Below, piece after piece: positions 1-51,304 of a stretch of DNA of 51,304 nucleotides. The DNA is taken from contig RSEE01000070.1 of assembly GCA_003971905.1 (NCBI GenBank), forward strand, positions 310,001-361,304, written 5' to 3'. Source of the stretch: Moniliella sp. 'wahieum' (lineage: Eukaryota). The notes under the pieces are model-generated. The model was not told the origin of the DNA. It saw only the letters and a list, made by a program, of their open reading frames with translations, and made no database searches. The position numbers were made by a program, and so were the translations under genes. How positions within the stretch are numbered: the first letter of the stretch is position 1; each line of letters begins with the position of its first letter.

Positions 1-189
1 CGAGTCGTTGTACGAGGCAAAAATGTGCGCCGTGCCAAACACAAGCTCACCGTCACCCACCTGGGGGCCGAGAGCGACAGCAGGGGCAGCCGTACGAGTC
101 TTAGGGGGCATCGTGAACTGTAAGCAGCAAACCAAGACGTTAGCCATCATGTTTTCATCTCAAGTTGCATGGGGGGGGGGGGGGGGGGG

Positions 190-482
190 TGAACAGGGGG
201 GCGACAAGAAGGGAGCCAAAGCGACAGTGCATGTCCCACCGTGGTCCTTCAGACCAGCTTCCAAGGTGCGCTCGACACACGCCGTGGTCGACCACTGCAG
301 TTGGTGTCGAGCGCATGCGGGAACCTTCCACCCTTCTGGCTTGTGATGCCGCGCATCGATCGCCCCCTTGATGGGTAGGTGCACTTACCTTGAATCCAGC
401 GAGACCGCGTCGATGGTGAGGACAAAGCAGCTCCCGCCGCTGTGGTTCACGCTGAACGTCGCGTGCTGCGGCCGGTTGTTCA
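190..482 (+). mobile_element. possible LTR remnant preceded by a poly-G polypurine tract
   Basis: G19 run at 171-189 is directly followed by TGAACA (190-195); the perfect inverse TGTTCA lies at 477-482. No TSD or pol sequence is visible, so this is weak. Confidence 0.25.
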
Positions 483-602
483 TCTCTAGGGTTGCGCGCC
501 GCAATAAAACAGTAGGGTTGGTTTCTTGCTTGGGCATGTGAACACGTGGACAAATTATCCTTCAGTATTTCAATACTGGCTTTGATGTAGTTGACGCATG
601 AA

Positions 603-681
603 AACGTTCAACGTTCAACGTTGAAGTTCAACGTTCAACTTGAACCTTGAACGGTTCAAGCTTCAAGCTTCAAGCTTCAAG
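603..681. repeat. 7-bp-period palindromic array (AACGTT+C/G then AAGCTT+C)
   Basis: aacgttcaacgttcaacgttgaagttcaacgttcaacttgaaccttgaacggttcaagcttcaagcttcaagcttcaag read directly. Confidence 0.95.
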
Positions 682-1061
682 GTGCGAGTGTTGGTATAGT
701 TGGAAGGGTACATCGAACATTGCGGCCGAGGGCTGTTGGCCAGCATATCTAGGTCGCTACAAACTCCACCCCATCTTCCCCACCACCACCTCTGTCCCCT
801 CGAGACATGCAATCTTGGTGGGGAGATGCACTGAGATACCTCCATCACATCATCCTCCCTGTCCACATGGATGGGAGAACCCTGACTATAGTGACTGTTC
901 AAGGCCCTATATTCTCCTTTTCATCATGCCTTCTTCAGTAGTGTCCCTCTCCTCAGATCCGCATTCTTCATTCTCTATTCCTCAGATTCTACGAAGGCAT
1001 CTTTTACCGCGTGTGAGTGAGTGAACCATCTCGTGAGCGAACCGAATTAAGCGGTGAGAGA

Positions 1062-1396
1062 TGTTACAGGATAGGAACGTTTGTATCCGTGACATAGTTC
1101 AGATACAATGCCTTGGATGGATGAGGAGAGTGCATAGTGAGGGTATGCTGGTAACGACGGGGACTGTACACTCGGGATGAGGAAAGAGTACTCTGCTGGG
1201 CATAGGAGATGTGCGATCAGAGATCTGAGATAAGGGGAAAGAGACGCAATCACGTGGTCCTCGTAACTGACAACTGGCAACAGGCACCCCCATGGCCAAC
1301 ACACCTCGCCTACACCACGTCCCACCCTACCCACTTCATACCAAAAACGGGAAACATGATATGCAAATAGCGAATCCATAGCCATCAATAGTTACA
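1062..1396 (-). mobile_element. probable LTR fragment (gypsy-like TGT...ACA ends)
   Basis: On the minus strand it starts TGTAAC (1396) and ends TGTAACA (1062). It is lower in GC than the flanking ORF and has a terminal hairpin at 1062-1094. No matching TSD. Confidence 0.35.
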
Positions 1397-2526
1397 TGGC
1401 CGGCCACCGAGGTTCTCGATCTCGGTCCCACCAGTGCAGTTCCCGTTGCGGCTGCGCTGACGTCTTCCACCATTCCGTAGGGCTCGATGGATCGCCCAAC
1501 TCCAATGGAGACCGGTACATCGTCATCCCGTTCCTCGTGACCTTCTTCCACTGGCTGCACGCCCCCCCCATTCCCATTCCCATTCCCCTTCCCCCTCTCC
1601 CTCCTACGCGGGTCCACCTCCCCACCCGCTCCGCTTCCAGTCCCTGGTCCCTTCCCGGGTCCCTTCCCGGTTCCCTTCCAGGTTCCACGTCCGAGTGCAC
1701 CGCCACCTCGGCTGCCGGTCCCACACACCACCCCGTACTCGCCTGCACATTCTCCGCCATCCGGGACAACATGCGATCGATCCGTTTTCGTGAAATGTGG
1801 CCTTGGGCGGGGGGGCGGTGACTCGTCCAGGCGGTGCGGCGGTGCGGGCAGTACTGGAGGACAGAGAGCCCGTCATGGTCATGGCCATTGTCATGCGGGG
1901 ACTGGTGGCACTGGTGGGAAAAAGGGTGCAGTCAGGCGGACGCGCTTCGAGCAGCCGCGCCAAATCCATTTCGTCCTCTTCCGTCCCTTCGGGTGCTAGG
2001 AACATGCGGGACCGCTCTCGTTCTCTTTCCTTTCTCTTTCTCGTTCCCGTTCCCGTTCTTTTTCTCTTTCTTTCGGAACGTCTCGTTCGCCCACCCGATC
2101 CAGACGGGGGTCCAGACGCGGATCGAGGCGGAGCGTGCGTCGGGCCGGACGCGGTCGTGCGTACGAAGAAAATACCTGCTGCAACGACCCGGCGCAATGG
2201 GCGATGCTCCCAGGCGCAGTGGACCAAGTGTAGGTCCAGCAGCGTGCAAGGGAGTGTAGGAGAAGTGGGAGAGGTGGGAGGGATGGGAAGGGTAGGAGAC
2301 CCCGTAGTGCGATCCACTCGAGCTGGGGACGAAGGCGAGGGCGAAGGTAAGGGCGATACCGATGGCGAGGCATGCGACTCGTAGAGTGCGGTAGGTGGCC
2401 AGATGATGTTATCCCAGAGAGACTGCCAAGCTGACCGCCAAGAGGGGAAGGCGCACCGGCTCGCACGTTTCGCTCGCTCTCACGTAGTCGGTCCCGCGCG
2501 AGACTGACGCCAGACGGCGGGGTCAT
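1392..2526 (-). CDS. hypothetical low-complexity protein (frameshifted), divergent from PEX16
   Basis: Overlapping long minus-strand ORFs (1996-2526, 1604-2317, 1392-1772) with a basic stretch RKRKRTGTGTRKRKERERER; no family recognised. Confidence 0.3.
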
Positions 2527-2778
2527 CGTCGTAAGGTAGTGGTGGTGGGATGACGAAGATGAGAAGGAAGCAGGGCGTAGATTGTGATGAAGTTGGGGTG
2601 GAGGTGGAGACGGTCGAGGTGGGGATGGAGGCTGGCGGTGGTGTTGATGGGTGGGGATGCAGGATGGGTCTCCTGAGTCTGAGCGCTGCTGATAATGCTA
2701 ATCTTGATCTCCGCGTGGGACGGGTGGTGGATGATCGCTGATCGCTGGTCGATGATGCGGGCCGCGACGAGGCACTGG

Positions 2779-2815
2779 AATTGAATATTGAAGCTTGAAG
2801 CTTGAAGCTTGAAGC
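2779..2815. repeat. 7-bp palindromic array (AATATT/AAGCTT+G) upstream of PEX16
   Basis: aattgaatattgaagcttgaagcttgaagcttgaagc. Confidence 0.95.
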
Positions 2816-3002
2816 CAATCCACCTCAGCGATCAGCGCAGCGCCAGCAATCATCGATCGTCCCACCCCATTATCGCGGCCTGACGCCGCCTGACGTAAGG
2901 CCGGACGAGTGGGCCGGCAGAGGCCCAGGACGCTGGGAGGCGGCCCCGACAAAGCACCGTGAAAGCCCCCTCGGACGCCCCCCTCGCCTTCTCCCGCCGA
3001 CC

Positions 3003-4573
3003 ATGTCTTTCCTCCGGGCGTACGAGCAGGCGCTGGCCACGCATGCCTGCCATCGGCGCGGTCGAGTCGTCGGTGCGGACCCTGACCTGGCTTTTGCCTG
3101 GCCGGTTCAACGACTCGGAACTGGCCGCAGAGGGGGTGGCAGCGCTGCTGGCGCTGCTGGGCGTGTACCACGATGCGTTGGTCCGTCCTGCGATCCAAAA
3201 GGCCGTACGCGACGCCTCGGTCCAGCCTTCTCCCTCTGGATCAACCCTGCTTTCTCGTCTCCTGCTGAGGAGGAGCGCGGAGGGGCAGGTCGAGGCCCAT
3301 CTGGCCACGCCGGAGGGGTACGTGCCCAGCCTACATACCCGTTACACCCTGTCCCAAGTCCGCAATGACCCTACCGCCGTGCGGCCGCCTCCTGCTTCTC
3401 CTCACACACATCCAACTCGTTCTCGAGATGCTTGCCCAGCGAAAACGGAGAAAGGCGGCGCCTGGCAAGGTGCAACCAGGAGCTCAATCGACTGCCTCAT
3501 CTCCCACTCTCTCCCACACCACAACAGGACAAGCAGGCGCCATCGACCTCGTCGTCGCTCTCGAGACAATCAAGCTGCTTCTTCGGTTCTGTCTCTTTTG
3601 GCGTCGGGATGGCGTCCCGTCTTGCACGATCCCTTGCCCGAGCGCGAACTTGACCCAGCCGACTTGGTGCCTGTCGCACCGCCGCCGCCATCGCAGCCTG
3701 TGGCCTGGGGCGCAAAAGCATCAGCAGTACCAGCGGTGCATGTCTCTCCTCCCCCAGAGGAAGGGAGGAGGAATACCGTGGCTCTAGGACGGGTTGACCT
3801 ATCCCTCCCTTGGCGAGTTGGGGCAAGGGACGGGGCCGGTACCGGAACCCATGCCGCTAGGATCGGACGATTCGGAGGACGAGACGTTGATAGACCCAGA
3901 GGAAGAAGCTGTTCTCGCTCACAGTCGCAGCTGGACGCGGGCGGAGGTGGATACATTTCTCCTATCTCGCACGTTGGCTCCGACCGATGTACGGCCGCTG
4001 TCGGAACTGGTGCCCGGTCCAAGGCCCCGCTGGGGCCGTGGCGGGGAAATGCTGCACCTGTGTCGGCCATTGGTATATGCGCTGCTGGTTCGGCGGTACG
4101 TGCGCCAAGACTCGTTGCGTCGACGCAGCGTCTGGACCCCGATCGCGACCGCTTGGGGATCGACGTGCTGTCCCGCGCTTTACGGGCGATGCTGTCAACC
4201 ACAGGTGCCCGACCCGTTCCTCGATCCACGTGGTTGGGCCCGCGCCGTGGCCCCATCAAACCCACTGGCAGGAGGCGTACAAGGCGCGCTGCTGCGCCTC
4301 GTGCTGGCCCCGTGCTGGGTGGCGGTGGAGGTGGCGCGCCAGTCCGGCGGGTGCGAGGCGGTGTCGCCGCTAGAGGCGGAGGAGTGGGCGCGGCGGACGC
4401 AGGCGTGGGGGTGGTACTTGCTGCGTGGGCCGGTGTGGACGCAAGGCACCCGGCCGCGGGTGGAGGCGCTGCTGCGGACGCTGCGGGCGGTGCCGCTGCT
4501 GGGGCTGGGGGCGGGGCTGGCGGAGGACTATCTGCCGCTGGTGGACCAGTACTGGTACTTTAGTTCGCGCTGA
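3003..4573 (+). CDS. PEX16: peroxisomal membrane biogenesis protein Pex16 (frameshifted in assembly)
   Basis: MSFLRAYEQAL... then IGAVESSVRTLTWLLPGRFNDSELAAE, EMLHLCRPLVYA and the C-terminal YLLRGPVW...DYLPLVDQYWYF, all typical Pex16 motifs. Confidence 0.9.
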
Positions 4574-4837
4574 AATGGCAAGGGGTGGGCTATTGAGGGA
4601 GGGTGGATGGGAGGGGGGATAGACAGATGGAGTGGAGAATAGGCGGATGGGAAAGGAATACACAGATGGGAGTGGCCGATGGGAGTGGAATACAGTGCGA
4701 GTGGACAAGAGGCGTGACTGTGTGATGGTACGTGGAGGGCCGGCAGAGGCCGAGTGTGCCGCGCAGACCCAGACGCGCTCGGCTGGGTGCTGCTCCACCA
4801 CCACAGCTGCGCTCTCCCACATCCAATGGGCTTCTAG

Positions 4838-6915
<2,078 letters not shown>

Positions 6916-6972
6916 TTCCTTGGCGCCCTCCCGAGGTTGGAAAGGATCGACCTTGTGATCATGGCACCCTGC

Positions 6973-7020
6973 GATCCTGAGATCCTACGATCCTGAGATC
7001 CTGCAATCCTGAGATCCTGA
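6973..7020. repeat. 8-bp tandem repeat (GATCCTGA x6, imperfect)
   Basis: gatcctga gatcctac gatcctga gatcctgc aatcctga gatcctga. Confidence 0.9.
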
Positions 7021-7527
7021 GCGCCCGAGGGATTGAGCGACCGAGTATCATGAACCTCAGCGATCCCAGTGGTTTGCTCTGATTTACCTCCCTTTCCTTC
7101 CCGCCCTTCCCACCCTTGTCTCCCTTCTATTCCCGTCCGTGTTCCGTTTGTCTCTGTGCTCTTGTACCGGATCCATCCATGTCCGTGCCCATGTCTATGT
7201 TTTGCTCGCATTTGACTTGTATGTATGTCACCATCGGGGATAGGCGAGGATGCGTTTAGAGCGGCGGATGGGGCAGCGGGCGAGGGGGATGGCCCCCACG
7301 TTAGATTTAGATGAGCGGGGAGGAGAGTGACTGATAGGGGGAAGGTGGCGGAGGTGGAAGTGAAGCTTGAAGTGGCGCCTGGCGCTCCAATTTCATTTTG
7401 CGCTGAGCTCATCCGGCGGCGTCGCCTTTTTAGCTGGAGGGCCACCTGGACCTGCCTCGCAGGCAGCCGCAGACGGGAGGGGCGCATCGCTGTCTGCGCG
7501 ACGATCTGCCCCGCCCCGCCGCCCGCC

Positions 7528-10322
7528 ATGGACGCTTCCGGCGCGCCCATCGACGCCCTGCCCCGTCCCTCGACCGCATCTCGACCGTCCGAGCGCGCCC
7601 CCAGCCGCAGAGGCGACGTCCGAGGCCAGTGCGGCGGACGACGACGGCTACTCCCCGGCCCCATGGCGCTGCGGCCACCCACTTGCCCTCCTCCTCGCCA
7701 ACCTTGCGCCCCCCACCGCCTCGTCGACCTTGTCGTCAGGCTTGCCTCCCTCCGCGTCGTCGCTCGCTCCGATGCATGCCATGCAGGCTATGCCCCCCCC
7801 GCCTCCCGTGTCCTACCGCTCCTCCCTCTATGCCCCCTGGCAGACCGCCTCCCCCACCTCCCCCACCGCCCCTCCACCGCCCCGCTCCAACCCCGCGATG
7901 GCTTCCGCCGCGTGCGCGATCCCGCCGACTTGAGGCCCAACACTGACGCGCTTCATCGTGCAACGGGACGACGAGCAGACCCAGCAGGTGGGATGGTCAG
8001 CGTGCGTACTTCCATCCCTTTTCTTTTCTCCTTTCTCTTTTCTCCTTTCCCTTTTCCTTTCCTGTGCCGTTTGCGTGCCTGTGGTTTGCTTTTGTTTGGG
8101 ATAATTTTCTGACTCTTGAACCTCGGTCGGTTTCCTGCAGCCCCTGAAGGCTTTGACGTCCTACCTCCACCATACGTACCACCTTGTCAACCCATCCTTC
8201 CTCTACGAACTGGCCTGCAACCCTCGTCGGGTACTGACCAAGCCAGCCAAGCCGGCGCACAACCAAGGCCGGGACAACGAAACGAACGACTTTATCTCTA
8301 CGTCAACGACTGGCTCGGCACCGAGGACGGAGACAAGTATTTGATCTTGGACATGCTTGGCCAGGGCACATTTGGTCAGGTGGTCAAGTGCCAAAACATG
8401 CGCACACACGAAATTGTGGCAGTCAAGGTGATCAAGAACCATCCGGCCTACCTCCAAAAGAGCTGGACCGAGGTGGCTGTGTTGGAGGTGCTCAATACCA
8501 AATTTGATCCGCGCGACGAGCACCATCTGCTTCGTTTGCATGATACGTTTCTCCACGCCAAACATTTGTGTTTGGTATTTGAACTCTTGTCGAGCAACTT
8601 GTACGAACTGATTCGACAAAACTCGTACCGCGGCGTAAGTCCCTGGTTGGTACGTGTATTTTCGTCTCAGTTGCTCGATGCGCTCTCGGTCCTCCAGGAT
8701 GCCCACATTATCCACTGCGACCTCAAGCCCGAAAACATTTTGCTCAAGTCTCTCCAACCACCTTTGGCCATCAAACTCGTCGACTTTGGCTCGGCCTGCG
8801 ACGAACATCAAACCGCGTTCACCTACATTCAATCCCGCTTTTACCGTTCGCCCGAAGTCCTGCTCGGTTTGCCGTACAATGCAGCGATTGATATGTGGAG
8901 TTTGGGCTGCATTGCCGCCGAGCTCTTCCTCGGTCTGCCCTTGTTCCCCGGAACAAGCGAGTTCAACCAAATGACCTGCATTGTCGAGATGATGGGAATG
9001 CCACCTACCTCCATGCTCGCCAAGGGCAAGCATACCCATCACTTTTTCCGTCGGTACCCAGACGAGTATGGCCAGCCACTATCACCTTAAAACACGCGAG
9101 CAATGGGCCAAAGAACATCCGGACAAACCCAACGAACCCCCGACCAAAAAATTCTTTGCTGCCACCACCTTGCCTGACATTATTCGTTCCTACCCCCTCT
9201 CCCGCTCGCGCGGACACCCTCACTCGAGCCATCATCGGACCGACGAAGCACGCGAACAAGCTCAACGAACGCTTTATCGATTTCCTCCAGGGCTTGCTCC
9301 AGATGGACCCGCACTTGCGCTGGACCGCACACCAGGCTCGGTTGCACCCATTCGTGACTGGCGAACCGTTTACCGGACCGTTCCAGCCCCCTGACCGGAC
9401 CGAACTGCGTGGCACGACCACCGTACCAGCACAAGCGGCGGCAACTGTCCCCAGTACAGCGCCTCCCGTGCCCTCATCGGGATCGGGATCGGCACTTTCT
9501 CTCCCCCTTGCTCCGATTGCGGCTCCCACGCAAGGTCCAGTTCCAGCTGCAGCTCCAGTTCCAGCTCCGGGCTCAGTTTCAGCTTCGGTTTCAGCTTCGC
9601 TTTCAGCTTCGGCTTCGGCTTCGTCTTCTTCCTCCCTGGAGAGAATTCTCATCGCCTCCCCTCTGACTCGCCTCGCACTGCTCGTGTCACGTCTGGGCGC
9701 ACTATGCTGCTGAGGCAGCTTCGTATGCCCAGGCCCAGGCCCTGGCCCAGGCACAGGCACAGGCACAGGCCAGGCGCAAGTACAAGCGACCCATACACAG
9801 CGTAACCGAGCAAGTTACGTCGACCCGACGGGGACGGGAGTGGCACGACACCGGTCGGTTGTTGGACCGCACACCGAACCTACGGCGGCGCAGCCGACAT
9901 GGCTTCTACCCCGTACGGTCGCACGGGGGGTACTACTACGAACCCTTCTCTTCCTGGTGGGTGCTGGAGTTGGGGTTGGTGCTGGTGCAGCGCCTATTTC
10001 AGCTTCGGCTACAGCAGCTGGGTTCTCCCAGCCCCCCCCGCCTCCTCCCAGCTCGTACCACCCCCCGCGCACTGTCGCTTCCCTCCACCATCCCGAACGG
10101 TCTCCCGCCGGAGTGCTTTCTGCCCCCTGCCTAGTGCCATGGGACCCACCCTACCATCTCTGTCGTCGAACCCGAGTGGGATGGCGTTGGATCCCCCTCG
10201 TTGCCTATGAGTTTACCCCCGCATTGGTCCCCGGCGGTCAGGCGGCAGAGTACTACGAAGTACGAGACCCTCGCGACCCTCGCGACCCTAGGGTGGAACG
10301 TACGTATCGAGGTGCTTACTAG
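7528..10322 (+). CDS. YAK1: Yak1-type DYRK family protein kinase
   Basis: NPRRVLTKP pre-kinase motif, LGQGTFGQVVKC, HCDLKPEN, DFGSAC, YIQSRFYRSPE; intron 8002-8140 (GTGCGT...CTGCAG); low-complexity C-terminus, end approximate. Confidence 0.92.
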
Positions 10323-11504
10323 GTGCTTTTTTGCTCCCAGTCCAGCTCGTGGTCTAGATGCATGTCTAGGTCCCTCCCACCCTACATTTCCTCTTCTCTT
10401 GTTTACCTGTGCCCCTTCCCCCCTCACCACCCTCCCTTGGCATATATGCATTTCGTTTCGGTGAAATAGGAATGGACTACATCCCCCCCCGCCTGCGCTA
10501 AGCTTTTGGCTGGGTTGCCAGCAGCGTATAATACGTTCAGCAACGTATAGTAGCGTACCCCGCATCAATCTACAACACTCCAGGCAAAGAGATGGCAGTA
10601 TGTGATGTCCTTTCCTTTCCCTTGCGTTGCTCGGCCACGGTTCGCACCGTATGGACTGGAGGAACAATCGCAGGCACAGGTACTGGCGCAGGTACAGTCG
10701 CCTCCCCCCTTCTCTGGTTTCTATCCACTGTGAAGCGTGGCCTTCGCTCCTCACCACCTGAACGCCCCAGTACAAAGGGGAGGAGAGAGAGAACCGTGGG
10801 CCACAGCGAGCATGCAAAGGGTAAAGGGTACCATGAGAGAAGAGGAGGCTAATGGTGTCCCGATGCGGGTTGCGCAGGCGTGGTAAAGTACTCCCAGATG
10901 CAGTACCCAACAAACACGGACGTGACCAGGTAAAGCCCGGAAGAGAGTACCCGCCATATTACGCAGTTGGAAGATGGGGTGGTAGCGCCATGGTCACGCT
11001 TGGCCCAGGGAATGGCGTAGTTCGGATGACATGGTGGGGCTGGCCAGGGTGGAGAGAAGGGGGTAGGGGGTTAGCATGGCTTCTTCCTCCAGCATACCCA
11101 GCATCATCGAGGATGAACCGGGGCAGCGATGGATGCGGATGGTGGATGGTGGAGTGGAGGTGCGGTGAGCCAAGAGGAGGAGGACAAAGACATACGACGA
11201 GCCAAGCAACGGACAAACGGTGGTCGAGCAAACCCACCAGCAGCCAGGTAAGAGGGAGCAGGGGGTGGGATGGGCTGGAGCCACCCCGGTGCTACGCTGG
11301 GCAGGGGGCGGAATGGGATTATTAATTGGCACTTGCCCCCGTTCCGCATCGAGGATAGCGTAGGGTAGGGTTGGACTTGAAGCTTGCTTGCTAGGCTGGG
11401 GTAGGGTTGTTCCCTCGTCTTGGGCTAACTCACCATCTCACGCTCTCTAGGGCTTGTTCTCTACGGGGCTTGTTTGGGCGCAATACAGGTCCGTGACACG
11501 GGAA

Positions 11505-12170
11505 TCAAATATGGGTCCAACGTACAAACAAACAAACGTGGGCACGAGCTAAGTCGCAGGCCCAATGCAGAGGGGGGACGAAGATGCACACGTGGAGGGG
11601 GCGCGGGGGGCAGTGGTGCCCATTCCTTGCAGCGCGAGGTAGGGGGCCGAAGGGAAGGTTACCGGGGGAAGGAACGCGGGAGAGAAGAGGAGATAAGCGG
11701 ACAGAGGAAGAACAAGGGCACAGATGGTTATTGGTAGCCATGCATATTGGCTTCGCCATCTTGGAGGAACGCGTCGTGCCAGTCATCGGGGTGGAGGGAA
11801 GGGAAGGTCTGGTTGTGGAAATGATACGTACCAAAACAGGCCAGCGATGAGCAGGAGCAGCAGCAGCCGCGCATGATGCGATGGCGCTCGGTACGCATTG
11901 CTTTCGCGCAACGTGCGCTGGTACGTTTCCGCCAACGCGGGGTTGGCCGCGGCTAGGCGGGCGCGCGTCGCATTGTTGCGGCTTGGGACAGGAGCGAGCG
12001 CGGGAGATGGGCAGCATGCGCCAGAGCGGCCGAACCGGCTTCGGACGCCCACTTGCCATCGCGCTTCTCGGGGGGGAAGGGGTCGAGGACGAGGTCAGGC
12101 TCGGGGCGGTCCATGGCGGGGGTGCGGCGGAGGCGAGGCGCAGAGGAGGGGGAGGGGAGACAGCCGACAT
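11505..12170 (-). CDS. hypothetical small membrane protein
   Basis: ATG at 12170, a Pro/Ser-rich N-terminus, then a hydrophobic segment LLLLLLIAGLFW followed by a GTACGT donor at ~11831; no family recognised. Confidence 0.3.
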   Translation of the reverse strand: MSAVSPPPPLRLASAAPPPWTAPSLTSSSTPSPPRSAMASGRPKPVRPLWRMLPISRARSCPKPQQCDARPPSRGQPRVGGNVPAHVARKQCVPSAIASCAAAAAPAHRWPVLVRIISTTRPSLPSTPMTGTTRSSKMAKPICMATNNHLCPCSSSVRLSPLLSRVPSPGNLPFGPLPRAARNGHHCPPRPLHVCIFVPPLHWACDLARAHVCLFVRWTHI

Positions 12171-12287
12171 GGACGCAGCAACCGCAAGCAGCTGTGCCGA
12201 TCGCAGCTGCTCTGCGTGTGTTGAACGTACGTTGATGTGCGATCTGGCTGCGGAGGCGCCAATAACACAGCCAGGAGCGCACGGGAC

Positions 12288-12310
12288 AATTGAACGTTCA
12301 ACGTTCAACC
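12288..12310. repeat. 7-bp palindromic array (AACGTT+C)
   Basis: aattgaacgttcaacgttcaacc in the divergent intergenic region. Confidence 0.9.
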
Positions 12311-12722
12311 TTGCTGCTAAATTGGGGCTGTGCCCGTTCGAGTCGGTGCAACAAGTCCGTGCTCTGATTGCCGGCTGTATCCGGCCGCTTGGGGTGGCCA
12401 ACGTGCAGCTCAGCAGACCGTCTTGTTAGGTAAGCAGGGGGGCCGCGTACGGGGGCCCTGTCGCACACTGGTGGGGTGCCCGCTGCATTCAGCTGCGATG
12501 GACACGCGCCTGCATTCGCGTGTGGCGCGCCGGCACAGGGCCACTGTGGTGCTGCACGGCCCCCCCGTGGGCGGGAGGGTGCGGCGCAGTGCGGCATGTG
12601 TTACATGATCAGCAGCACCACGCGGGAGCCCTGTGGATGACTGCCCCCGTGCCTCGTCCTTTTTATCTCGTGCCTCCATCTGTAACACATTAATCGCCCT
12701 CGCCTGGGGAAGATTGTGCGTG

Positions 12723-12729
12723 TATATAA
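12723..12729 (+). promoter_or_regulatory. putative TATA box of the aminotransferase gene
   Basis: TATATAA ~120 bp upstream of ATG 12844. Confidence 0.45.
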
Positions 12730-12754
12730 TGCTCCTACGCCTCAGCGCATCTCT

Positions 12755-12831
12755 CCATCCTCCATCCTCCATCCTCCATCCTCCATCCTCCATCCTCCAT
12801 CCTCCATCCCCCATCCCCCATCCCCCATCCC
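12755..12831 (+). repeat. (CCATCCT)n/(CCATCCC)n heptamer microsatellite in the putative 5' UTR
   Basis: about 7 CCATCCT units followed by CCATCCC units. Confidence 0.9.
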
Positions 12832-12843
12832 CTCGTCTCCAAG

Positions 12844-14434
12844 ATGCCCGACGGCGGAATGGACACCATCGCCCCCACCCCGCCGCTGGCCAAGTCGCTG
12901 GCCAAGGCCCCTGCGCCCCCCGCAGCAACAGCCGTGGTGGACTACGACCGCTACCTGTCCGCCGCCTTGCGCAATTGGCCCGATGGCTCCATCCGCAGGC
13001 TCTACAGCGCCGAGGACATGGACCGCGGCATCAGCTTCCTGTCTGGCATGCCCAACCCTTCCATGTTCCCCTTCAAGTGGCTCACCTTTGGCGCGGTCAA
13101 CCCGCAGACCGGCGCACCGATCCCGTCACCGTCCGCCCGACCTGTTTGAGGCCAGCTTGCAGTACCTGCCCGCCAGGGCCTCGCTCCGCTCGCCGACTGG
13201 TTCCAGTCCTTTGTCTCCACCCTCATTCACGCCCCATTCATTCTACTCACCCCCCATACCACATGGGGGTCACGGTCGGATCAGGCATCCAAGACTTGCT
13301 CTCGACTGCTTTCCGTGTGCTCCTGGACCCGGGGACACGGTCTTGTTCGAAGCACCAACCTACGCGTACGTCCATCCTTGCGCCCCTTTTGCTGCTAGAC
13401 CGCGCTAACCGCTCTCATCGCACGGACAGTGGCGCCCTCCTCCCTGTACACCCATTGGGAGCGGAGCCCGTACCAGCCGCCATTGATGATGGCGGCTTGG
13501 ATGCGGCTGCTCTGAGCGGCAACTCAGCGGCTGGCGCACCAACGCAGCAACCAAAGATAAGCCCTTTCCCAAATGCTTGTACACCATCCCCGTTGGCGGG
13601 AACCCCCATGGGACCACAGCCAGTGAGCAACGCAAACGGATGGTGCTCAACGTGTGTCGGCGCCATGGTGTGCTGATTCTCGAGGATGACGCGTACTATT
13701 TCCTCAACTACGATGGTGTGGGTGCGACCCCACCACGCGGCCCAGGATCAATCCTACTTTGCTCTAGAAGAGGAGGACAAGGACCTTTGGGGCAACGGTC
13801 GTGTTCTTCGTTTGATTCCTTCTCCAAATCCTCTCGGCGGGTCTACGGATCGGGTTTGCTTCAGGGCCCAAACTCTGATTGAAGCGATGGATGTGGTTTC
13901 GGCTTCGGGCCTGATGCATGCTTCGGGACCAACGATGGCCATGTCCCTCGCTCTCCTGGAACACTGGGGGGTGGACGGATTCCTCTACAATGCCGACAAG
14001 GTCGCTACTTTTTACCGTGATCGAAGGGACTTGTTTGAGCCTCGTCCGCTCTGTCTTGGGTGCTGGAGAAGGGAAGAAGGCGGTGGCAGAATGGGTGACC
14101 CGAGGCAGGGATGTTCCTTTGGATCAAGTTGCATTTGCCAGGACCCTGTTCGAGTGACATGTTGCACCACAAGGCCCTTGCCAAGGGCGTCATTGCTGTG
14201 CCGGGCATCCACTTTTTCCCTACAGCCACGGCTACCCCTTATTGTCGTCTGTCTTACTCGGTCGTCCCTGTGGAAGAGATGGAGCTGGGGCTCCGCCGCT
14301 TGCGGGAGTGCATCGAAGAAGTGGAGCGAGGCAGGACAGCCGCTCTAGGCGTCTTTCTTTGTTGTCCCAGTCCCCAAAATCATGTATCTGTTTGTCGTCC
14401 TGCTCACTCGCACTCCGGTTTCTCATTATACTAG
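12844..14434 (+). CDS. PLP-dependent class I/II aminotransferase, Aro8/2-aminoadipate transaminase-like
   Basis: ISFLSGMPNPSMFPF, VTVGSGIQDLL, LDPGDTVLFEAPTY, YTIPVGGNPHGTT, ILEDDAYYFL, MFLWIKL, RLSYS; intron ~13366-13429. Confidence 0.88.
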
Positions 14435-14542
14435 CTGACATTCACTCCCCTCTCCCTACTTCCTCGGCTGCACTTTCTGTACTTTCTCGAAATGATTCGT
14501 TTTGTTCGTCACAAAAGATGCTTAGGGTATAAAAGTAGGTGG

Positions 14543-15880
14543 TTAGGGTCCAAAGTCCACTGCCCGGTCCATGTCGGCAGCAGGAAGAACCCAGTCGAGC
14601 AGCGCCATCAGCACCATATCCACCGCTGCCACAATGACAAACACCACCCCGCCGAACCAAGGATGGCCCGCTGTGTAGTAGCGGAGAAGCAAGCTGCCCT
14701 CTCCAATGGCGGTGGCAGCTCGTCGTACACGGTTTCCACGCGCGCCACCTCGGCCCAAGAGTACATCTCCTTCACCTTGGCATGGGCTCGAAACGGATCA
14801 TGCCCCTCGTTCGATCCGCTACCGCCCGCAACGTCGTGTCCACCACATCGTCCTCGTCTGCCTCGGCCAGGAGAACAAGGTCCGGAGGCAACACTTCCTC
14901 CACCCCGCCCACGCGCGTTGACACGACCAACAAACCGGCCCCGCACCTTCCACCAAGCCCGTACCAAACGCCTCGGTGAGAGAGGTGTTGAGCAAAATGT
15001 CGCCGCGGTGCAGATGAGCCGGGACATCGGTACTAGCTACCGAGCCTACCAATTCGACGCGATCTTGCAACTCGGTGCGCTCGCGCATCTGTTCCAGTCC
15101 CACCCGGTTCGGTCCCTCGCCTCCGATCACGAAGCGCACATGGGGGTGTGCGGCACAGATTCGCGGGATGGCCGCTTCGAGCAGATCGGTGCCTTTGCGG
15201 TACATGAGCCGGGACAGAACGACGATCGTCACGGCCGCCGTGTTGGTGTGGGCGGGCGCGGGGGGGGAGGAAGTGGGTGGCGACAACGGCGGTGGGATGA
15301 CGCTGACCCGAGCCGGATCGAGCTGGGCGCGTAACGCCGTGTTTTCCTTGCCAACATGGGAGACGGTGATGATGTGCCCGGTACCACTCAAGAGAAAGCG
15401 GAGCAACTTGGAGGTCAGGAAGGACGCCACATTGTCCATCCCAAACAAGGAGTGGTCCGTAAACACACTCTTGACCCCAATGCTCCCAGCATGCAACAAC
15501 GCTTCCACCCCATTGACGACAAGGCTTGGTGCGCATGCACAATCTCAATTCGTTCCCGCACCACAATCGAACGCAGGAGCGGACCCAACCAAAAAAGTTG
15601 GGCAACGTATCTTGGCGCGCGACCACCGCATACGGTACATAGTACACCTTGATCCCTCGCAGGAGGTGACGCACCCCTATTCGCTCCATACGCGTGGGTG
15701 AGAATGACGACTTTATGGCCCCGTGCGACCAGCGCTTGGGCTACCATGTAGATATGGCCCTCCACACCCCCTAGGTTCGGGAAGAAAAAATCTGACACCA
15801 TCCTAAGTACAGTCCAATTGAACGCAAGAGTAGGCATGAATTAGTTGCTCATCTCATTGGCCCAGGGGGAAGGGGCTTAC
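14543..15880 (-). CDS. GPI3: GPI-GlcNAc transferase catalytic subunit PIG-A/Gpi3 (Spt14)
   Basis: MVSDFFFPNLGGVEGHIY, VFTDHSLFG, SRLMYRKGTDLL, LNTSLTEAFG, YSWAEVA and a C-terminal TM segment; intron 15803-15880 links it to the upstream exon. Confidence 0.93.
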
Positions 15881-18800
15881 AAGATCCGGTGCGGCCGGGA
15901 GGGCGGGGGGAGGCCAAGGTTTGGTCCAGCAGGGGGGTGGCAAGGGGAGGGGAGGAGGTAGTGCGCAGCAACGTTTGTGCCGCGGCGACAAGGGGGGGGT
16001 TGGGACCGGTAGCTAACACGGTCTCTGTCGCAGCGAGTACCTGGGCTACGAGCAACGTTCGTTCCGCCTCGGCGGTCGATGGTACCGCCAGAGCCACGGT
16101 GAAGTGCGTAGCAAGGTCCTGTGCACGCTTGGTTAGCTCGCCGGCCTGGGCTTGAATCGCGGCTTTGCCCTTGGCGTCCAGGCGCGGGATGACAGTGTGC
16201 AGGACGGCATCGAGGTGGGTGCGCAGCGTGGCGAGACGGTCAATGTGTAGGTTGGGCCGCTCGGCAGCAAATAGCGTGGTTTGCACAGGGAAGGCACGGT
16301 GGGTTTGGATGGCTGGACAGGGGGGGAGGGTAAGAGGGTTGCGTTCAGTGGGTTAGTATCGTCGACGAGCATCAGGTAGGAATGGAGGCGGTACTTACTC
16401 CACTCGTCTTGGTCAAGGAAGATGCGTTGGAGGAGGTAGTGTCCCAGGCTTGGGCTGCGGGGCCTGTGACCAAAGCCATGTGGGCGTACAAGAGGGCGAT
16501 TCCGCGATCGGGCTGAAGCCAAGCAGAGGTCCTTCGTCGGCAGCGCTCCCCACGGGGTGGGCGACGACGCCTTCTGCTCTCCGAGACGAACGAGGAGATG
16601 GGCGGCCAGACGGGCAGCAGCCAAACGGATCTCCAGTTCGTCGTCAGCAAGAAGGTTGAGCAGCGCCGCCAGGCCCAACACATGGTCGCCCCAATACAGG
16701 GAAAGGCAAACGCACCAAGGCGGCCAGCGCAATGGTACGAGTAGAGACAGGCTCTTCCTCTGCCGTCCCGGCATAGATCCGTTGCAGCGCCTGACGCGCA
16801 ATGGCGGGGGGCGTCGTTTCCTCGGCCAAACGCCGACCAAGCAGGAGGAGAATCAGCTCCTTTTCTGGCACGCACGGCGTCTCGTCCGATCGCTTGATCA
16901 AGGCGGGCAGAGGGCCGGCTTCCTCCTCCGGCGTGAGACTAAATGCCGAGCTAGACTGCGCCTTGAGGTACACCGAGTGGGCCAAAGGCCCAACACGGTG
17001 GCGCTGAATCCTCCGCCTCCTCGGAGGACGCCTCTTCCGGCCCCAAGCCTCGCTCCTTCGGACCCGAAACAACTTGGCGGGCCACCTGTCGCACAACCGG
17101 GTGCAGCTTCTCATCCGCCTGCGCCTTCCTTGCTAGCGCAACCAGGGAGGGCGAAGCGCCCCCATCCCGAGTCATGGTCCACGTTGTGAACCAAGCGCCA
17201 TGGAGCGCGTTGCTCCCCTTTGCTTGACTCAGAATGTCCATCGCTCGTGCTTCGGCCTGGTCGGGGTGTGAGCGCAGCGATTGCCCAGGCAGCCTGCTCA
17301 CGCACTTGCCACAGGGGGAGGAGAGTTGCGGCAGGATATGCTGGATCAGCTCTTCGCCCACCGGATGAGCCGTGGGCGGAGGTCGCAGTCGGGCCAAGAG
17401 TAACAGGACGGCAAAGAGGGGTAGTGCGTACGTCCGCTGCCCCGTCACCTTGCAAGCCACGAACCAGTCTTCCTTGACAAACGCATCCACCCCGGGAACT
17501 GGCCAATGAGGTCGGGAGGGTGATGCTGAGCGAGGAAGCATGCGCATTGGCCACCTGCAACGTGAAAATGCGCGTGACAAGCGTCGCATACAACATCAAC
17601 GCACCGTTTCGTACCGGCCACAGAGGCGAACGGAAGCGGTCGACCGCAAGGGGGATCAAGGGTCCCAAGTGCATTCGGAGAGGGAACGAGAGGGACTTGT
17701 CTGCCATCATATAGCGCAGCGTATTGAACGCATGAATCGTCGGGGTCTTGTTCGCTCTGAGCATCCGCCCCGTCGGCCTCAGCGATGGAGGCAAGACGCG
17801 CGACCGTCGCTCCTACAGGTCAAGCTTGCGGACCGCCACAAACGCAGAGAGCAGCGCGACAACACTGTACCCGAGCCCGGCCGAGCGACGAGTGATTGTC
17901 AAGGCCCCGGCGGTCGGATCGGCAATCCTCTGGATAAACTGATCGAGCCATGCAGAGGGGAGCGCACGTTGCTCCTCCAGGGGCTCGGAGGACAGCAATA
18001 GCAACCTTGGAGAGAGCCGGGTAGATGGTCGAGAATGCTCCACGGTGACGGACGTGAAGCAACCAATGCATAAACGTTTCCCCCACTGACGCTAACTCTT
18101 CGGTGGTCCACACGCCTCCCTGGAGGGTTGACGAAACTACATCGGCAAGAAGAGTGGACGCCTCTTTGATTCCACGCCAAGAATAGTGAAGTACGGCCTG
18201 GGCACGGTTGCCTTGTCCTTCACTCGCTTCTTGTTCCTCGTACGCTTCGCCTGCTCCCAACGCAGCCTCCCGCTCGTCCACCTCGCCCGCATTTCCCTCC
18301 GGCGCGGCCGAGGTAAGAATGGGGGCGACAAGGTCCCATACCTTGCCAATATCTTAACCACTCGATGGTTGGTCGATTGCACTTCACGCGCGTACTGCGT
18401 GCCCTCTTCGATTGCGGGGAGCGAGCTGTACATCCTTTGGAGCGTAACGAGTGTGCCGTGCAACGGGTTGCTGAGGGCTGCGCCAACTAAGCCTTTCCCC
18501 CAGGGGGAGGAGAGGCCGCGGCCATGTGAACCTCCAAAAAGTCCAACATGGCGTGGATGGGTTGAAGCGCAGGAGAAACAACTGCTTTTTTCGGAGAGGG
18601 AACGAGGTCGAGGGGTTCGTACCCGAGCGGAACGTAGATCGTTTGGTACAACTGCAAAAGGGCGGCAGCAGTGATCGCCTCATGTTCCCGCGCAGCCAAG
18701 AGGAGACTCGAAGCAGGCTGAACGAGCGCTTTGTGCACTGCTTCTTGCCCCTCAAGCCCAGGGAGGGGACGGGGGAACTTCTCCAAGAGCTCAACCGAGG

Positions 18801-20350
18801 CGCGGATGGTGGTGTCGTAGGTCGAGTAGACCATCTCGAGCAACCGCCGTACCATGTCCTCATCCGCTACCGAGACAGTGCGGGGGAATTGGTCTACCCG
18901 CTTTTGAACCGCAGCGTCAACCGCATACGCAGGATCCACTCCATTGGTCAGGAGGGACCGGAGCATACCCATTGCCTGCGTAGTAGCAACGTACGTGGCA
19001 TTGGTATGCAGGTGGTTCCGCACAAGCGTCACCAGCACAGTGAGAAATTCGTGCGCGTCATCCACGACCTGCTGCGCTCGGCAACTTGCTCTTTTCTTGC
19101 CGACGGCCTGCTGAGCACACGCGAGGCGGCATGGCTACTTGCGCGAAGCCGGTCAAGGAGTTGGATAAAGTACCCGCGCACAGCCGTGCGCGACTCGGGC
19201 GAGACAAAGACGAATGTGCTGCCGAGGTAGGCACCAATCATCTGTCGTTCCTTCGCAAGAAGGGGAGTGGCCAGTCTTGCTGCTACCAGCAGACCAAACG
19301 TGCCCACTTGGACTTCCGCATTGGCCGCTTCGCCCATAGGGTCAGGAGCGAGTCGGGCACCTCAACCGTCACTCCGCGGGAGGGATAGGCGGGAACCTAA
19401 ATTGGGCTCGTCCGATCCGGTGATGACCATCCCCATCTCCTTCCCCACACGGAGAACCGTGAGCACAGCAGGGGCCTTGAGCGTCTCGAGGGGCGCGGAA
19501 GGGGTGCAGAGCGCATGTAAGAGCTGAGGCAGCGCATGTCGCGACAGGGCAAAAAGATCTGGAAGGTGATGAGCAGCAATTACGGATCGTTGCCGCATCG
19601 TAGTATGGATCAGAGTGTGAGCGAGGGGCTGGACCCAACTCGACGTCCACGCCTCCCATGCGGAGGATACGTTAACCTCCCAGTAAGAGGAAGTCCCTTC
19701 TTGAAACTGATCCCGAGCCGACGAGCATGCTCTGCCAACAGAGCAACAGCAACACGGGAACGGCGACGGTAGTTGGTTTCTACCCCTCGGGGGACGGAGA
19801 GGAGGCCTGTGTAAATGGAAAAAGTTGGGGAACCAAAGAGGCTCGTATCAAAAAAGATGTCCAACGAGCCGTAGCGGACCACAGAGCTTCCAGCACATGG
19901 AGGGCCTGTTTGCGCAACATGTGTGCTTGGGCATGAGCAATGAGACGCTGCACTGAAAGGTTGGCCGCGACTGAACCGGGTAGATGGACAAACGCGTTTA
20001 CTAGGTCGGTCGCCGCAGTAGTGGCTGGAGCATCGGGCGAGGCAAAGCCCGTCCAGGCCGTGTCGGCAGCAAATAAGCCGTGCTGGTTCCATATCCCAGT
20101 TCTGGGCAGCTGCTGCCAGGGCAAAGTGGGTGAGCACGACCAGGCGCTCTGGCAGCTGAGGTGCGCTGGGCAGGGCGGACAGGGCAGCGGCCAAGTGCGC
20201 CTGGGCCGAAGCGGGTCGGAGCGTGCTCCATTTGGGACACCAGCGGTGCCACCCGGCAGGCAACACCGGTACCACGGCTGCTGCGCCCGATGTTTTGACA
20301 CCCTTGATTTTGGCGCGCCCGATGGCGGCGGGAAGGGCAGCACTGGCCAT
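15849..20350 (-). CDS. TRM732: THADA/Trm732 armadillo-repeat tRNA 2'-O-methylation cofactor (DUF2428)
   Basis: SWRGIKEAS, RHRGAFS, ITRRSAGL, IHAFNTLR, WPVRNGALMLY and the C-terminal LFAAERPNLHID motif; ~4.5 kb with many frameshifts. Confidence 0.85.
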
Positions 20351-20576
20351 CCGATCCGAGGCCGGCGAAAGAGGAGGTGGTGTAGAAGAACCGGGAAAAA
20401 AAGCAGCGGGTCAGACAGTGAAATGTTGAGAGACGGGGGCTCCCCCTTACGTCACCCGCCGCGTCCTCTGCTTGCTTTGCTTCGTGCTCGCCTTGTGGCG
20501 CATCTCAGTCCAGGGCCTCCAGGACGACGACGACGGCCACCACCACACCACCACCGCCTCGGCCAGCTCAGCGACC

Positions 20577-21121
20577 ATGTCGGACGGACCAGCAGTCGAC
20601 GTGACGGACTTGACGCCGGCACAGCTCAACGATGTGCGCCAGCAGCTGGACGAGGAGCTGAAGGTGCTCACCACGTCGTACGGGCGTCTCGTCGAGGCCC
20701 AGGGCAAGTTTCGCTCGTGCATCGCCAGCTGCGAGTACCTCTCCTCGCAAGCCCAGGCCGCCGCCAAGGCACCGGACGGTCATGCTCCGATCAGCCTTGT
20801 GCCTCTCACCTCGTCGCTTTATGTGCCGGGTCGGATCACCACACCATCGCGCGTGGTGGTGGACATTGGAACGGGGTACTACGTGAGAAGGATGTGTCGG
20901 CCGCCATCAAGCTCTACCAGGAAAATCAAGTTCCTCAACGACCGCATCCGTTCCCTCCAAGAGACGATCCAGAAGAAACAGGACAATCTTCGTGTGGCAA
21001 CGGACGTGCTGCGTATGGTATGTGTGCTCATCCCTACTCTGTCGCGTTGTGCCTGCGCTACACCTGCTCCCAGAAAGTCGTTCAGGCCCAACAGCAGCAA
21101 GCCAAGGCCCAAGAAAGCTAG
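20577..21121 (+). CDS. GIM5: prefoldin alpha subunit 5
   Basis: VDVTDLTPAQLNDVRQQLDEEL, LVPLTSSLYVPG, VVVDIGTGYYV; intron ~21018-21072; ends KVVQAQQQQAKAQES*. Confidence 0.92.
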
Positions 21122-21206
21122 AAACCTTGGGTCTTTCCCGTCATCCAAATGTACACTAAATCAACTAAAGTGATAGTTGTTCGATAAAAGGGTGAAGCGC
21201 TTCGGA

Positions 21207-24143
21207 TTACTTCTGTTCCTGGTTCTTGACAACCCGTACCAGCCTCCCACGCTGAGTTGGACCACTCGGGTTCCCCCGCTTCGGCCAGCGAATACACTTC
21301 CCGCCCCTCTTCTCTAGCGCTTGCAGATCCACCTCCATCTGTGCCATCAGGTGAGTCAAATCATCGTCGGTCTCTTTTTCCGGCGGTGGGGCCGAACCAG
21401 AGAAGAGGGCAGCGGCAAAGCCCAATCCCAATGCATGATTGGACTTTTTCAATCGACGAAGGGAAGCATGAGTCTCCTTTACTGCTCAAGGCTTCACTTA
21501 AAGAGGTAAAAGTGCTTTCCCCACCGTTGTAGGATTGCGCGTTTGAGGACCAAAGGCAGAACAGGGCATCCCCTTTGAATAGCTCCTTGAGCGGTAACGT
21601 GAATTGAGGGATAAAAGACGAGACTGTAGGGCCGAGTTTGCAGCAAGGGCGGCGCGATATTGGGTGCAATGTACCGAGGTTGCTTAAACGGTCGTGAGCT
21701 TGTGCTTGATCACGGGCACGACCGCCAAGGTCACCAACTGCATGGGCACCGCGCCGGCTGTGCAAACGAGAACGTCGTCAGAAGGGTCGACCTAGTGCTT
21801 GAGTCATCTCAATTCCCTCCTCGGAGGAGCCTGCTACCCGCTCAATCGAGGGAGCAATCGCTTTGTCAAATAGTTCAACCATCTTGTCCCGGAGGAGAAT
21901 CAGATCCGCTGCCAAACGCAAAGCCCGGGTCATGCGCACGTCCTGTTGCCCCTGCATAGCGAACAGGCGGTCTTGCTGGGCAAGGGGTTGGGGGTCCCCC
22001 CTCGTGGAAGGGGAGTCGAGGATCGCTCCATGGGGCAGGGGTAGCCCGTCCAGAGCTTACTAGTTCTGCAGGTCTGGCACGGATGTAGGAAGAAGGTCTT
22101 GAGCTTCAATCTTGTCTTCCAACCAGTGCGAAAGCGAGATAGTAATGCAGGTTGATTTCCACTGGCGCGCGAGGAGATCATCAAGGCCCACTCGGGCATC
22201 CCAGATGGTAGAAAGAGCATCCCACGTAGCCCCTGTCGATCGCAGAAGGAATTCCCCCCTCCCTCCTTCTTCTGAAGCAAGTGCCGGCTCCAACTGGGCA
22301 ACGATGCTGCGCATGCGTAATTGCCAGTACACTGCCATGGGCCAGCGCCGACTAAAGTGTGTATATGCTGGGTGAGCCCAGAGGGAAGTGGTCCACTCTT
22401 GTTGGGCCTTGGAAGGTAACGGTAAGGGAGGACGCAGGACGGACACCAGGCAAGATAAGAAGCCTGGGTGAGGAGGTAGTTGCTGTGGAATGCATCGGGG
22501 TGTCCGACCAAGAAGAGTTGACTCACCCTCGCCTCCAGCAGAGCAGAATGTATGGCCACACAACGTCGGTGAGCAAGTCTAGCTGTTCAACACAGAGAGG
22601 AACAAAGCCTTCAACTCAGTCTCGGCCACGCTCAGTATGGCGTTGTAGCAATTGGATAATGCTTGTTGTGACCCCTTTCCCCAGTGATGACAGCAACTCG
22701 CCTAAAGAACGCCCTTGAGCTTGCACACGGGATAAACGGTCAGGCTGGTCGGCCGGGGCGTTGACGAGGGCCAGGAGCTGGTCGACGGTTGATGTGGAGG
22801 AGAGCGCTTCGGGTGAGAGGATCTAGGAATTGTCAGCGATTCACATCATAAGAGTATGGAGGCCACATACAGGATCCAATATTTGCTCCACCAAATGGTG
22901 GCCCAACAAGGTCTCCGCTCGCTGGGTGGCCGTCTCGCCCGAAGGAAGGGAGCGAGGATGCGGATGCGAAAGTATAGAAAGACAGCGAGTAAACCAGGCT
23001 CTTTGCTCCGATAATGGGTCTTGGTCAGTGGGAGAGGAAAGCCGCAAGAAGGAAAGATGCGAATCTTCTCTCCCTTTCAAGTGGGCAAAACAAACCCCCT
23101 GCGCTTGGATCCCGATTGAGAAGCTCTTTCAGCACGTTCTCTGTCGCATCGAAGAGATGGGTTTGACAGAGGGCTGCTTGGTCCATAAGAGTGTAAATGA
23201 ATGCATCCACCAGTGGACTGATGAGGGCTCAATCTCGCTCTTACTGTCTGTGTTTTCTGAAGAAGCGAGCTTCTGCCGCTCTTGCTGCAGTGAGTCCAAT
23301 GTCCCCCAAAGCTTGGACAGACGATTAGACACATCCTCTAGAACACCAGGATGGATGAGGCTAGGCACTGGTGTCGCCATAGCTTGTGTCTCTGAGACAG
23401 TGGTGATGCTCGAGACAGAGGCCCAAAGCGGATCGTCGTCTTCGTCATCAGAATAAAGATCATCTCCTTGCAAGGTGTACACTGACGATTTCTGCAAGTT
23501 CGGCCCACTCTCTCCACCGCCGAAGAATGAAGAAGAGTTTTCAGAGCCCCGATCTCCGTATCGAGCGCGAGCAGCTGGGAAATGTATGCATCAGTCCTCT
23601 GAGCCTGGGAACGTTCCGAAACGAGATCAGCCAGCTCTTGGTGGAGGCTTTTGAGCTCAGAGTGGGTTGAATGGATAGCCAATCGCAGCCCTGTAACACC
23701 CTCACGAGGAGCCAGAGGGAAGGGGGCGACAGAGTACTTTTCCCTTTCCCGGAAGAGGCTGGCTGGTGGGCCAAACGTTCAATGCGTGGAACCTCCTTGC
23801 GCACCTCGGACGCCAAGCCAACAAACTGGCGGTAATCGCGGTTGATTGCCTCGGCCAGCTCGTCAGAAAGGTGGGTGCTGTGGTTCCGCAGCTCAGTGAG
23901 GATGGCAAACAAGTCCTGTCGTACAATCAGTTGCTCGTCCTGCGGGTCCTGCGCACCCCCTTGTACCTCCTCGTCCCCTGGCGCGGGCAAGGCGGCAAGC
24001 CGGCGGGAGAGCAGGAAGGCATCCGGGTCAAAGTCGCTGCACACGGCAGGACTGAGAAGAGAGTTGCTGCCATCGAGGGTCAGATCAGGCGGGCGCAAGT
24101 CGGCCTCCCAGGGGTCGGTGCTGTTGGTGGCGGTGTCCGCCAT
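21207..24143 (-). CDS. COG2: conserved oligomeric Golgi complex subunit 2
   Basis: FDPDAFLLSRR...ELAEAINRDYRQFVGL N-terminus, GHPDAFHSNY, RRWPMAVYWQLR; many frameshifts. Confidence 0.82.
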
Positions 24144-25502
24144 GATTGCGGAACAGCTGATGGTGGGGTTAGGCCTTAGGGGGGGTGGTGTCGCAAGTTG
24201 AAATGCTCCACCTCACTGTTTGGGGTTCGGGGCTAGCCTCCAGTCCAGTTCCGCCGCTGGCAGTGATGCATGATGGGTGACCAAAACAGGTGACGACCAG
24301 GCCTGCTCTTTGAAACCGACATCTGGGACCGATTTTACCCCACAACTGTTTGCGCAAGCGACCGGGGGGTAGAGAGGGTAGCCTGAGGCAGTGTGAACCG
24401 CAAAACAACGGAGAGCACATATAAGATTGATGGCATCGCCAACGCCCGCATCTGGATCCATTAGCGTCCGCAGTTGGATGTATAGTGGCAAATTGTGTAT
24501 GAGTGGATGTGCACAGCGGATCCTCATGGGGGAGGACGGTCTTCCGATATGTCATTACAGTTGCCGTCCTATTAGACTCTTTTGTCGAAGAGGCCACAGA
24601 GCAGTCAACCCCCCGGCCTTAGCCACTGCCCCTTCGGTGTGGGTGTGACAAGGCCTCTGCCCCCGAAGGCAGACTGATCCGCCTGTCTTGGTGCATCTCT
24701 TCTTTCTCTGTTCATTTTCCCCAAACCAGTCTATTTTTTTGTTTGCACTACTCTCTCGGCTAATAGTACGCCCGACCCCTCAGGGCGTGCACACTCAGGC
24801 TCAAAAAAAAACGCCTTTCTCGTTCCCTTCCATGGTCCACTTGGCCGACCCCCCGGCTCTTGCTCATACTGTATGAATGCTTAATTCCTTTGATGATCCC
24901 TATGTGATGGCCACACTGGCAATCCTGGCCATCCATATGGGAACAAGCGGTATGCCAGAAGTGTGGCGGAGGCAGATGGACCGGTGTACCGCGGAGACAC
25001 AGACGCTAGGGGACGCTGGGAAGGATCCATGGTCGCCAGTCGCTGGGACCGAGATGAAGTTATAGTCTGGCACCCATGGGGCACTGGGGCCTACTGTGGG
25101 TACCGTGGAGCCCCGGCACATTACTACGTACACGGCTGGTTCTGGTTTGGCGTGGTCTCGGCCGCGAGGCGGAAGGTGTGGGCACGCCACCCGAACCACG
25201 AGGTTGCACATTGTCGCCCCAGAGCAGTGTTCACCCATGGTTCCGGTGCGATACGGCGAGGAGTTGATGACGAGGACGAAGCTGCGAGCAACGTGTGTTC
25301 CTCGACTCGAGTCAGGCACCTTGCGGTCCAGCAGTGTCCGGGGAAACGGGTTAACCTTAGCGTCTTTCCAAAGGGTCAGTTGGAAATTTGAAATGCAATG
25401 TTCTCGTCCTCTTTCTCTTGAAGCTTGAAGGAGCCAAATCGGCCATCCAAACCGGAATCCGAACCCGAACTGCCTCCGCGAAGGCGAAGAGAGCTGTCCC
25501 GC

Positions 25503-26902
25503 TGTCACATGTCACACCATGCATATCACACCTGACATGTGACATGCATGTGACACGGGATATTAGCGTGACTGGTATTTCCACTATTGAATGTTAATGC
25601 ATTGATGCAATGGATGAGTCGATGAGAAAGAGGATCGAGTCGCGTTGCTTTGGGAATGTTGGGCAGAGTTGAAAGATAGTGGCATACCGCGCGTATCAGA
25701 GCAAACCTGAGCGCCTGAGCAAACTTGAGCAAACCTGAGCAAACATGATGCATGAGCAAACATGAGCGCATGAGCAAACCCATATGGACCGACCCCTGCA
25801 AAGAGCACGTCCATGCGTCTCTCGTCAGCGCGTCAGGCAGGCCCCTCAGTTCAGTGCGCTCACCCGCTCAGCCGGGGCAGGTGGTCACCGGCACCGCCGG
25901 TCACCGGCCCGGCTAACTCTGGGACCTGAGGTCATGAAGGCGCTGGCGCACGATGCATAGCTGGTACTAGTGGTTCCTGAGGTACTAGCTTCTTCGTACT
26001 AGGTACTGAGGGTTAGGTACTAGGTACTGAGTTAATACGTTAACTACGTTAAACGTTAAACGTTAACTGCCGGTATGCCCCCGATGTGCGGCGGTGCCGG
26101 CGGTGACCCAGTGACCTCCTCGCACTGGTGCAACCAGCACCTGAGTCTGTAGCCGCACAACAATGCCATGTCCCACCCGCTTTACCTAGCTATGTCACAT
26201 GTCAGGCCGCAGGCCTCAGGGCCTCAATCGCCAGCTGCTGGTCGTTGTGCGGCTAGAAGGATGATCGATGATCGATGATCGCTGGGTTTGACCTGCTTTC
26301 TTGAGGTCTGAGGCCTGGCTGGGGGGCAGAGGTCTTCTCAGGGACACACCTGTCACTGTGACCTGGGCTACGTTGGCCCGTTTTGAGAGCTACGGTCAGT
26401 ACGTCAGTCGCGGCATCGCCCCAGTGTAGCTTTCAGGCTCGGGCTGTCTTGAGAAAGAGGGATGTGCGGGGACGTGGGGTCCAGGAGGGTGTGGGACCAG
26501 AAAGCTTGAAACCAACCATGCATCATGCATCAAACCAGTCTTGTGCTCTCTGGTTGCCCAATGCCCGCGAGCCTGTCCCTTTTCGTTCGAGTTTGAGCAA
26601 CTCTAGCCGGCAGTGCCTCGAGTTTCGACTCCGAGCTGCGAGCTCAGGCGCTCAGGCGCTCAGGCTTCCGTTGGCGCCAGGGCACTTGTGCCTCGGCAAC
26701 GGGTGATTATCCTATGTCTCGGCAGAAGACGTTCCCGGTGCACAACGACAAATCGGTCTCACCGGTTACACCTGTCACCCATGTCACGGCTCTATACTCC
26801 GACCCTCTTCTCCAACGAGGATGGGGGGGGGAGGGCGTGGGGTTGCTGTGGAAGGTTGAGACGTTGGGACCGAGGCCTGAGGCCTGAGGCCCTGAGGGCC
26901 TG
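25503..26902. repeat. dense cluster of palindromic 7-bp-type arrays with many different cores
   Basis: TGTCACA/TGTGACA 25503-25555; TGAGCAAAC-type 25699-25780; GGTCACC 25883-25907; GTAC and TAAACGT 25963-26067; GATGATC 26260-26281; CATCATG 26518-26532; TCAGGCGC 26642-26665; CCTGAGG 26872-26902. Confidence 0.9.
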
Positions 26903-27275
26903 GGGGACCAACCCCAGATCATCCATGTCCATCATTATCGATCATCGTTGGGCAGGTACACGCCATCACACATGCAGCACATGGCACTCGCTCGTTGACC
27001 CTTCCGTTGGCCTGCTACAGTCGGCGCGTCTTTTTTTCTCACACTCGCCGTTTGCTGCGCTAGAGTTGTTCGAGGAACCATTGGCCTCCACAGGCACACG
27101 TCTATATCGGCAGAGCAGGCTGCGTTCTCAGCTGCTCAGCTCAGCCTGGTAAGATATGAGACTGGATTGAATGAGCTGCCCATATATATGGACTGGCAAT
27201 CACCGCCTGGAACCAAATTGTATCCCCTCTTTCCCTTTCGCCCTTTCCTAAGCGCCCAAAAAGCCCCCTCTCGTC

Positions 27276-29420
27276 ATGGCTACGTTTGGCGGCAATCTCG
27301 CGGGCCTCGCCCTCTCGGAGCCTGCACCTGGCCGCGACGATCTCGTCCACGCTATTGCCCAGGAGGACCGTGTGTTCGACGACTACAAGGGCGACTCATC
27401 GGCCTCCAACAACTTGAACACCTATAACGAATTGGTCTACCCCAACAATGGCGCTACTCTCGAGGAGTACATGTACTGGGCCCGAGTCCAACGTGAGGAG
27501 GAACGCCAAGAGGAGCTCAAGGGCCATGGAGCCATCTCGTCCACGTTTGTGGACGTGTTCGTCGGCATGTACCGCAAGTCGCGCTGGCTGAAACGAAAGC
27601 CTGCTCGTGCCGAGGCTACTATTGCCGAAAACGCTGAGGTGGATGAAAACGGCTACCCTGTCGAAAAAAGTAATGGCAAGCCGGAGACGCTCACCGCCGA
27701 CCTCTCCACCCCCCAGTTGGAGGGCATTACCGACCCCAAAACGCTCGAAGGCCTTACCACTGCCCGCACTATGCGCATTGCAAGTGCGACTAGTGTCTTC
27801 TTCCTGATTACCACTGATATTCTCGGCCCTAGCTCGGCTCCTTATGGTATGAGTCAAAACGGCTGGGCTCAAGGCAACATTCTCTTCTTTGTGTTTGGCG
27901 CCGCGGCCGCTGTGGCTGCTTTCGCCATTCAATGGCTTTTCCTCCGACTCGACTCGACTCGCTTCCCTATCAAGACGTACGGTGACATTGGCCACCGTCT
28001 CATGGGTCCGTGGATGCGCCACGTCATTTCTTTCCTCCAGTTTATTCAGCTTATCGTCAACTGCGGTCTACTTGTGCTTGGTAACGGTCAGGCTCTGGTC
28101 CAGATTCTTCACCAGTACCACCGCAAACTTTGTTTCAGTGTCTGCGTGGTCATCTTTGCGATCATTGGCATGATCCTTGCTCAGAGTATGTTAAGTTTTG
28201 GTGATCCCCACGGTACAGACACTTTGTTACCCACAGCGTACTGACTCATTCTCTTCGTTTCTCCTTTCAGTCCGGTCCCTCCGCGGCCTCGGGTTGATGT
28301 CTAACTTGTCTACCGTTCTGAACTGGGCCATTTGCATTATCAGGTACGCTCTTCCTGCTGCGAGTACTTATCGGGTCAAGCTTAACCATTTTCTTGCCTT
28401 TTGTCCACAGTATGGTCGTCATCAAGATCAAGGGGTACAACGTCAGCACCGTCGCCATCCAGCTGGAAAAAACAGACAGTTGGGTGGAGGTCCATCCCGC
28501 TGTTACAACCACCTGGCCTCACCTTGACATTTCGGACCAAATCCAAGGTGTCAACCTGCTTATTTTTGCCTACGGTGGTGCCATGATCTTCCCTGAACTG
28601 TTGTCTGAGATGAAGCAGCCCAAATCGTTCTGGAAGGGCTGCTGCATTGCCCAGCTTGTTATTTACGTTGTCTACGTTGTTTACGCATGTGTCATCTACA
28701 GCGGAGGTACGCATTGCCTCTCCTCTTTTTGCCCCCTGCTGTCAAATGTACTGACCCTTGAAAATTGCTTCAGCCGGCCAATACTCTCTGTCGGTCGGGT
28801 ACCAGATTATGGCAGAAGGCGCCCCTCTGACAGTGTGCAACATCTTCAGTATCATCACTGCTGTTGTGGCTGCTGCTATTTACGGTAACGTCGGCGTTCG
28901 CGTGGCGTACGTGAGTGTGCTGGAAGACATTTTCCGATTCCCTTCCATCTTTACTCGGGCTGGACGCGTGATCTGGTGCGTGTGGGCCGTTTTCTTCTGG
29001 GCACTTGCGTTTATCATTGGTTCGGCCATTCCCCAGATCAACTCGCTCTCGGGTCTTATCTCGGCCATTGCGATCTGCAACTTTTCCTACACATTCCCCT
29101 TCCTCTTTGTTTTCGTTTGGCTGGTCCATGCCGATGCTATGGCAGCCGATGGCGAGTGGACCCCCTACAGCGGCAATATTCGCGTTGACCACTGGACCCA
29201 ATGGAGCCGCTTGCGCCGCGGCTTGTTTGGTGGCGGCATGTACCGATTGCCCCTGGGCGTTAAGCTGCCCGCCTGGCTGGTCAAGTGGTTCGTATTCACC
29301 CTCTCTGGGCGGCCTAACCATGTCGGGCTTGGGTCTCTACGCCGCTGCCATCACCCTCCGCACCGCCTTTGAGGGCAGCGGTGCCACCGCCACCTCCTTT
29401 GGGTTGCTGCCACTGTCTAA
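27276..29420 (+). CDS. neutral amino-acid permease (Aa_trans / Mtr-like family)
   Basis: LEEYMYWA, VFFLITTDILGPSSAPY, IKTYGD, FAYGGAMIFPELLSEMKQP, IYGNVGVRVAY, FSYTFP; introns ~28186-28270, 28344-28410, 28707-28773. Confidence 0.9.
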
Positions 29421-30770
29421 AGTGGTATTGTTCGCTTGCCTTTTGTGATTCCCCTCTGGCGACGGATTGCTTCTGTTGATCAATAGCAGTAACGAAGAAT
29501 GATCCCGATGAGACGCCCACATGATGTACACAAGGCTTGCAGTAGTTTTCTTTTACTCAACGAAGATAGAGAACTCTGACCCTCTCCACTGCAATAAGTT
29601 GTTACGGGGAGCTCCGGTTATCTCGGGACGCTGATGAGTTCCGTATGTCGTATAGACATCACGTCCAAACACGCCTCAGTCCCGTTAGACTCGCAAGAGA
29701 GCCAGAAGGAGCCTTATCCATGCCGCCGATACTGTCCGCGGAGAGCCAAGGGCGAACTGGACTTATACAGTACGAACCTTCATATCTGCGGTGCCCGGTC
29801 TTGGCAGAACCCCTCATCTACTGCGGCTCACCGGATCGCAGCCGTTTGGCAGAACAGGCCTCCCTTTGCCTCTTACAGTACATTCCGTTTATACCTGTCT
29901 TGAGGCACGTGAGGTTTGGTTCTTTCTGCATATACGCAGCCATGTATAAAAGGCTTATACTCTCTGTGATCATTATCGACCATCATATCGTTGGTGCCCT
30001 CGATTTCCCGTTCCTCTCTATCCCTTCTGTGACCTTCTACCACCCTTACGAATTTATGACTCATGTCGAGTACGCTATACAAGCCGCGGTTACTCTCATC
30101 AGTAGCACTTGCACTTCTTTAAGATCTGTCTGTGCCCGCCTGCTACAGCGTACCGATGAGAGTGTAGTAACGCTTCGATGAACAGCGTGGCCAACTTCGA
30201 AGATCCTGGATCCCTTCAACTGTGGTCTAAAAGTACGCGACTCCTACCTCGGACGGTCTGACCTGCAGCCTTTGCACACAGGCAGCCACGCAAACTAGAG
30301 GGTCTCTCCCCCTCGCCTCTACACCCCCTCGGTTCAACCCGGATCTCTGTAGCAGGACCTAGTACCGTGCGAGACACCGGTTGGCCTGTCCAAGGGTTTA
30401 TACCTCTAAATTACTGGGGTAGGCCCCACCTCGGGACTCCCCTCATGACCAATTTCGTGCTTGGACTGACGGATACACAGTGTGCCATATAAATCCCACA
30501 GATCGACAATCATTGACTCACAACCCACTACTTTAATTGGAAACTCAGCGTAGCGACGTGCGACGGTAGGCAGAAACCAGAAGCAGATGAGCGAGACCGA
30601 GGTAACGAGTTGACTGAAGAGGCAGCGGCCAGAGGGAAAAACAGAGGAATTTACCAGCGGTGTCTCTACTATACAAGAGCAGCGGCCTACAAGTATGGAC
30701 GGGCTTCATTGAACTGTTCCACCGTCTACTGATCTCTCGCCGCCTTGGTACTAGTAGCCACCCTTCCTGA

Positions 30771-30846
30771 TATATCGTGGAGAAAGAAAATTCGTGTATC
30801 GTGGAGACAGACAATTCGTATACCGTGAAGACAGACAGACAATTCG
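30771..30846. repeat. 24-bp tandem repeat x3
   Basis: tatatcgtggagaaagaaaattcg / tgtatcgtggagacagacaattcg / tataccgtgaagacagacagacaattcg. Confidence 0.85.
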
Positions 30847-30937
30847 TTTCGTTCGCAGCAGAAAAGGAAGAAGTCGAAGAGGGGAAGAGAAGAAAGCGAA
30901 CAAAGGCAAGCGCGAGAGAGGTAGCCTGAGAACGTAT

Positions 30938-32957
30938 TTACAAACCAAGGGCTTGGCGAAGGAAGGGAACGCCGAGGAAGCTCTCCAGCTTTCCGATCTC
31001 ACCGTTGAGCAGGGTGTTTTCAAGAACGTTCTCCAAAGCCGTAATGCCTGCACGAGGGAGAAAGGAAAATTCACAAGTAGGTCAGACTCACATGGTTCAC
31101 AGTATTGTCCCCGAGGCAGGGGTAGAAAATATAAAAACGTACCAATCTTGTCGTCAATGTTCTTAACAAGGTGCATGAGCTTCTGGAGCACACCATCCGG
31201 GAACTGTCCGTTGACGAGACCAAGCCCCATGTCGAGCTTCGTCAGGCCAGCATCCTGCTTGAGTTGGGCCTGCATACAATTGCGTCAGTAACCTATTGCT
31301 GTTGTGAAAACGAGAGGGAGAGACGGGTGGAAACGTACCAGAGATCCTCCAAGCTGAGCATCGATGGCGTCCAGGGCGGGAGTAATGCCGAGACCCTGCT
31401 CGATAAGGGCGACGACATGGCCAACGGTCTGGATCAAGCCAGGGGCAGGGGCGGTGGCCGGACTAGGGCCAGCGCTCGGGGAAGGTTTAGCGGCCGAAGT
31501 AGGGGCAGCGCTCGCAGAAGGTACGGCCGCCGAAGTAGGGGCAGCGCTCGCAGACGGCACGGGGGCTGAAGTAGTGCCAGCGGTCACGGAAGGTACGGCG
31601 GCCGAAGTAGGGACAGCGCTGGCGGAGGGTACAACGTCCGAAGTAGGGACTGCACTCGCGGAAGGTACGGTGACCGCGCCAGTGGGAGCGCTAGCGGTAG
31701 GTACGGCGGCCGAAGTTGGGACAGCACTCGCGGAAGGTACAACGACCGAAGTAGGGACAGCGCTGGCGGAGGGTACAACGTCCGAAGTAGGGGCAGCGCT
31801 CGCGGAAGGTACAGTGACCGCGCCAGTGGGAGCGCTAGCAGTAGGTACGGCGGCCGAAGTTGGAACAGCACTCGCGGAAGGTACGACAGCCGAAGTAGGA
31901 ACTGCGCTCGCGGAGGGTACCACGTCCGAAGTAGGGACTGCGCTCGCGGAAGGAACGACGGCCGAAGTAGGAACTGCGCTCGCGGAGGGTACCACGTCCG
32001 AAGTAGGGACTGCGCTCGCGGAAGGAACGACGGCCGAAGTAGGAACTGCGCTCGCGGAGGGTGCAACGTCCGAAGTAGGGGCAGCGCTCGCGGAAGGCAC
32101 AGTGACCGCGCCAGTGGCAGCGCTAGCGGTAGGTACGGCAGCCGAAGTTGGGACAGCACTCGCGGAAGGTACAACGACCGAAGTAGGGACAGCGCTGGCG
32201 GAGGGTACAACGTCCGAAGTAGGGACTGCACTCGCGGAAGGTACGGTGACCGCGCCAGTGGGAGCGCTAGCGGTAGGTACGGCGGCCGAAGTTGGAACAG
32301 CACTCGCGGAAGGTACGACAGCCGAAGTAGGGACAGCGCTGGCGGAGGGTACCACGTCCGAAGTAGGGACTGCGCTCGCGGAAGGAACGACGGCCGAAGT
32401 AGGAACTGCGCTCGCGGAGGGTGCAACGTCCGAAGTAGGGGCAGCGCTCGCGGAAGGCACAGTGACCGCGCCAGTGGCAGCGCTAGCGGTAGTACGGCAG
32501 CCGAAGTTGGGACAGCACTCGCAGAGGGTACGGCGGCCGAAGTAGGGACAGCGCTCGCGGAGGGTCCGGCGCCCGAGCCCGCACCAGCGCTCTGGGAAGG
32601 TCCAGCGGCCGAGGTAGAGCCGTTGCCCGCAGAAGGTCCGGCGCCCGAGCCAGTACCAGCGCTCGGGGAAGGTCCAGCGGCCGAAGTAGTGCCGTTGCCC
32701 GCAGAAGGTCCGGCGGACGAACCAGCGCCAGCGCTCGGGGAAGGTCGAGGGGGCGAAACAGTGCAATTGCCCTCAGAAGGTCCGGCGGACGAACCATCAG
32801 TGCCATTGCGGCGCTGCAAGTCAAACGTGTTGGTGATGTCGTACTGCAGCGTGTTGCGAACCATCATGTCGTTGCCCATCGAGGGGCGGTCCAGAGGAAT
32901 TGCAGTGGCAGCCGTGGCGGCAAGGACGGTAGCGAAGGCGACAGTAAATAACTTCAT
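30938..32957 (-). CDS. secreted Ser/Thr/Pro/Ala repeat protein with a duplicated amphipathic C-terminal domain
   Basis: signal peptide MKLFTVAFATVLAATAATA, LQRR dibasic site, NGT/NGS sequons, ~35 12-aa repeats; introns ~31271-31338 and ~31048-31143 give an end of ...GVPFLRQALGL*. Confidence 0.8.
31480..32745 (-). repeat. 36-bp coding minisatellite (VPSASAVPTSxx / VPTASAPTGAVT / AGPSxxxGxxSx)
   Basis: directly visible period-36 repeat. Confidence 0.95.
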
Positions 32958-33064
32958 CTTCGGCAATCCGCAATGTGTTGCTCAAAGGGCGAGAAAAGGT
33001 GGTAAGGAAAGGAGAGGGCGTGTGTGGGTTGGTGGGGAAAGAGAGGGAAGGGTCGATGGGATCC

Positions 33065-33072
33065 TTATATAA
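33065..33072 (-). promoter_or_regulatory. putative TATA box of the secreted repeat protein gene
   Basis: TTATATAA ~110 bp upstream of ATG 32957. Confidence 0.45.
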
Positions 33073-33537
33073 CCCACACTTTTCTCACCTTGCTGGGATC
33101 TATGGCTGCTGATAGTCTTGCCAAGAGAAGCATCTGATCCTTCTGATGCCACGAAGAAGTACAGTACGATGTAATGATTAATGACTGATGCTACCCCCCA
33201 GATCACCTAACCATGTAATTCACATTCTTTCACGCTCTTCAACCCTTAATGGATCTCTGATCTTCTGATGTACCTGCCTGGCATTACCGGTATTATATAG
33301 AGCGGATTCAGTAATACTTTTATGTACTAGTACATGATGGCAGGTGGAGGAAGTGAGACTACATGCATTACAGAACCCCTTTTTTTCACAACATTGGTCA
33401 CCTATTTCCCTCCCGAACATCTGTGCCACTCTTATTGACAACCTCAATGCGGGGACAGAGCAATCCGCTCTGCGGAGGTACGGTTCCGAATATGGATGTC
33501 CAATGATCTGCTGATCTCGATGTGCCATGTGACCTTC

Positions 33538-33610
33538 TGTCACATGTCACATGTCACATGTCACATGTCACTGTGGTAACACTTTACGCGTTACGCGTTA
33601 CGCGCGTTAC
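33538..33610. repeat. 7-bp palindromic arrays (TGTCACA x~5, TTACGCG x3)
   Basis: tgtcacatgtcacatgtcacatgtcacatgtcac...ttacgcgttacgcgttacgcgcgttac. Confidence 0.95.
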
Positions 33611-34390
33611 TTCCGCGCAACCATTTAGTGATGTGACAAAACAAGGATAATCGATAAGAATGGCGAATGACTGGAATAGTCCTTTAAAAACAGCCATCGG
33701 CCTATACTGATACACCTTGTGATGTGCATTGTATCGGACGTACTCGCGTCTCACATCTTGCAGTCCAAGTCTCAACAGGTCTCAGATATCATCGATCATC
33801 GATCATCCCTTTTCTTTCTGTACTGTCCTTCTTCGGTCGATCTCGATGATGAATCATTAATCAAGCTTCAAGTTTCACGCTTCACGTCGCAGATCTCATT
33901 AACATAACAGCACCAGAAGCAGAGGCGCGTGCATCACAAGTAATGCCCTTTTCTAACCCCCGCGATCCCATAGACTGCGGGGTACAGCGGCAGCAGTGGG
34001 ACAGCCTAACAGTCTCCCGCTTCCTACTACAGTGTTCAAAGAAGGCATTACCTCTACATCATTTTGGGCATTGGATAAACACATTGAAAAATCGCTCCAT
34101 GAAGACGCACACGTCCGAGATATCATAAGGATGCACACTTCCTACTGTGGGCGACGAGTGCACGATCAATAGACTTCAATAGTCCCACCCAGAGCACGTT
34201 CACAGGCTCAGCTCAGATCCCGAAAGCGAAGACAGATTTTCACCACTGTTGCTCGTCTTCATAGTTACGCGCTAACGAAATGCAAAAACGCGTAACATGT
34301 TAACACCGATTGATAGTGATAGTGACAGTACCAGTGGTTGGCTCTCCATAGAAACTGGTGCTATATGTTTTCGCAAGGAGAGCCCACCAA

Positions 34391-34891
34391 AAGCTTCAAG
34401 GGGAGGATGCCATAGACGAAACTGAAAAAATGTGATAGGAGTGAGTAGGGTCTAAATTCTCATGAGTACCATGAGTGCATGAGAACTATTTGATAATCGA
34501 TCACTATGCTTGCACGACCAGCATGTTGCTCAATGAGATCGACATGGAAGATGAAACGATGGTGTGGCTTTAAGTACTACTAGACAAGAAGACCACCGGG
34601 CCTACGGCTCGGTCGTCAAGCTTCAAGCTTCAAGGGGAGGATGCCATAGACGGAACTGAAAAAATGTGATAGAGAGCGAGTAGGGTCTAAGTTCTCACGA
34701 GTACTGCGTACGTTGAACGTTGAGTACTGAGTACTGAGTACTGAGTACTGAGTACGAGTACTGAGTACTGAGTGCATGAGATCTGAGATCTGAGAAACTA
34801 TTTGATCATCGATCACCACGCTTGCACATCCAGCATGTTTGCTCTCTGGCTCGACATGGGAGATGAAAACGATAGTGCGGCTTTATAGTAT
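34391..34891. repeat. diverged tandem duplication (~190 bp copy 1 at 34391-34577; expanded copy 2 at 34618-34891)
   Basis: both copies share aagcttcaaggggaggatgccatagacg(a/g)aactgaaaaaatgtgatag...agtagggtctaa...ctatttgat...cagcatgtt...tcgacatgg. Confidence 0.92.
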
Positions 34892-35083
34892 TCAGGCATG
34901 TGTTCCCACATATACTTCTGTTTCAGCGTTGTCAAGGAAAGAACTCAATATCCTGACGGAGAGGCATGGTGCATCGATGGGAACTTGGCCCTCCTCCAGT
35001 GTAAGCGCCGTCGAGACGCGTCTCACTCGTCAATAAAGGTCGTCAACAGTGCCGATCCGGGAACGGGGGGATACATGATTCAT

Positions 35084-36476
35084 GATGATCGATGATCGAT
35101 GATCGATGAACTAATTCCCTGGTCTTTAAGCTTTAGTTGAATTGTTGGCTGGACCTGCTTGGTATTAGGGCCCGGCCCAGCGGTGGCCAGTTGTAATAAC
35201 GCGTAATGCATAACGTAACGCGTAACGCTCCAATAACAGGAAAAAGAACAGCGGAAAGAACAGGAGAGAACAGCAAAGGAACTGGTGGTCTCGATGATGC
35301 GATGATGCATGCCAGGGGTGTTAAGCTTTAAGCTTCAAGCTTCAAGCTTCGACATGGTGGCGAGGCCAAGTGTTGCGACGGTGACTGGCTTCACCGGTCG
35401 CGGTGCACTTCCGGCCTCAGGCCTCATTAATCATTAGCCCCGAGGCTCCGCGGGCTCCGAGGACTGCTGACGCGGCGTACTCGCGTAAGCCAACGACTAG
35501 TAGCCTTCTCCTGTAGCCCTGTCCTGCTTCCTACCACCAACGCCTATCTCTCGCCCGCGATCGATTGCCTACGCTACTGTCCAAAACGCTTCAGCATCCA
35601 TATCCATTGCGGTTGCCATAGCCGAGTGGACCAGGACGTCGCTACACAAGTCGGAATTGATGCAGATCTAGTGACCGCGACAGGACCACTGCGACATGTG
35701 ACCAGAACTGGCGAGAAACAATATCGTAAGTGCATCGCATACGGTACCACACTTCAAGCTTCAAGCTAACGTTCAACGTTCAACGTACTCAACCTCGGTC
35801 GACGGCGATCAACGCGCCACCGAGCGTGTTGTGCTGACGCGCTGACCATAAATGAGACCATAGGTCAACAAATATGAGTTCACGCGTTCACGTTCATGCT
35901 ATATTTTCCGACATTCCTGAGGCCTTGCATCTATCAAATGTCTGCCAGAGATGTGTTGCTATGCATGTTACATGCTACACTGAGAGTCATTTTATACGGA
36001 GAATGGGCCCATAATCACGAAATGATTGAGTGCGGGGTGTGATTGTGACAATTATGTAACATTTTTCTCTATGGAGAGCCTAGCCCACCACACTTCAATA
36101 ATTCTCTGGAAGATCCATAAAGAAGTGTGAAGCAAGAGTACTCATTGGAATCATAGTGTAGACACATTCCCCAGATTCCGCTTCTTTGATAATCGAAATG
36201 ATCTATGTGAGCTTAGCGCGCGCTTAGCGCTTAGCTGGGCTTGCCACCCAATTCGCTTTCTCTCTATGTCGAACTCGTTCTGTGGGTGACATGGTGACAG
36301 GCTGTGGTTATGTTTCTTTGCAACGGATCATGAAACGGAATTGCTATAATTAACCCTGTCCCAGCCTTAACCTCTGTCAATGATATGGATGCAAAAAGAT
36401 AGGCGAAACTGACAAGTAACGCGTATAACATGTGGATCTATCTTTGGTATATATGCATGATGCATGATGCATGATG
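35084..36476. repeat. cluster of 7-bp palindromic arrays
   Basis: GATGATC 35084-35109; TAACGCG/TAATGCA 35197-35227; AAGCTT 35321-35350; CCTCAGG/AATCATT 35413-35437; AAGCTT/AACGTT 35752-35793; GCTTAGC 36211-36235; ATGCATG 36453-36476. Confidence 0.9.
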
Positions 36477-39267
36477 GCCGAGGGACGTGTTGAACTATCG
36501 AACGGTTGAATTTCTCCATCGCTATACGGTGGAATACGGGGACCAAGTTGGGGCTAAAAGCTAAGTGAAGCCCCGACAATACCAGTCTTACACAATGGCC
36601 CTCAGATCATGGTCATCTCGTGTAATGTTCTAAAAGAGTCGGATATATTGATGGAAGCCCGAAAGCGCCGATGAACACGACTATGACACCTCCTAAAATC
36701 GAGGTTCTAGACCCGTGGACTACACAATTCCATTCAATATTCACAGTCCATATCATATGCGAAACGCTTTGGCTGGACAAAGGAGACACACCGCATGGAC
36801 GCCATACTGGTGTAGTGGCGCCGGTAGCCCCACAAGTCCGGAACCTTCGGGTTCATCGTTCACGTTCATTCCGTGCAATATTCCATCCTGGCGGACAGGA
36901 ATATTCGCTAGCCTCTGTAGCTCATGCATCATGTGCAATGCAATACATACCAACTGCCTGTTCTCTGGTCTAAACACCGTGCCCGCCAGACCGCATATCG
37001 GGTATTCTGTAACCATATCATTTACAGAACTGAAGGCTGTGTGGGACAAAGAAACGCAGCGCTAAACTGATCTGTTCGTCCAGCGTGCGTTGCTTGTTAG
37101 CGTTAGCGCCATCCCGTTTAAGGAACCGCAGGGGAAACACCAGGATATCAGGACCCTCTGGTGCCCGCCATCCGTTCCCATACCCGAGGATGCGCATTTG
37201 GATACGGATGAACGCGGTAGACATCCGAACGGTGAACCATCTCCATTGAGGCTCGCAGTCAATTCCTTCCAGTTCCCAAGCACCTAACCTGCTGTATTGG
37301 TGGCATAGTATCCTCGCGTCGTCAAAACCAACGGGAAAACGATTCTTGGGTACGTCCCTGGTACTTGGCGTTCTTGTCGCATTCTGTTTGTTCCAGCAGC
37401 CGAAGTAACTCAAAGGTGTCGCGGTGCTTTCATATACCACCACGCGGTACGCAGCTTGTACCTCCTGTGTTCCCGAGTCGCAAACACCTCCGCGCCTGAT
37501 TGCTCCAGGTCCCATCACGCGATAGTCAGTGTGTATTGCCTTCCTCCCACGCCTCGCCTCATCCTTTTCCTCCACAGTGGGCTCGTTGTGGACGTGGTTG
37601 TCAGGGATGGAGGCACGAGCTGTGGAGAAGACTCCCGCACTACCTCAGCAATGCGCCAAAATTGTGGACTGTGTGCTGGTGCAAGCCACGATGTGCTCGA
37701 GCGAGGACATGACGCCACACTTGCACATGTTGCCCGTGGAGCGCCACAGCGTGCGGACCTGGAGACCAACCTCTACCTGATTGTCGGGAGCCGGAGGCAC
37801 GGGGCTGATGGAATTGAGGAGAGCCGAATGTGGCTCGGGTTGTTGTGCTCGACCACATTGTGACCGACGGCATCGTCAAAAGCTTCTGGAGCAGTAGTAG
37901 TTGTCGGCTCTTCTACCACATCCTCCGAACAGCGCTGGCGTTGCTTCGTGCTTGCGTTCTCCGTCAGCGTGCGTGCTCCAGATCGGTCAATATAACTGTG
38001 GTTCGTTGACCTCGTTGGCCGCAGCAGTGCGTGGGGCGCAATATAACGAGTAAAGCCGGCTGCGGCATCCTCCTCTCAGAAAAGGCAAGCTGATGAGCAT
38101 GTCGGAATGGTCGTCCTTTGTACCTTGGGATCCTCGTCGCCCTGGATCCGTCTGAACACCGTGCAGATGAAGTATATATACTGCAACCGTCCCGTTCTCC
38201 TTCCAAAAAGTACACCAGGCCATCAGCACGACGTCGTAGAACGATCAGAAAACCTGGTGGCTCCCACCACTCTCCAAGCTATATGTGGCACCAGAGTGTA
38301 TGTGGATGAACGTTGCGGCCCGAAAGCGATGAATTCGAGGGATCTCTCCAAACGAACTAGATCTTTTCTCACCTATATAGCATTTTCCTTACCGTGGTGG
38401 TCAAGTGATCTGGGGTGCTTCCTTGTGTTGGAGAGGAGGGCAGTGCTACCTGACATTCGCACGCCAGCACCTTCCTCCTTCCGCAAAATGAAATGAGCAT
38501 CGTGACAGGCATTATCAAATGCTTACATAATGAGAGCCCGTTGGCCCGCTCGGGAGAGCGGCAGGGCGATGGAGATTGAATATTGACGGGTTTCCCACGC
38601 CAATACGTACATTTCAAAACCGCCGTCCCCCGAACTTGCGCAGCGCAGTTGGTCCTAGCGGGCCATTCACTCGGCCCTTTCAGCTCCACAGCACGCAGTA
38701 TTGCGCCCGTTGCAGGTACGCACGCCTCTCCTTCCACCTCTTCTCGCCCATGTTGCGCCGTCGGCAGCCGCCACCGCAGCCGCCCCGGGCACCTCATCCC
38801 CCTGATGCAGAGCCAGCGGCGGAGCCAGATGCGATCCCCCTTCGACCCCTCGGCCGCTCCAGTGGCGTGGACAATGCCCCTGCTCCTACCCGGCCACCAC
38901 CGACGGCGATGGCGAGCAGGGGCCGCCTTTGCCACAGGACGACGCCTTGGGAGAAGAGTGGACGTGGGAGACGTTTCCCTTCTCGGACATTCTCGCTGCT
39001 TCCTTTGACGGCTTTGCGAATCCAATCGCCCCAACCAAGGCGACCAGGATGAATGGGAGTGGGACGTAAGGCGGTACACTGACCCTTCGCCGTGTTGTGG
39101 GTCATTGTCTTTCTCGGCTTTGTCTTTGGGTTTTCCCACAGGTTACTTTCCCCCTTCTTGGCTGGACCTGGCGACACACTCTTGGCTACCCCTTTCAACC
39201 CGCCTTCAATCTCTCCGCCCCGACCAACAGCAACGTTTCCCTCTCCCCCTGCACTCTCCCGCGCGCA

Positions 39268-39757
39268 ATGCCCTGGCAAACCGAGTTCACCCTTCCCTCC
39301 CATAGCAAGGGCGTGCACCTCGTCACATCCGACGTGGAGGAAGCAATTGCCCGGGTTTGCGCTCGACTCAGATTGGCCTGTTGCACTTGTTTATCAAGCA
39401 CACATCGGCGTCGCTTGCGCTTGGAGAGAACTGGGACAGTGACGTGCGCACGGACATGGATCGCGCCCTGGACCCATTGTGCCTGAGCAAGGTAGTATCA
39501 ATGGGACCACATTGACGAAGGTACGTGCTGCTTACTTGCAGGTTTTCTTTGGATATTTTGCAACGCCCCAACTAATCTCCCATTTGTGTAGGTCTGGACG
39601 ACAGTGTCTCGCACACCAAGAACGCGTTGTTTGGATCCAGCATCCAGATCCCCATTACTAATGGTCGGCTCAACTTAGGTACCTGGCAGGGTATCTATCT
39701 GGCCGAATTCCGGCGCATCACTCACAGACGCCGCATTGTAGCACCATCCTTCCATGA
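39268..39757 (+). CDS. YjbQ/UPF0047 family protein
   Basis: [59 protein letters not shown]; intron ~39520-39590. Confidence 0.9.
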
Positions 39758-41799
39758 TTGTCACGCCAAATCTTTGGACACGGCCGGGGGGGGGGTAGCA
39801 CGGGATGCCTCACTTCTTGAAAATCCAGTCGCTTCTGGCTTTGATCTCGTTCATATGCTCTGTCTGAGCCCTCATTTGAGTCGAGCCGGGCGCCCTGATT
39901 GGTTTCATCATCCATGCCACCCTTGCGTGCCCCCGGCCTCATTGTCCAAGCCCACTATGCATTTTTTGCCACAGTCCACTTATCTTGCACTCGACCTGAT
40001 GAATTCCCCAGTGCTGGTGGACGGACCCAGCAGCATGGAAAATGCATCCATTGATATTGTCCATACTCTCCAAACTAGTTGTGGTCTGCCTGGGCGATGG
40101 TGATTGCGTGGCACGTGATGCGTGGTCGCAGCAGTCCCGCTGGATGAGTTCCTGGTGGAGTTTTACCTGGTGATGTGACCGGATCCCGATGCCAAGCGAG
40201 ACAGCAATCAAGAACTGGGCCAATAGACGATAGGGATTGATTGCTGGTGAGCGATAGTAGAGAGTAGCGGAGAGGGAGGAGGAGGAGGGAGTGGAAGAGG
40301 GAAAACTAAGAGCTACGACTGCCGGGGCTGCTAGATAGGAGGCCAGTCAGCCAGCCACATTTCCGCCCGAGCGGAACTAGCGGAGCTAGCCGCTGGATTG
40401 AAGTGGCTGGGAGCGCCAGAGTCCGGCTATGCCTTTGGCACACCGCACTAGTGTCCCAACACTGGCCTAGTATAGCCCTCTCAGATCTCATTGTTCAGTG
40501 TGGTGATGCACCGTTTGCTAGAGTGCGACTTGGGCACTAGCGATCCTATGGATCAGCTGCAAAGCAGCGTTCAGACAAGGCGCGAAGGCAAAGTGGTGAG
40601 CCACCCAAGTCTTCAAAAGCAACGTTTGAAGGGATAAGGAGACAGGAGGGAGAAGGGAGATGGAGCGAGCAAGGCGTGCGCGGCCTGCGAGCGGAATTCT
40701 TCCGCAGCGAGCGTCACCGATCTACTGAGGGCCGTGCAGGGGAATCCTAGCACTAAGTACCCTCTAACACCATTCGCTGGTACCACGGTCGTCATAGCTG
40801 GCAATGAATAGCCTGTCGTTTACCCAACTTAATCGATAATCCTGCATCGGTTTTGCGATTTGCTCTTTTTTTGCCAGCCCCCAAGCCCATTAGGTGCGTT
40901 GTAGCAGGGCTTGGATCCGTTCCAGGTCGCCATTATATGGATCGATCCGGCGGATGTAATTTAGCATCCACAGTGTGGCAGTTCTATCCACAGTCTCCAG
41001 CAAATTCATTTGGGTACTAACCGGCCACCTGTCAGTATGGTCCCCGGCACATTCGCCTGGACTCGTTCTGTCCGCGCTCCTCGTTCTCTATGCGACCTTC
41101 GATCACATTCTGCTGCTGCCTACCGCACCACGCCTCCTTACCCCCCACCGCCCCCCACACCCCCCCAGGCCCGCATCGCAACTGTTCAGCTGGCGTCCAC
41201 GTTTGCCTCCCTAAGTCAAAGCGCGGCACGCATCCAAAATGCGGCATGCGTCCAACAACTTCTCCAGAACGCCGCCGTCTCCCAGCCAGGGCAGGCCACC
41301 TTGCTTGCCCTTCCGAGATGGCGCTAGTTAGCTACAAATCTCAGGTTCTGCACCGATCGAATCTGTCCTCGAGTCGATCTCTACCGATGCTCTGCGTCTT
41401 CCAATGAACCGGCCTTGTCACTTGCCCGGAAGTTGACCACGGGCTGCGGACGCTCGGCGTTCTTGTCTCTCTTCCCTCACCGTTTTGCCTTATCGCCCTT
41501 GACTCATCCGATCCTGTCTTTGTCCTTTTGACAGCTCGGCTATAAACGCAGGCCAGTGCCGGATTCACTCCTGGATGGATTATCGATTATCGTCCATTTC
41601 CCTCATCTCGTTCTTGGTTGTCTGGTGAGGAGCCACACTTAAGGGATCAAAACTCGTTTATGGTGCAGGGCCATATATGTCAATAACAAAATAACAATGA
41701 CGAAAGAAGAGAAGCACAAGTTGAGTATAGATTGAACGGCGTAGAACTGTAAGAACTTGTTGGAGCAAGGTGTATTAACATATTGTAGTTTAGCACTTT

Positions 41800-43646
41800 T
41801 CACGAGAGCGGTCCCCCGGTGAGTAGACCTCGAACGAGTGAGTAAGCAAGACCATTTTCATGGCACGCGCAATACCGCAGGCTGGATTTCTTCACCTTGT
41901 CAACGACTCACGGGGTAAGAACTGGCGGTGGCTGTGGAACGCTGGTAGCAGCAGAGCTCGTAGCGCTCGCAGTAACCGTGATACCACCTGCAGCCGTGAG
42001 TGGGCCATCACCGTCGGGCCCCATGTAAGTCGCGGTCGCCACCCCCCCTGTACCAGATGCAACAGGGGCTGAGAAGAGGGGGTTGCCCAATCGATCCCTG
42101 CGCCTGTTACTGGCTCGGTCGTTTCGAAGACATCGGTGGTGAAATCCCAAAGGGACTGGGCAACCTGGGTGTTGGAGATGAACGATGCATTCACTGGCAT
42201 GGTCTGGGCCGTCGTACCGTTTTTAAGCGCAGCAATCCCAACTTGAGGGCCTTGCGGGCCCACTTGAAAAGCAGTAAAGTATGACTTGAGAAAAGTATCT
42301 CCCAGAATGAAATTGGGAGCGTCATCACCCAAATCTGGACCGGCAAAAATGGCACCAACGCACATTGTACCCTCGTCGTCGGCCGGACCGTGGCTGAAAT
42401 CAGCGGGATCGATTGGGTATACCGTTCCACCCAATGTGAACGACAGCTCCACCTGGGTTTCACAAGGGAATGCGAAATTCTGGGCTGATGAACTTGATGA
42501 ACCACCATCACCCTGGATAGTGGTTGCCCCAGGGATAGCGTTATACACGGCTAATGCCACGTCCGGTGGCACACTGATCAAACTTGTTCCTTTTGACAGA
42601 AAACCACACAAACAAAAGGTCAGCACCTGAAAAAAAGCTGGCAGCGCCACAGATACCAACGGTTAGAGAAGAGGATGAACCTACCTGAGTCCATGAGCGC
42701 CCACGACTGCTGCAAAGGAGCAGTACTCTCACCCAATGTGATTGCGTCCAGGGGGATAGCCCAATGAACATTTTCCACCGTTTGATCCAGTTAATGTCGC
42801 CCGAATACTGACTGGCGTCAATCTCGCCTAAGGTGAAAGTGCCTCCTGGTGTCTCATCGGTATCGTTCTGAACAGCTGGGTTGCGTGCCATTTGAAATGA
42901 AAAGGCCGGAGTGATGGAGTGCAACTCGGCGAGCACCATCCAGAACGGAGTAATGCCCATGGTGCCCAATCCAGGAAGACCCATGCCCATGAGACCTGAA
43001 TTGGGTGGAAAGAAGGGACTCTGGGTCATGTCGGATGCGACACAAAGGAAAGAGAATCGACAACAGATCCTGCCAACTCAACGCGATCCGAGACCAGGGT
43101 CCCCTGGGCGTCGCCTTTGCCATACGAATCCTCCCAAGGCTCGTTTGAATACTCTAGCGTCGTGGAATCGCCCGTAACAAACTTGGTGTAGGGGCGGCAC
43201 GAATCGCTGGCGCATTGGTCGCTGACAATCCACAAATCGGAACTTCCCGTGTCGAGTACGACTTTCAGAGTTTGAGGGGGGGTACCAAAACTCACGGGGG
43301 CGTAGTAAGCGATGTCGGGTCCGGTGTCGGTCAGCGCAGTACGCTGGCGCTTTGATAGGAGATCAGGAGTTCCCTGGTTGGCACGAGCGGTAGCAGGAGC
43401 ACCATTGCGTTTCTGATACTTGGCCTGTAGGCGCGCGACCTCGGCCTCGAAGCGGGCGACAGACTCGCGCGCGCTTAGATGACCGCGCTTGCCGTTGGCG
43501 TGAGCGTTAGAAGAGGAGCGATGCAAGGGCATGGTCAGACGCTTGAGCGGTTGGGGCTTGCTGGTTTGCTCCTGCCCCATGGGCAAGGCGCCAACCCGAG
43601 CGCTCGCGGCAATATAGGCGAAGATGACGAACAAAGCGAGGCGCAT
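41800..43646 (-). CDS. secreted pepsin-family (A1) aspartic protease with a Ser/Thr-rich tail
   Basis: signal peptide MRLALFVIFAYIAA, KR propeptide site, VVLDTGSSDLW, GLMGMG, second catalytic DS|GTSLI split by an intron (~42590-42685), ILGDTFLK; end approximate. Confidence 0.92.
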
Positions 43647-44118
43647 TGGAGTGTGGCTGTGAGCGAGGCGTCGCGGGGCAAAGCACGTTCGACTATATAT
43701 CGATGGAGGGCTGGCTGGTACTACGGTGCGGGCATCAAAAGGGAGGGTTCACAAGAGCAGCTGCTGCGGAGACGAGCTGGATGTGAGACGTCAGTATGTA
43801 CATACCTTGCGAACCAACGAAGGGCGTGACAGTGCCGAGTCCCGATTGGCTGGGCCTCTGCTGGGGCTGCGCACTACCGCAGTCGGATGTCTCGGCGTGC
43901 AGCGCCGGACGCACCGAGACGCTCGGCGCAGCCGCGCAGTGTCCGGCACTGGGCGCATTGCTGGGGCCGATGTCGAAGCCGAGGGAGGGCGAACGGAGGT
44001 GCCTGGACGTGCTTGGCGCTGGAAGGACTACAAACACAGGTCAGATGTGCATCGACGGTCGACACAGCCGCCCTGCCGGCGAATAAGGCGCCTAAAAAGC
44101 CAGGAACAAGAGGCTACG

Positions 44119-44445
44119 TCATGCATCATGCACCATGATGCATGAAGGGGGGCTCAGAAACGAGATAATAGGACTCTCACAGCACTTGGACGCACTCGGT
44201 GTAGTCCTGACTAGTGACTTTTAGCGGTTAGCGGAATAGGGTCCTTTGCGCCTCAGTGCCTCAGGGCGCCTTCTCTATTAATTAGCGCTTATCGAATATC
44301 GGTTATCGGTTGCCAATTATATCTCGATTGCTTGGGCATGGCGCAACCCCCCTGTTTTTCTTCCCCGGAGATGGGATGGAATACTGAGCACACGGTGTAC
44401 TTGACTCCTACAGGCGTCAGGCTGACGCCTGAGGTAATTATAATT
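44119..44445. repeat. 7-bp palindromic arrays upstream of the protease
   Basis: tcatgcatcatgcaccatgatgcatga; tgactagtga; ttagcggttagcgg; ttagcgctta. Confidence 0.75.
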
Positions 44446-45734
44446 CTCTGACAGGCTGAGTTTCCCACCATGATTCAAGCCAGCTGCCGACTATGAAGAC
44501 AATGCCAAGCAGTTCTGATTTCTATAGTTGTACTGCCCGGTTTCACGTCGGGCCGGTAAGTGTAAGCACATGGGTGATGTGACGTCAACCCAAAGGCAAA
44601 AGATCGCGGAGGCCAAGTGAGCACATCCCACTATATATACTGACACCATATAATGTCTTGAAGCCTTTTAAGGCGTGGACAACGAAACACTGCGCCTATA
44701 AACCGGCCTGCTCACCCACAGCCTGTGTGTTGCTTGCTGGTACCAAACCCGGTTAGGAAACGAGAGGACCGCACGGCTGCGGACTTTGTATATGAAATTT
44801 CCATGTTCTGTGGCTCTTAGGGTTTAAAGCATGTTGTTTTCCTATATGGGACATTAATTCCTTAGTGTTTTCCCAGAATCAGCGCCGTAGCATTCATCTA
44901 TTTGCCAGTATAGTGCATCCGCTTGGAAATATCCATAGTGAGAAGGCAGAACCTGGGGGAAATAGTGAGGAAAAGAGAGGCTCGAAGTGGAAATCGAATC
45001 CATGAAACCGCCGATTGTGGTCAGGGATGCATTACCATGACTACGCTATCGAGCCGCGATAGTAGGAGCAGCTGTAGGATCACAAAGTCTCCCCTGCGAA
45101 AGCACAAACCAAAAGGGTAGAAGGCGAACAAGGCAGACAATCTCCTCCACTGTTATTATAGCTTGCATGCTAGCTACTAATATATCAGCGCCACTGATGT
45201 TCCAGTGCTCGACTATATACCCAACAGAGAGAGTCTTGTCTTCGTCGCTGGTGGTCGATACACCTGCTTCACAGTTGATGCAGCATTCCTATTCAGACTC
45301 TTCATCTTAGTTGGTAGCGTCCAAAACAGATGCGTGGGACGGGGGAATGGTCAGCGTAATGAGCCTACGCCGTCTCGCGCCCTCCTGGCGGAATGATGAA
45401 GGAGCAGCACCCACAGCAGCCCGGCGACGTTGAGCTATAACTTGGATCGTGTGTCGACATCGCGCTGCTCTGTGCTCGCTTGTCCCAGGCGCAAATCGAG
45501 GTTGCCGTGGCCATTTGGAGGGGTTTTCAATGCGTACTCCCCCAGGACATGCTTGAGATGTGCAACGTGCCGATGAATATAGTACCGATTCAAACCAAGA
45601 TTTGGTTGATGCCGATGGCTTTTGAAGTAACGTATCCTCTGTCAGGCAATGCACGCGCGGTTAGCCTCGAGCAACCATTGAATCGCCAAATGCTTTGCGG
45701 AGGGGGAGTGCCAAGCGTTCGTTTGGCCCTGATC

Positions 45735-46511
45735 TCAGCCAAGCATTGAGCGCTCAGATTCGCTGCACCGGGGGGGCAAGGCAATTGCACGAATCCGCCG
45801 TTTCTTCCAGCTTGCCCAAGTCGCGAACAGAGAGGATACGCACGTCCAGACTGGTGGATCCGAGAGGGTAGCGGTCAACAGGCTTGCCACCTGCACCTCT
45901 GTCACGCCCCATCCCTCGTCGACAGGAAGCAGCTCCAGAAGGACATAAAGAAGACCCAGAGCTGAAGCCTTCTGTTCCTGGCTACCCTGTTCAATGTGCT
46001 GAATCAAACTTGGGACCAGCTGGGGCCACGCACCATCCGCCAGCTCAACAAATCGCCCCGACCACCTGGGCCACCCACGAGCGCAGATTCGAAGGCAGCG
46101 ACGCTTCTTCCACTGGCAGCCAGACGAAGTAGCCTGACTTTCATGCCCTCCCGCATATCGGAAGACAATGTGGACCATGCTTCGGGCACGCGTTTCTGTA
46201 GCCCCAACGCAGCACTTTGCCGCACACCATCTTCGGGAGCCTCGATCAGGATCTGGTACAACGCAGGCACCAAGGCAGGGTCGCTGGCCAGCGCGCCCAA
46301 TCCCTCCTCCGCCGCCTTGACTGTGGCAGTGTCGGGTGGAGTGTCTGGCCGAGCAGCGAATGCATCGCCACACGTACTCGGGAGCCGCAGCCGTGATGAG
46401 AAGAGGCGGGACGACGGTGCCAGGAGGCGGACCGAAAAAGTCAAGTCGGCAGGTGTTGTTGTTTTCTGCCGGCTGCCCAAAAAAAAAAAAAACACACTCA
46501 CCAATTGACAT
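45735..46511 (-). CDS. N-terminal fragment of an importin-beta (Kap123/importin-4-like) protein; truncated or pseudogene
   Basis: ATGTCAATTG|GTGAGT intron, then PDTATVKAA...VPALYQIL...DGVRQSAALGLQKRV...WPQLVPSL HEAT repeats; similarity appears to be lost after ~45780. Confidence 0.7.
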   Translation of the reverse strand: MSIGECVFFFFGQPAENNNTCRLDFFGPPPGTVVPPLLITAAAPEYVWRCIRCSARHSTRHCHSQGGGGGIGRAGQRPCLGACVVPDPDRGSRRWCAAKCCVGATETRARSMVHIVFRYAGGHESQATSSGCQWKKRRCLRICARGWPRWSGRFVELADGAWPQLVPSLIQHIEQGSQEQKASALGLLYVLLELLPVDEGWGVTEVQVASLLTATLSDPPVWTCVSSLFATWASWKKRRIRAIALPPRCSESERSMLG

Positions 46512-46736
46512 TTCTGTCTAACAGTTTACCTCCAGTTTTTAGTCGCGCCTGGCTTAATTTACCCTGTCTGTGCTCAGTCATCCAAGTCATCGCAGGCCAC
46601 CGCCGACATCATTTTAGCGACTCGCCTCGGACATCTCGGCCCTCTCCTCTCCCCACACCCTCCACCGTTTGTGCCGGCGTACATGTCGGCCCATTCTAAT
46701 ACATTCATCATACCTTCTGGAAACAGAGAATCACAA

Positions 46737-48602
46737 TCAAAGCTTCGCTTTTTGAGCCTCCGCCTTGAGACGGTCACGCAAAACACGATGCAGGATCTTG
46801 CCCGAGGGCTACAGCAAGCCAAGACAACCGCGAGTCAGTCCCCCCGCGTATTCGCCTCACCCCAGCCATGGAATACAAAAGACGTACCTCTTTGGGATTG
46901 CTTCTATGATCTTGACTCCACCTTGAAGACGCTTGTAGTGTGCCACCTTGCGATCGACGAACATACGCGTCTCAAGACCTAAGAACATTTCGTCCTTGAC
47001 TCGGGTTTGGGTACAATGAATGCCAGAGGATACTCGGTTGCCTTCTCCTCCACCACTAGGGGGACAACGGCACAGTCAGCCACCTTGTGGAAACTGAGGA
47101 TGATTGCTTCGAGCTCGGCTGGAGCCACTCTGAATCAAGAAAGGTTAGCATCCACACAAAGAGCAGATTTGCCCTCACACATTCTCTCACAGAAGCGTGC
47201 AAGGGCAAAATGTGACACGAGGAAAAAGGAAACGTACTGTCGGCCTCCTACCTTGATGAGATCCTTTGATCTCCCCGACAGGTACACCTCTCCCTCCTTG
47301 ACATAGCCTAAGTCTCCTGTACGGAACCACCCATCATGGAAAGCATCTCGCGTAGCTTCAGGACTGTTCAAGTAGCCCATAAACACATTGGGCCCACGAA
47401 TCCAAATCTCCCCTTCCAGCGTGGCCCCATTCACTCCTTTTCCCTCTGTGAATCCCACATCCTTCCCACTGTCGAGTTCAACCAAGCGAAGCTCAATGCC
47501 AGGGAGAAGACGACCAGAGCACGATGGATTCTCCTTCATATCGGGACCAAACGATGTCTTGCTCAGGGCGATCGATGTCTCGCTCAGCGCATACCCCTGG
47601 CCTATCTTGACCCCCAGACGAGACCGCACTTGATTCGCTAGCTCCCCCGACAGAGGTGCCGCCCCACAGAGAATGTACTTGACAGAATAGGTCAAACTGG
47701 TCCAACAAGGGCTCTTGGCCAGCAGCACCATGACGGGTGGCACGGCAGCAATGTAAGTAATTTTGTGCTGCTCAATCGCCTGCCCCATCTGGACCAAGTC
47801 AAACTGACGACCGATAATGGTGGGGGAACCAGAACGGAACGCACGAAAGATGAACATGATCAACGCATAACCGTGGTACATCGGCAAGTTGCATAAATAC
47901 CGCTCCTCCCCTAGGGGAGCCCTGATTCGAGCATGACCAAGGCAGCACTTAGGTGCGGTGGGAAAGAAGTGTACCCTTCATGCGCCCTGTGGTGCCCGAC
48001 GATGAATGATCGCGGCCGCAGTGGTCTCGGGAGAGGGAACTGGATGGACCGGCAGCACTTTCGTTGGTCCAGCACGTGCGCAAGTCCTTCTCCCCTTGGG
48101 GCCCTGATGTCATCGCCTCCTCGTCAGATAACAGCCAGACTGTTTGGCTCTCCGTGGCCTGGGGGTGCTTTGCCATCTCCAACCAGCCCGGACTCGTTCC
48201 AAACCCTGGCTCGCAGGAGAAGCCACAACATACTGACCTTGGCATCGGCAAAAGGGTGGCTAAGCTCTTCGGCGACTAATGCAGTGCCAATGGGGACAGG
48301 GACGACACCAGCAACGAGACGGGCGTGGATCAGAACGGGATACCAGATCGAGTTGTCGCATACAATCGCAATTGTCTCGCCGGGAGCAAGACCCAGGGTG
48401 TGCCGCAGGGCATGGGCCAGCTGATCGGCCAAGGCGATCACTTGCCGTACTGCAATGTCTGGCGGCCATCGAGGGTGGTGAAGACGGGCGCGTCAGGGGC
48501 TATCTCGTCCCGACCGGAGCGGAGCAGGTGCACCAAATTTCCTTCGGGAAGGGGCGGCAGCTCCTGAGGCGAACGCAAGATCTGGGGGGAAAGGGCGGCC
48601 AT
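46737..48602 (-). CDS. 4-coumarate-CoA-ligase-like AMP-dependent acyl-CoA ligase, peroxisomal (PTS1 AKL)
   Basis: SSGTTG, LPMYHGY, GQGYALSET, GEIWIRGPNVFMGY, GWFRTGDLG, GRSKDLIKVGG, ends KILHRVLRDRLKAEAQKAKL*. Confidence 0.92.
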
Positions 48603-49117
48603 GGGGGAGCAAGAAAGGGGCAGAGATTTGGTGAGGCTGGGGGAGGGAAGTGTGGAAGGAGGGGGCGAGAGATTTATTTTGGTTGGGGCAAAGACTGCTC
48701 TGATTGTGGAGCGTCGCGAACCAACGTCCAACGCTTAACAGCATCCCTGAATGCTCGCTGATCCGCATCTCTCACGAACTATAGTCTTTTTGGTTGGGAG
48801 AATAGGATGGAGGAGCCCCACAAGTTGCGACAAGCGAAGAGGAGGGGACAACAAGCAGCTTCACACACCCCGCGCAAATAAATGGCCGTGGTGGGGTTAG
48901 CGCAGCAGCCACGCGGGGTAAACATATTACGTACGCTGTACGTTCGGACTAGGATGTGTGCCCACACGAACTAATCATTAATTAGGTTGGCCCCGTGCAA
49001 TGACCAAGCGGCAACTGCGGGTGGGGACGAGAGGGGCCAATTTCCGCTCGCAGCCAGAGCTGATGAGACCTGGAGTCCGGATGGTCCTCGAGGGTGATGC
49101 AATCGCACTGATGGTGG

Positions 49118-49292
49118 TGTTGGTCTAAGCCAACCAGCAACGCCTACTGAGGAACATCATGCAGCGAGTCGCCACCAGGGGCTAAGCTGCGGAGAACAAG
49201 GAAAAACAGGAGAGAAAAACAATGGAACTCCTAGGCCTGAGGAGGAACTGAAAGGACATTGGCCAAAGCACGAGCCACCCGGTGGCTCAACA
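49118..49292 (-). repeat. 3' LTR of the copia element (175 bp)
   Basis: TGTTG...CAACA termini, immediately preceded on the minus strand by a G7 polypurine tract (49293-49299). Confidence 0.75.
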
Positions 49293-51304
49293 CCCCCCCG
49301 GGCCAAGGGACCGAAGGAAAGCCGTAGGCCAGAAACTAGGAAGAATCGAAACGAGAAGAAAGGGTGCTAAATCAAATTGTTGGGAAGTGGAGAGAAGTTT
49401 GGGAAGACAACAGGTTTGGTGAACCAATCAGAAAGATGATCCACTCCGGGGACATGGTGAACGACAAGTTCGCCGCGATGGATGCGTTCGCGTACCTCAT
49501 GGTACCAAACATCGATCTCGCGGATCTTACCCAGGCTACCGAGCTTCTCGGCAAGAGCCTTGGCGGCAGTGTTATCGACAAAGAGTTGGATGGGGTGCGT
49601 GGCAGAGCAAATGCCAGCTCAAAAAGAATGTTGCGCACAAAGAGGGCATCGCGCAGCCCATCGCCCATAGCCAAATACTCGGAAGCGGCCGTGTTGCTCA
49701 CTCCTTGGTTTTGTGTCTTGGTATTCCACGACACTGGCACGCCGTAGACAAAAACGACGTATCCAGAAACAGACCTCGAATAGCGTTTGTCCGAGGCAAA
49801 GGACGCATCCGTATGTAACTCGAGTAGTGGTCTTGCCCGGTCAGGCGTTAAACGGAGAGAATGGTCAGCAGTACCCTTCAAATACCGCAGCAAGCCAACG
49901 GCAGCGTCACGATGGGCTCGAGAAGGATCATCCAGGAAACGAGCCAAAAAGGTTGCGGCAAATAATGTGTCCGGGCGTGACATGCGCGCGGACCACATAG
50001 CGGACCCAACCATCGAGCGGTAGACGTGATTCTCGTCGCGCGTCGAACGTGATTCGTGTTCGGGGCGTTGGGAAGAGGGAAGGGTATGGCTGAGCGGGAG
50101 ACGTCGAGGATGGTCGTGAGTCATGTCGTGAGTAGCAAGCGTTTCAGCAATGAATTTTGGCTGGCTCACATAGAGACAGCCATTAATGCGGTCGTACTGG
50201 CATCCGAGGTGGAAACGAAGGGGGCCATTGGATTTAATCTCAATATGGCGTCGAAGCTCGACAAGGAAGCAATCGTAAATTGCCTTGATCGGCAAGCAAC
50301 AAGGAAATCGTCGTGTGGATGGCTAAAAGAATGAGGTTCAAGGAATCGGTATGACGAAGGAAGATACACGGCTCTGACTTGAGACTGGTAAACCCAAGTC
50401 GATCACAGAGAAAAGTACGTAGCCAGTCACCAAAATTAGCCCCGCTTTGATGTAGACCGTAAAGACTCTTCTTCAGCTTCCAACACTTTCCCTTCCCTTC
50501 GGGAAAAAAAGGAGGCGGCCGAAATATATCTATTCCGTGACATCAGCATAAAGATAAGCGGCTTCAACATCGGCTGTGAAAAGCTGGAGCCCTTCTGCCT
50601 CGGAAATGGCAATTAAAGTATTGACGGCTGATGTGCGAACCGCAGGAGCAAACGACTTGGTCCACGACCCAGGCAGCTGACGATGCCCGCCTACAACATA
50701 GCGGGCACGGTATTGACGAAACGTCCTTCTGCATCCGTCTTGGTGCTTAAGACCAGATACCGGGCAGCACACGCGCCCCGGGAGGAATGGAAACGACTTC
50801 TTTCACCTTCCGAGATTCAAAACGCGTCAGCTCAACGCGCATGGCAGCAAGGACATCGTCAAAGCAGGATGGCCGACTAGATCCCGCACAGACTTGGGCG
50901 CCAACGGAACACCATCGGTGGTGACGAGAAGTGCGTCCTCGTCTCGCGCGTGTTCGAGGGCAAGAGCAAGGGGAGGAGATGTCGAATCCGAAGCGGGGAT
51001 CATGGACGAGTTGGGCATGGGGCCGAAGACGGTGACAAAGGTGGGCAGTCAAGAGTGGAAGGGAGACAGGAGCATGGAACAGGGTGGGGACGTTAAGAGC
51101 AAGGGGCACAAAGATGGATCCTGGGGTTATCTGAGCAGGATGAGAGAGATCAAGGGGAGGGGCGTGGAGTCGAGCACGCCGTCCAGGGTTACGACGTACC
51201 AACGGGTTGTGGAGCAGGCAAGAAGGCGCGGCAGAAGGAATTTGGGAGACAATGGGAGGAGGGGAACAGGTTCGGTACAGTAGGAGGAGCAGGCCAAGGG
51301 TGGA
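49118..51304 (-). mobile_element. Ty1/copia LTR retrotransposon, 3' half (RT + RNase H), continuing beyond the window
   Basis: YRARYVVGGHRQ, DVEAAYL, LKKSLYGLHQSG, AIH(T)DDFLV, YRSMVGSAMW, RPDTLFA, HTDASFA, EYLAM, SDWFTKP in copia order. Confidence 0.93.

Follow-up and report, generated by a model that had tools for sequence, protein, structure and literature searches.

We analysed a 51,304-nucleotide stretch of DNA (the window) from a basidiomycete, in which short heptamer arrays lie in the non-coding sequence. Open reading frame (ORF) stretches with Pfam support make up 22% of the window, and 1 of the 40 merged array loci touches one, in agreement with a preliminary description that found arrays missing from coding sequences. 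Its claim that they cluster upstream of genes holds only roughly: loci are denser in the ORF-poor stretches 25.4-26.9 kb and 33.1-36.9 kb, with positions taken relative to ORFs rather than to a gene model. The window also carries a copia-type RVT_2 fragment (50243-50802, minus strand) and a non-palindromic 7-bp microsatellite, (CTCCATC)8, at 12753-12809.

Window-wide counts confirm that the palindromic heptamer grammar is real and far above chance. In 31 of the 42 exact period-7 runs that reach 14 bp or more, the unit is a palindrome A-x-y-y'-x'-T plus one spacer base, and in none is it a palindrome with C..G, G..C or T..A ends. The remaining 11 runs are non-palindromic; by reading, about six consist of low-complexity purine or pyrimidine sequence, and about five are a single mismatch away from an A..T palindrome. 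At 7-bp spacing, A..T hexamer palindromes assemble into 25 chains (8 with at least three units), against a mean of 0.40 +/- 0.62 (maximum 4) in 200 dinucleotide shuffles, 1, 1 and 0 chains for T..A, C..G and G..C palindromes, and 0-3 for A..T palindromes at spacings of 6 and 8-12. In the control proposed earlier, the N4 of TNA-N4-TNA 10-mers is palindromic in 84 of 156 cases (chance level 6.25%), compared with 12/300, 9/269 and 5/112 in GNC, CNG and ANT control frames (3-4.5%). These comparisons bear out the pattern described earlier, whose cited sequences at 35197, 35413 and 2782 we confirm. Between 608 and 48984 we see 15 of the 16 A..T cores in full TNA context; the absentee, as had been noted, is AAATTT, but ATATAT, said to be unseen, is present once, at 45178. 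The spacer base between chained units is C in 16 cases, G in 15, A in 4 and T in 3. Since the spacer is identical in 73 of the 84 palindromic TNA-N4-TNA cases and complementary in 4, the units are direct repeats and not the products of a fold-back template switch, a process proposed earlier that should flip the spacer.

As founder product we identify a tract of 12 bp, TNAxy-y'x'-TNAxy; its bases x and y are copies of flanking sequence, and N stays unchanged. Among exact period-7 tracts, a length of 12 bp is overrepresented for A..T units (18 of 66, versus 0, 1 and 4 for other end types), and lengths of 10 and 11 bp lie close to background. Rejoining at TNA microhomology, as previously suggested, predicts 10-bp tracts, but these number 17 against 11-16 for other end types. 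The phase is fixed in 16 of the 18 tracts (TNAxy-y'x'-TNAxy in 7, its reverse complement in 9), and 12-bp tracts without terminal TNA hold P-like filler at chance level (7/47). By our own tally of 16 tracts, A or T follows TNA on the palindromic side in 13 and occupies the mirror position on the other side in 5.

An apex test, counting TNA followed by k bases, their reverse complement, TNA and the same k bases, gave 104 matches at k=2 versus 0.23 in shuffles. Counts were 64 vs 57.6 at k=0, 5 vs 3.4 at k=1, and 1, 2 and 0 at k=3, 4 and 5; ANT, CNG and GNC frames gave 0-1 at k=2. The duplicated unit is the whole TNA-centred 7-mer pqTNAxy, joined via 0-2 palindromic (P-type) bases. In a junction grid of the form U + P(a) + U minus b bases, cell (a,b) = (2,2) holds 104 matches vs 0.05, (1,0) 14 vs 0.05, (2,1) 12 vs 0, and (2,0) one. 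Non-palindromic TNA-centred 7-mers are likewise duplicated entire. In eight of 18 period-8 tracts, a TNA-centred 7-mer recurs after a single intervening base, which is complementary to the adjoining 7-mer end in 7 of the 8; among the period-8 7-mers listed, by reading, pq is mostly non-complementary to xy. Products with both overhangs kept, seen as a doubled 4-nt core, occur at 25538 and 36211. Palindromy is made de novo by the process from arbitrary flank bases, TNAxy becoming TNAxy-y'x'-TNAxy, and is no precondition, contrary to the earlier view that self-complementarity is kept as a rule.

We found that 49 of 56 chains have the order O^m H O^n and contain no more than one hybrid unit, following (pqTNAq'p')m-(pqTNAxy)-(y'x'TNAxy)n, where O is an odd palindrome and H a hybrid (OH 17, HO 16, O only 12, OHO 4). 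The 7 all-hybrid chains, mostly with unequal spacers, look like background. The model locus, ATTGAAT-ATTGAAG-(CTTGAAG)3 at 2780..2815, lies directly upstream of a Pex16 ORF and runs from left odd palindrome through the original hybrid 7-mer to right odd palindromes, with N=G throughout (strand is unassigned for all loci). Odd palindrome, hybrid and odd palindrome also follow one another in CCTCAGG-CCTCATT-AATCATT (35413..35435) and AATCATT-AATCAAG-CTTCAAG (within 33646..33888, together with GATAATC-GATAAGA, TATCATC-(GATCATC)2 and a junction TTTCACG c TTCACG with a single P base and a 1-base loss). Single events are AGTGAAG-CTTGAAG (a founder, 7359..7372), GGTTAGG-CCTTAGG and AGTGATG-CATGATG (24167..24283, the latter with GGTGACC after it, the sole 'double odd palindrome' junction observed), AATGATT-AATGACT (33173..33186), ATTCAAT-ATTCACA and GCTCATG-CATCATG (36732..36933), ATTGAAT-ATTGACG (38575..38588), and TCTCAGA-TCTCATT and CTTAATC-GATAATC (40479..40841).

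Further loci are ATTGAAC-(GTTCAAC)2 (12289..12309, spacer G in the first unit and C in the rest), (GTTAAAC)2-GTTAACT (26046..26066, spacer A), TGTCACA-TGTCAGG and (GATGATC)3 (26193..26281), CATCATG-CATCAAA (26517..26532, ATGCAT core), (TGTCACA)4-TGTCACT and CTTTACG-(CGTTACG)2 (33538..33604, the latter ending in a CG slip variant), CGTCAAG-(CTTCAAG)2 (34614..34634), (GATGATC)3-GATGAAC and CTTTAAG-CTTTAGT (35084..35137), (CATGATG)3 (36453..36476) and (GATTATC)2 (41578..41592). CGTCATG-CATCATG, CATGATG-CATGAAG and CCTGACT-AGTGACT (44117..44219) adjoin the 5' end of minus-strand aspartyl-protease ORFs. A compound array at 603..681 has AACGTT units with spacer C then G and a non-palindromic pair, CTTGAAC x2 (639-652), after which come GTTCAAG (CTTCAAG)3.

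Period-8 forms include a period-8/16 variant array, CCTGAGAT-like (6968..7021; TGA + GATC + one extra base), and (GCTCAGGC)3 (26642..26665), a TNA-centred 7-mer plus one P-type base. At 26872..26897, (CCTGAGG)2 is followed by the junction CCTGAGG c CCTGAGG. An event cluster at 25417..25775 holds CTTGAAG x2, TGTCACA x2, CATGATG-CATGAGC, CCTGACA-TGTGACA with the 4-nt core doubling at 25538, and the period-8 events CCTGAGC g CCTGAGC and CATGAGC g CATGAGC. The stretch 35292..35350 contains a period-8 tract, CGATGATG x2.1, and TGTTAAG-CTTTAAG-(CTTCAAG)2, with spacer T changing to C; 35752..35892 contains (CTTCAAG)2 and (GTTCAAC)2 with a register break between them, and GTTCACG c GTTCACG at 35878; and 36211..36299 contains GCTTAGC units with a doubled GCGC core and GGTGACA t GGTGACA.

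A tandem duplication of about 234 bp (34389..34860) has two copies that differ by arrays. Copy A GCATGAGAAC corresponds to copy B GCATGAGA-TCTGAGA-TCTGAGA-AAC, that is, TGAGA versus TGAGA-tc-TGAGA-tc-TGAGA. Copy A also holds CATGAGT ac CATGAGT (34461-34476), a full 7-mer, 2 P bases and a full 7-mer. The longest locus (34710..34817) reads GTTGAAC-GTTGAGT-(ACTGAGT)4, a 1-nt deletion, (ACTGAGT)2, then CATGAGA-(TCTGAGA)2 and GATCATC-GATCACC; point mutations and 1-nt deletions (34755/34756) occur inside arrays.

From the observed geometry and statistics we infer an element, flank hairpins and a repair route: the arrays would be serial excision footprints of a cut-and-paste DNA transposon absent from the window, a reading to which we give a probability of about 0.5. 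The element would insert at T-N-A-centred sites, duplicating 7 bp (pqTNAxy), and excision would leave each flank as a covalently closed hairpin. A nick placed 2 nt in from each hairpin tip, which on either strand is immediately 5' to the T of TNA, would create 4-nt palindromic 3' overhangs (xyy'x' on one flank, q'p'pq on the other), and flush ligation of the two ends would give, after replication, the daughters pqTNAxy-y'x'TNAxy and pqTNAq'p'-pqTNAxy. Where the target is already an odd palindrome, the overhangs would anneal and the 7-mer would simply be doubled. Every scar would create a new perfect palindromic TNA-centred 7-mer; arrays would grow in register through re-use of the site, probably also through replication slippage or unequal exchange, and coding DNA would be purged of frame-breaking 7-bp insertions. 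The founder product, its fixed phase and apex, whole-7-mer duplication, direct repetition, the O^m H O^n architecture, the difference between paralogous copies and the doubled 4-nt cores all point to excision footprints, as does the literature on 7-bp duplications and hairpin P-nucleotide footprints. The earlier interpretation is supported in part: the pattern is a mutational signature, neither the sites of a single transcription factor nor plain slippage, and the best fit is a break-and-hairpin process, for which a hairpin-forming transposase had been a named candidate.

Several points speak against transposon excision. In the window, we found no element that combines a 7-bp duplication centred on TNA with inverted termini of 11 bp or longer (none of four candidates is TNA-centred), and a scan of 219 ORFs gave no transposase domain. 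Experimental hAT footprints vary far more than the major junction does, and we found no precedent for a 7-bp duplication with strict T and A at its third and fifth positions; hAT elements usually prefer T at the second and A at the seventh of 8 bp. Very high past activity would be needed for 49 loci in 51 kb, and a symmetric target does not predict the one-sided A/T bias. Slippage accounts more easily than recurrent identical repair for arrays of up to ~8 units and for the imprecise-junction period-8 arrays at 26642-26665 and 6968-7021. A mixed chain at 35195..35228 (AATAACG-CGTAATG-CATAACG, then (CGTAACG)2), with three hybrid units, lies outside the simple architecture and also counts against footprints.

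The strict TNA requirement with fixed geometry, the very uniform major junction and a window without any matching element would also suit a host enzyme that, with no mobile element, breaks TNA sites in open DNA and caps the ends as hairpins, their repair writing the 7-bp insertion. A domesticated transposase-like nuclease would be one candidate, a topoisomerase cutting T|N on both TNA strands another. We consider this unlikely, because the product retains two full 7-mers, each ending at the hairpin tip, the outcome of a duplication made by insertion and followed by excision. A single break would require a 7-nt stagger, fill-in and then hairpin capping, and a double cut at the centre of TNA with hairpins on both ends predicts pqTNAq'p'-y'x'TNAxy, found at 1 of 30 same-spacer non-palindromic TNA-N4-TNA sites examined.

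Replication slippage alone, hairpin-aided in self-complementary units, might instead create and expand the arrays. The (CTCCATC)8 microsatellite shows that period-7 slippage happens here, period-8 arrays repeat an imprecise junction, and two of the longer arrays have more stable folds than shuffles (z = -4.6 and -4.3). However, slippage cannot make a complementary y'x' beside an arbitrary xy, founder tracts keep one phase, C..G, G..C and T..A palindromes that are equally or more stable stay at background, and two short arrays fold no better than shuffles (z ~ -0.2). Slippage is already contradicted as the sole cause, to which we give a low probability, and remains a probable amplifier. Selected cis-regulatory or cruciform-forming promoter elements, with palindromy kept by function, are highly improbable: the arrays do sit in non-coding DNA, several of them adjoining gene starts (the Pex16 ORF and the protease ORFs), but frame disruption alone suffices for their absence from coding DNA, 15 different cores are in use, the bases are copied from whatever adjoins TNA, paralogous copies differ in array content, and single-strand folding is predicted to be weak (-4.7 to -14.3 kcal/mol). 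The cruciform selection proposed earlier finds no support here. A sequencing or assembly artefact, in favour of which we found nothing, is hardly credible for a sequence-specific pattern limited to non-coding DNA that carries point mutations and 1-nt deletions and follows repair-like logic.

We found no published description of such arrays; their components resemble several known systems. In V(D)J coding joints, a hairpin opened 2 nt from the tip yields a 4-nt self-complementary overhang (P nucleotides), the geometry required here, but that process is vertebrate and somatic, its trimming and additions are heterogeneous, and it involves no target duplication. PIF/Harbinger and IS5-type elements duplicate TNA or TWA and so share the trinucleotide, but the unit here is 7 bp, not 3 bp; a 3-bp TNA duplication predicts TNATNA, which is at background (64 vs 57.6). 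Excision by P-superfamily elements is not known to use flank hairpins. The 3-bp length for PIF/Harbinger is given in the portion of PMC12730594 available. Galileo, a P-superfamily element of Drosophila, makes a 7-bp odd-palindromic duplication as well, but its consensus GTAGTAC is centred on A-N-T rather than T-N-A and has fixed outer bases, which are free here (available part of PMC2775673). Within Basidiomycota, hAT7 (Pucciniales) and Kyakuja (Laccaria and other Agaricomycotina) are DNA transposons with 7-bp target-site duplications, a match on duplication length; the available part of PMC12730594 gives no target preference for them, no Ustilaginomycotina report and no footprint arrays, and no homologue was found in the window. 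Hairpin-forming excision with footprints also characterizes MULE and Transib (PMC5499845, in the part available). In Candida albicans, according to the accessible text of PMC5873905, Ac/Ds excision leaves P-nucleotide footprints via flank hairpins, with Pso2 and Lig4 joining without microhomology discussed, and 28 footprint kinds arise in 128 excisions, whereas one junction type (104 matches) dominates here. Compared with hAT footprints as covered there, the scars in the window have a 7-bp duplication with a strict T-N-A centre and are stacked into arrays, with the element itself not seen in the window. Both keep the two copies of the target duplication, carry junction P nucleotides centred on flank ends and are joined independently of microhomology. 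The earlier statement that no named system follows this rule was too strong: target-site duplication with P-nucleotide footprints is a named phenomenon.

Many period-7 arrays are found in the window by Tandem Repeats Finder. Among the 42 exact period-7 runs of at least 14 bp, 31 have as their unit an A..T hexamer palindrome (A-x-y-y'-x'-T, a prime marking the complement) plus one spacer base N, so that T-N-A recurs every 7 bp, and none has a C..G, G..C or T..A palindromic unit. Chains of A..T palindromes at 7-bp spacing number 25, against 0.40 +/- 0.62 (maximum 4) in 200 dinucleotide shuffles; other palindrome end types at this spacing give 0-1 chains, and spacings of 6 and 8-12 bp give 0-3. 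The arrays use 15 of the 16 possible A..T hexamer cores, and the spacer base is mostly C or G. The preliminary description had proposed TNA-N4-TNA as a control. Run here, it returns a palindromic N4 in 84 of 156 cases, compared with 12/300 for GNC, 9/269 for CNG and 5/112 for ANT ends, which is decisive for the reality of the pattern. A sequencing or assembly artefact is unlikely.

The window has a G+C content of 57% and contains eukaryotic genes with short introns. Pfam matches on its ORFs include Pex16, a C2H2 protein, a YAK1-like kinase, PIGA, Trm732, prefoldin, COG2, an amino-acid transporter, UPF0047, an aspartyl protease and an AMP-binding enzyme, and tRNA and Rfam scans of the window gave no matches. 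Judged by one protein, the kinase ORF, the source is a basidiomycete, since this ORF has its nearest relative in Tilletiaria anomala (79% identity) and its next ones in further basidiomycetes; the same protein probably places it in Ustilaginomycotina. A broken copia-type RVT_2 match, split over two frames on the minus strand at 50243-50802, appears to belong to a degenerate element running past the window end. Only 1 of 40 merged array loci touches the Pfam-supported ORF stretches, which make up 22% of the window; a binomial estimate worked by hand puts the probability of one or fewer such loci at ~6e-4, the ORF set being a partial gene map. The 4 kb at 33073-37017, which lack any stop-to-stop ORF of at least 150 codons and where G+C reaches its minimum for the window (49-51%), hold 23 of the 56 chains parsed below. 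Elsewhere, a 36-bp unit is repeated ~36 times at 31452-32745, with higher-order periodicity at 72 and 144 bp and a weak DUF2288 hit as its sole Pfam match; several frames are open on both strands, so a gene encoding 12-residue repeats may lie here. A run of 19 G lies at 171-189, and a 39-bp unit is present in 2.1 copies at 5042-5124, within a very C-rich stretch (70% G+C) in or near the C2H2 gene region.

Sorting exact period-7 tracts by length, with the A..T class set against the other end classes, identifies a founder product. The A..T class is at background among 10-bp tracts (17 vs 11-16) and 11-bp tracts (6 vs 0-4) and jumps to 18 of 66 at 12 bp, against 0, 1 and 4 in the other classes. 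Sixteen of these 18 share one phase or its mirror, T-N-A-x-y + y'-x' + T-N-A-x-y, and thus the founder tract is a 5-base direct repeat opening with TNA, whose copies flank the reverse complement of the repeat's final two bases. This 2-nt filler reverse-complements the repeat end distal to TNA in 16 of 19 12-bp tracts with a terminal TNA and in 7 of 47 without one, the latter at chance level. The ends of longer tracts are likewise non-uniform in phase. When the number of copied flank bases, k, is varied, k=2 gives 104 matches vs 0.23 in shuffles. The other apex distances are rejected (5, 1, 2 and 0 matches for k=1, 3, 4 and 5), as is a 3-bp TNA duplication (k=0), since TNATNA is without excess at 64 vs 57.6 in shuffles. 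Of 84 cases, 73 have the same spacer in both TNA copies and 4 have complementary spacers; therefore the second TNA is a direct copy, and fold-back or snap-back copying, which would give complementary spacers, is rejected. Self-complementarity is made from arbitrary flank bases and is not a prior property of the site.

The duplicated unit extends to all seven bases around TNA, pqTNAxy, where p and q are the bases to the left and x and y those to the right. The whole 7-mer is repeated with 0, 1 or 2 bases between copies, as in CTTGAAC CTTGAAC at 639 and CATGAGT ac CATGAGT at 34461, and junction variants retain the full pqTNAxy even where pq is not complementary to xy. A grid of the form U + P(a) + U minus b, in which U is the unit and P denotes palindromic junction bases, gives counts for (a,b) of 104 at (2,2), 14 at (1,0), 12 at (2,1) and 1 at (2,0), with shuffles at no more than 0.05 for the first three. 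Eight of 18 period-8 tracts hold a TNA-centred 7-mer repeated after one base, and in seven of these eight that base is complementary to the adjoining 7-mer end (GGTGACA t GGTGACA; GTTCACG c GTTCACG). As in excision footprints, a target of fixed length is directly duplicated on either side of the junction, and the junction bases are palindromic with the end of the neighbouring flank (P nucleotides). Doubled 4-nt palindromic cores inside a unit occur at 25538-25555 (TCA-CATG-CATG-TCA) and 36211-36228 (TTA-GCGC-GCGC-TTA). An irregular 8-10-bp repeat on TGAGC at 25699-25779 (TGAGCAAAC and TGAGCGC units) mixes the TNA grammar with another motif.

Parsing the window into chains of TNA-centred 7-mers linked by a palindromic 4-mer (n=56) reveals a simple architecture. 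With O for an odd palindrome (pqTNAq'p' or y'x'TNAxy) and H for the hybrid unit pqTNAxy, 49 of 56 chains read O^m H O^n with at most one hybrid (17 OH, 16 HO, 12 O only and 4 OHO), the left O units deriving from pq and the right ones from xy of the hybrid. The core switching in register noted in the preliminary description is explained by this order, because such chains read as odd palindrome(s), one hybrid and odd palindrome(s); examples are ATTGAAT-ATTGAAG-(CTTGAAG)3 at 2780 and the OHO chains CCTCAGG-CCTCATT-AATCATT at 35415 and AATCATT-AATCAAG-CTTCAAG at 33852. The remaining seven chains consist of hybrid units only, with mostly unequal spacers, as chance would give; three hybrid units at 35195-35228 are an exception to the architecture. 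A non-coding tandem duplication of ~234 bp at 34389-34860, whose copies are an estimated ~8% diverged in the aligned core, differs mainly, and exactly, at heptamer arrays. Where one copy has GCATGAGAAC, the other has GCATGAGA-TCTGAGA-TCTGAGA-AAC, consistent with two rounds at the target CATGAGA; the first copy may instead have undergone loss. This one pair sets a single site against an array, and no filled site is seen in the window.

Two copies of a 7-mer with inner ends like opened hairpins are what would be expected of a 7-bp insertion duplication followed by exit through flank hairpins, and our leading account is that the arrays are serial excision footprints of a cut-and-paste transposon. 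The element would duplicate 7 bp on insertion and later depart through flank hairpins, which would be nicked 2 nt from the tip to leave 4-nt palindromic 3' overhangs, xyy'x' and q'p'pq; hairpins, nick site and ligation are all read from the geometry of the tracts. Flush ligation would yield a heteroduplex whose strands segregate into two mirror products, and the 16 founder tracts divide into 7 and 9. At an odd-palindromic target the overhangs could anneal, giving clean doubling; O-only chains make up 12 of 49, above the 1 in 16 expected of random targets. The doubled cores at 25538 and 36211 would be both filled overhangs joined blunt, and partial mismatch correction could account for the lone double odd palindrome at 24262-24283. 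Two other transposon-based schemes are rejected: if the element's terminal bases formed the footprint (TNA + 2 + 2 + TNA), 10-bp tracts would not lie at background and x and y would not match the flank, and a 5-bp duplication with P bases should, by reasoning, open symmetrically to TNAxy-y'x'-Axy, unlike the product seen.

Several observations weigh against the transposon account. None of four candidates in the window with inverted termini of at least 11 bp is TNA-centred, none is an element flanked by a matching 7-bp duplication, and the 219 ORFs searched against Pfam include no transposase of a hairpin-forming superfamily. The junction is far more uniform than experimental hAT footprints, and the density of loci is high. 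A or T follows TNA on the palindromic side in 13 of 16 founder tracts and at the mirror position in 5 of 16 (our own tally), a bias unexpected for a symmetric target. Period-8 arrays at 26642-26665 and 6968-7021 repeat an imprecise junction, and together with the non-palindromic (CTCCATC)8 they suggest amplification by slippage or unequal exchange. This microsatellite (12748-12832), also describable as ~12 copies of CATCCTC followed by (CCATCCC)4, is without TNA and lies in a C/T-rich stretch immediately ahead of a long ORF on the plus strand.

A process without a mobile element, driven by a nuclease or topoisomerase, is a possible rival, but it calls for additional ad hoc steps. In its simplest form, a double cut at the TNA centre with a hairpin closing each end, it should leave odd palindromes of the two flanks side by side; this product is seen at 1 of 30 sites, and that form is rejected. 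A bolder reading, less likely than not, is an undescribed agent, either a new transposon lineage or a transposase-like enzyme kept by the host, with an absolute T-N-A-centred, 7-bp-staggered target and a near-invariant single hairpin-repair outcome. It would act so often in open non-coding DNA that most genomic period-7 repeats are its work, and positive feedback would lengthen the arrays, every scar offering a better target than the original site. The 15 cores, copied from flanks, give no indication of selection for function, and a transcription-factor site array would have one conserved core rather than 15. Slippage by itself can neither produce y'x' nor set a phase: it predicts arbitrary tract-end phases, whereas 16 of the 18 founder tracts share a single mirror pair of phases, and any unit sequence, whereas enrichment is limited to TNA frames; the folding of short arrays is also no stronger than that of shuffles (for five arrays, DNA folding was weak, and uninformative for short ones).

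If the transposon reading holds, a simple grammar records thousands of visits even where no element remains, and target (T-N-A), stagger (7 bp) and hairpin opening (2 nt) can be read directly from the DNA of a non-model basidiomycete. The arrays would then also illustrate a concrete route from mobile elements to microsatellites and perfect palindromes in promoters, which can alter regulation and DNA stability; were the undescribed agent real, it would be a self-reinforcing generator of palindromic microsatellites there. The grammar is easily searched in other genomes and predicts the appearance of the responsible element, making the question directly testable.

Transposon target duplication and hairpin footprints are known phenomena, whereas our literature search, which covered few subscription journals, turned up neither TNA-anchored palindromic heptamer arrays nor stacked footprints of this sort, nor any earlier case of a 7-bp duplication with a strict TNA centre; work on Microstromatales telomeres (PMC13234504), examined by term search, is unrelated. 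Canonical hAT elements duplicate 8 bp, unlike the 7-bp unit here, and PIF/Harbinger elements duplicate 3 bp (TNA or TWA), whereas TNATNA here stands at 64 vs 57.6. Parallels are found in the literature: hAT7 is a hAT lineage with 7-bp duplications, shared within Basidiomycota by Kyakuja (PMC12730594); ABR1 of Agaricus is termed hAT-type (PMC10051438); Ac/Ds in Candida leaves P-nucleotide footprints, with hairpins, Pso2 and microhomology-free Lig4 joining (PMC5873905); and Galileo has a 7-bp odd-palindromic target (PMC2775673). By analogy with these published 7-bp duplications, P-nucleotide footprints, hairpins and odd-palindromic target, the components of the proposed footprint mechanism are plausible.

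Follow-up and report, generated by a model that had tools for sequence, protein, structure and literature searches.

A highly probable THADA–PIG-A gene fusion joined across the ancestral first intron of PIG-A in Moniliella sp. 'wahieum' and related fungi

The window, meaning the whole stretch of 51,304 nucleotides analysed here, carries on its minus strand coding sequence for a THADA/Trm732 protein followed by that for PIG-A/Gpi3 (Table 1). A Pfam family was found for 10 of its 17 ORF pieces, 9 of them within the THADA–PIG-A gene, where the families are DUF2428, TPR_Trm732, TPR_Trm732_C (below its cut-off), PIGA and Glycos_transf_1; the 167-aa ORF at the junction had no Pfam match. As in other THADA/Trm732 proteins, DUF2428 is flanked by TPR_Trm732 repeats and these and an RRSAGLP-type motif occur in order, but the window THADA lacks a stop of its own and either ends inside the PIG-A intron or continues into PIG-A. 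The downstream part resembles PIG-A/Gpi3 in its PIGA domain (PF08288), GT4 C-terminal domain and single C-terminal transmembrane segment, in the sequence EAFGTGLVE, which we take to be the EX7E motif of GT4 enzymes, and in grouping with Ustilaginomycotina PIG-A; it differs in having no start of its own for a complete domain and about 1,470 aa of THADA in front. In the accessible text of the sources, THADA/Trm732 is the partner of FTSJ1/Trm7 (PDB 8Y2O; PMC12145424, PMC9088939), its RRSAGLP motif is required for Cm32 formation (PMC9088939), and PIG-A/Gpi3/Spt14 is the catalytic subunit of GPI-GlcNAc transferase, essential in yeast (PMC7341893). The S. reilianum THADA orthologue matches 8Y2O at 2e-54, and the motif consensus in the fused relatives described below is RRSAGIG. 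Both halves retain functional motifs, and their predicted activities are GlcNAc-PI synthesis and Trm7-dependent Cm32 formation.

Table 1. Features of the THADA–PIG-A locus, in window positions
Feature	Position	Strand	Details
Intergenic gap	20351..20576		226 bp between the THADA ATG and the ATG (20577) of a divergent prefoldin-subunit gene; putative shared promoter region of THADA–PIG-A and the prefoldin gene
Exon 1, THADA/Trm732 HEAT/TPR solenoid with DUF2428	16399..20350	-	ATG 20350; many assembly indels; from Pfam on ORF pieces, four-copy alignment and tblastn with six fusion proteins
RRSAGLG, Trm732 motif	17870..17890	-	6/7 match to consensus RRSAGLP
THADA intron	16313..16398	-	GTAAGT, TACTAAC, CAG; 83-88 nt across four copies
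Exon 2	15881..16312	-	Last THADA motif and helices, Pro-rich linker, RPHRIL (first half of PIG-A strand beta-1); 432 nt in window, 433 in majority
C run	15905..15910	-	6 C in window; 7 C in L002/L007 and L004/L009; L003/L008 one base shorter than window over the stretch
Junction intron	15803..15880	-	Phase 2; 78 nt; donor GTAAGC at 15880, branch CTAAT 15844-15840, acceptor TAG (AG 15804-15803)
Exon 3, PIG-A/Gpi3 GT-B glycosyltransferase	14543..15802	-	MVSDFF (15801) to stop; 424 aa in majority reading
EX7E motif, EAFGTGLVE	14948..14974	-	From sequence
Single C-terminal hydrophobic segment, predicted ER anchor	14597..14653	-	Kyte-Doolittle 2.57 over 19 aa; next best 1.41 in the 943-aa reading

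An earlier sequence-only reading had placed a 78-nt intron between the two coding regions, and its donor, branch, acceptor, ATG and TAA coordinates are all present in the window and recovered on the minus strand. Its remark that no earlier AG precedes the acceptor holds downstream of the branch point and fails upstream of it, where AGs occur at 15854 and 15849. If this junction intron is retained, the donor itself supplies a TAA (15879-15877) directly after RPHRIL. The closest ATG in the upstream exon, at 16210, is in a different frame, no in-frame Met occurs over the 172 aa upstream of MVSDFF, and the intron itself holds an in-frame ATG at 15837. A second intron, within THADA and absent from that reading, joins two ORFs into one frame matching homologues when 16398-16313 is removed, and branch-to-acceptor distances are similar in the two introns (39 nt here, 37 nt at the junction). 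Matches to the splice-signal pattern are not above chance in the window (7, against 11.2 in shuffles), and it is homology that establishes the junction intron. Near branch sites in the window, GTACG is the sole enriched donor (11 vs 4.4), meaning that GTAAG is not the default donor.

As the window is assembled, its THADA frame ends at TGA 15851 when unspliced and at T|GA when spliced, and a single reading frame across the joint is found instead in the majority reading of the four genomic copies and in relatives. These copies, 95-100% identical to the window and falling into two pairs, are the only PIGA and DUF2428 matches found in this organism's genome, so the count is at least four. Immediately upstream of the donor, a stretch of 50 nt in the window has 51 nt in L007 and L009, which puts both in frame, and 49 in L008; the junction intron is 80, 80 and 81 nt in the other three copies, the window being 2 nt short after the branch. 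Across about 5.9 kb, deletions outnumber insertions in every copy (21-41 deletion vs 1-6 private insertion events). Exon 2 measures 432, 431, 431 and 432 nt, against the 433 required, so none of the copies reads through on its own. Taking out both introns leaves the majority reading with a 943-aa ORF (17511-14546, minus strand) that aligns as a single block with residues 927-1849 of Tilletiaria fusion model P0161 at 44%; two frameshifts remain upstream of 17511. Substitutions between pairs also follow the fused frame: in 16200-15881, 4/4 are synonymous in that frame and 1 and 0 in the others, compared with 6/11 in THADA (17480-16399) and 11/15 in PIG-A. The six-C run in the window is best read as an assembly error in which one C was lost. 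Other copies and relatives bear out the suggestion that one missing C separates the assembled letters from an in-frame fusion on splicing and a RIL-TAA end on retention.

The arrangement extends well beyond this genome. The second-best match of the PIG-A fragment is a 1,884-aa Malassezia vespertilionis model with both domain sets, and DUF2428 is present in 12 of 31 long PIG-A relatives (1,036-3,297 aa), confirming that related fungi have proteins carrying both DUF2428 and PIGA domains. All 12 are Ustilaginomycotina: six Malassezia, Thecaphora, Testicularia, Violaceomyces, Kalmanozyma, Tilletiaria and Acaromyces. Fused NCBI models such as M. vespertilionis PKI82272.1, together with UMAG_11785/UMAG_11784, have the same gene order, joint and, where visible, intron position; the joint reads RPHRIA|MISDFF in Tilletiaria and RPHRIL|MVSDFF in the window genome. 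These smut and Malassezia entries exist as unremarked automatic models, split or fused, and, in the accessible supplements, as rows labelled MERGED. A THADA search gave 28 matches, 5 fused and 23 not, and the C-termini of 20 of the 23 were compared. Twelve, all smut-type, among them the UMAG_11785 cluster of U. maydis, terminate in YNIA, YKIA or YSIA plus a stop, which are the residues of PIG-A's first strand. They comprise named smuts, five proteins 62-72% identical to the Kalmanozyma query and one entry filed under a plant, probably a smut contaminant. The remaining eight (Microstroma, Sympodiomycopsis, Exobasidium, two Tilletia and three outgroups) end otherwise. For U. maydis, U. hordei, S. 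scitamineum and P. hubeiensis, the two halves of the split pair carry adjacent accession numbers, and those PIG-A halves that were inspected begin at MVSDFF. We reject a pure annotation merge as the explanation of the fusion.

In a PIG-A tree of 36 rows, with M. psittaci left out, the window protein is placed within Ustilaginomycotina (100/98), where it and one other protein form a separate long branch, and the base of the group is not resolved; one origin with later splits and several origins may both fit. On these comparisons the arrangement appears common to much of Ustilaginomycotina, and we are highly confident that THADA running in frame into PIG-A is a real gene fusion.

The junction intron itself is older than the fusion, with the fusion point in the linker just upstream of it. 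We kept 80 of the 238 loci in a metagenome scan, and 32 of the 80 have an acceptor at the junction position, including unfused genes with their own Met mostly 4-18 codons upstream; the junction intron is therefore PIG-A's ancestral first intron, and we reject the idea that it is a novel one. Five of the 80 loci carry THADA, representing three distinct, Malassezia-like loci. In each of the three, 1,409-1,620 open codons lead up to a phase-2 intron of 25-38 nt in the matching position, and the residue that follows it is Leu rather than Met. A phase-2 GTAA or GTGA donor automatically gives a stop on retention, as seen in 6/13 unfused loci. Stop-forming donors occur in 7/8 junction introns versus 3/12 other PIG-A introns of the same fused loci (p=0.02), counts that are not independent, the rows being related, and that include 2/12 doubtful control introns.

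Predicted structures place this intron within the PIG-A fold. In an unfused relative modelled with AlphaFold (mean pLDDT 90), beta-1 reads NIAMV; three of these five residues come from before the intron, so the intron splits the strand. The linker of the M. furfur fusion is disordered (residues 659-741, pLDDT < 50); with pTM 0.48 and 12 sequences, that model is uninformative on domain contacts. The distance from the last THADA motif to PIG-A varies from 106 to 189 aa. The product of retention would have 132 aa after the last THADA motif, compared with 102-128 in five unfused relatives, and it is quite likely functional.

Transcript models from smut relatives also join the pair. In the accessible parts of PMC5414199, RNA-seq transcripts are listed as MERGED for U. 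maydis UMAG_11784:11785, U. hordei UHOR_03240:03241 and S. reilianum sr13145:sr13146 (supplement files 15-17; a search of files 1-14 for the ids gave no match). In these three relatives PASA merges span both genes, the pair being one of 10 merges in U. maydis, 13 in U. hordei and 14 in S. reilianum, and merges were left out by the authors as possible Trinity artefacts. For U. hordei the same files give an intronless 3'UTR of 174 nt; for the other two species they give intron-containing 3'UTRs averaging 904.5 and 898.5 nt. Under a two-isoform model, spliced plus retained, and with introns of 70-100 nt, the fusion UTR would be 162-183 nt, in agreement with the U. hordei entry, and the averages near 900 nt would fit one spliced and one retained isoform, this being arithmetic on an average. 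In M. sympodialis, the readable parts of a proteogenomics paper and its one supplement (PMC5389616) do not mention the locus.

These observations suggest how the locus could work, and we think it likely that it is one gene with one promoter and two products set by splicing of the junction intron, with both isoforms predicted in this organism; "bicistronic", the earlier term, would be wrong for such a gene. At the DNA level, THADA has lost its stop and PIG-A its own start, such that THADA reads through a floppy linker into the short first exon of PIG-A. Most likely, a single promoter, shared with the divergent prefoldin gene, would give one pre-mRNA. Splicing would produce a protein of about 1,900 aa in which the linker connects cytosolic THADA to the PIG-A catalytic domain, followed by a single ER anchor at the C-terminus; the cell would have no other source of complete PIG-A. 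Retention would end translation at the in-frame donor TAA and release full-length soluble THADA with a short tail, the form predicted to act with Trm7 in tRNA C32 methylation. The rate at which the intron is spliced would thus set the ratio of PIG-A, with its ER-tethered THADA, to free THADA. Given the single C-terminal segment of PIG-A, both domains would face the cytosol at the ER membrane. The two halves probably work independently, and we do not claim that they bind one another. Counting against two products, the retained transcript, with a 3'UTR of about 1.6 kb, may be degraded by NMD. The accessible text of PMC9950491 reports animal THADA together with SERCA at the ER, and the ER tether may therefore matter, but a neutral fusion that the intron keeps harmless would fit equally well.

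That same report would suit the best-surviving alternative, an unlikely one in our view, in which splicing invariably removes the intron, retained transcripts are noise and THADA functions only when tethered to the ER. The age of the intron, the retention stop shared with unfused genes, and the U. hordei data, which in the available files show only a short UTR plus two possible pre-mRNA fragments, are all consistent with a constitutive fusion. Against it stand the enrichment of stop-forming donors at the junction and the UTR averages with a 3'UTR intron in two species, which fit a retained isoform whose later introns are spliced.

Two ordinary genes, with THADA always ending in the intron and PIG-A transcribed from its own start and beginning at MVSDFF, would explain why many annotations, UMAG_11784/11785 among them, split the locus and why in L041 a Met lies in frame 8 codons ahead of the intron. 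The Met of MVSDFF is moreover kept in the window genome and outside Malassezia, which counts against the splicing-controlled gene. Ile or Leu replaces it, however, in 6/6 Malassezia models and 3/3 Malassezia-like contigs, a start at this Met would be predicted to cut beta-1, the 12 smut THADA ends retain beta-1 codons, and RNA-seq merges the pair in three species, leaving separate genes improbable. Even less probable is a polyprotein made as a fusion and then cut in the linker to release ordinary PIG-A, which would be compatible with the splicing-controlled gene at the RNA level; a disordered linker of variable length is what such cleavage would allow, but by eye the linker has no conserved motif except beta-1 itself. 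Finally, the window's letters taken as assembled, with a spliced THADA stop at TGATG and reinitiation or a PIG-A start at the intronic ATG, have next to no chance of being right, since two of the three other copies carry 7 C in the run, relatives are in frame, the overlapping stop and start are not conserved across copies and species, and the 15837 site reads ATC in two of the four copies, so that we reject both the TGATG coupling and the intronic start put forward earlier.

A similar configuration involves a different partner: on Tremellomycete-like contigs a Slc1-type acyltransferase is in frame with PIG-A exon 1 ahead of the same intron at seven loci, five of them distinct, with a retention stop in 5/5 distinct loci. 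These loci match a fused model of Cryptococcus deuterogattii (KIR29772.1). Since the partner is unrelated and the PIG-A of that model belongs to a separate clade, the Slc1–PIG-A fusion would have arisen independently. More tentatively, the ancient first intron of PIG-A may be a reusable switch, several basidiomycete lineages having independently set an unrelated partner in front of PIG-A (smuts and Malassezia using THADA, Cryptococcus relatives Slc1 and Sympodiomycopsis perhaps a kinase), with regulated retention setting both the level of GPI synthesis and whether the partner is free or ER-tethered. Smuts are known for splice-switched dual products such as GAPDH with a cryptic peroxisomal tail. 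That case and recurrent merges such as MSH6-ECO1 resemble the present locus in drawing two C-termini from one locus by splicing, and differ in that the optional tail here is a whole essential enzyme of another pathway.

The component families are already known and the fused models sit unremarked in databases, and we found no description of a THADA–PIG-A or Slc1–PIG-A fusion in the open-licence literature. According to the available text of PMC7341893, the first GPI-synthesis enzyme is essential and an antifungal target, and in smuts and Malassezia (with another partner in Cryptococcus relatives) PIG-A is apparently produced solely as the C-terminal part of a far larger protein. If so, the protein annotated by split models such as UMAG_11784 may not exist, and knockout of THADA or SLC1 would also hit PIG-A. 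A fungus with both free and ER-anchored THADA would offer a simple test of why animal THADA is at the ER, and the locus would be a clear case of an old intron rendering a gene fusion harmless and reversible.

Among the other PIG-A models, those with C-terminal extras (SHR3, Utp14, Sec63, a transporter) were set aside as probable gene-model merges, and one Sympodiomycopsis model has a protein kinase ahead of PIG-A instead.

PIG-A is also preceded in frame by another partner, an Slc1-type acyltransferase, in a set of Cryptococcus-like DNA loci (L065, L067/L068, L070, L074/L075 and L086) and in protein model P0009. The Slc1-PIG-A joint in these loci spans the same ancestral intron, the phase 2 first intron of PIG-A, as the THADA-PIG-A joint, and retention of this junction intron leads to an in-frame stop in all distinct loci (5/5). 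In Sympodiomycopsis, a lineage in which THADA is unfused, protein model P0163 places a Ser/Thr kinase upstream of PIG-A within one gene model; the kinase is possibly a third PIG-A partner, or else the product of a gene-model merge. Protein P0097, from one eukaryote, carries a PIG-H domain N-terminal to PIG-A, a single chain combining two subunits that belong to one complex.

Other merged gene pairs are listed for several smuts in supplement files 15-17 of an RNA-seq study (PMC5414199), including MSH6-ECO1, Cdc18-like with an uncharacterised gene, and proline-rich with an uncharacterised gene (three species each), as well as tRNA isopentenyltransferase with LTA4 hydrolase-like (two species). 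These recurrently merged pairs possibly form a small class of intron-bridged fusions.

The Moniliella genome carries four copies of the THADA-PIG-A locus, on contigs C70, C11, C156 and C91. Because these fall into two pairs, with fewer mismatches within pairs (89 and 153) than between them (208-284), they suggest a hybrid polyploid or unmerged haplotypes.

The convergent neighbour appears to encode an Aro8-type aminotransferase, judging by its motifs; a Pfam scan of one fragment of this gene returned no match. On the other side, only 226 bp separate the ATGs of THADA and the prefoldin subunit gene.

Features within and beside the THADA-PIG-A locus (window coordinates)
Feature	Position	Strand	Remark
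Candidate Aro8-type aminotransferase gene	~12780-14350	+	convergent
THADA-internal stretch, ~85 bp	16750-16834		83-85% match to two other contigs (L005, L006)
Prefoldin subunit gene	20577-21170	+	divergent from THADA

Follow-up and report, generated by a model that had tools for sequence, protein, structure and literature searches.

Seven-base TNA-palindrome arrays in a Moniliella genome as probable repair scars of a cut-and-paste DNA element

Introduction

The hairpins formed by RAG are even-centred. Flank hairpins are ascribed to hAT, Transib and Muta1 as well as to RAG in the available part of PMC5499845, and Artemis opens hairpins mainly at +2 (passages of PMC2175297). The palindromes left by Ac/Ds are odd, being centred on the complement of the element-adjacent base (excerpts of PMC5873905). 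According to the accessible sections of PMC12730594, fungal hAT7 makes 7-bp duplications, and the CMCT transposases (EnSpm/CACTA, Mirage, Chapaev, Transib, Plavaka, and ESTA) share motifs with RAG1. The nearest mention of comparable scars that we found concerns the '10-bp repeats' of Ustilago maydis, which have been proposed as transposon footprints (a mention in PMC4081816). Non-autonomous Helitron1 (HLE1) elements have a 5' TC, a 3' hairpin, a CTRR end, and an A|T target (sections of PMC11417382).

The window analyzed here is a stretch of 51,304 nucleotides from Moniliella sp. 'wahieum' (positions 310001–361304 of contig RSEE01000070.1, hereafter C70); array statistics were taken from 251 kb of the same contig. 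P-nucleotide footprints are already known, and this locus adds an allelic third copy, a Helitron remnant, and polarized gains. A literature search that covered few subscription papers and no supplements found no description of a 7-base scar that occurs across a genome, recreates its own target, and starts tandem arrays.

Results

The genes of the window are fungal; its YAK1-like kinase reached at most 74–76% identity among the proteins listed, and the best named matches were from basidiomycetes. Contig C11 is the allelic haplotype of C70, collinear with it across most of the window and differing by 3.4% substitutions. The gene region at 27252–29400 has further copies on C11 (95%), C91 (89%), and C156 (89%), and these four copies suggest that the assembly may hold four haplotypes, arranged as two subgenomes with a pair of haplotypes in each. 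Directly past position 30449, C91 and C156 show a rearrangement compared with C70, and a search of this second subgenome for an outgroup copy of the duplicated unit described below found no homolog, so it provides no outgroup with which to polarize the unit. Across 215 kb, C70 and C11 differ by 1184 single-base and 376 two-base indels, a load that suggests an error-prone assembly and calls for caution with single-base differences at the unit.

Several other features were recorded. A minus-strand gene at 31285–32981 contains about 36 copies of a 36-bp repeat and encodes a Pro/Ser/Ala/Thr-rich product with a signal-like start; it has no Pfam match, and its repeat number differs in C11. About 3.3 kb at 45790–49057, including the frame of an AMP-binding enzyme (47135–47977), is unmatched in C11, which has 479 bp there. 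The minus-strand frame at 49372–50322, which has no Pfam match, is presumably a remnant of a copia-type reverse transcriptase/RNase H. Elsewhere in the assembly, a 143-bp segment (L116:4787–4929) is inverted between the C17 and C62 alleles.

Among the 42 exact period-7 arrays of the window, 31 have the form (TNA + 4-base palindrome)n, compared with none of the 3–6 arrays in each of 10 Markov simulations. The 251 kb of C70 contains 196 TNA-palindrome-TNA cores, against 4–11 in 5 simulations, whereas cores built on ANT, CNG, and GNC number 11, 23, and 25, at or near simulated levels. The density is about one array per 1.5 kb in C70, which would extrapolate to some 47,000 arrays in the assembly if C70 is typical.

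The extent of the repeated bases was equally regular. In 63 of 170 runs (27 + 36), the match continued for exactly two more bases on a single side only, the minimal array being 12 bp, and the class with five matched bases comprised 65 runs in the 251 kb, against 0.4 simulated. The smallest array of a slippage microsatellite would be a full tandem copy of an existing unit; here the modal matched run was 5, not at least 7. The inversion centre lay exactly 2 bases outside TNA in 222 cases (1.5 expected), compared with 14 at 1 base (14.8 expected) and 2 at 3 bases (0 expected); the other cores gave 2–4 against 2.8–5. The palindromes are not in general centred as in hAT footprints, and the one-base odd class is similarly enriched across all four cores.

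Outside the arrays, spacers combine the first bases of xy y'x' with the last bases of z'w'wz. This two-ended spectrum, counted as TNA pairs of which some overlap, comprised about 118 cases of the +7 type, 31 five-base, 13 six-base, and 2 seven-base spacers, and 9 plain 7-base duplications; the simulated level was at most 0.5 for each of the +7, five-base, six-base, and plain-duplication forms. Scars that keep both full overhangs were nearly absent (2, both ambiguous). N stays constant within each of the 11 compound arrays that combine two different palindromes, and in 87 isolated scars the target is constrained only at T, N (mostly C or G), and A. The initial annotation had proposed that an inverted copy plus a direct repeat, rather than simple slippage, is needed to produce such arrays. 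This proposal holds: the 63 of 170 arrays, the fixed inversion centre, and the polarized long terminal repeat (LTR) gains described below all indicate that arrays are probably born as a direct repeat plus two inverted bases.

The duplicated intergenic unit is present on the plus strand as copy 1 (34391..34576, 186 bp) and copy 2 (34618..34890, 273 bp). Both copies, and all of the strings quoted from them in the initial annotation, were found where it had placed them; its description of a tandem duplication needs correcting, as 41 bp unrelated to either copy lies between them and they are therefore not head-to-tail. Nearly all of the length difference falls at array sites, as it had noted: 84 of the 87 extra bases of copy 2 are accounted for by the compound array (77) and by the second AAGCTTC unit that it had also pointed out (7), and the other 3 are single-base gaps. 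Outside the arrays (182 columns), copy 1 has 7 private substitutions, a count that omits two array-edge columns, together with 3 private single-base gaps relative to copy 2 and C11; copy 2 has 5 private substitutions, one 11-base substituted block, and one extra A; and C11 has 2 private substitutions. The substituted block, at about 34840–34850, is private to copy 2 and is not explained by the array rule.

Copy 1 contains the compound scar CA TGA GTAC CA TGA G TGCA TGA GA (34461..34484, plus strand). Its first part is a 9-base scar private to copy 1, with a spacer of 4 left-derived and 2 right-derived bases; its second part is an 8-base scar (1+4) common to all three copies; and the terminal TGA GA is an unexpanded seed. 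Both TGA GTAC CA TGA and the shared TGA G TGCA TGA are among the scar forms catalogued in the 251 kb. Copy 1 had been taken as a simple 'before' state, a reading that does not fit TGA GTAC CA TGA, which is a separate 9-base scar. At 34491..34503 (plus strand), copy 1 also carries a 7-base scar in which the first TCA has become TAA, a change private to this copy; C11 and copy 2 share the intact scar GA TCA TCGA TCA (34803..34815 in copy 2, plus strand), reading TCA TCGA TCA. The earlier view that copy 2 became the better palindrome here appears to have the order reversed: a scar would be born with identical TNA copies, which makes TGATAATCGATCA a probable decayed scar.

Copy 2 begins with an AAGCTTC array that is private to it and abuts a Helitron end (34618..34634, plus strand; read on the minus strand as TGA AGCT units). 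Its compound array (34696..34795, plus strand) consists of GTAC units, one ACGT unit, the shared 8-base scar, and two GATC units; 3' of TGAACGT there are five TGAGTAC units, one unit without its T, and then one more. The best candidate for a birth in place at this locus is the copy-2-only unit GT TGA ACGT TGA GT (34712..34725, plus strand), which is absent from copy 1 and C11 and in which the inverted bases mirror a GT flank confined to copy 2. The adjoining TGC GTAC GT (34705–34713), made up of a changed unit and two bases, does not follow from the rule; its GT then acts as the flank of the ACGT unit. Toward the end of the array, TGAGATC x2 + TGAGA (34777..34795, plus strand) is common to copy 2 and the C11 allele and absent from copy 1.

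C11 carries a single unit, with the left flank of copy 1 and the right flank of copy 2, and its array reads CA TGA GTAC TGA GTAC TGA TTAC TGA GTGCA TGA GATC TGA GATC TGA GA. Because this unit already has the TGAGATC pair and three GTAC-type units, neither is peculiar to copy 2, and the two copies do not form a before/after record made after the duplication, as had been suggested. The duplicated stretch is only a partial before-and-after record of array birth, and copy 1, copy 2, and the C11 allele are best read as three lineages with shared and private scars. A clock analysis made a root on copy 1 (gain) 2.3–4.4 times likelier than a root on C11, and this root also spares two exact contractions; at the TGAGATC site we therefore lean, with modest confidence, toward a gain rather than a loss in copy 1. 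The use of C11 as proof of a loss in copy 1 was dropped, as three sequences leave the tree unrooted. Polarity by CpG decay (CG in copy 2 vs. TG in the others at three sites) was likewise dropped after the LTR-panel control, which showed no CpG bias (0.040 vs. 0.044).

Comparison of the haplotypes revealed 50 clean 7-base indels between C70 and C11, against 28 six-base and 17 eight-base indels (p = 8e-5). In 13 of the 50, one haplotype has a seed and the other a seed with an inverted unit added; 5 agree with the rule and with a tandem duplication alike, and 32 have no exact fit. A solo LTR in the window (35371..35646, plus strand; TG...CA ends and a 4-bp CAAG duplication), which is absent from C11, belongs to a family that was used to polarize births. 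It contains the compound array GGCC TCA GGCC TCA TTAA TCA TT (35413..35436, plus strand), where most family copies have a single CC TCA TT seed. The LTR panel comprised 26 aligned copies, namely the window copy and 25 of at least 43 matches, and contained 14 insertions of at least 5 nt. Six of these hold 8 exact units, of which 2 (GGCC) could be plain duplications, and 4 further insertions at TNA sites fit the rule by eye, with mismatches. The CC TCA TT site is expanded exactly in 5 of the 26 copies.

Two orthologous pairs of LTR copies, L012/L014 and L013/L028, each with 3.2 kb of common flank at 84–86% identity, polarize individual events. L014 has TCA TTAA TCA TT GG where L012 has TCA TT GG; L013 has CA TCA TT TGCA TCA TTAA TCA TT where L028 has CA TCA TT; and L028 in turn has TGA CGCG TGA CG where L013 has TGA CG. 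Compared copy by copy, these differences are gains with inverted bases on unexpanded sites.

The 41 bp between the copies (34577..34617, minus strand) is a Helitron remnant: the 3' end of a non-autonomous Helitron-like element, with a hairpin, CTAG + TAG, and then T; the single-copy allele on C11 reads A|T where the element is inserted. The remnant folds into a hairpin with z = -1.6 and ends in CTAG TAG. In the haplotype comparison, an element of 300–335 bp was found twice in C11 and was absent from C70, and the spacer matches the end of this family, which has 336 candidate places, 40 of which were scored. Full family copies (L081, L082, L083, L085, L086, and L090) start with 5' TC, an end that the window remnant lacks, and A precedes 5 of 6 host-flanked family starts. 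All 30 matched 3' ends have the hairpin motif and terminate in CTAG (12), CTCG (15), or CTTG (3), with T as the next base. In its 5' TC, 3' hairpin, CTAG-like end, and A|T target, the family resembles Helitron1 (HLE1) as characterized in the accessible sections of PMC11417382; it differs in that 18 of 30 ends are CTCG or CTTG instead of CTRR, and the comparison at the window itself is with the 41 bp of 3' end kept there. Several full family copies sit within or adjoin heptamer arrays (L081–L110).

The duplication of the unit is separate from the arrays and is an ordinary Helitron-associated rearrangement. A Helitron would have occupied the A|T site that borders the unit on one side; AGCT is common to the far end of the unit and the Helitron 3' end, and recombination at this short homology would have given two copies flanking the 41-bp remnant. 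We infer this route from the shared AGCT; under it, the copies could be two old alleles, or duplicates that arose before or after C70 and C11 diverged.

A further repeat in the window (37005–38172) is a decayed piece of a high-copy repeat with 991 candidates and at least 39 other places at about 75%; a second end facing the opposite way lies at 36354–36398, and copies of this repeat often start about 7–10 bases inside Helitron-like 5' ends. It was considered as the agent of the arrays and rejected, as it is not an element with terminal inverted repeats (TIRs). Another candidate, TNAnn + CTCACTG as an element end, gave 412 matches against 238 in the control, but 30 inspected loci had no common end sequence.

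The search for the agent found no filled TIR element with a 7-bp nnTNAnn duplication in 884,517 scanned bases (about 1.3% of the assembly), and no filled element with such a duplication among the large haplotype indels in 251 kb. The genome has two Tnp2 (PF02992) loci, on C17 and C34, and a search of both for element ends or a target duplication detected neither. The C17 locus is present on both alleles, and a long homolog of its Tnp2 frame was not found. The C34 locus is single-copy: its Tnp2-like gene (L118:8262 to L119:1872) has long open frames of 446, 251, and 543 aa, with no terminal repeats detected and no allelic copy found. The hAT (PF05699) and KDZ (PF18758) profiles had no match in the genome and the Plavaka (PF18759) profile had no match, the control also being silent in each of the three cases; the MULE (PF10551) profile had no match. 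The Rep profile (PF14214) matched at 3 places in the genome. An Rfam search gave two matches, both far below threshold.

Discussion

We consider it fairly probable that the seven-base arrays are scars left by repair after excision of a cut-and-paste DNA element, one that makes a 7-bp nnTNAnn duplication and leaves RAG-like hairpins on the flanks, which are opened 2 nt from their tips. The pattern, the two-ended spectrum, the gains, and the repeated hits can be read in the compared sequences; the insertion, the hairpins, and the enzyme are what we infer behind them. An element would insert at a 7-bp site wz-TNA-xy and duplicate it; its excision would close each flank into a hairpin whose tip coincides exactly with the end of the duplicated 7-mer; and a host nuclease would open the hairpins mostly 2 nt from the tip, as in known chemistry, to leave 4-nt palindromic overhangs. 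End joining that retains all or part of either overhang would then yield wz TNA (start of xy y'x')(end of z'w'wz) TNA xy, most often as a +7 product and sometimes as +8, +9, or a plain 7-base duplication. As every scar recreates a TNA site, repeated hits build pure and compound arrays, with growth probably aided by slippage once two units exist. The presence of the same 7-mer in both joined ends is what a 7-bp target duplication would give, and the dominance of the even-centred form points away from hAT7 and toward RAG-like chemistry. The number of inverted bases, at most two per end, agrees with hairpin opening at +2, where Artemis mainly cuts. The most likely agent would be a CMCT-clade (EnSpm/Transib/RAG-like) transposase. 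Against the scar reading, a density of about one scar per 1.5 kb would take very many insert-and-leave cycles.

The missing filled element keeps alive a rival in which a nuclease hits and runs: an immobile or domesticated RAG-like protein, or another host enzyme, would cut with a 7-nt stagger at TNA, and both ends would be filled in, sealed as hairpins, reopened, and rejoined, so that no insertion would persist. We regard this as unlikely, even though the same 251 kb contains at least 13 polymorphic non-tandem scars and no polymorphic filled element with a 7-bp duplication, the C34 Tnp2-like gene is single-copy with long open frames and no detected ends, and one LTR site is expanded in 5 of 26 copies. 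It counts against this rival that no enzyme is known to us that would first fill in a 7-nt stagger and then seal both ends as hairpins. Slightly more doubtful still is the more specific proposal of a standing mutator of intergenic DNA: an immobile RAG-like nuclease that would cut nnTNAnn, cause no lasting insertion, and leave heritable V(D)J-type joints which recreate its target, so that arrays grow. Short template switching, in which replication or repair would copy 2–3 bases off the opposite strand and return upstream, can yield an inverted copy beside a direct repeat, and T could pair with the A of TNA to supply a homology of one base. It would not favor TNA over ANT, CNG, and GNC, which are at chance, and it fails to predict two-flank junctions such as TCA TT TGCA TCA in L013; we hold it to be improbable.

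Ordinary slippage would make the arrays microsatellites of self-complementary heptamers and copy 1 a contracted form, with no inverted copying. Long pure arrays probably do slip, 5 of the 18 footprint-type 7-base indels are also plain tandem duplications, and the TGAGATC pair common to C11 and copy 2 may have been lost from copy 1, which at this one site is a real possibility that we rate somewhat below even. Yet the commonest array has only 5 matched bases, and the polarized gains in L013, L014, and L028 contain bases that no tandem duplication of the orthologous copy yields. As an account of the whole, this reading is very improbable; slippage is refuted as the birth mechanism and is a likely contributor to growth and loss. 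There is hardly any probability left for a Helitron Rep nuclease as the maker of both the arrays and the duplication. A Helitron end is present at the locus, the genome has Rep-domain matches, and a core lies within 30 nt of 4 of the 30 Helitron 3' ends, compared with a rate of 2.1% in random 30-mers (p = 0.003), but with coding DNA counted in the background, insertion between genes may be all that the excess reflects; moreover, the A|T target has no TNA-centred symmetry, and 26 of 30 ends have no core.

If the arrays are scars of a cut-and-paste element, they provide polarized natural evidence that tandem repeats can be born by hairpin repair, not by slippage, and would preserve, on a large scale, a fossil record of how a fungus opens hairpins and joins ends, with a geometry that is RAG-like and not hAT-like. 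On the scar reading, a CMCT-type element should exist whose 7-bp duplication has yet to be described; the reading may also bear on small, unexplained repeats in smut genomes. The 10-bp repeats of Ustilago maydis are comparable, as far as the mention in PMC4081816 goes, as many tiny intergenic basidiomycete repeats read as footprints.

Among the known systems, Kyakuja (KDZ) elements share the 7-bp duplication and the occurrence in basidiomycetes (accessible sections of PMC12730594), and PF18758 found no match in this genome, in a search whose control was also silent. Muta1 (MULE) makes flank hairpins like those proposed here, but its excision in yeast is >90% precise (available part of PMC5499845). 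Ac/Ds (hAT) footprints likewise combine a duplicated target with palindromic bases from hairpin repair, and hAT7 has the right duplication length; the scars described here differ in having 222 even against 15 odd centres, with a hAT-type centre base in 6 of the 15, and are more uniform than the Ac/Ds footprints of yeast and plants (excerpts of PMC5873905). The CMCT likeness lies in the RAG1-related transposases and the two Tnp2-domain loci of the present genome, whereas the CMCT duplications given in the accessible sections of PMC12730594 are 2–5 bp, against 7 here. The closest likeness in geometry is to the P nucleotides of V(D)J coding joints (RAG, Artemis:DNA-PKcs), which are even-centred inverted flank bases, mostly two, at either or both ends and with trimming (passages of PMC2175297). 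Unlike those joints, the scar described here has the same 7-mer at both ends, is heritable and genome-wide, and recreates its own target.
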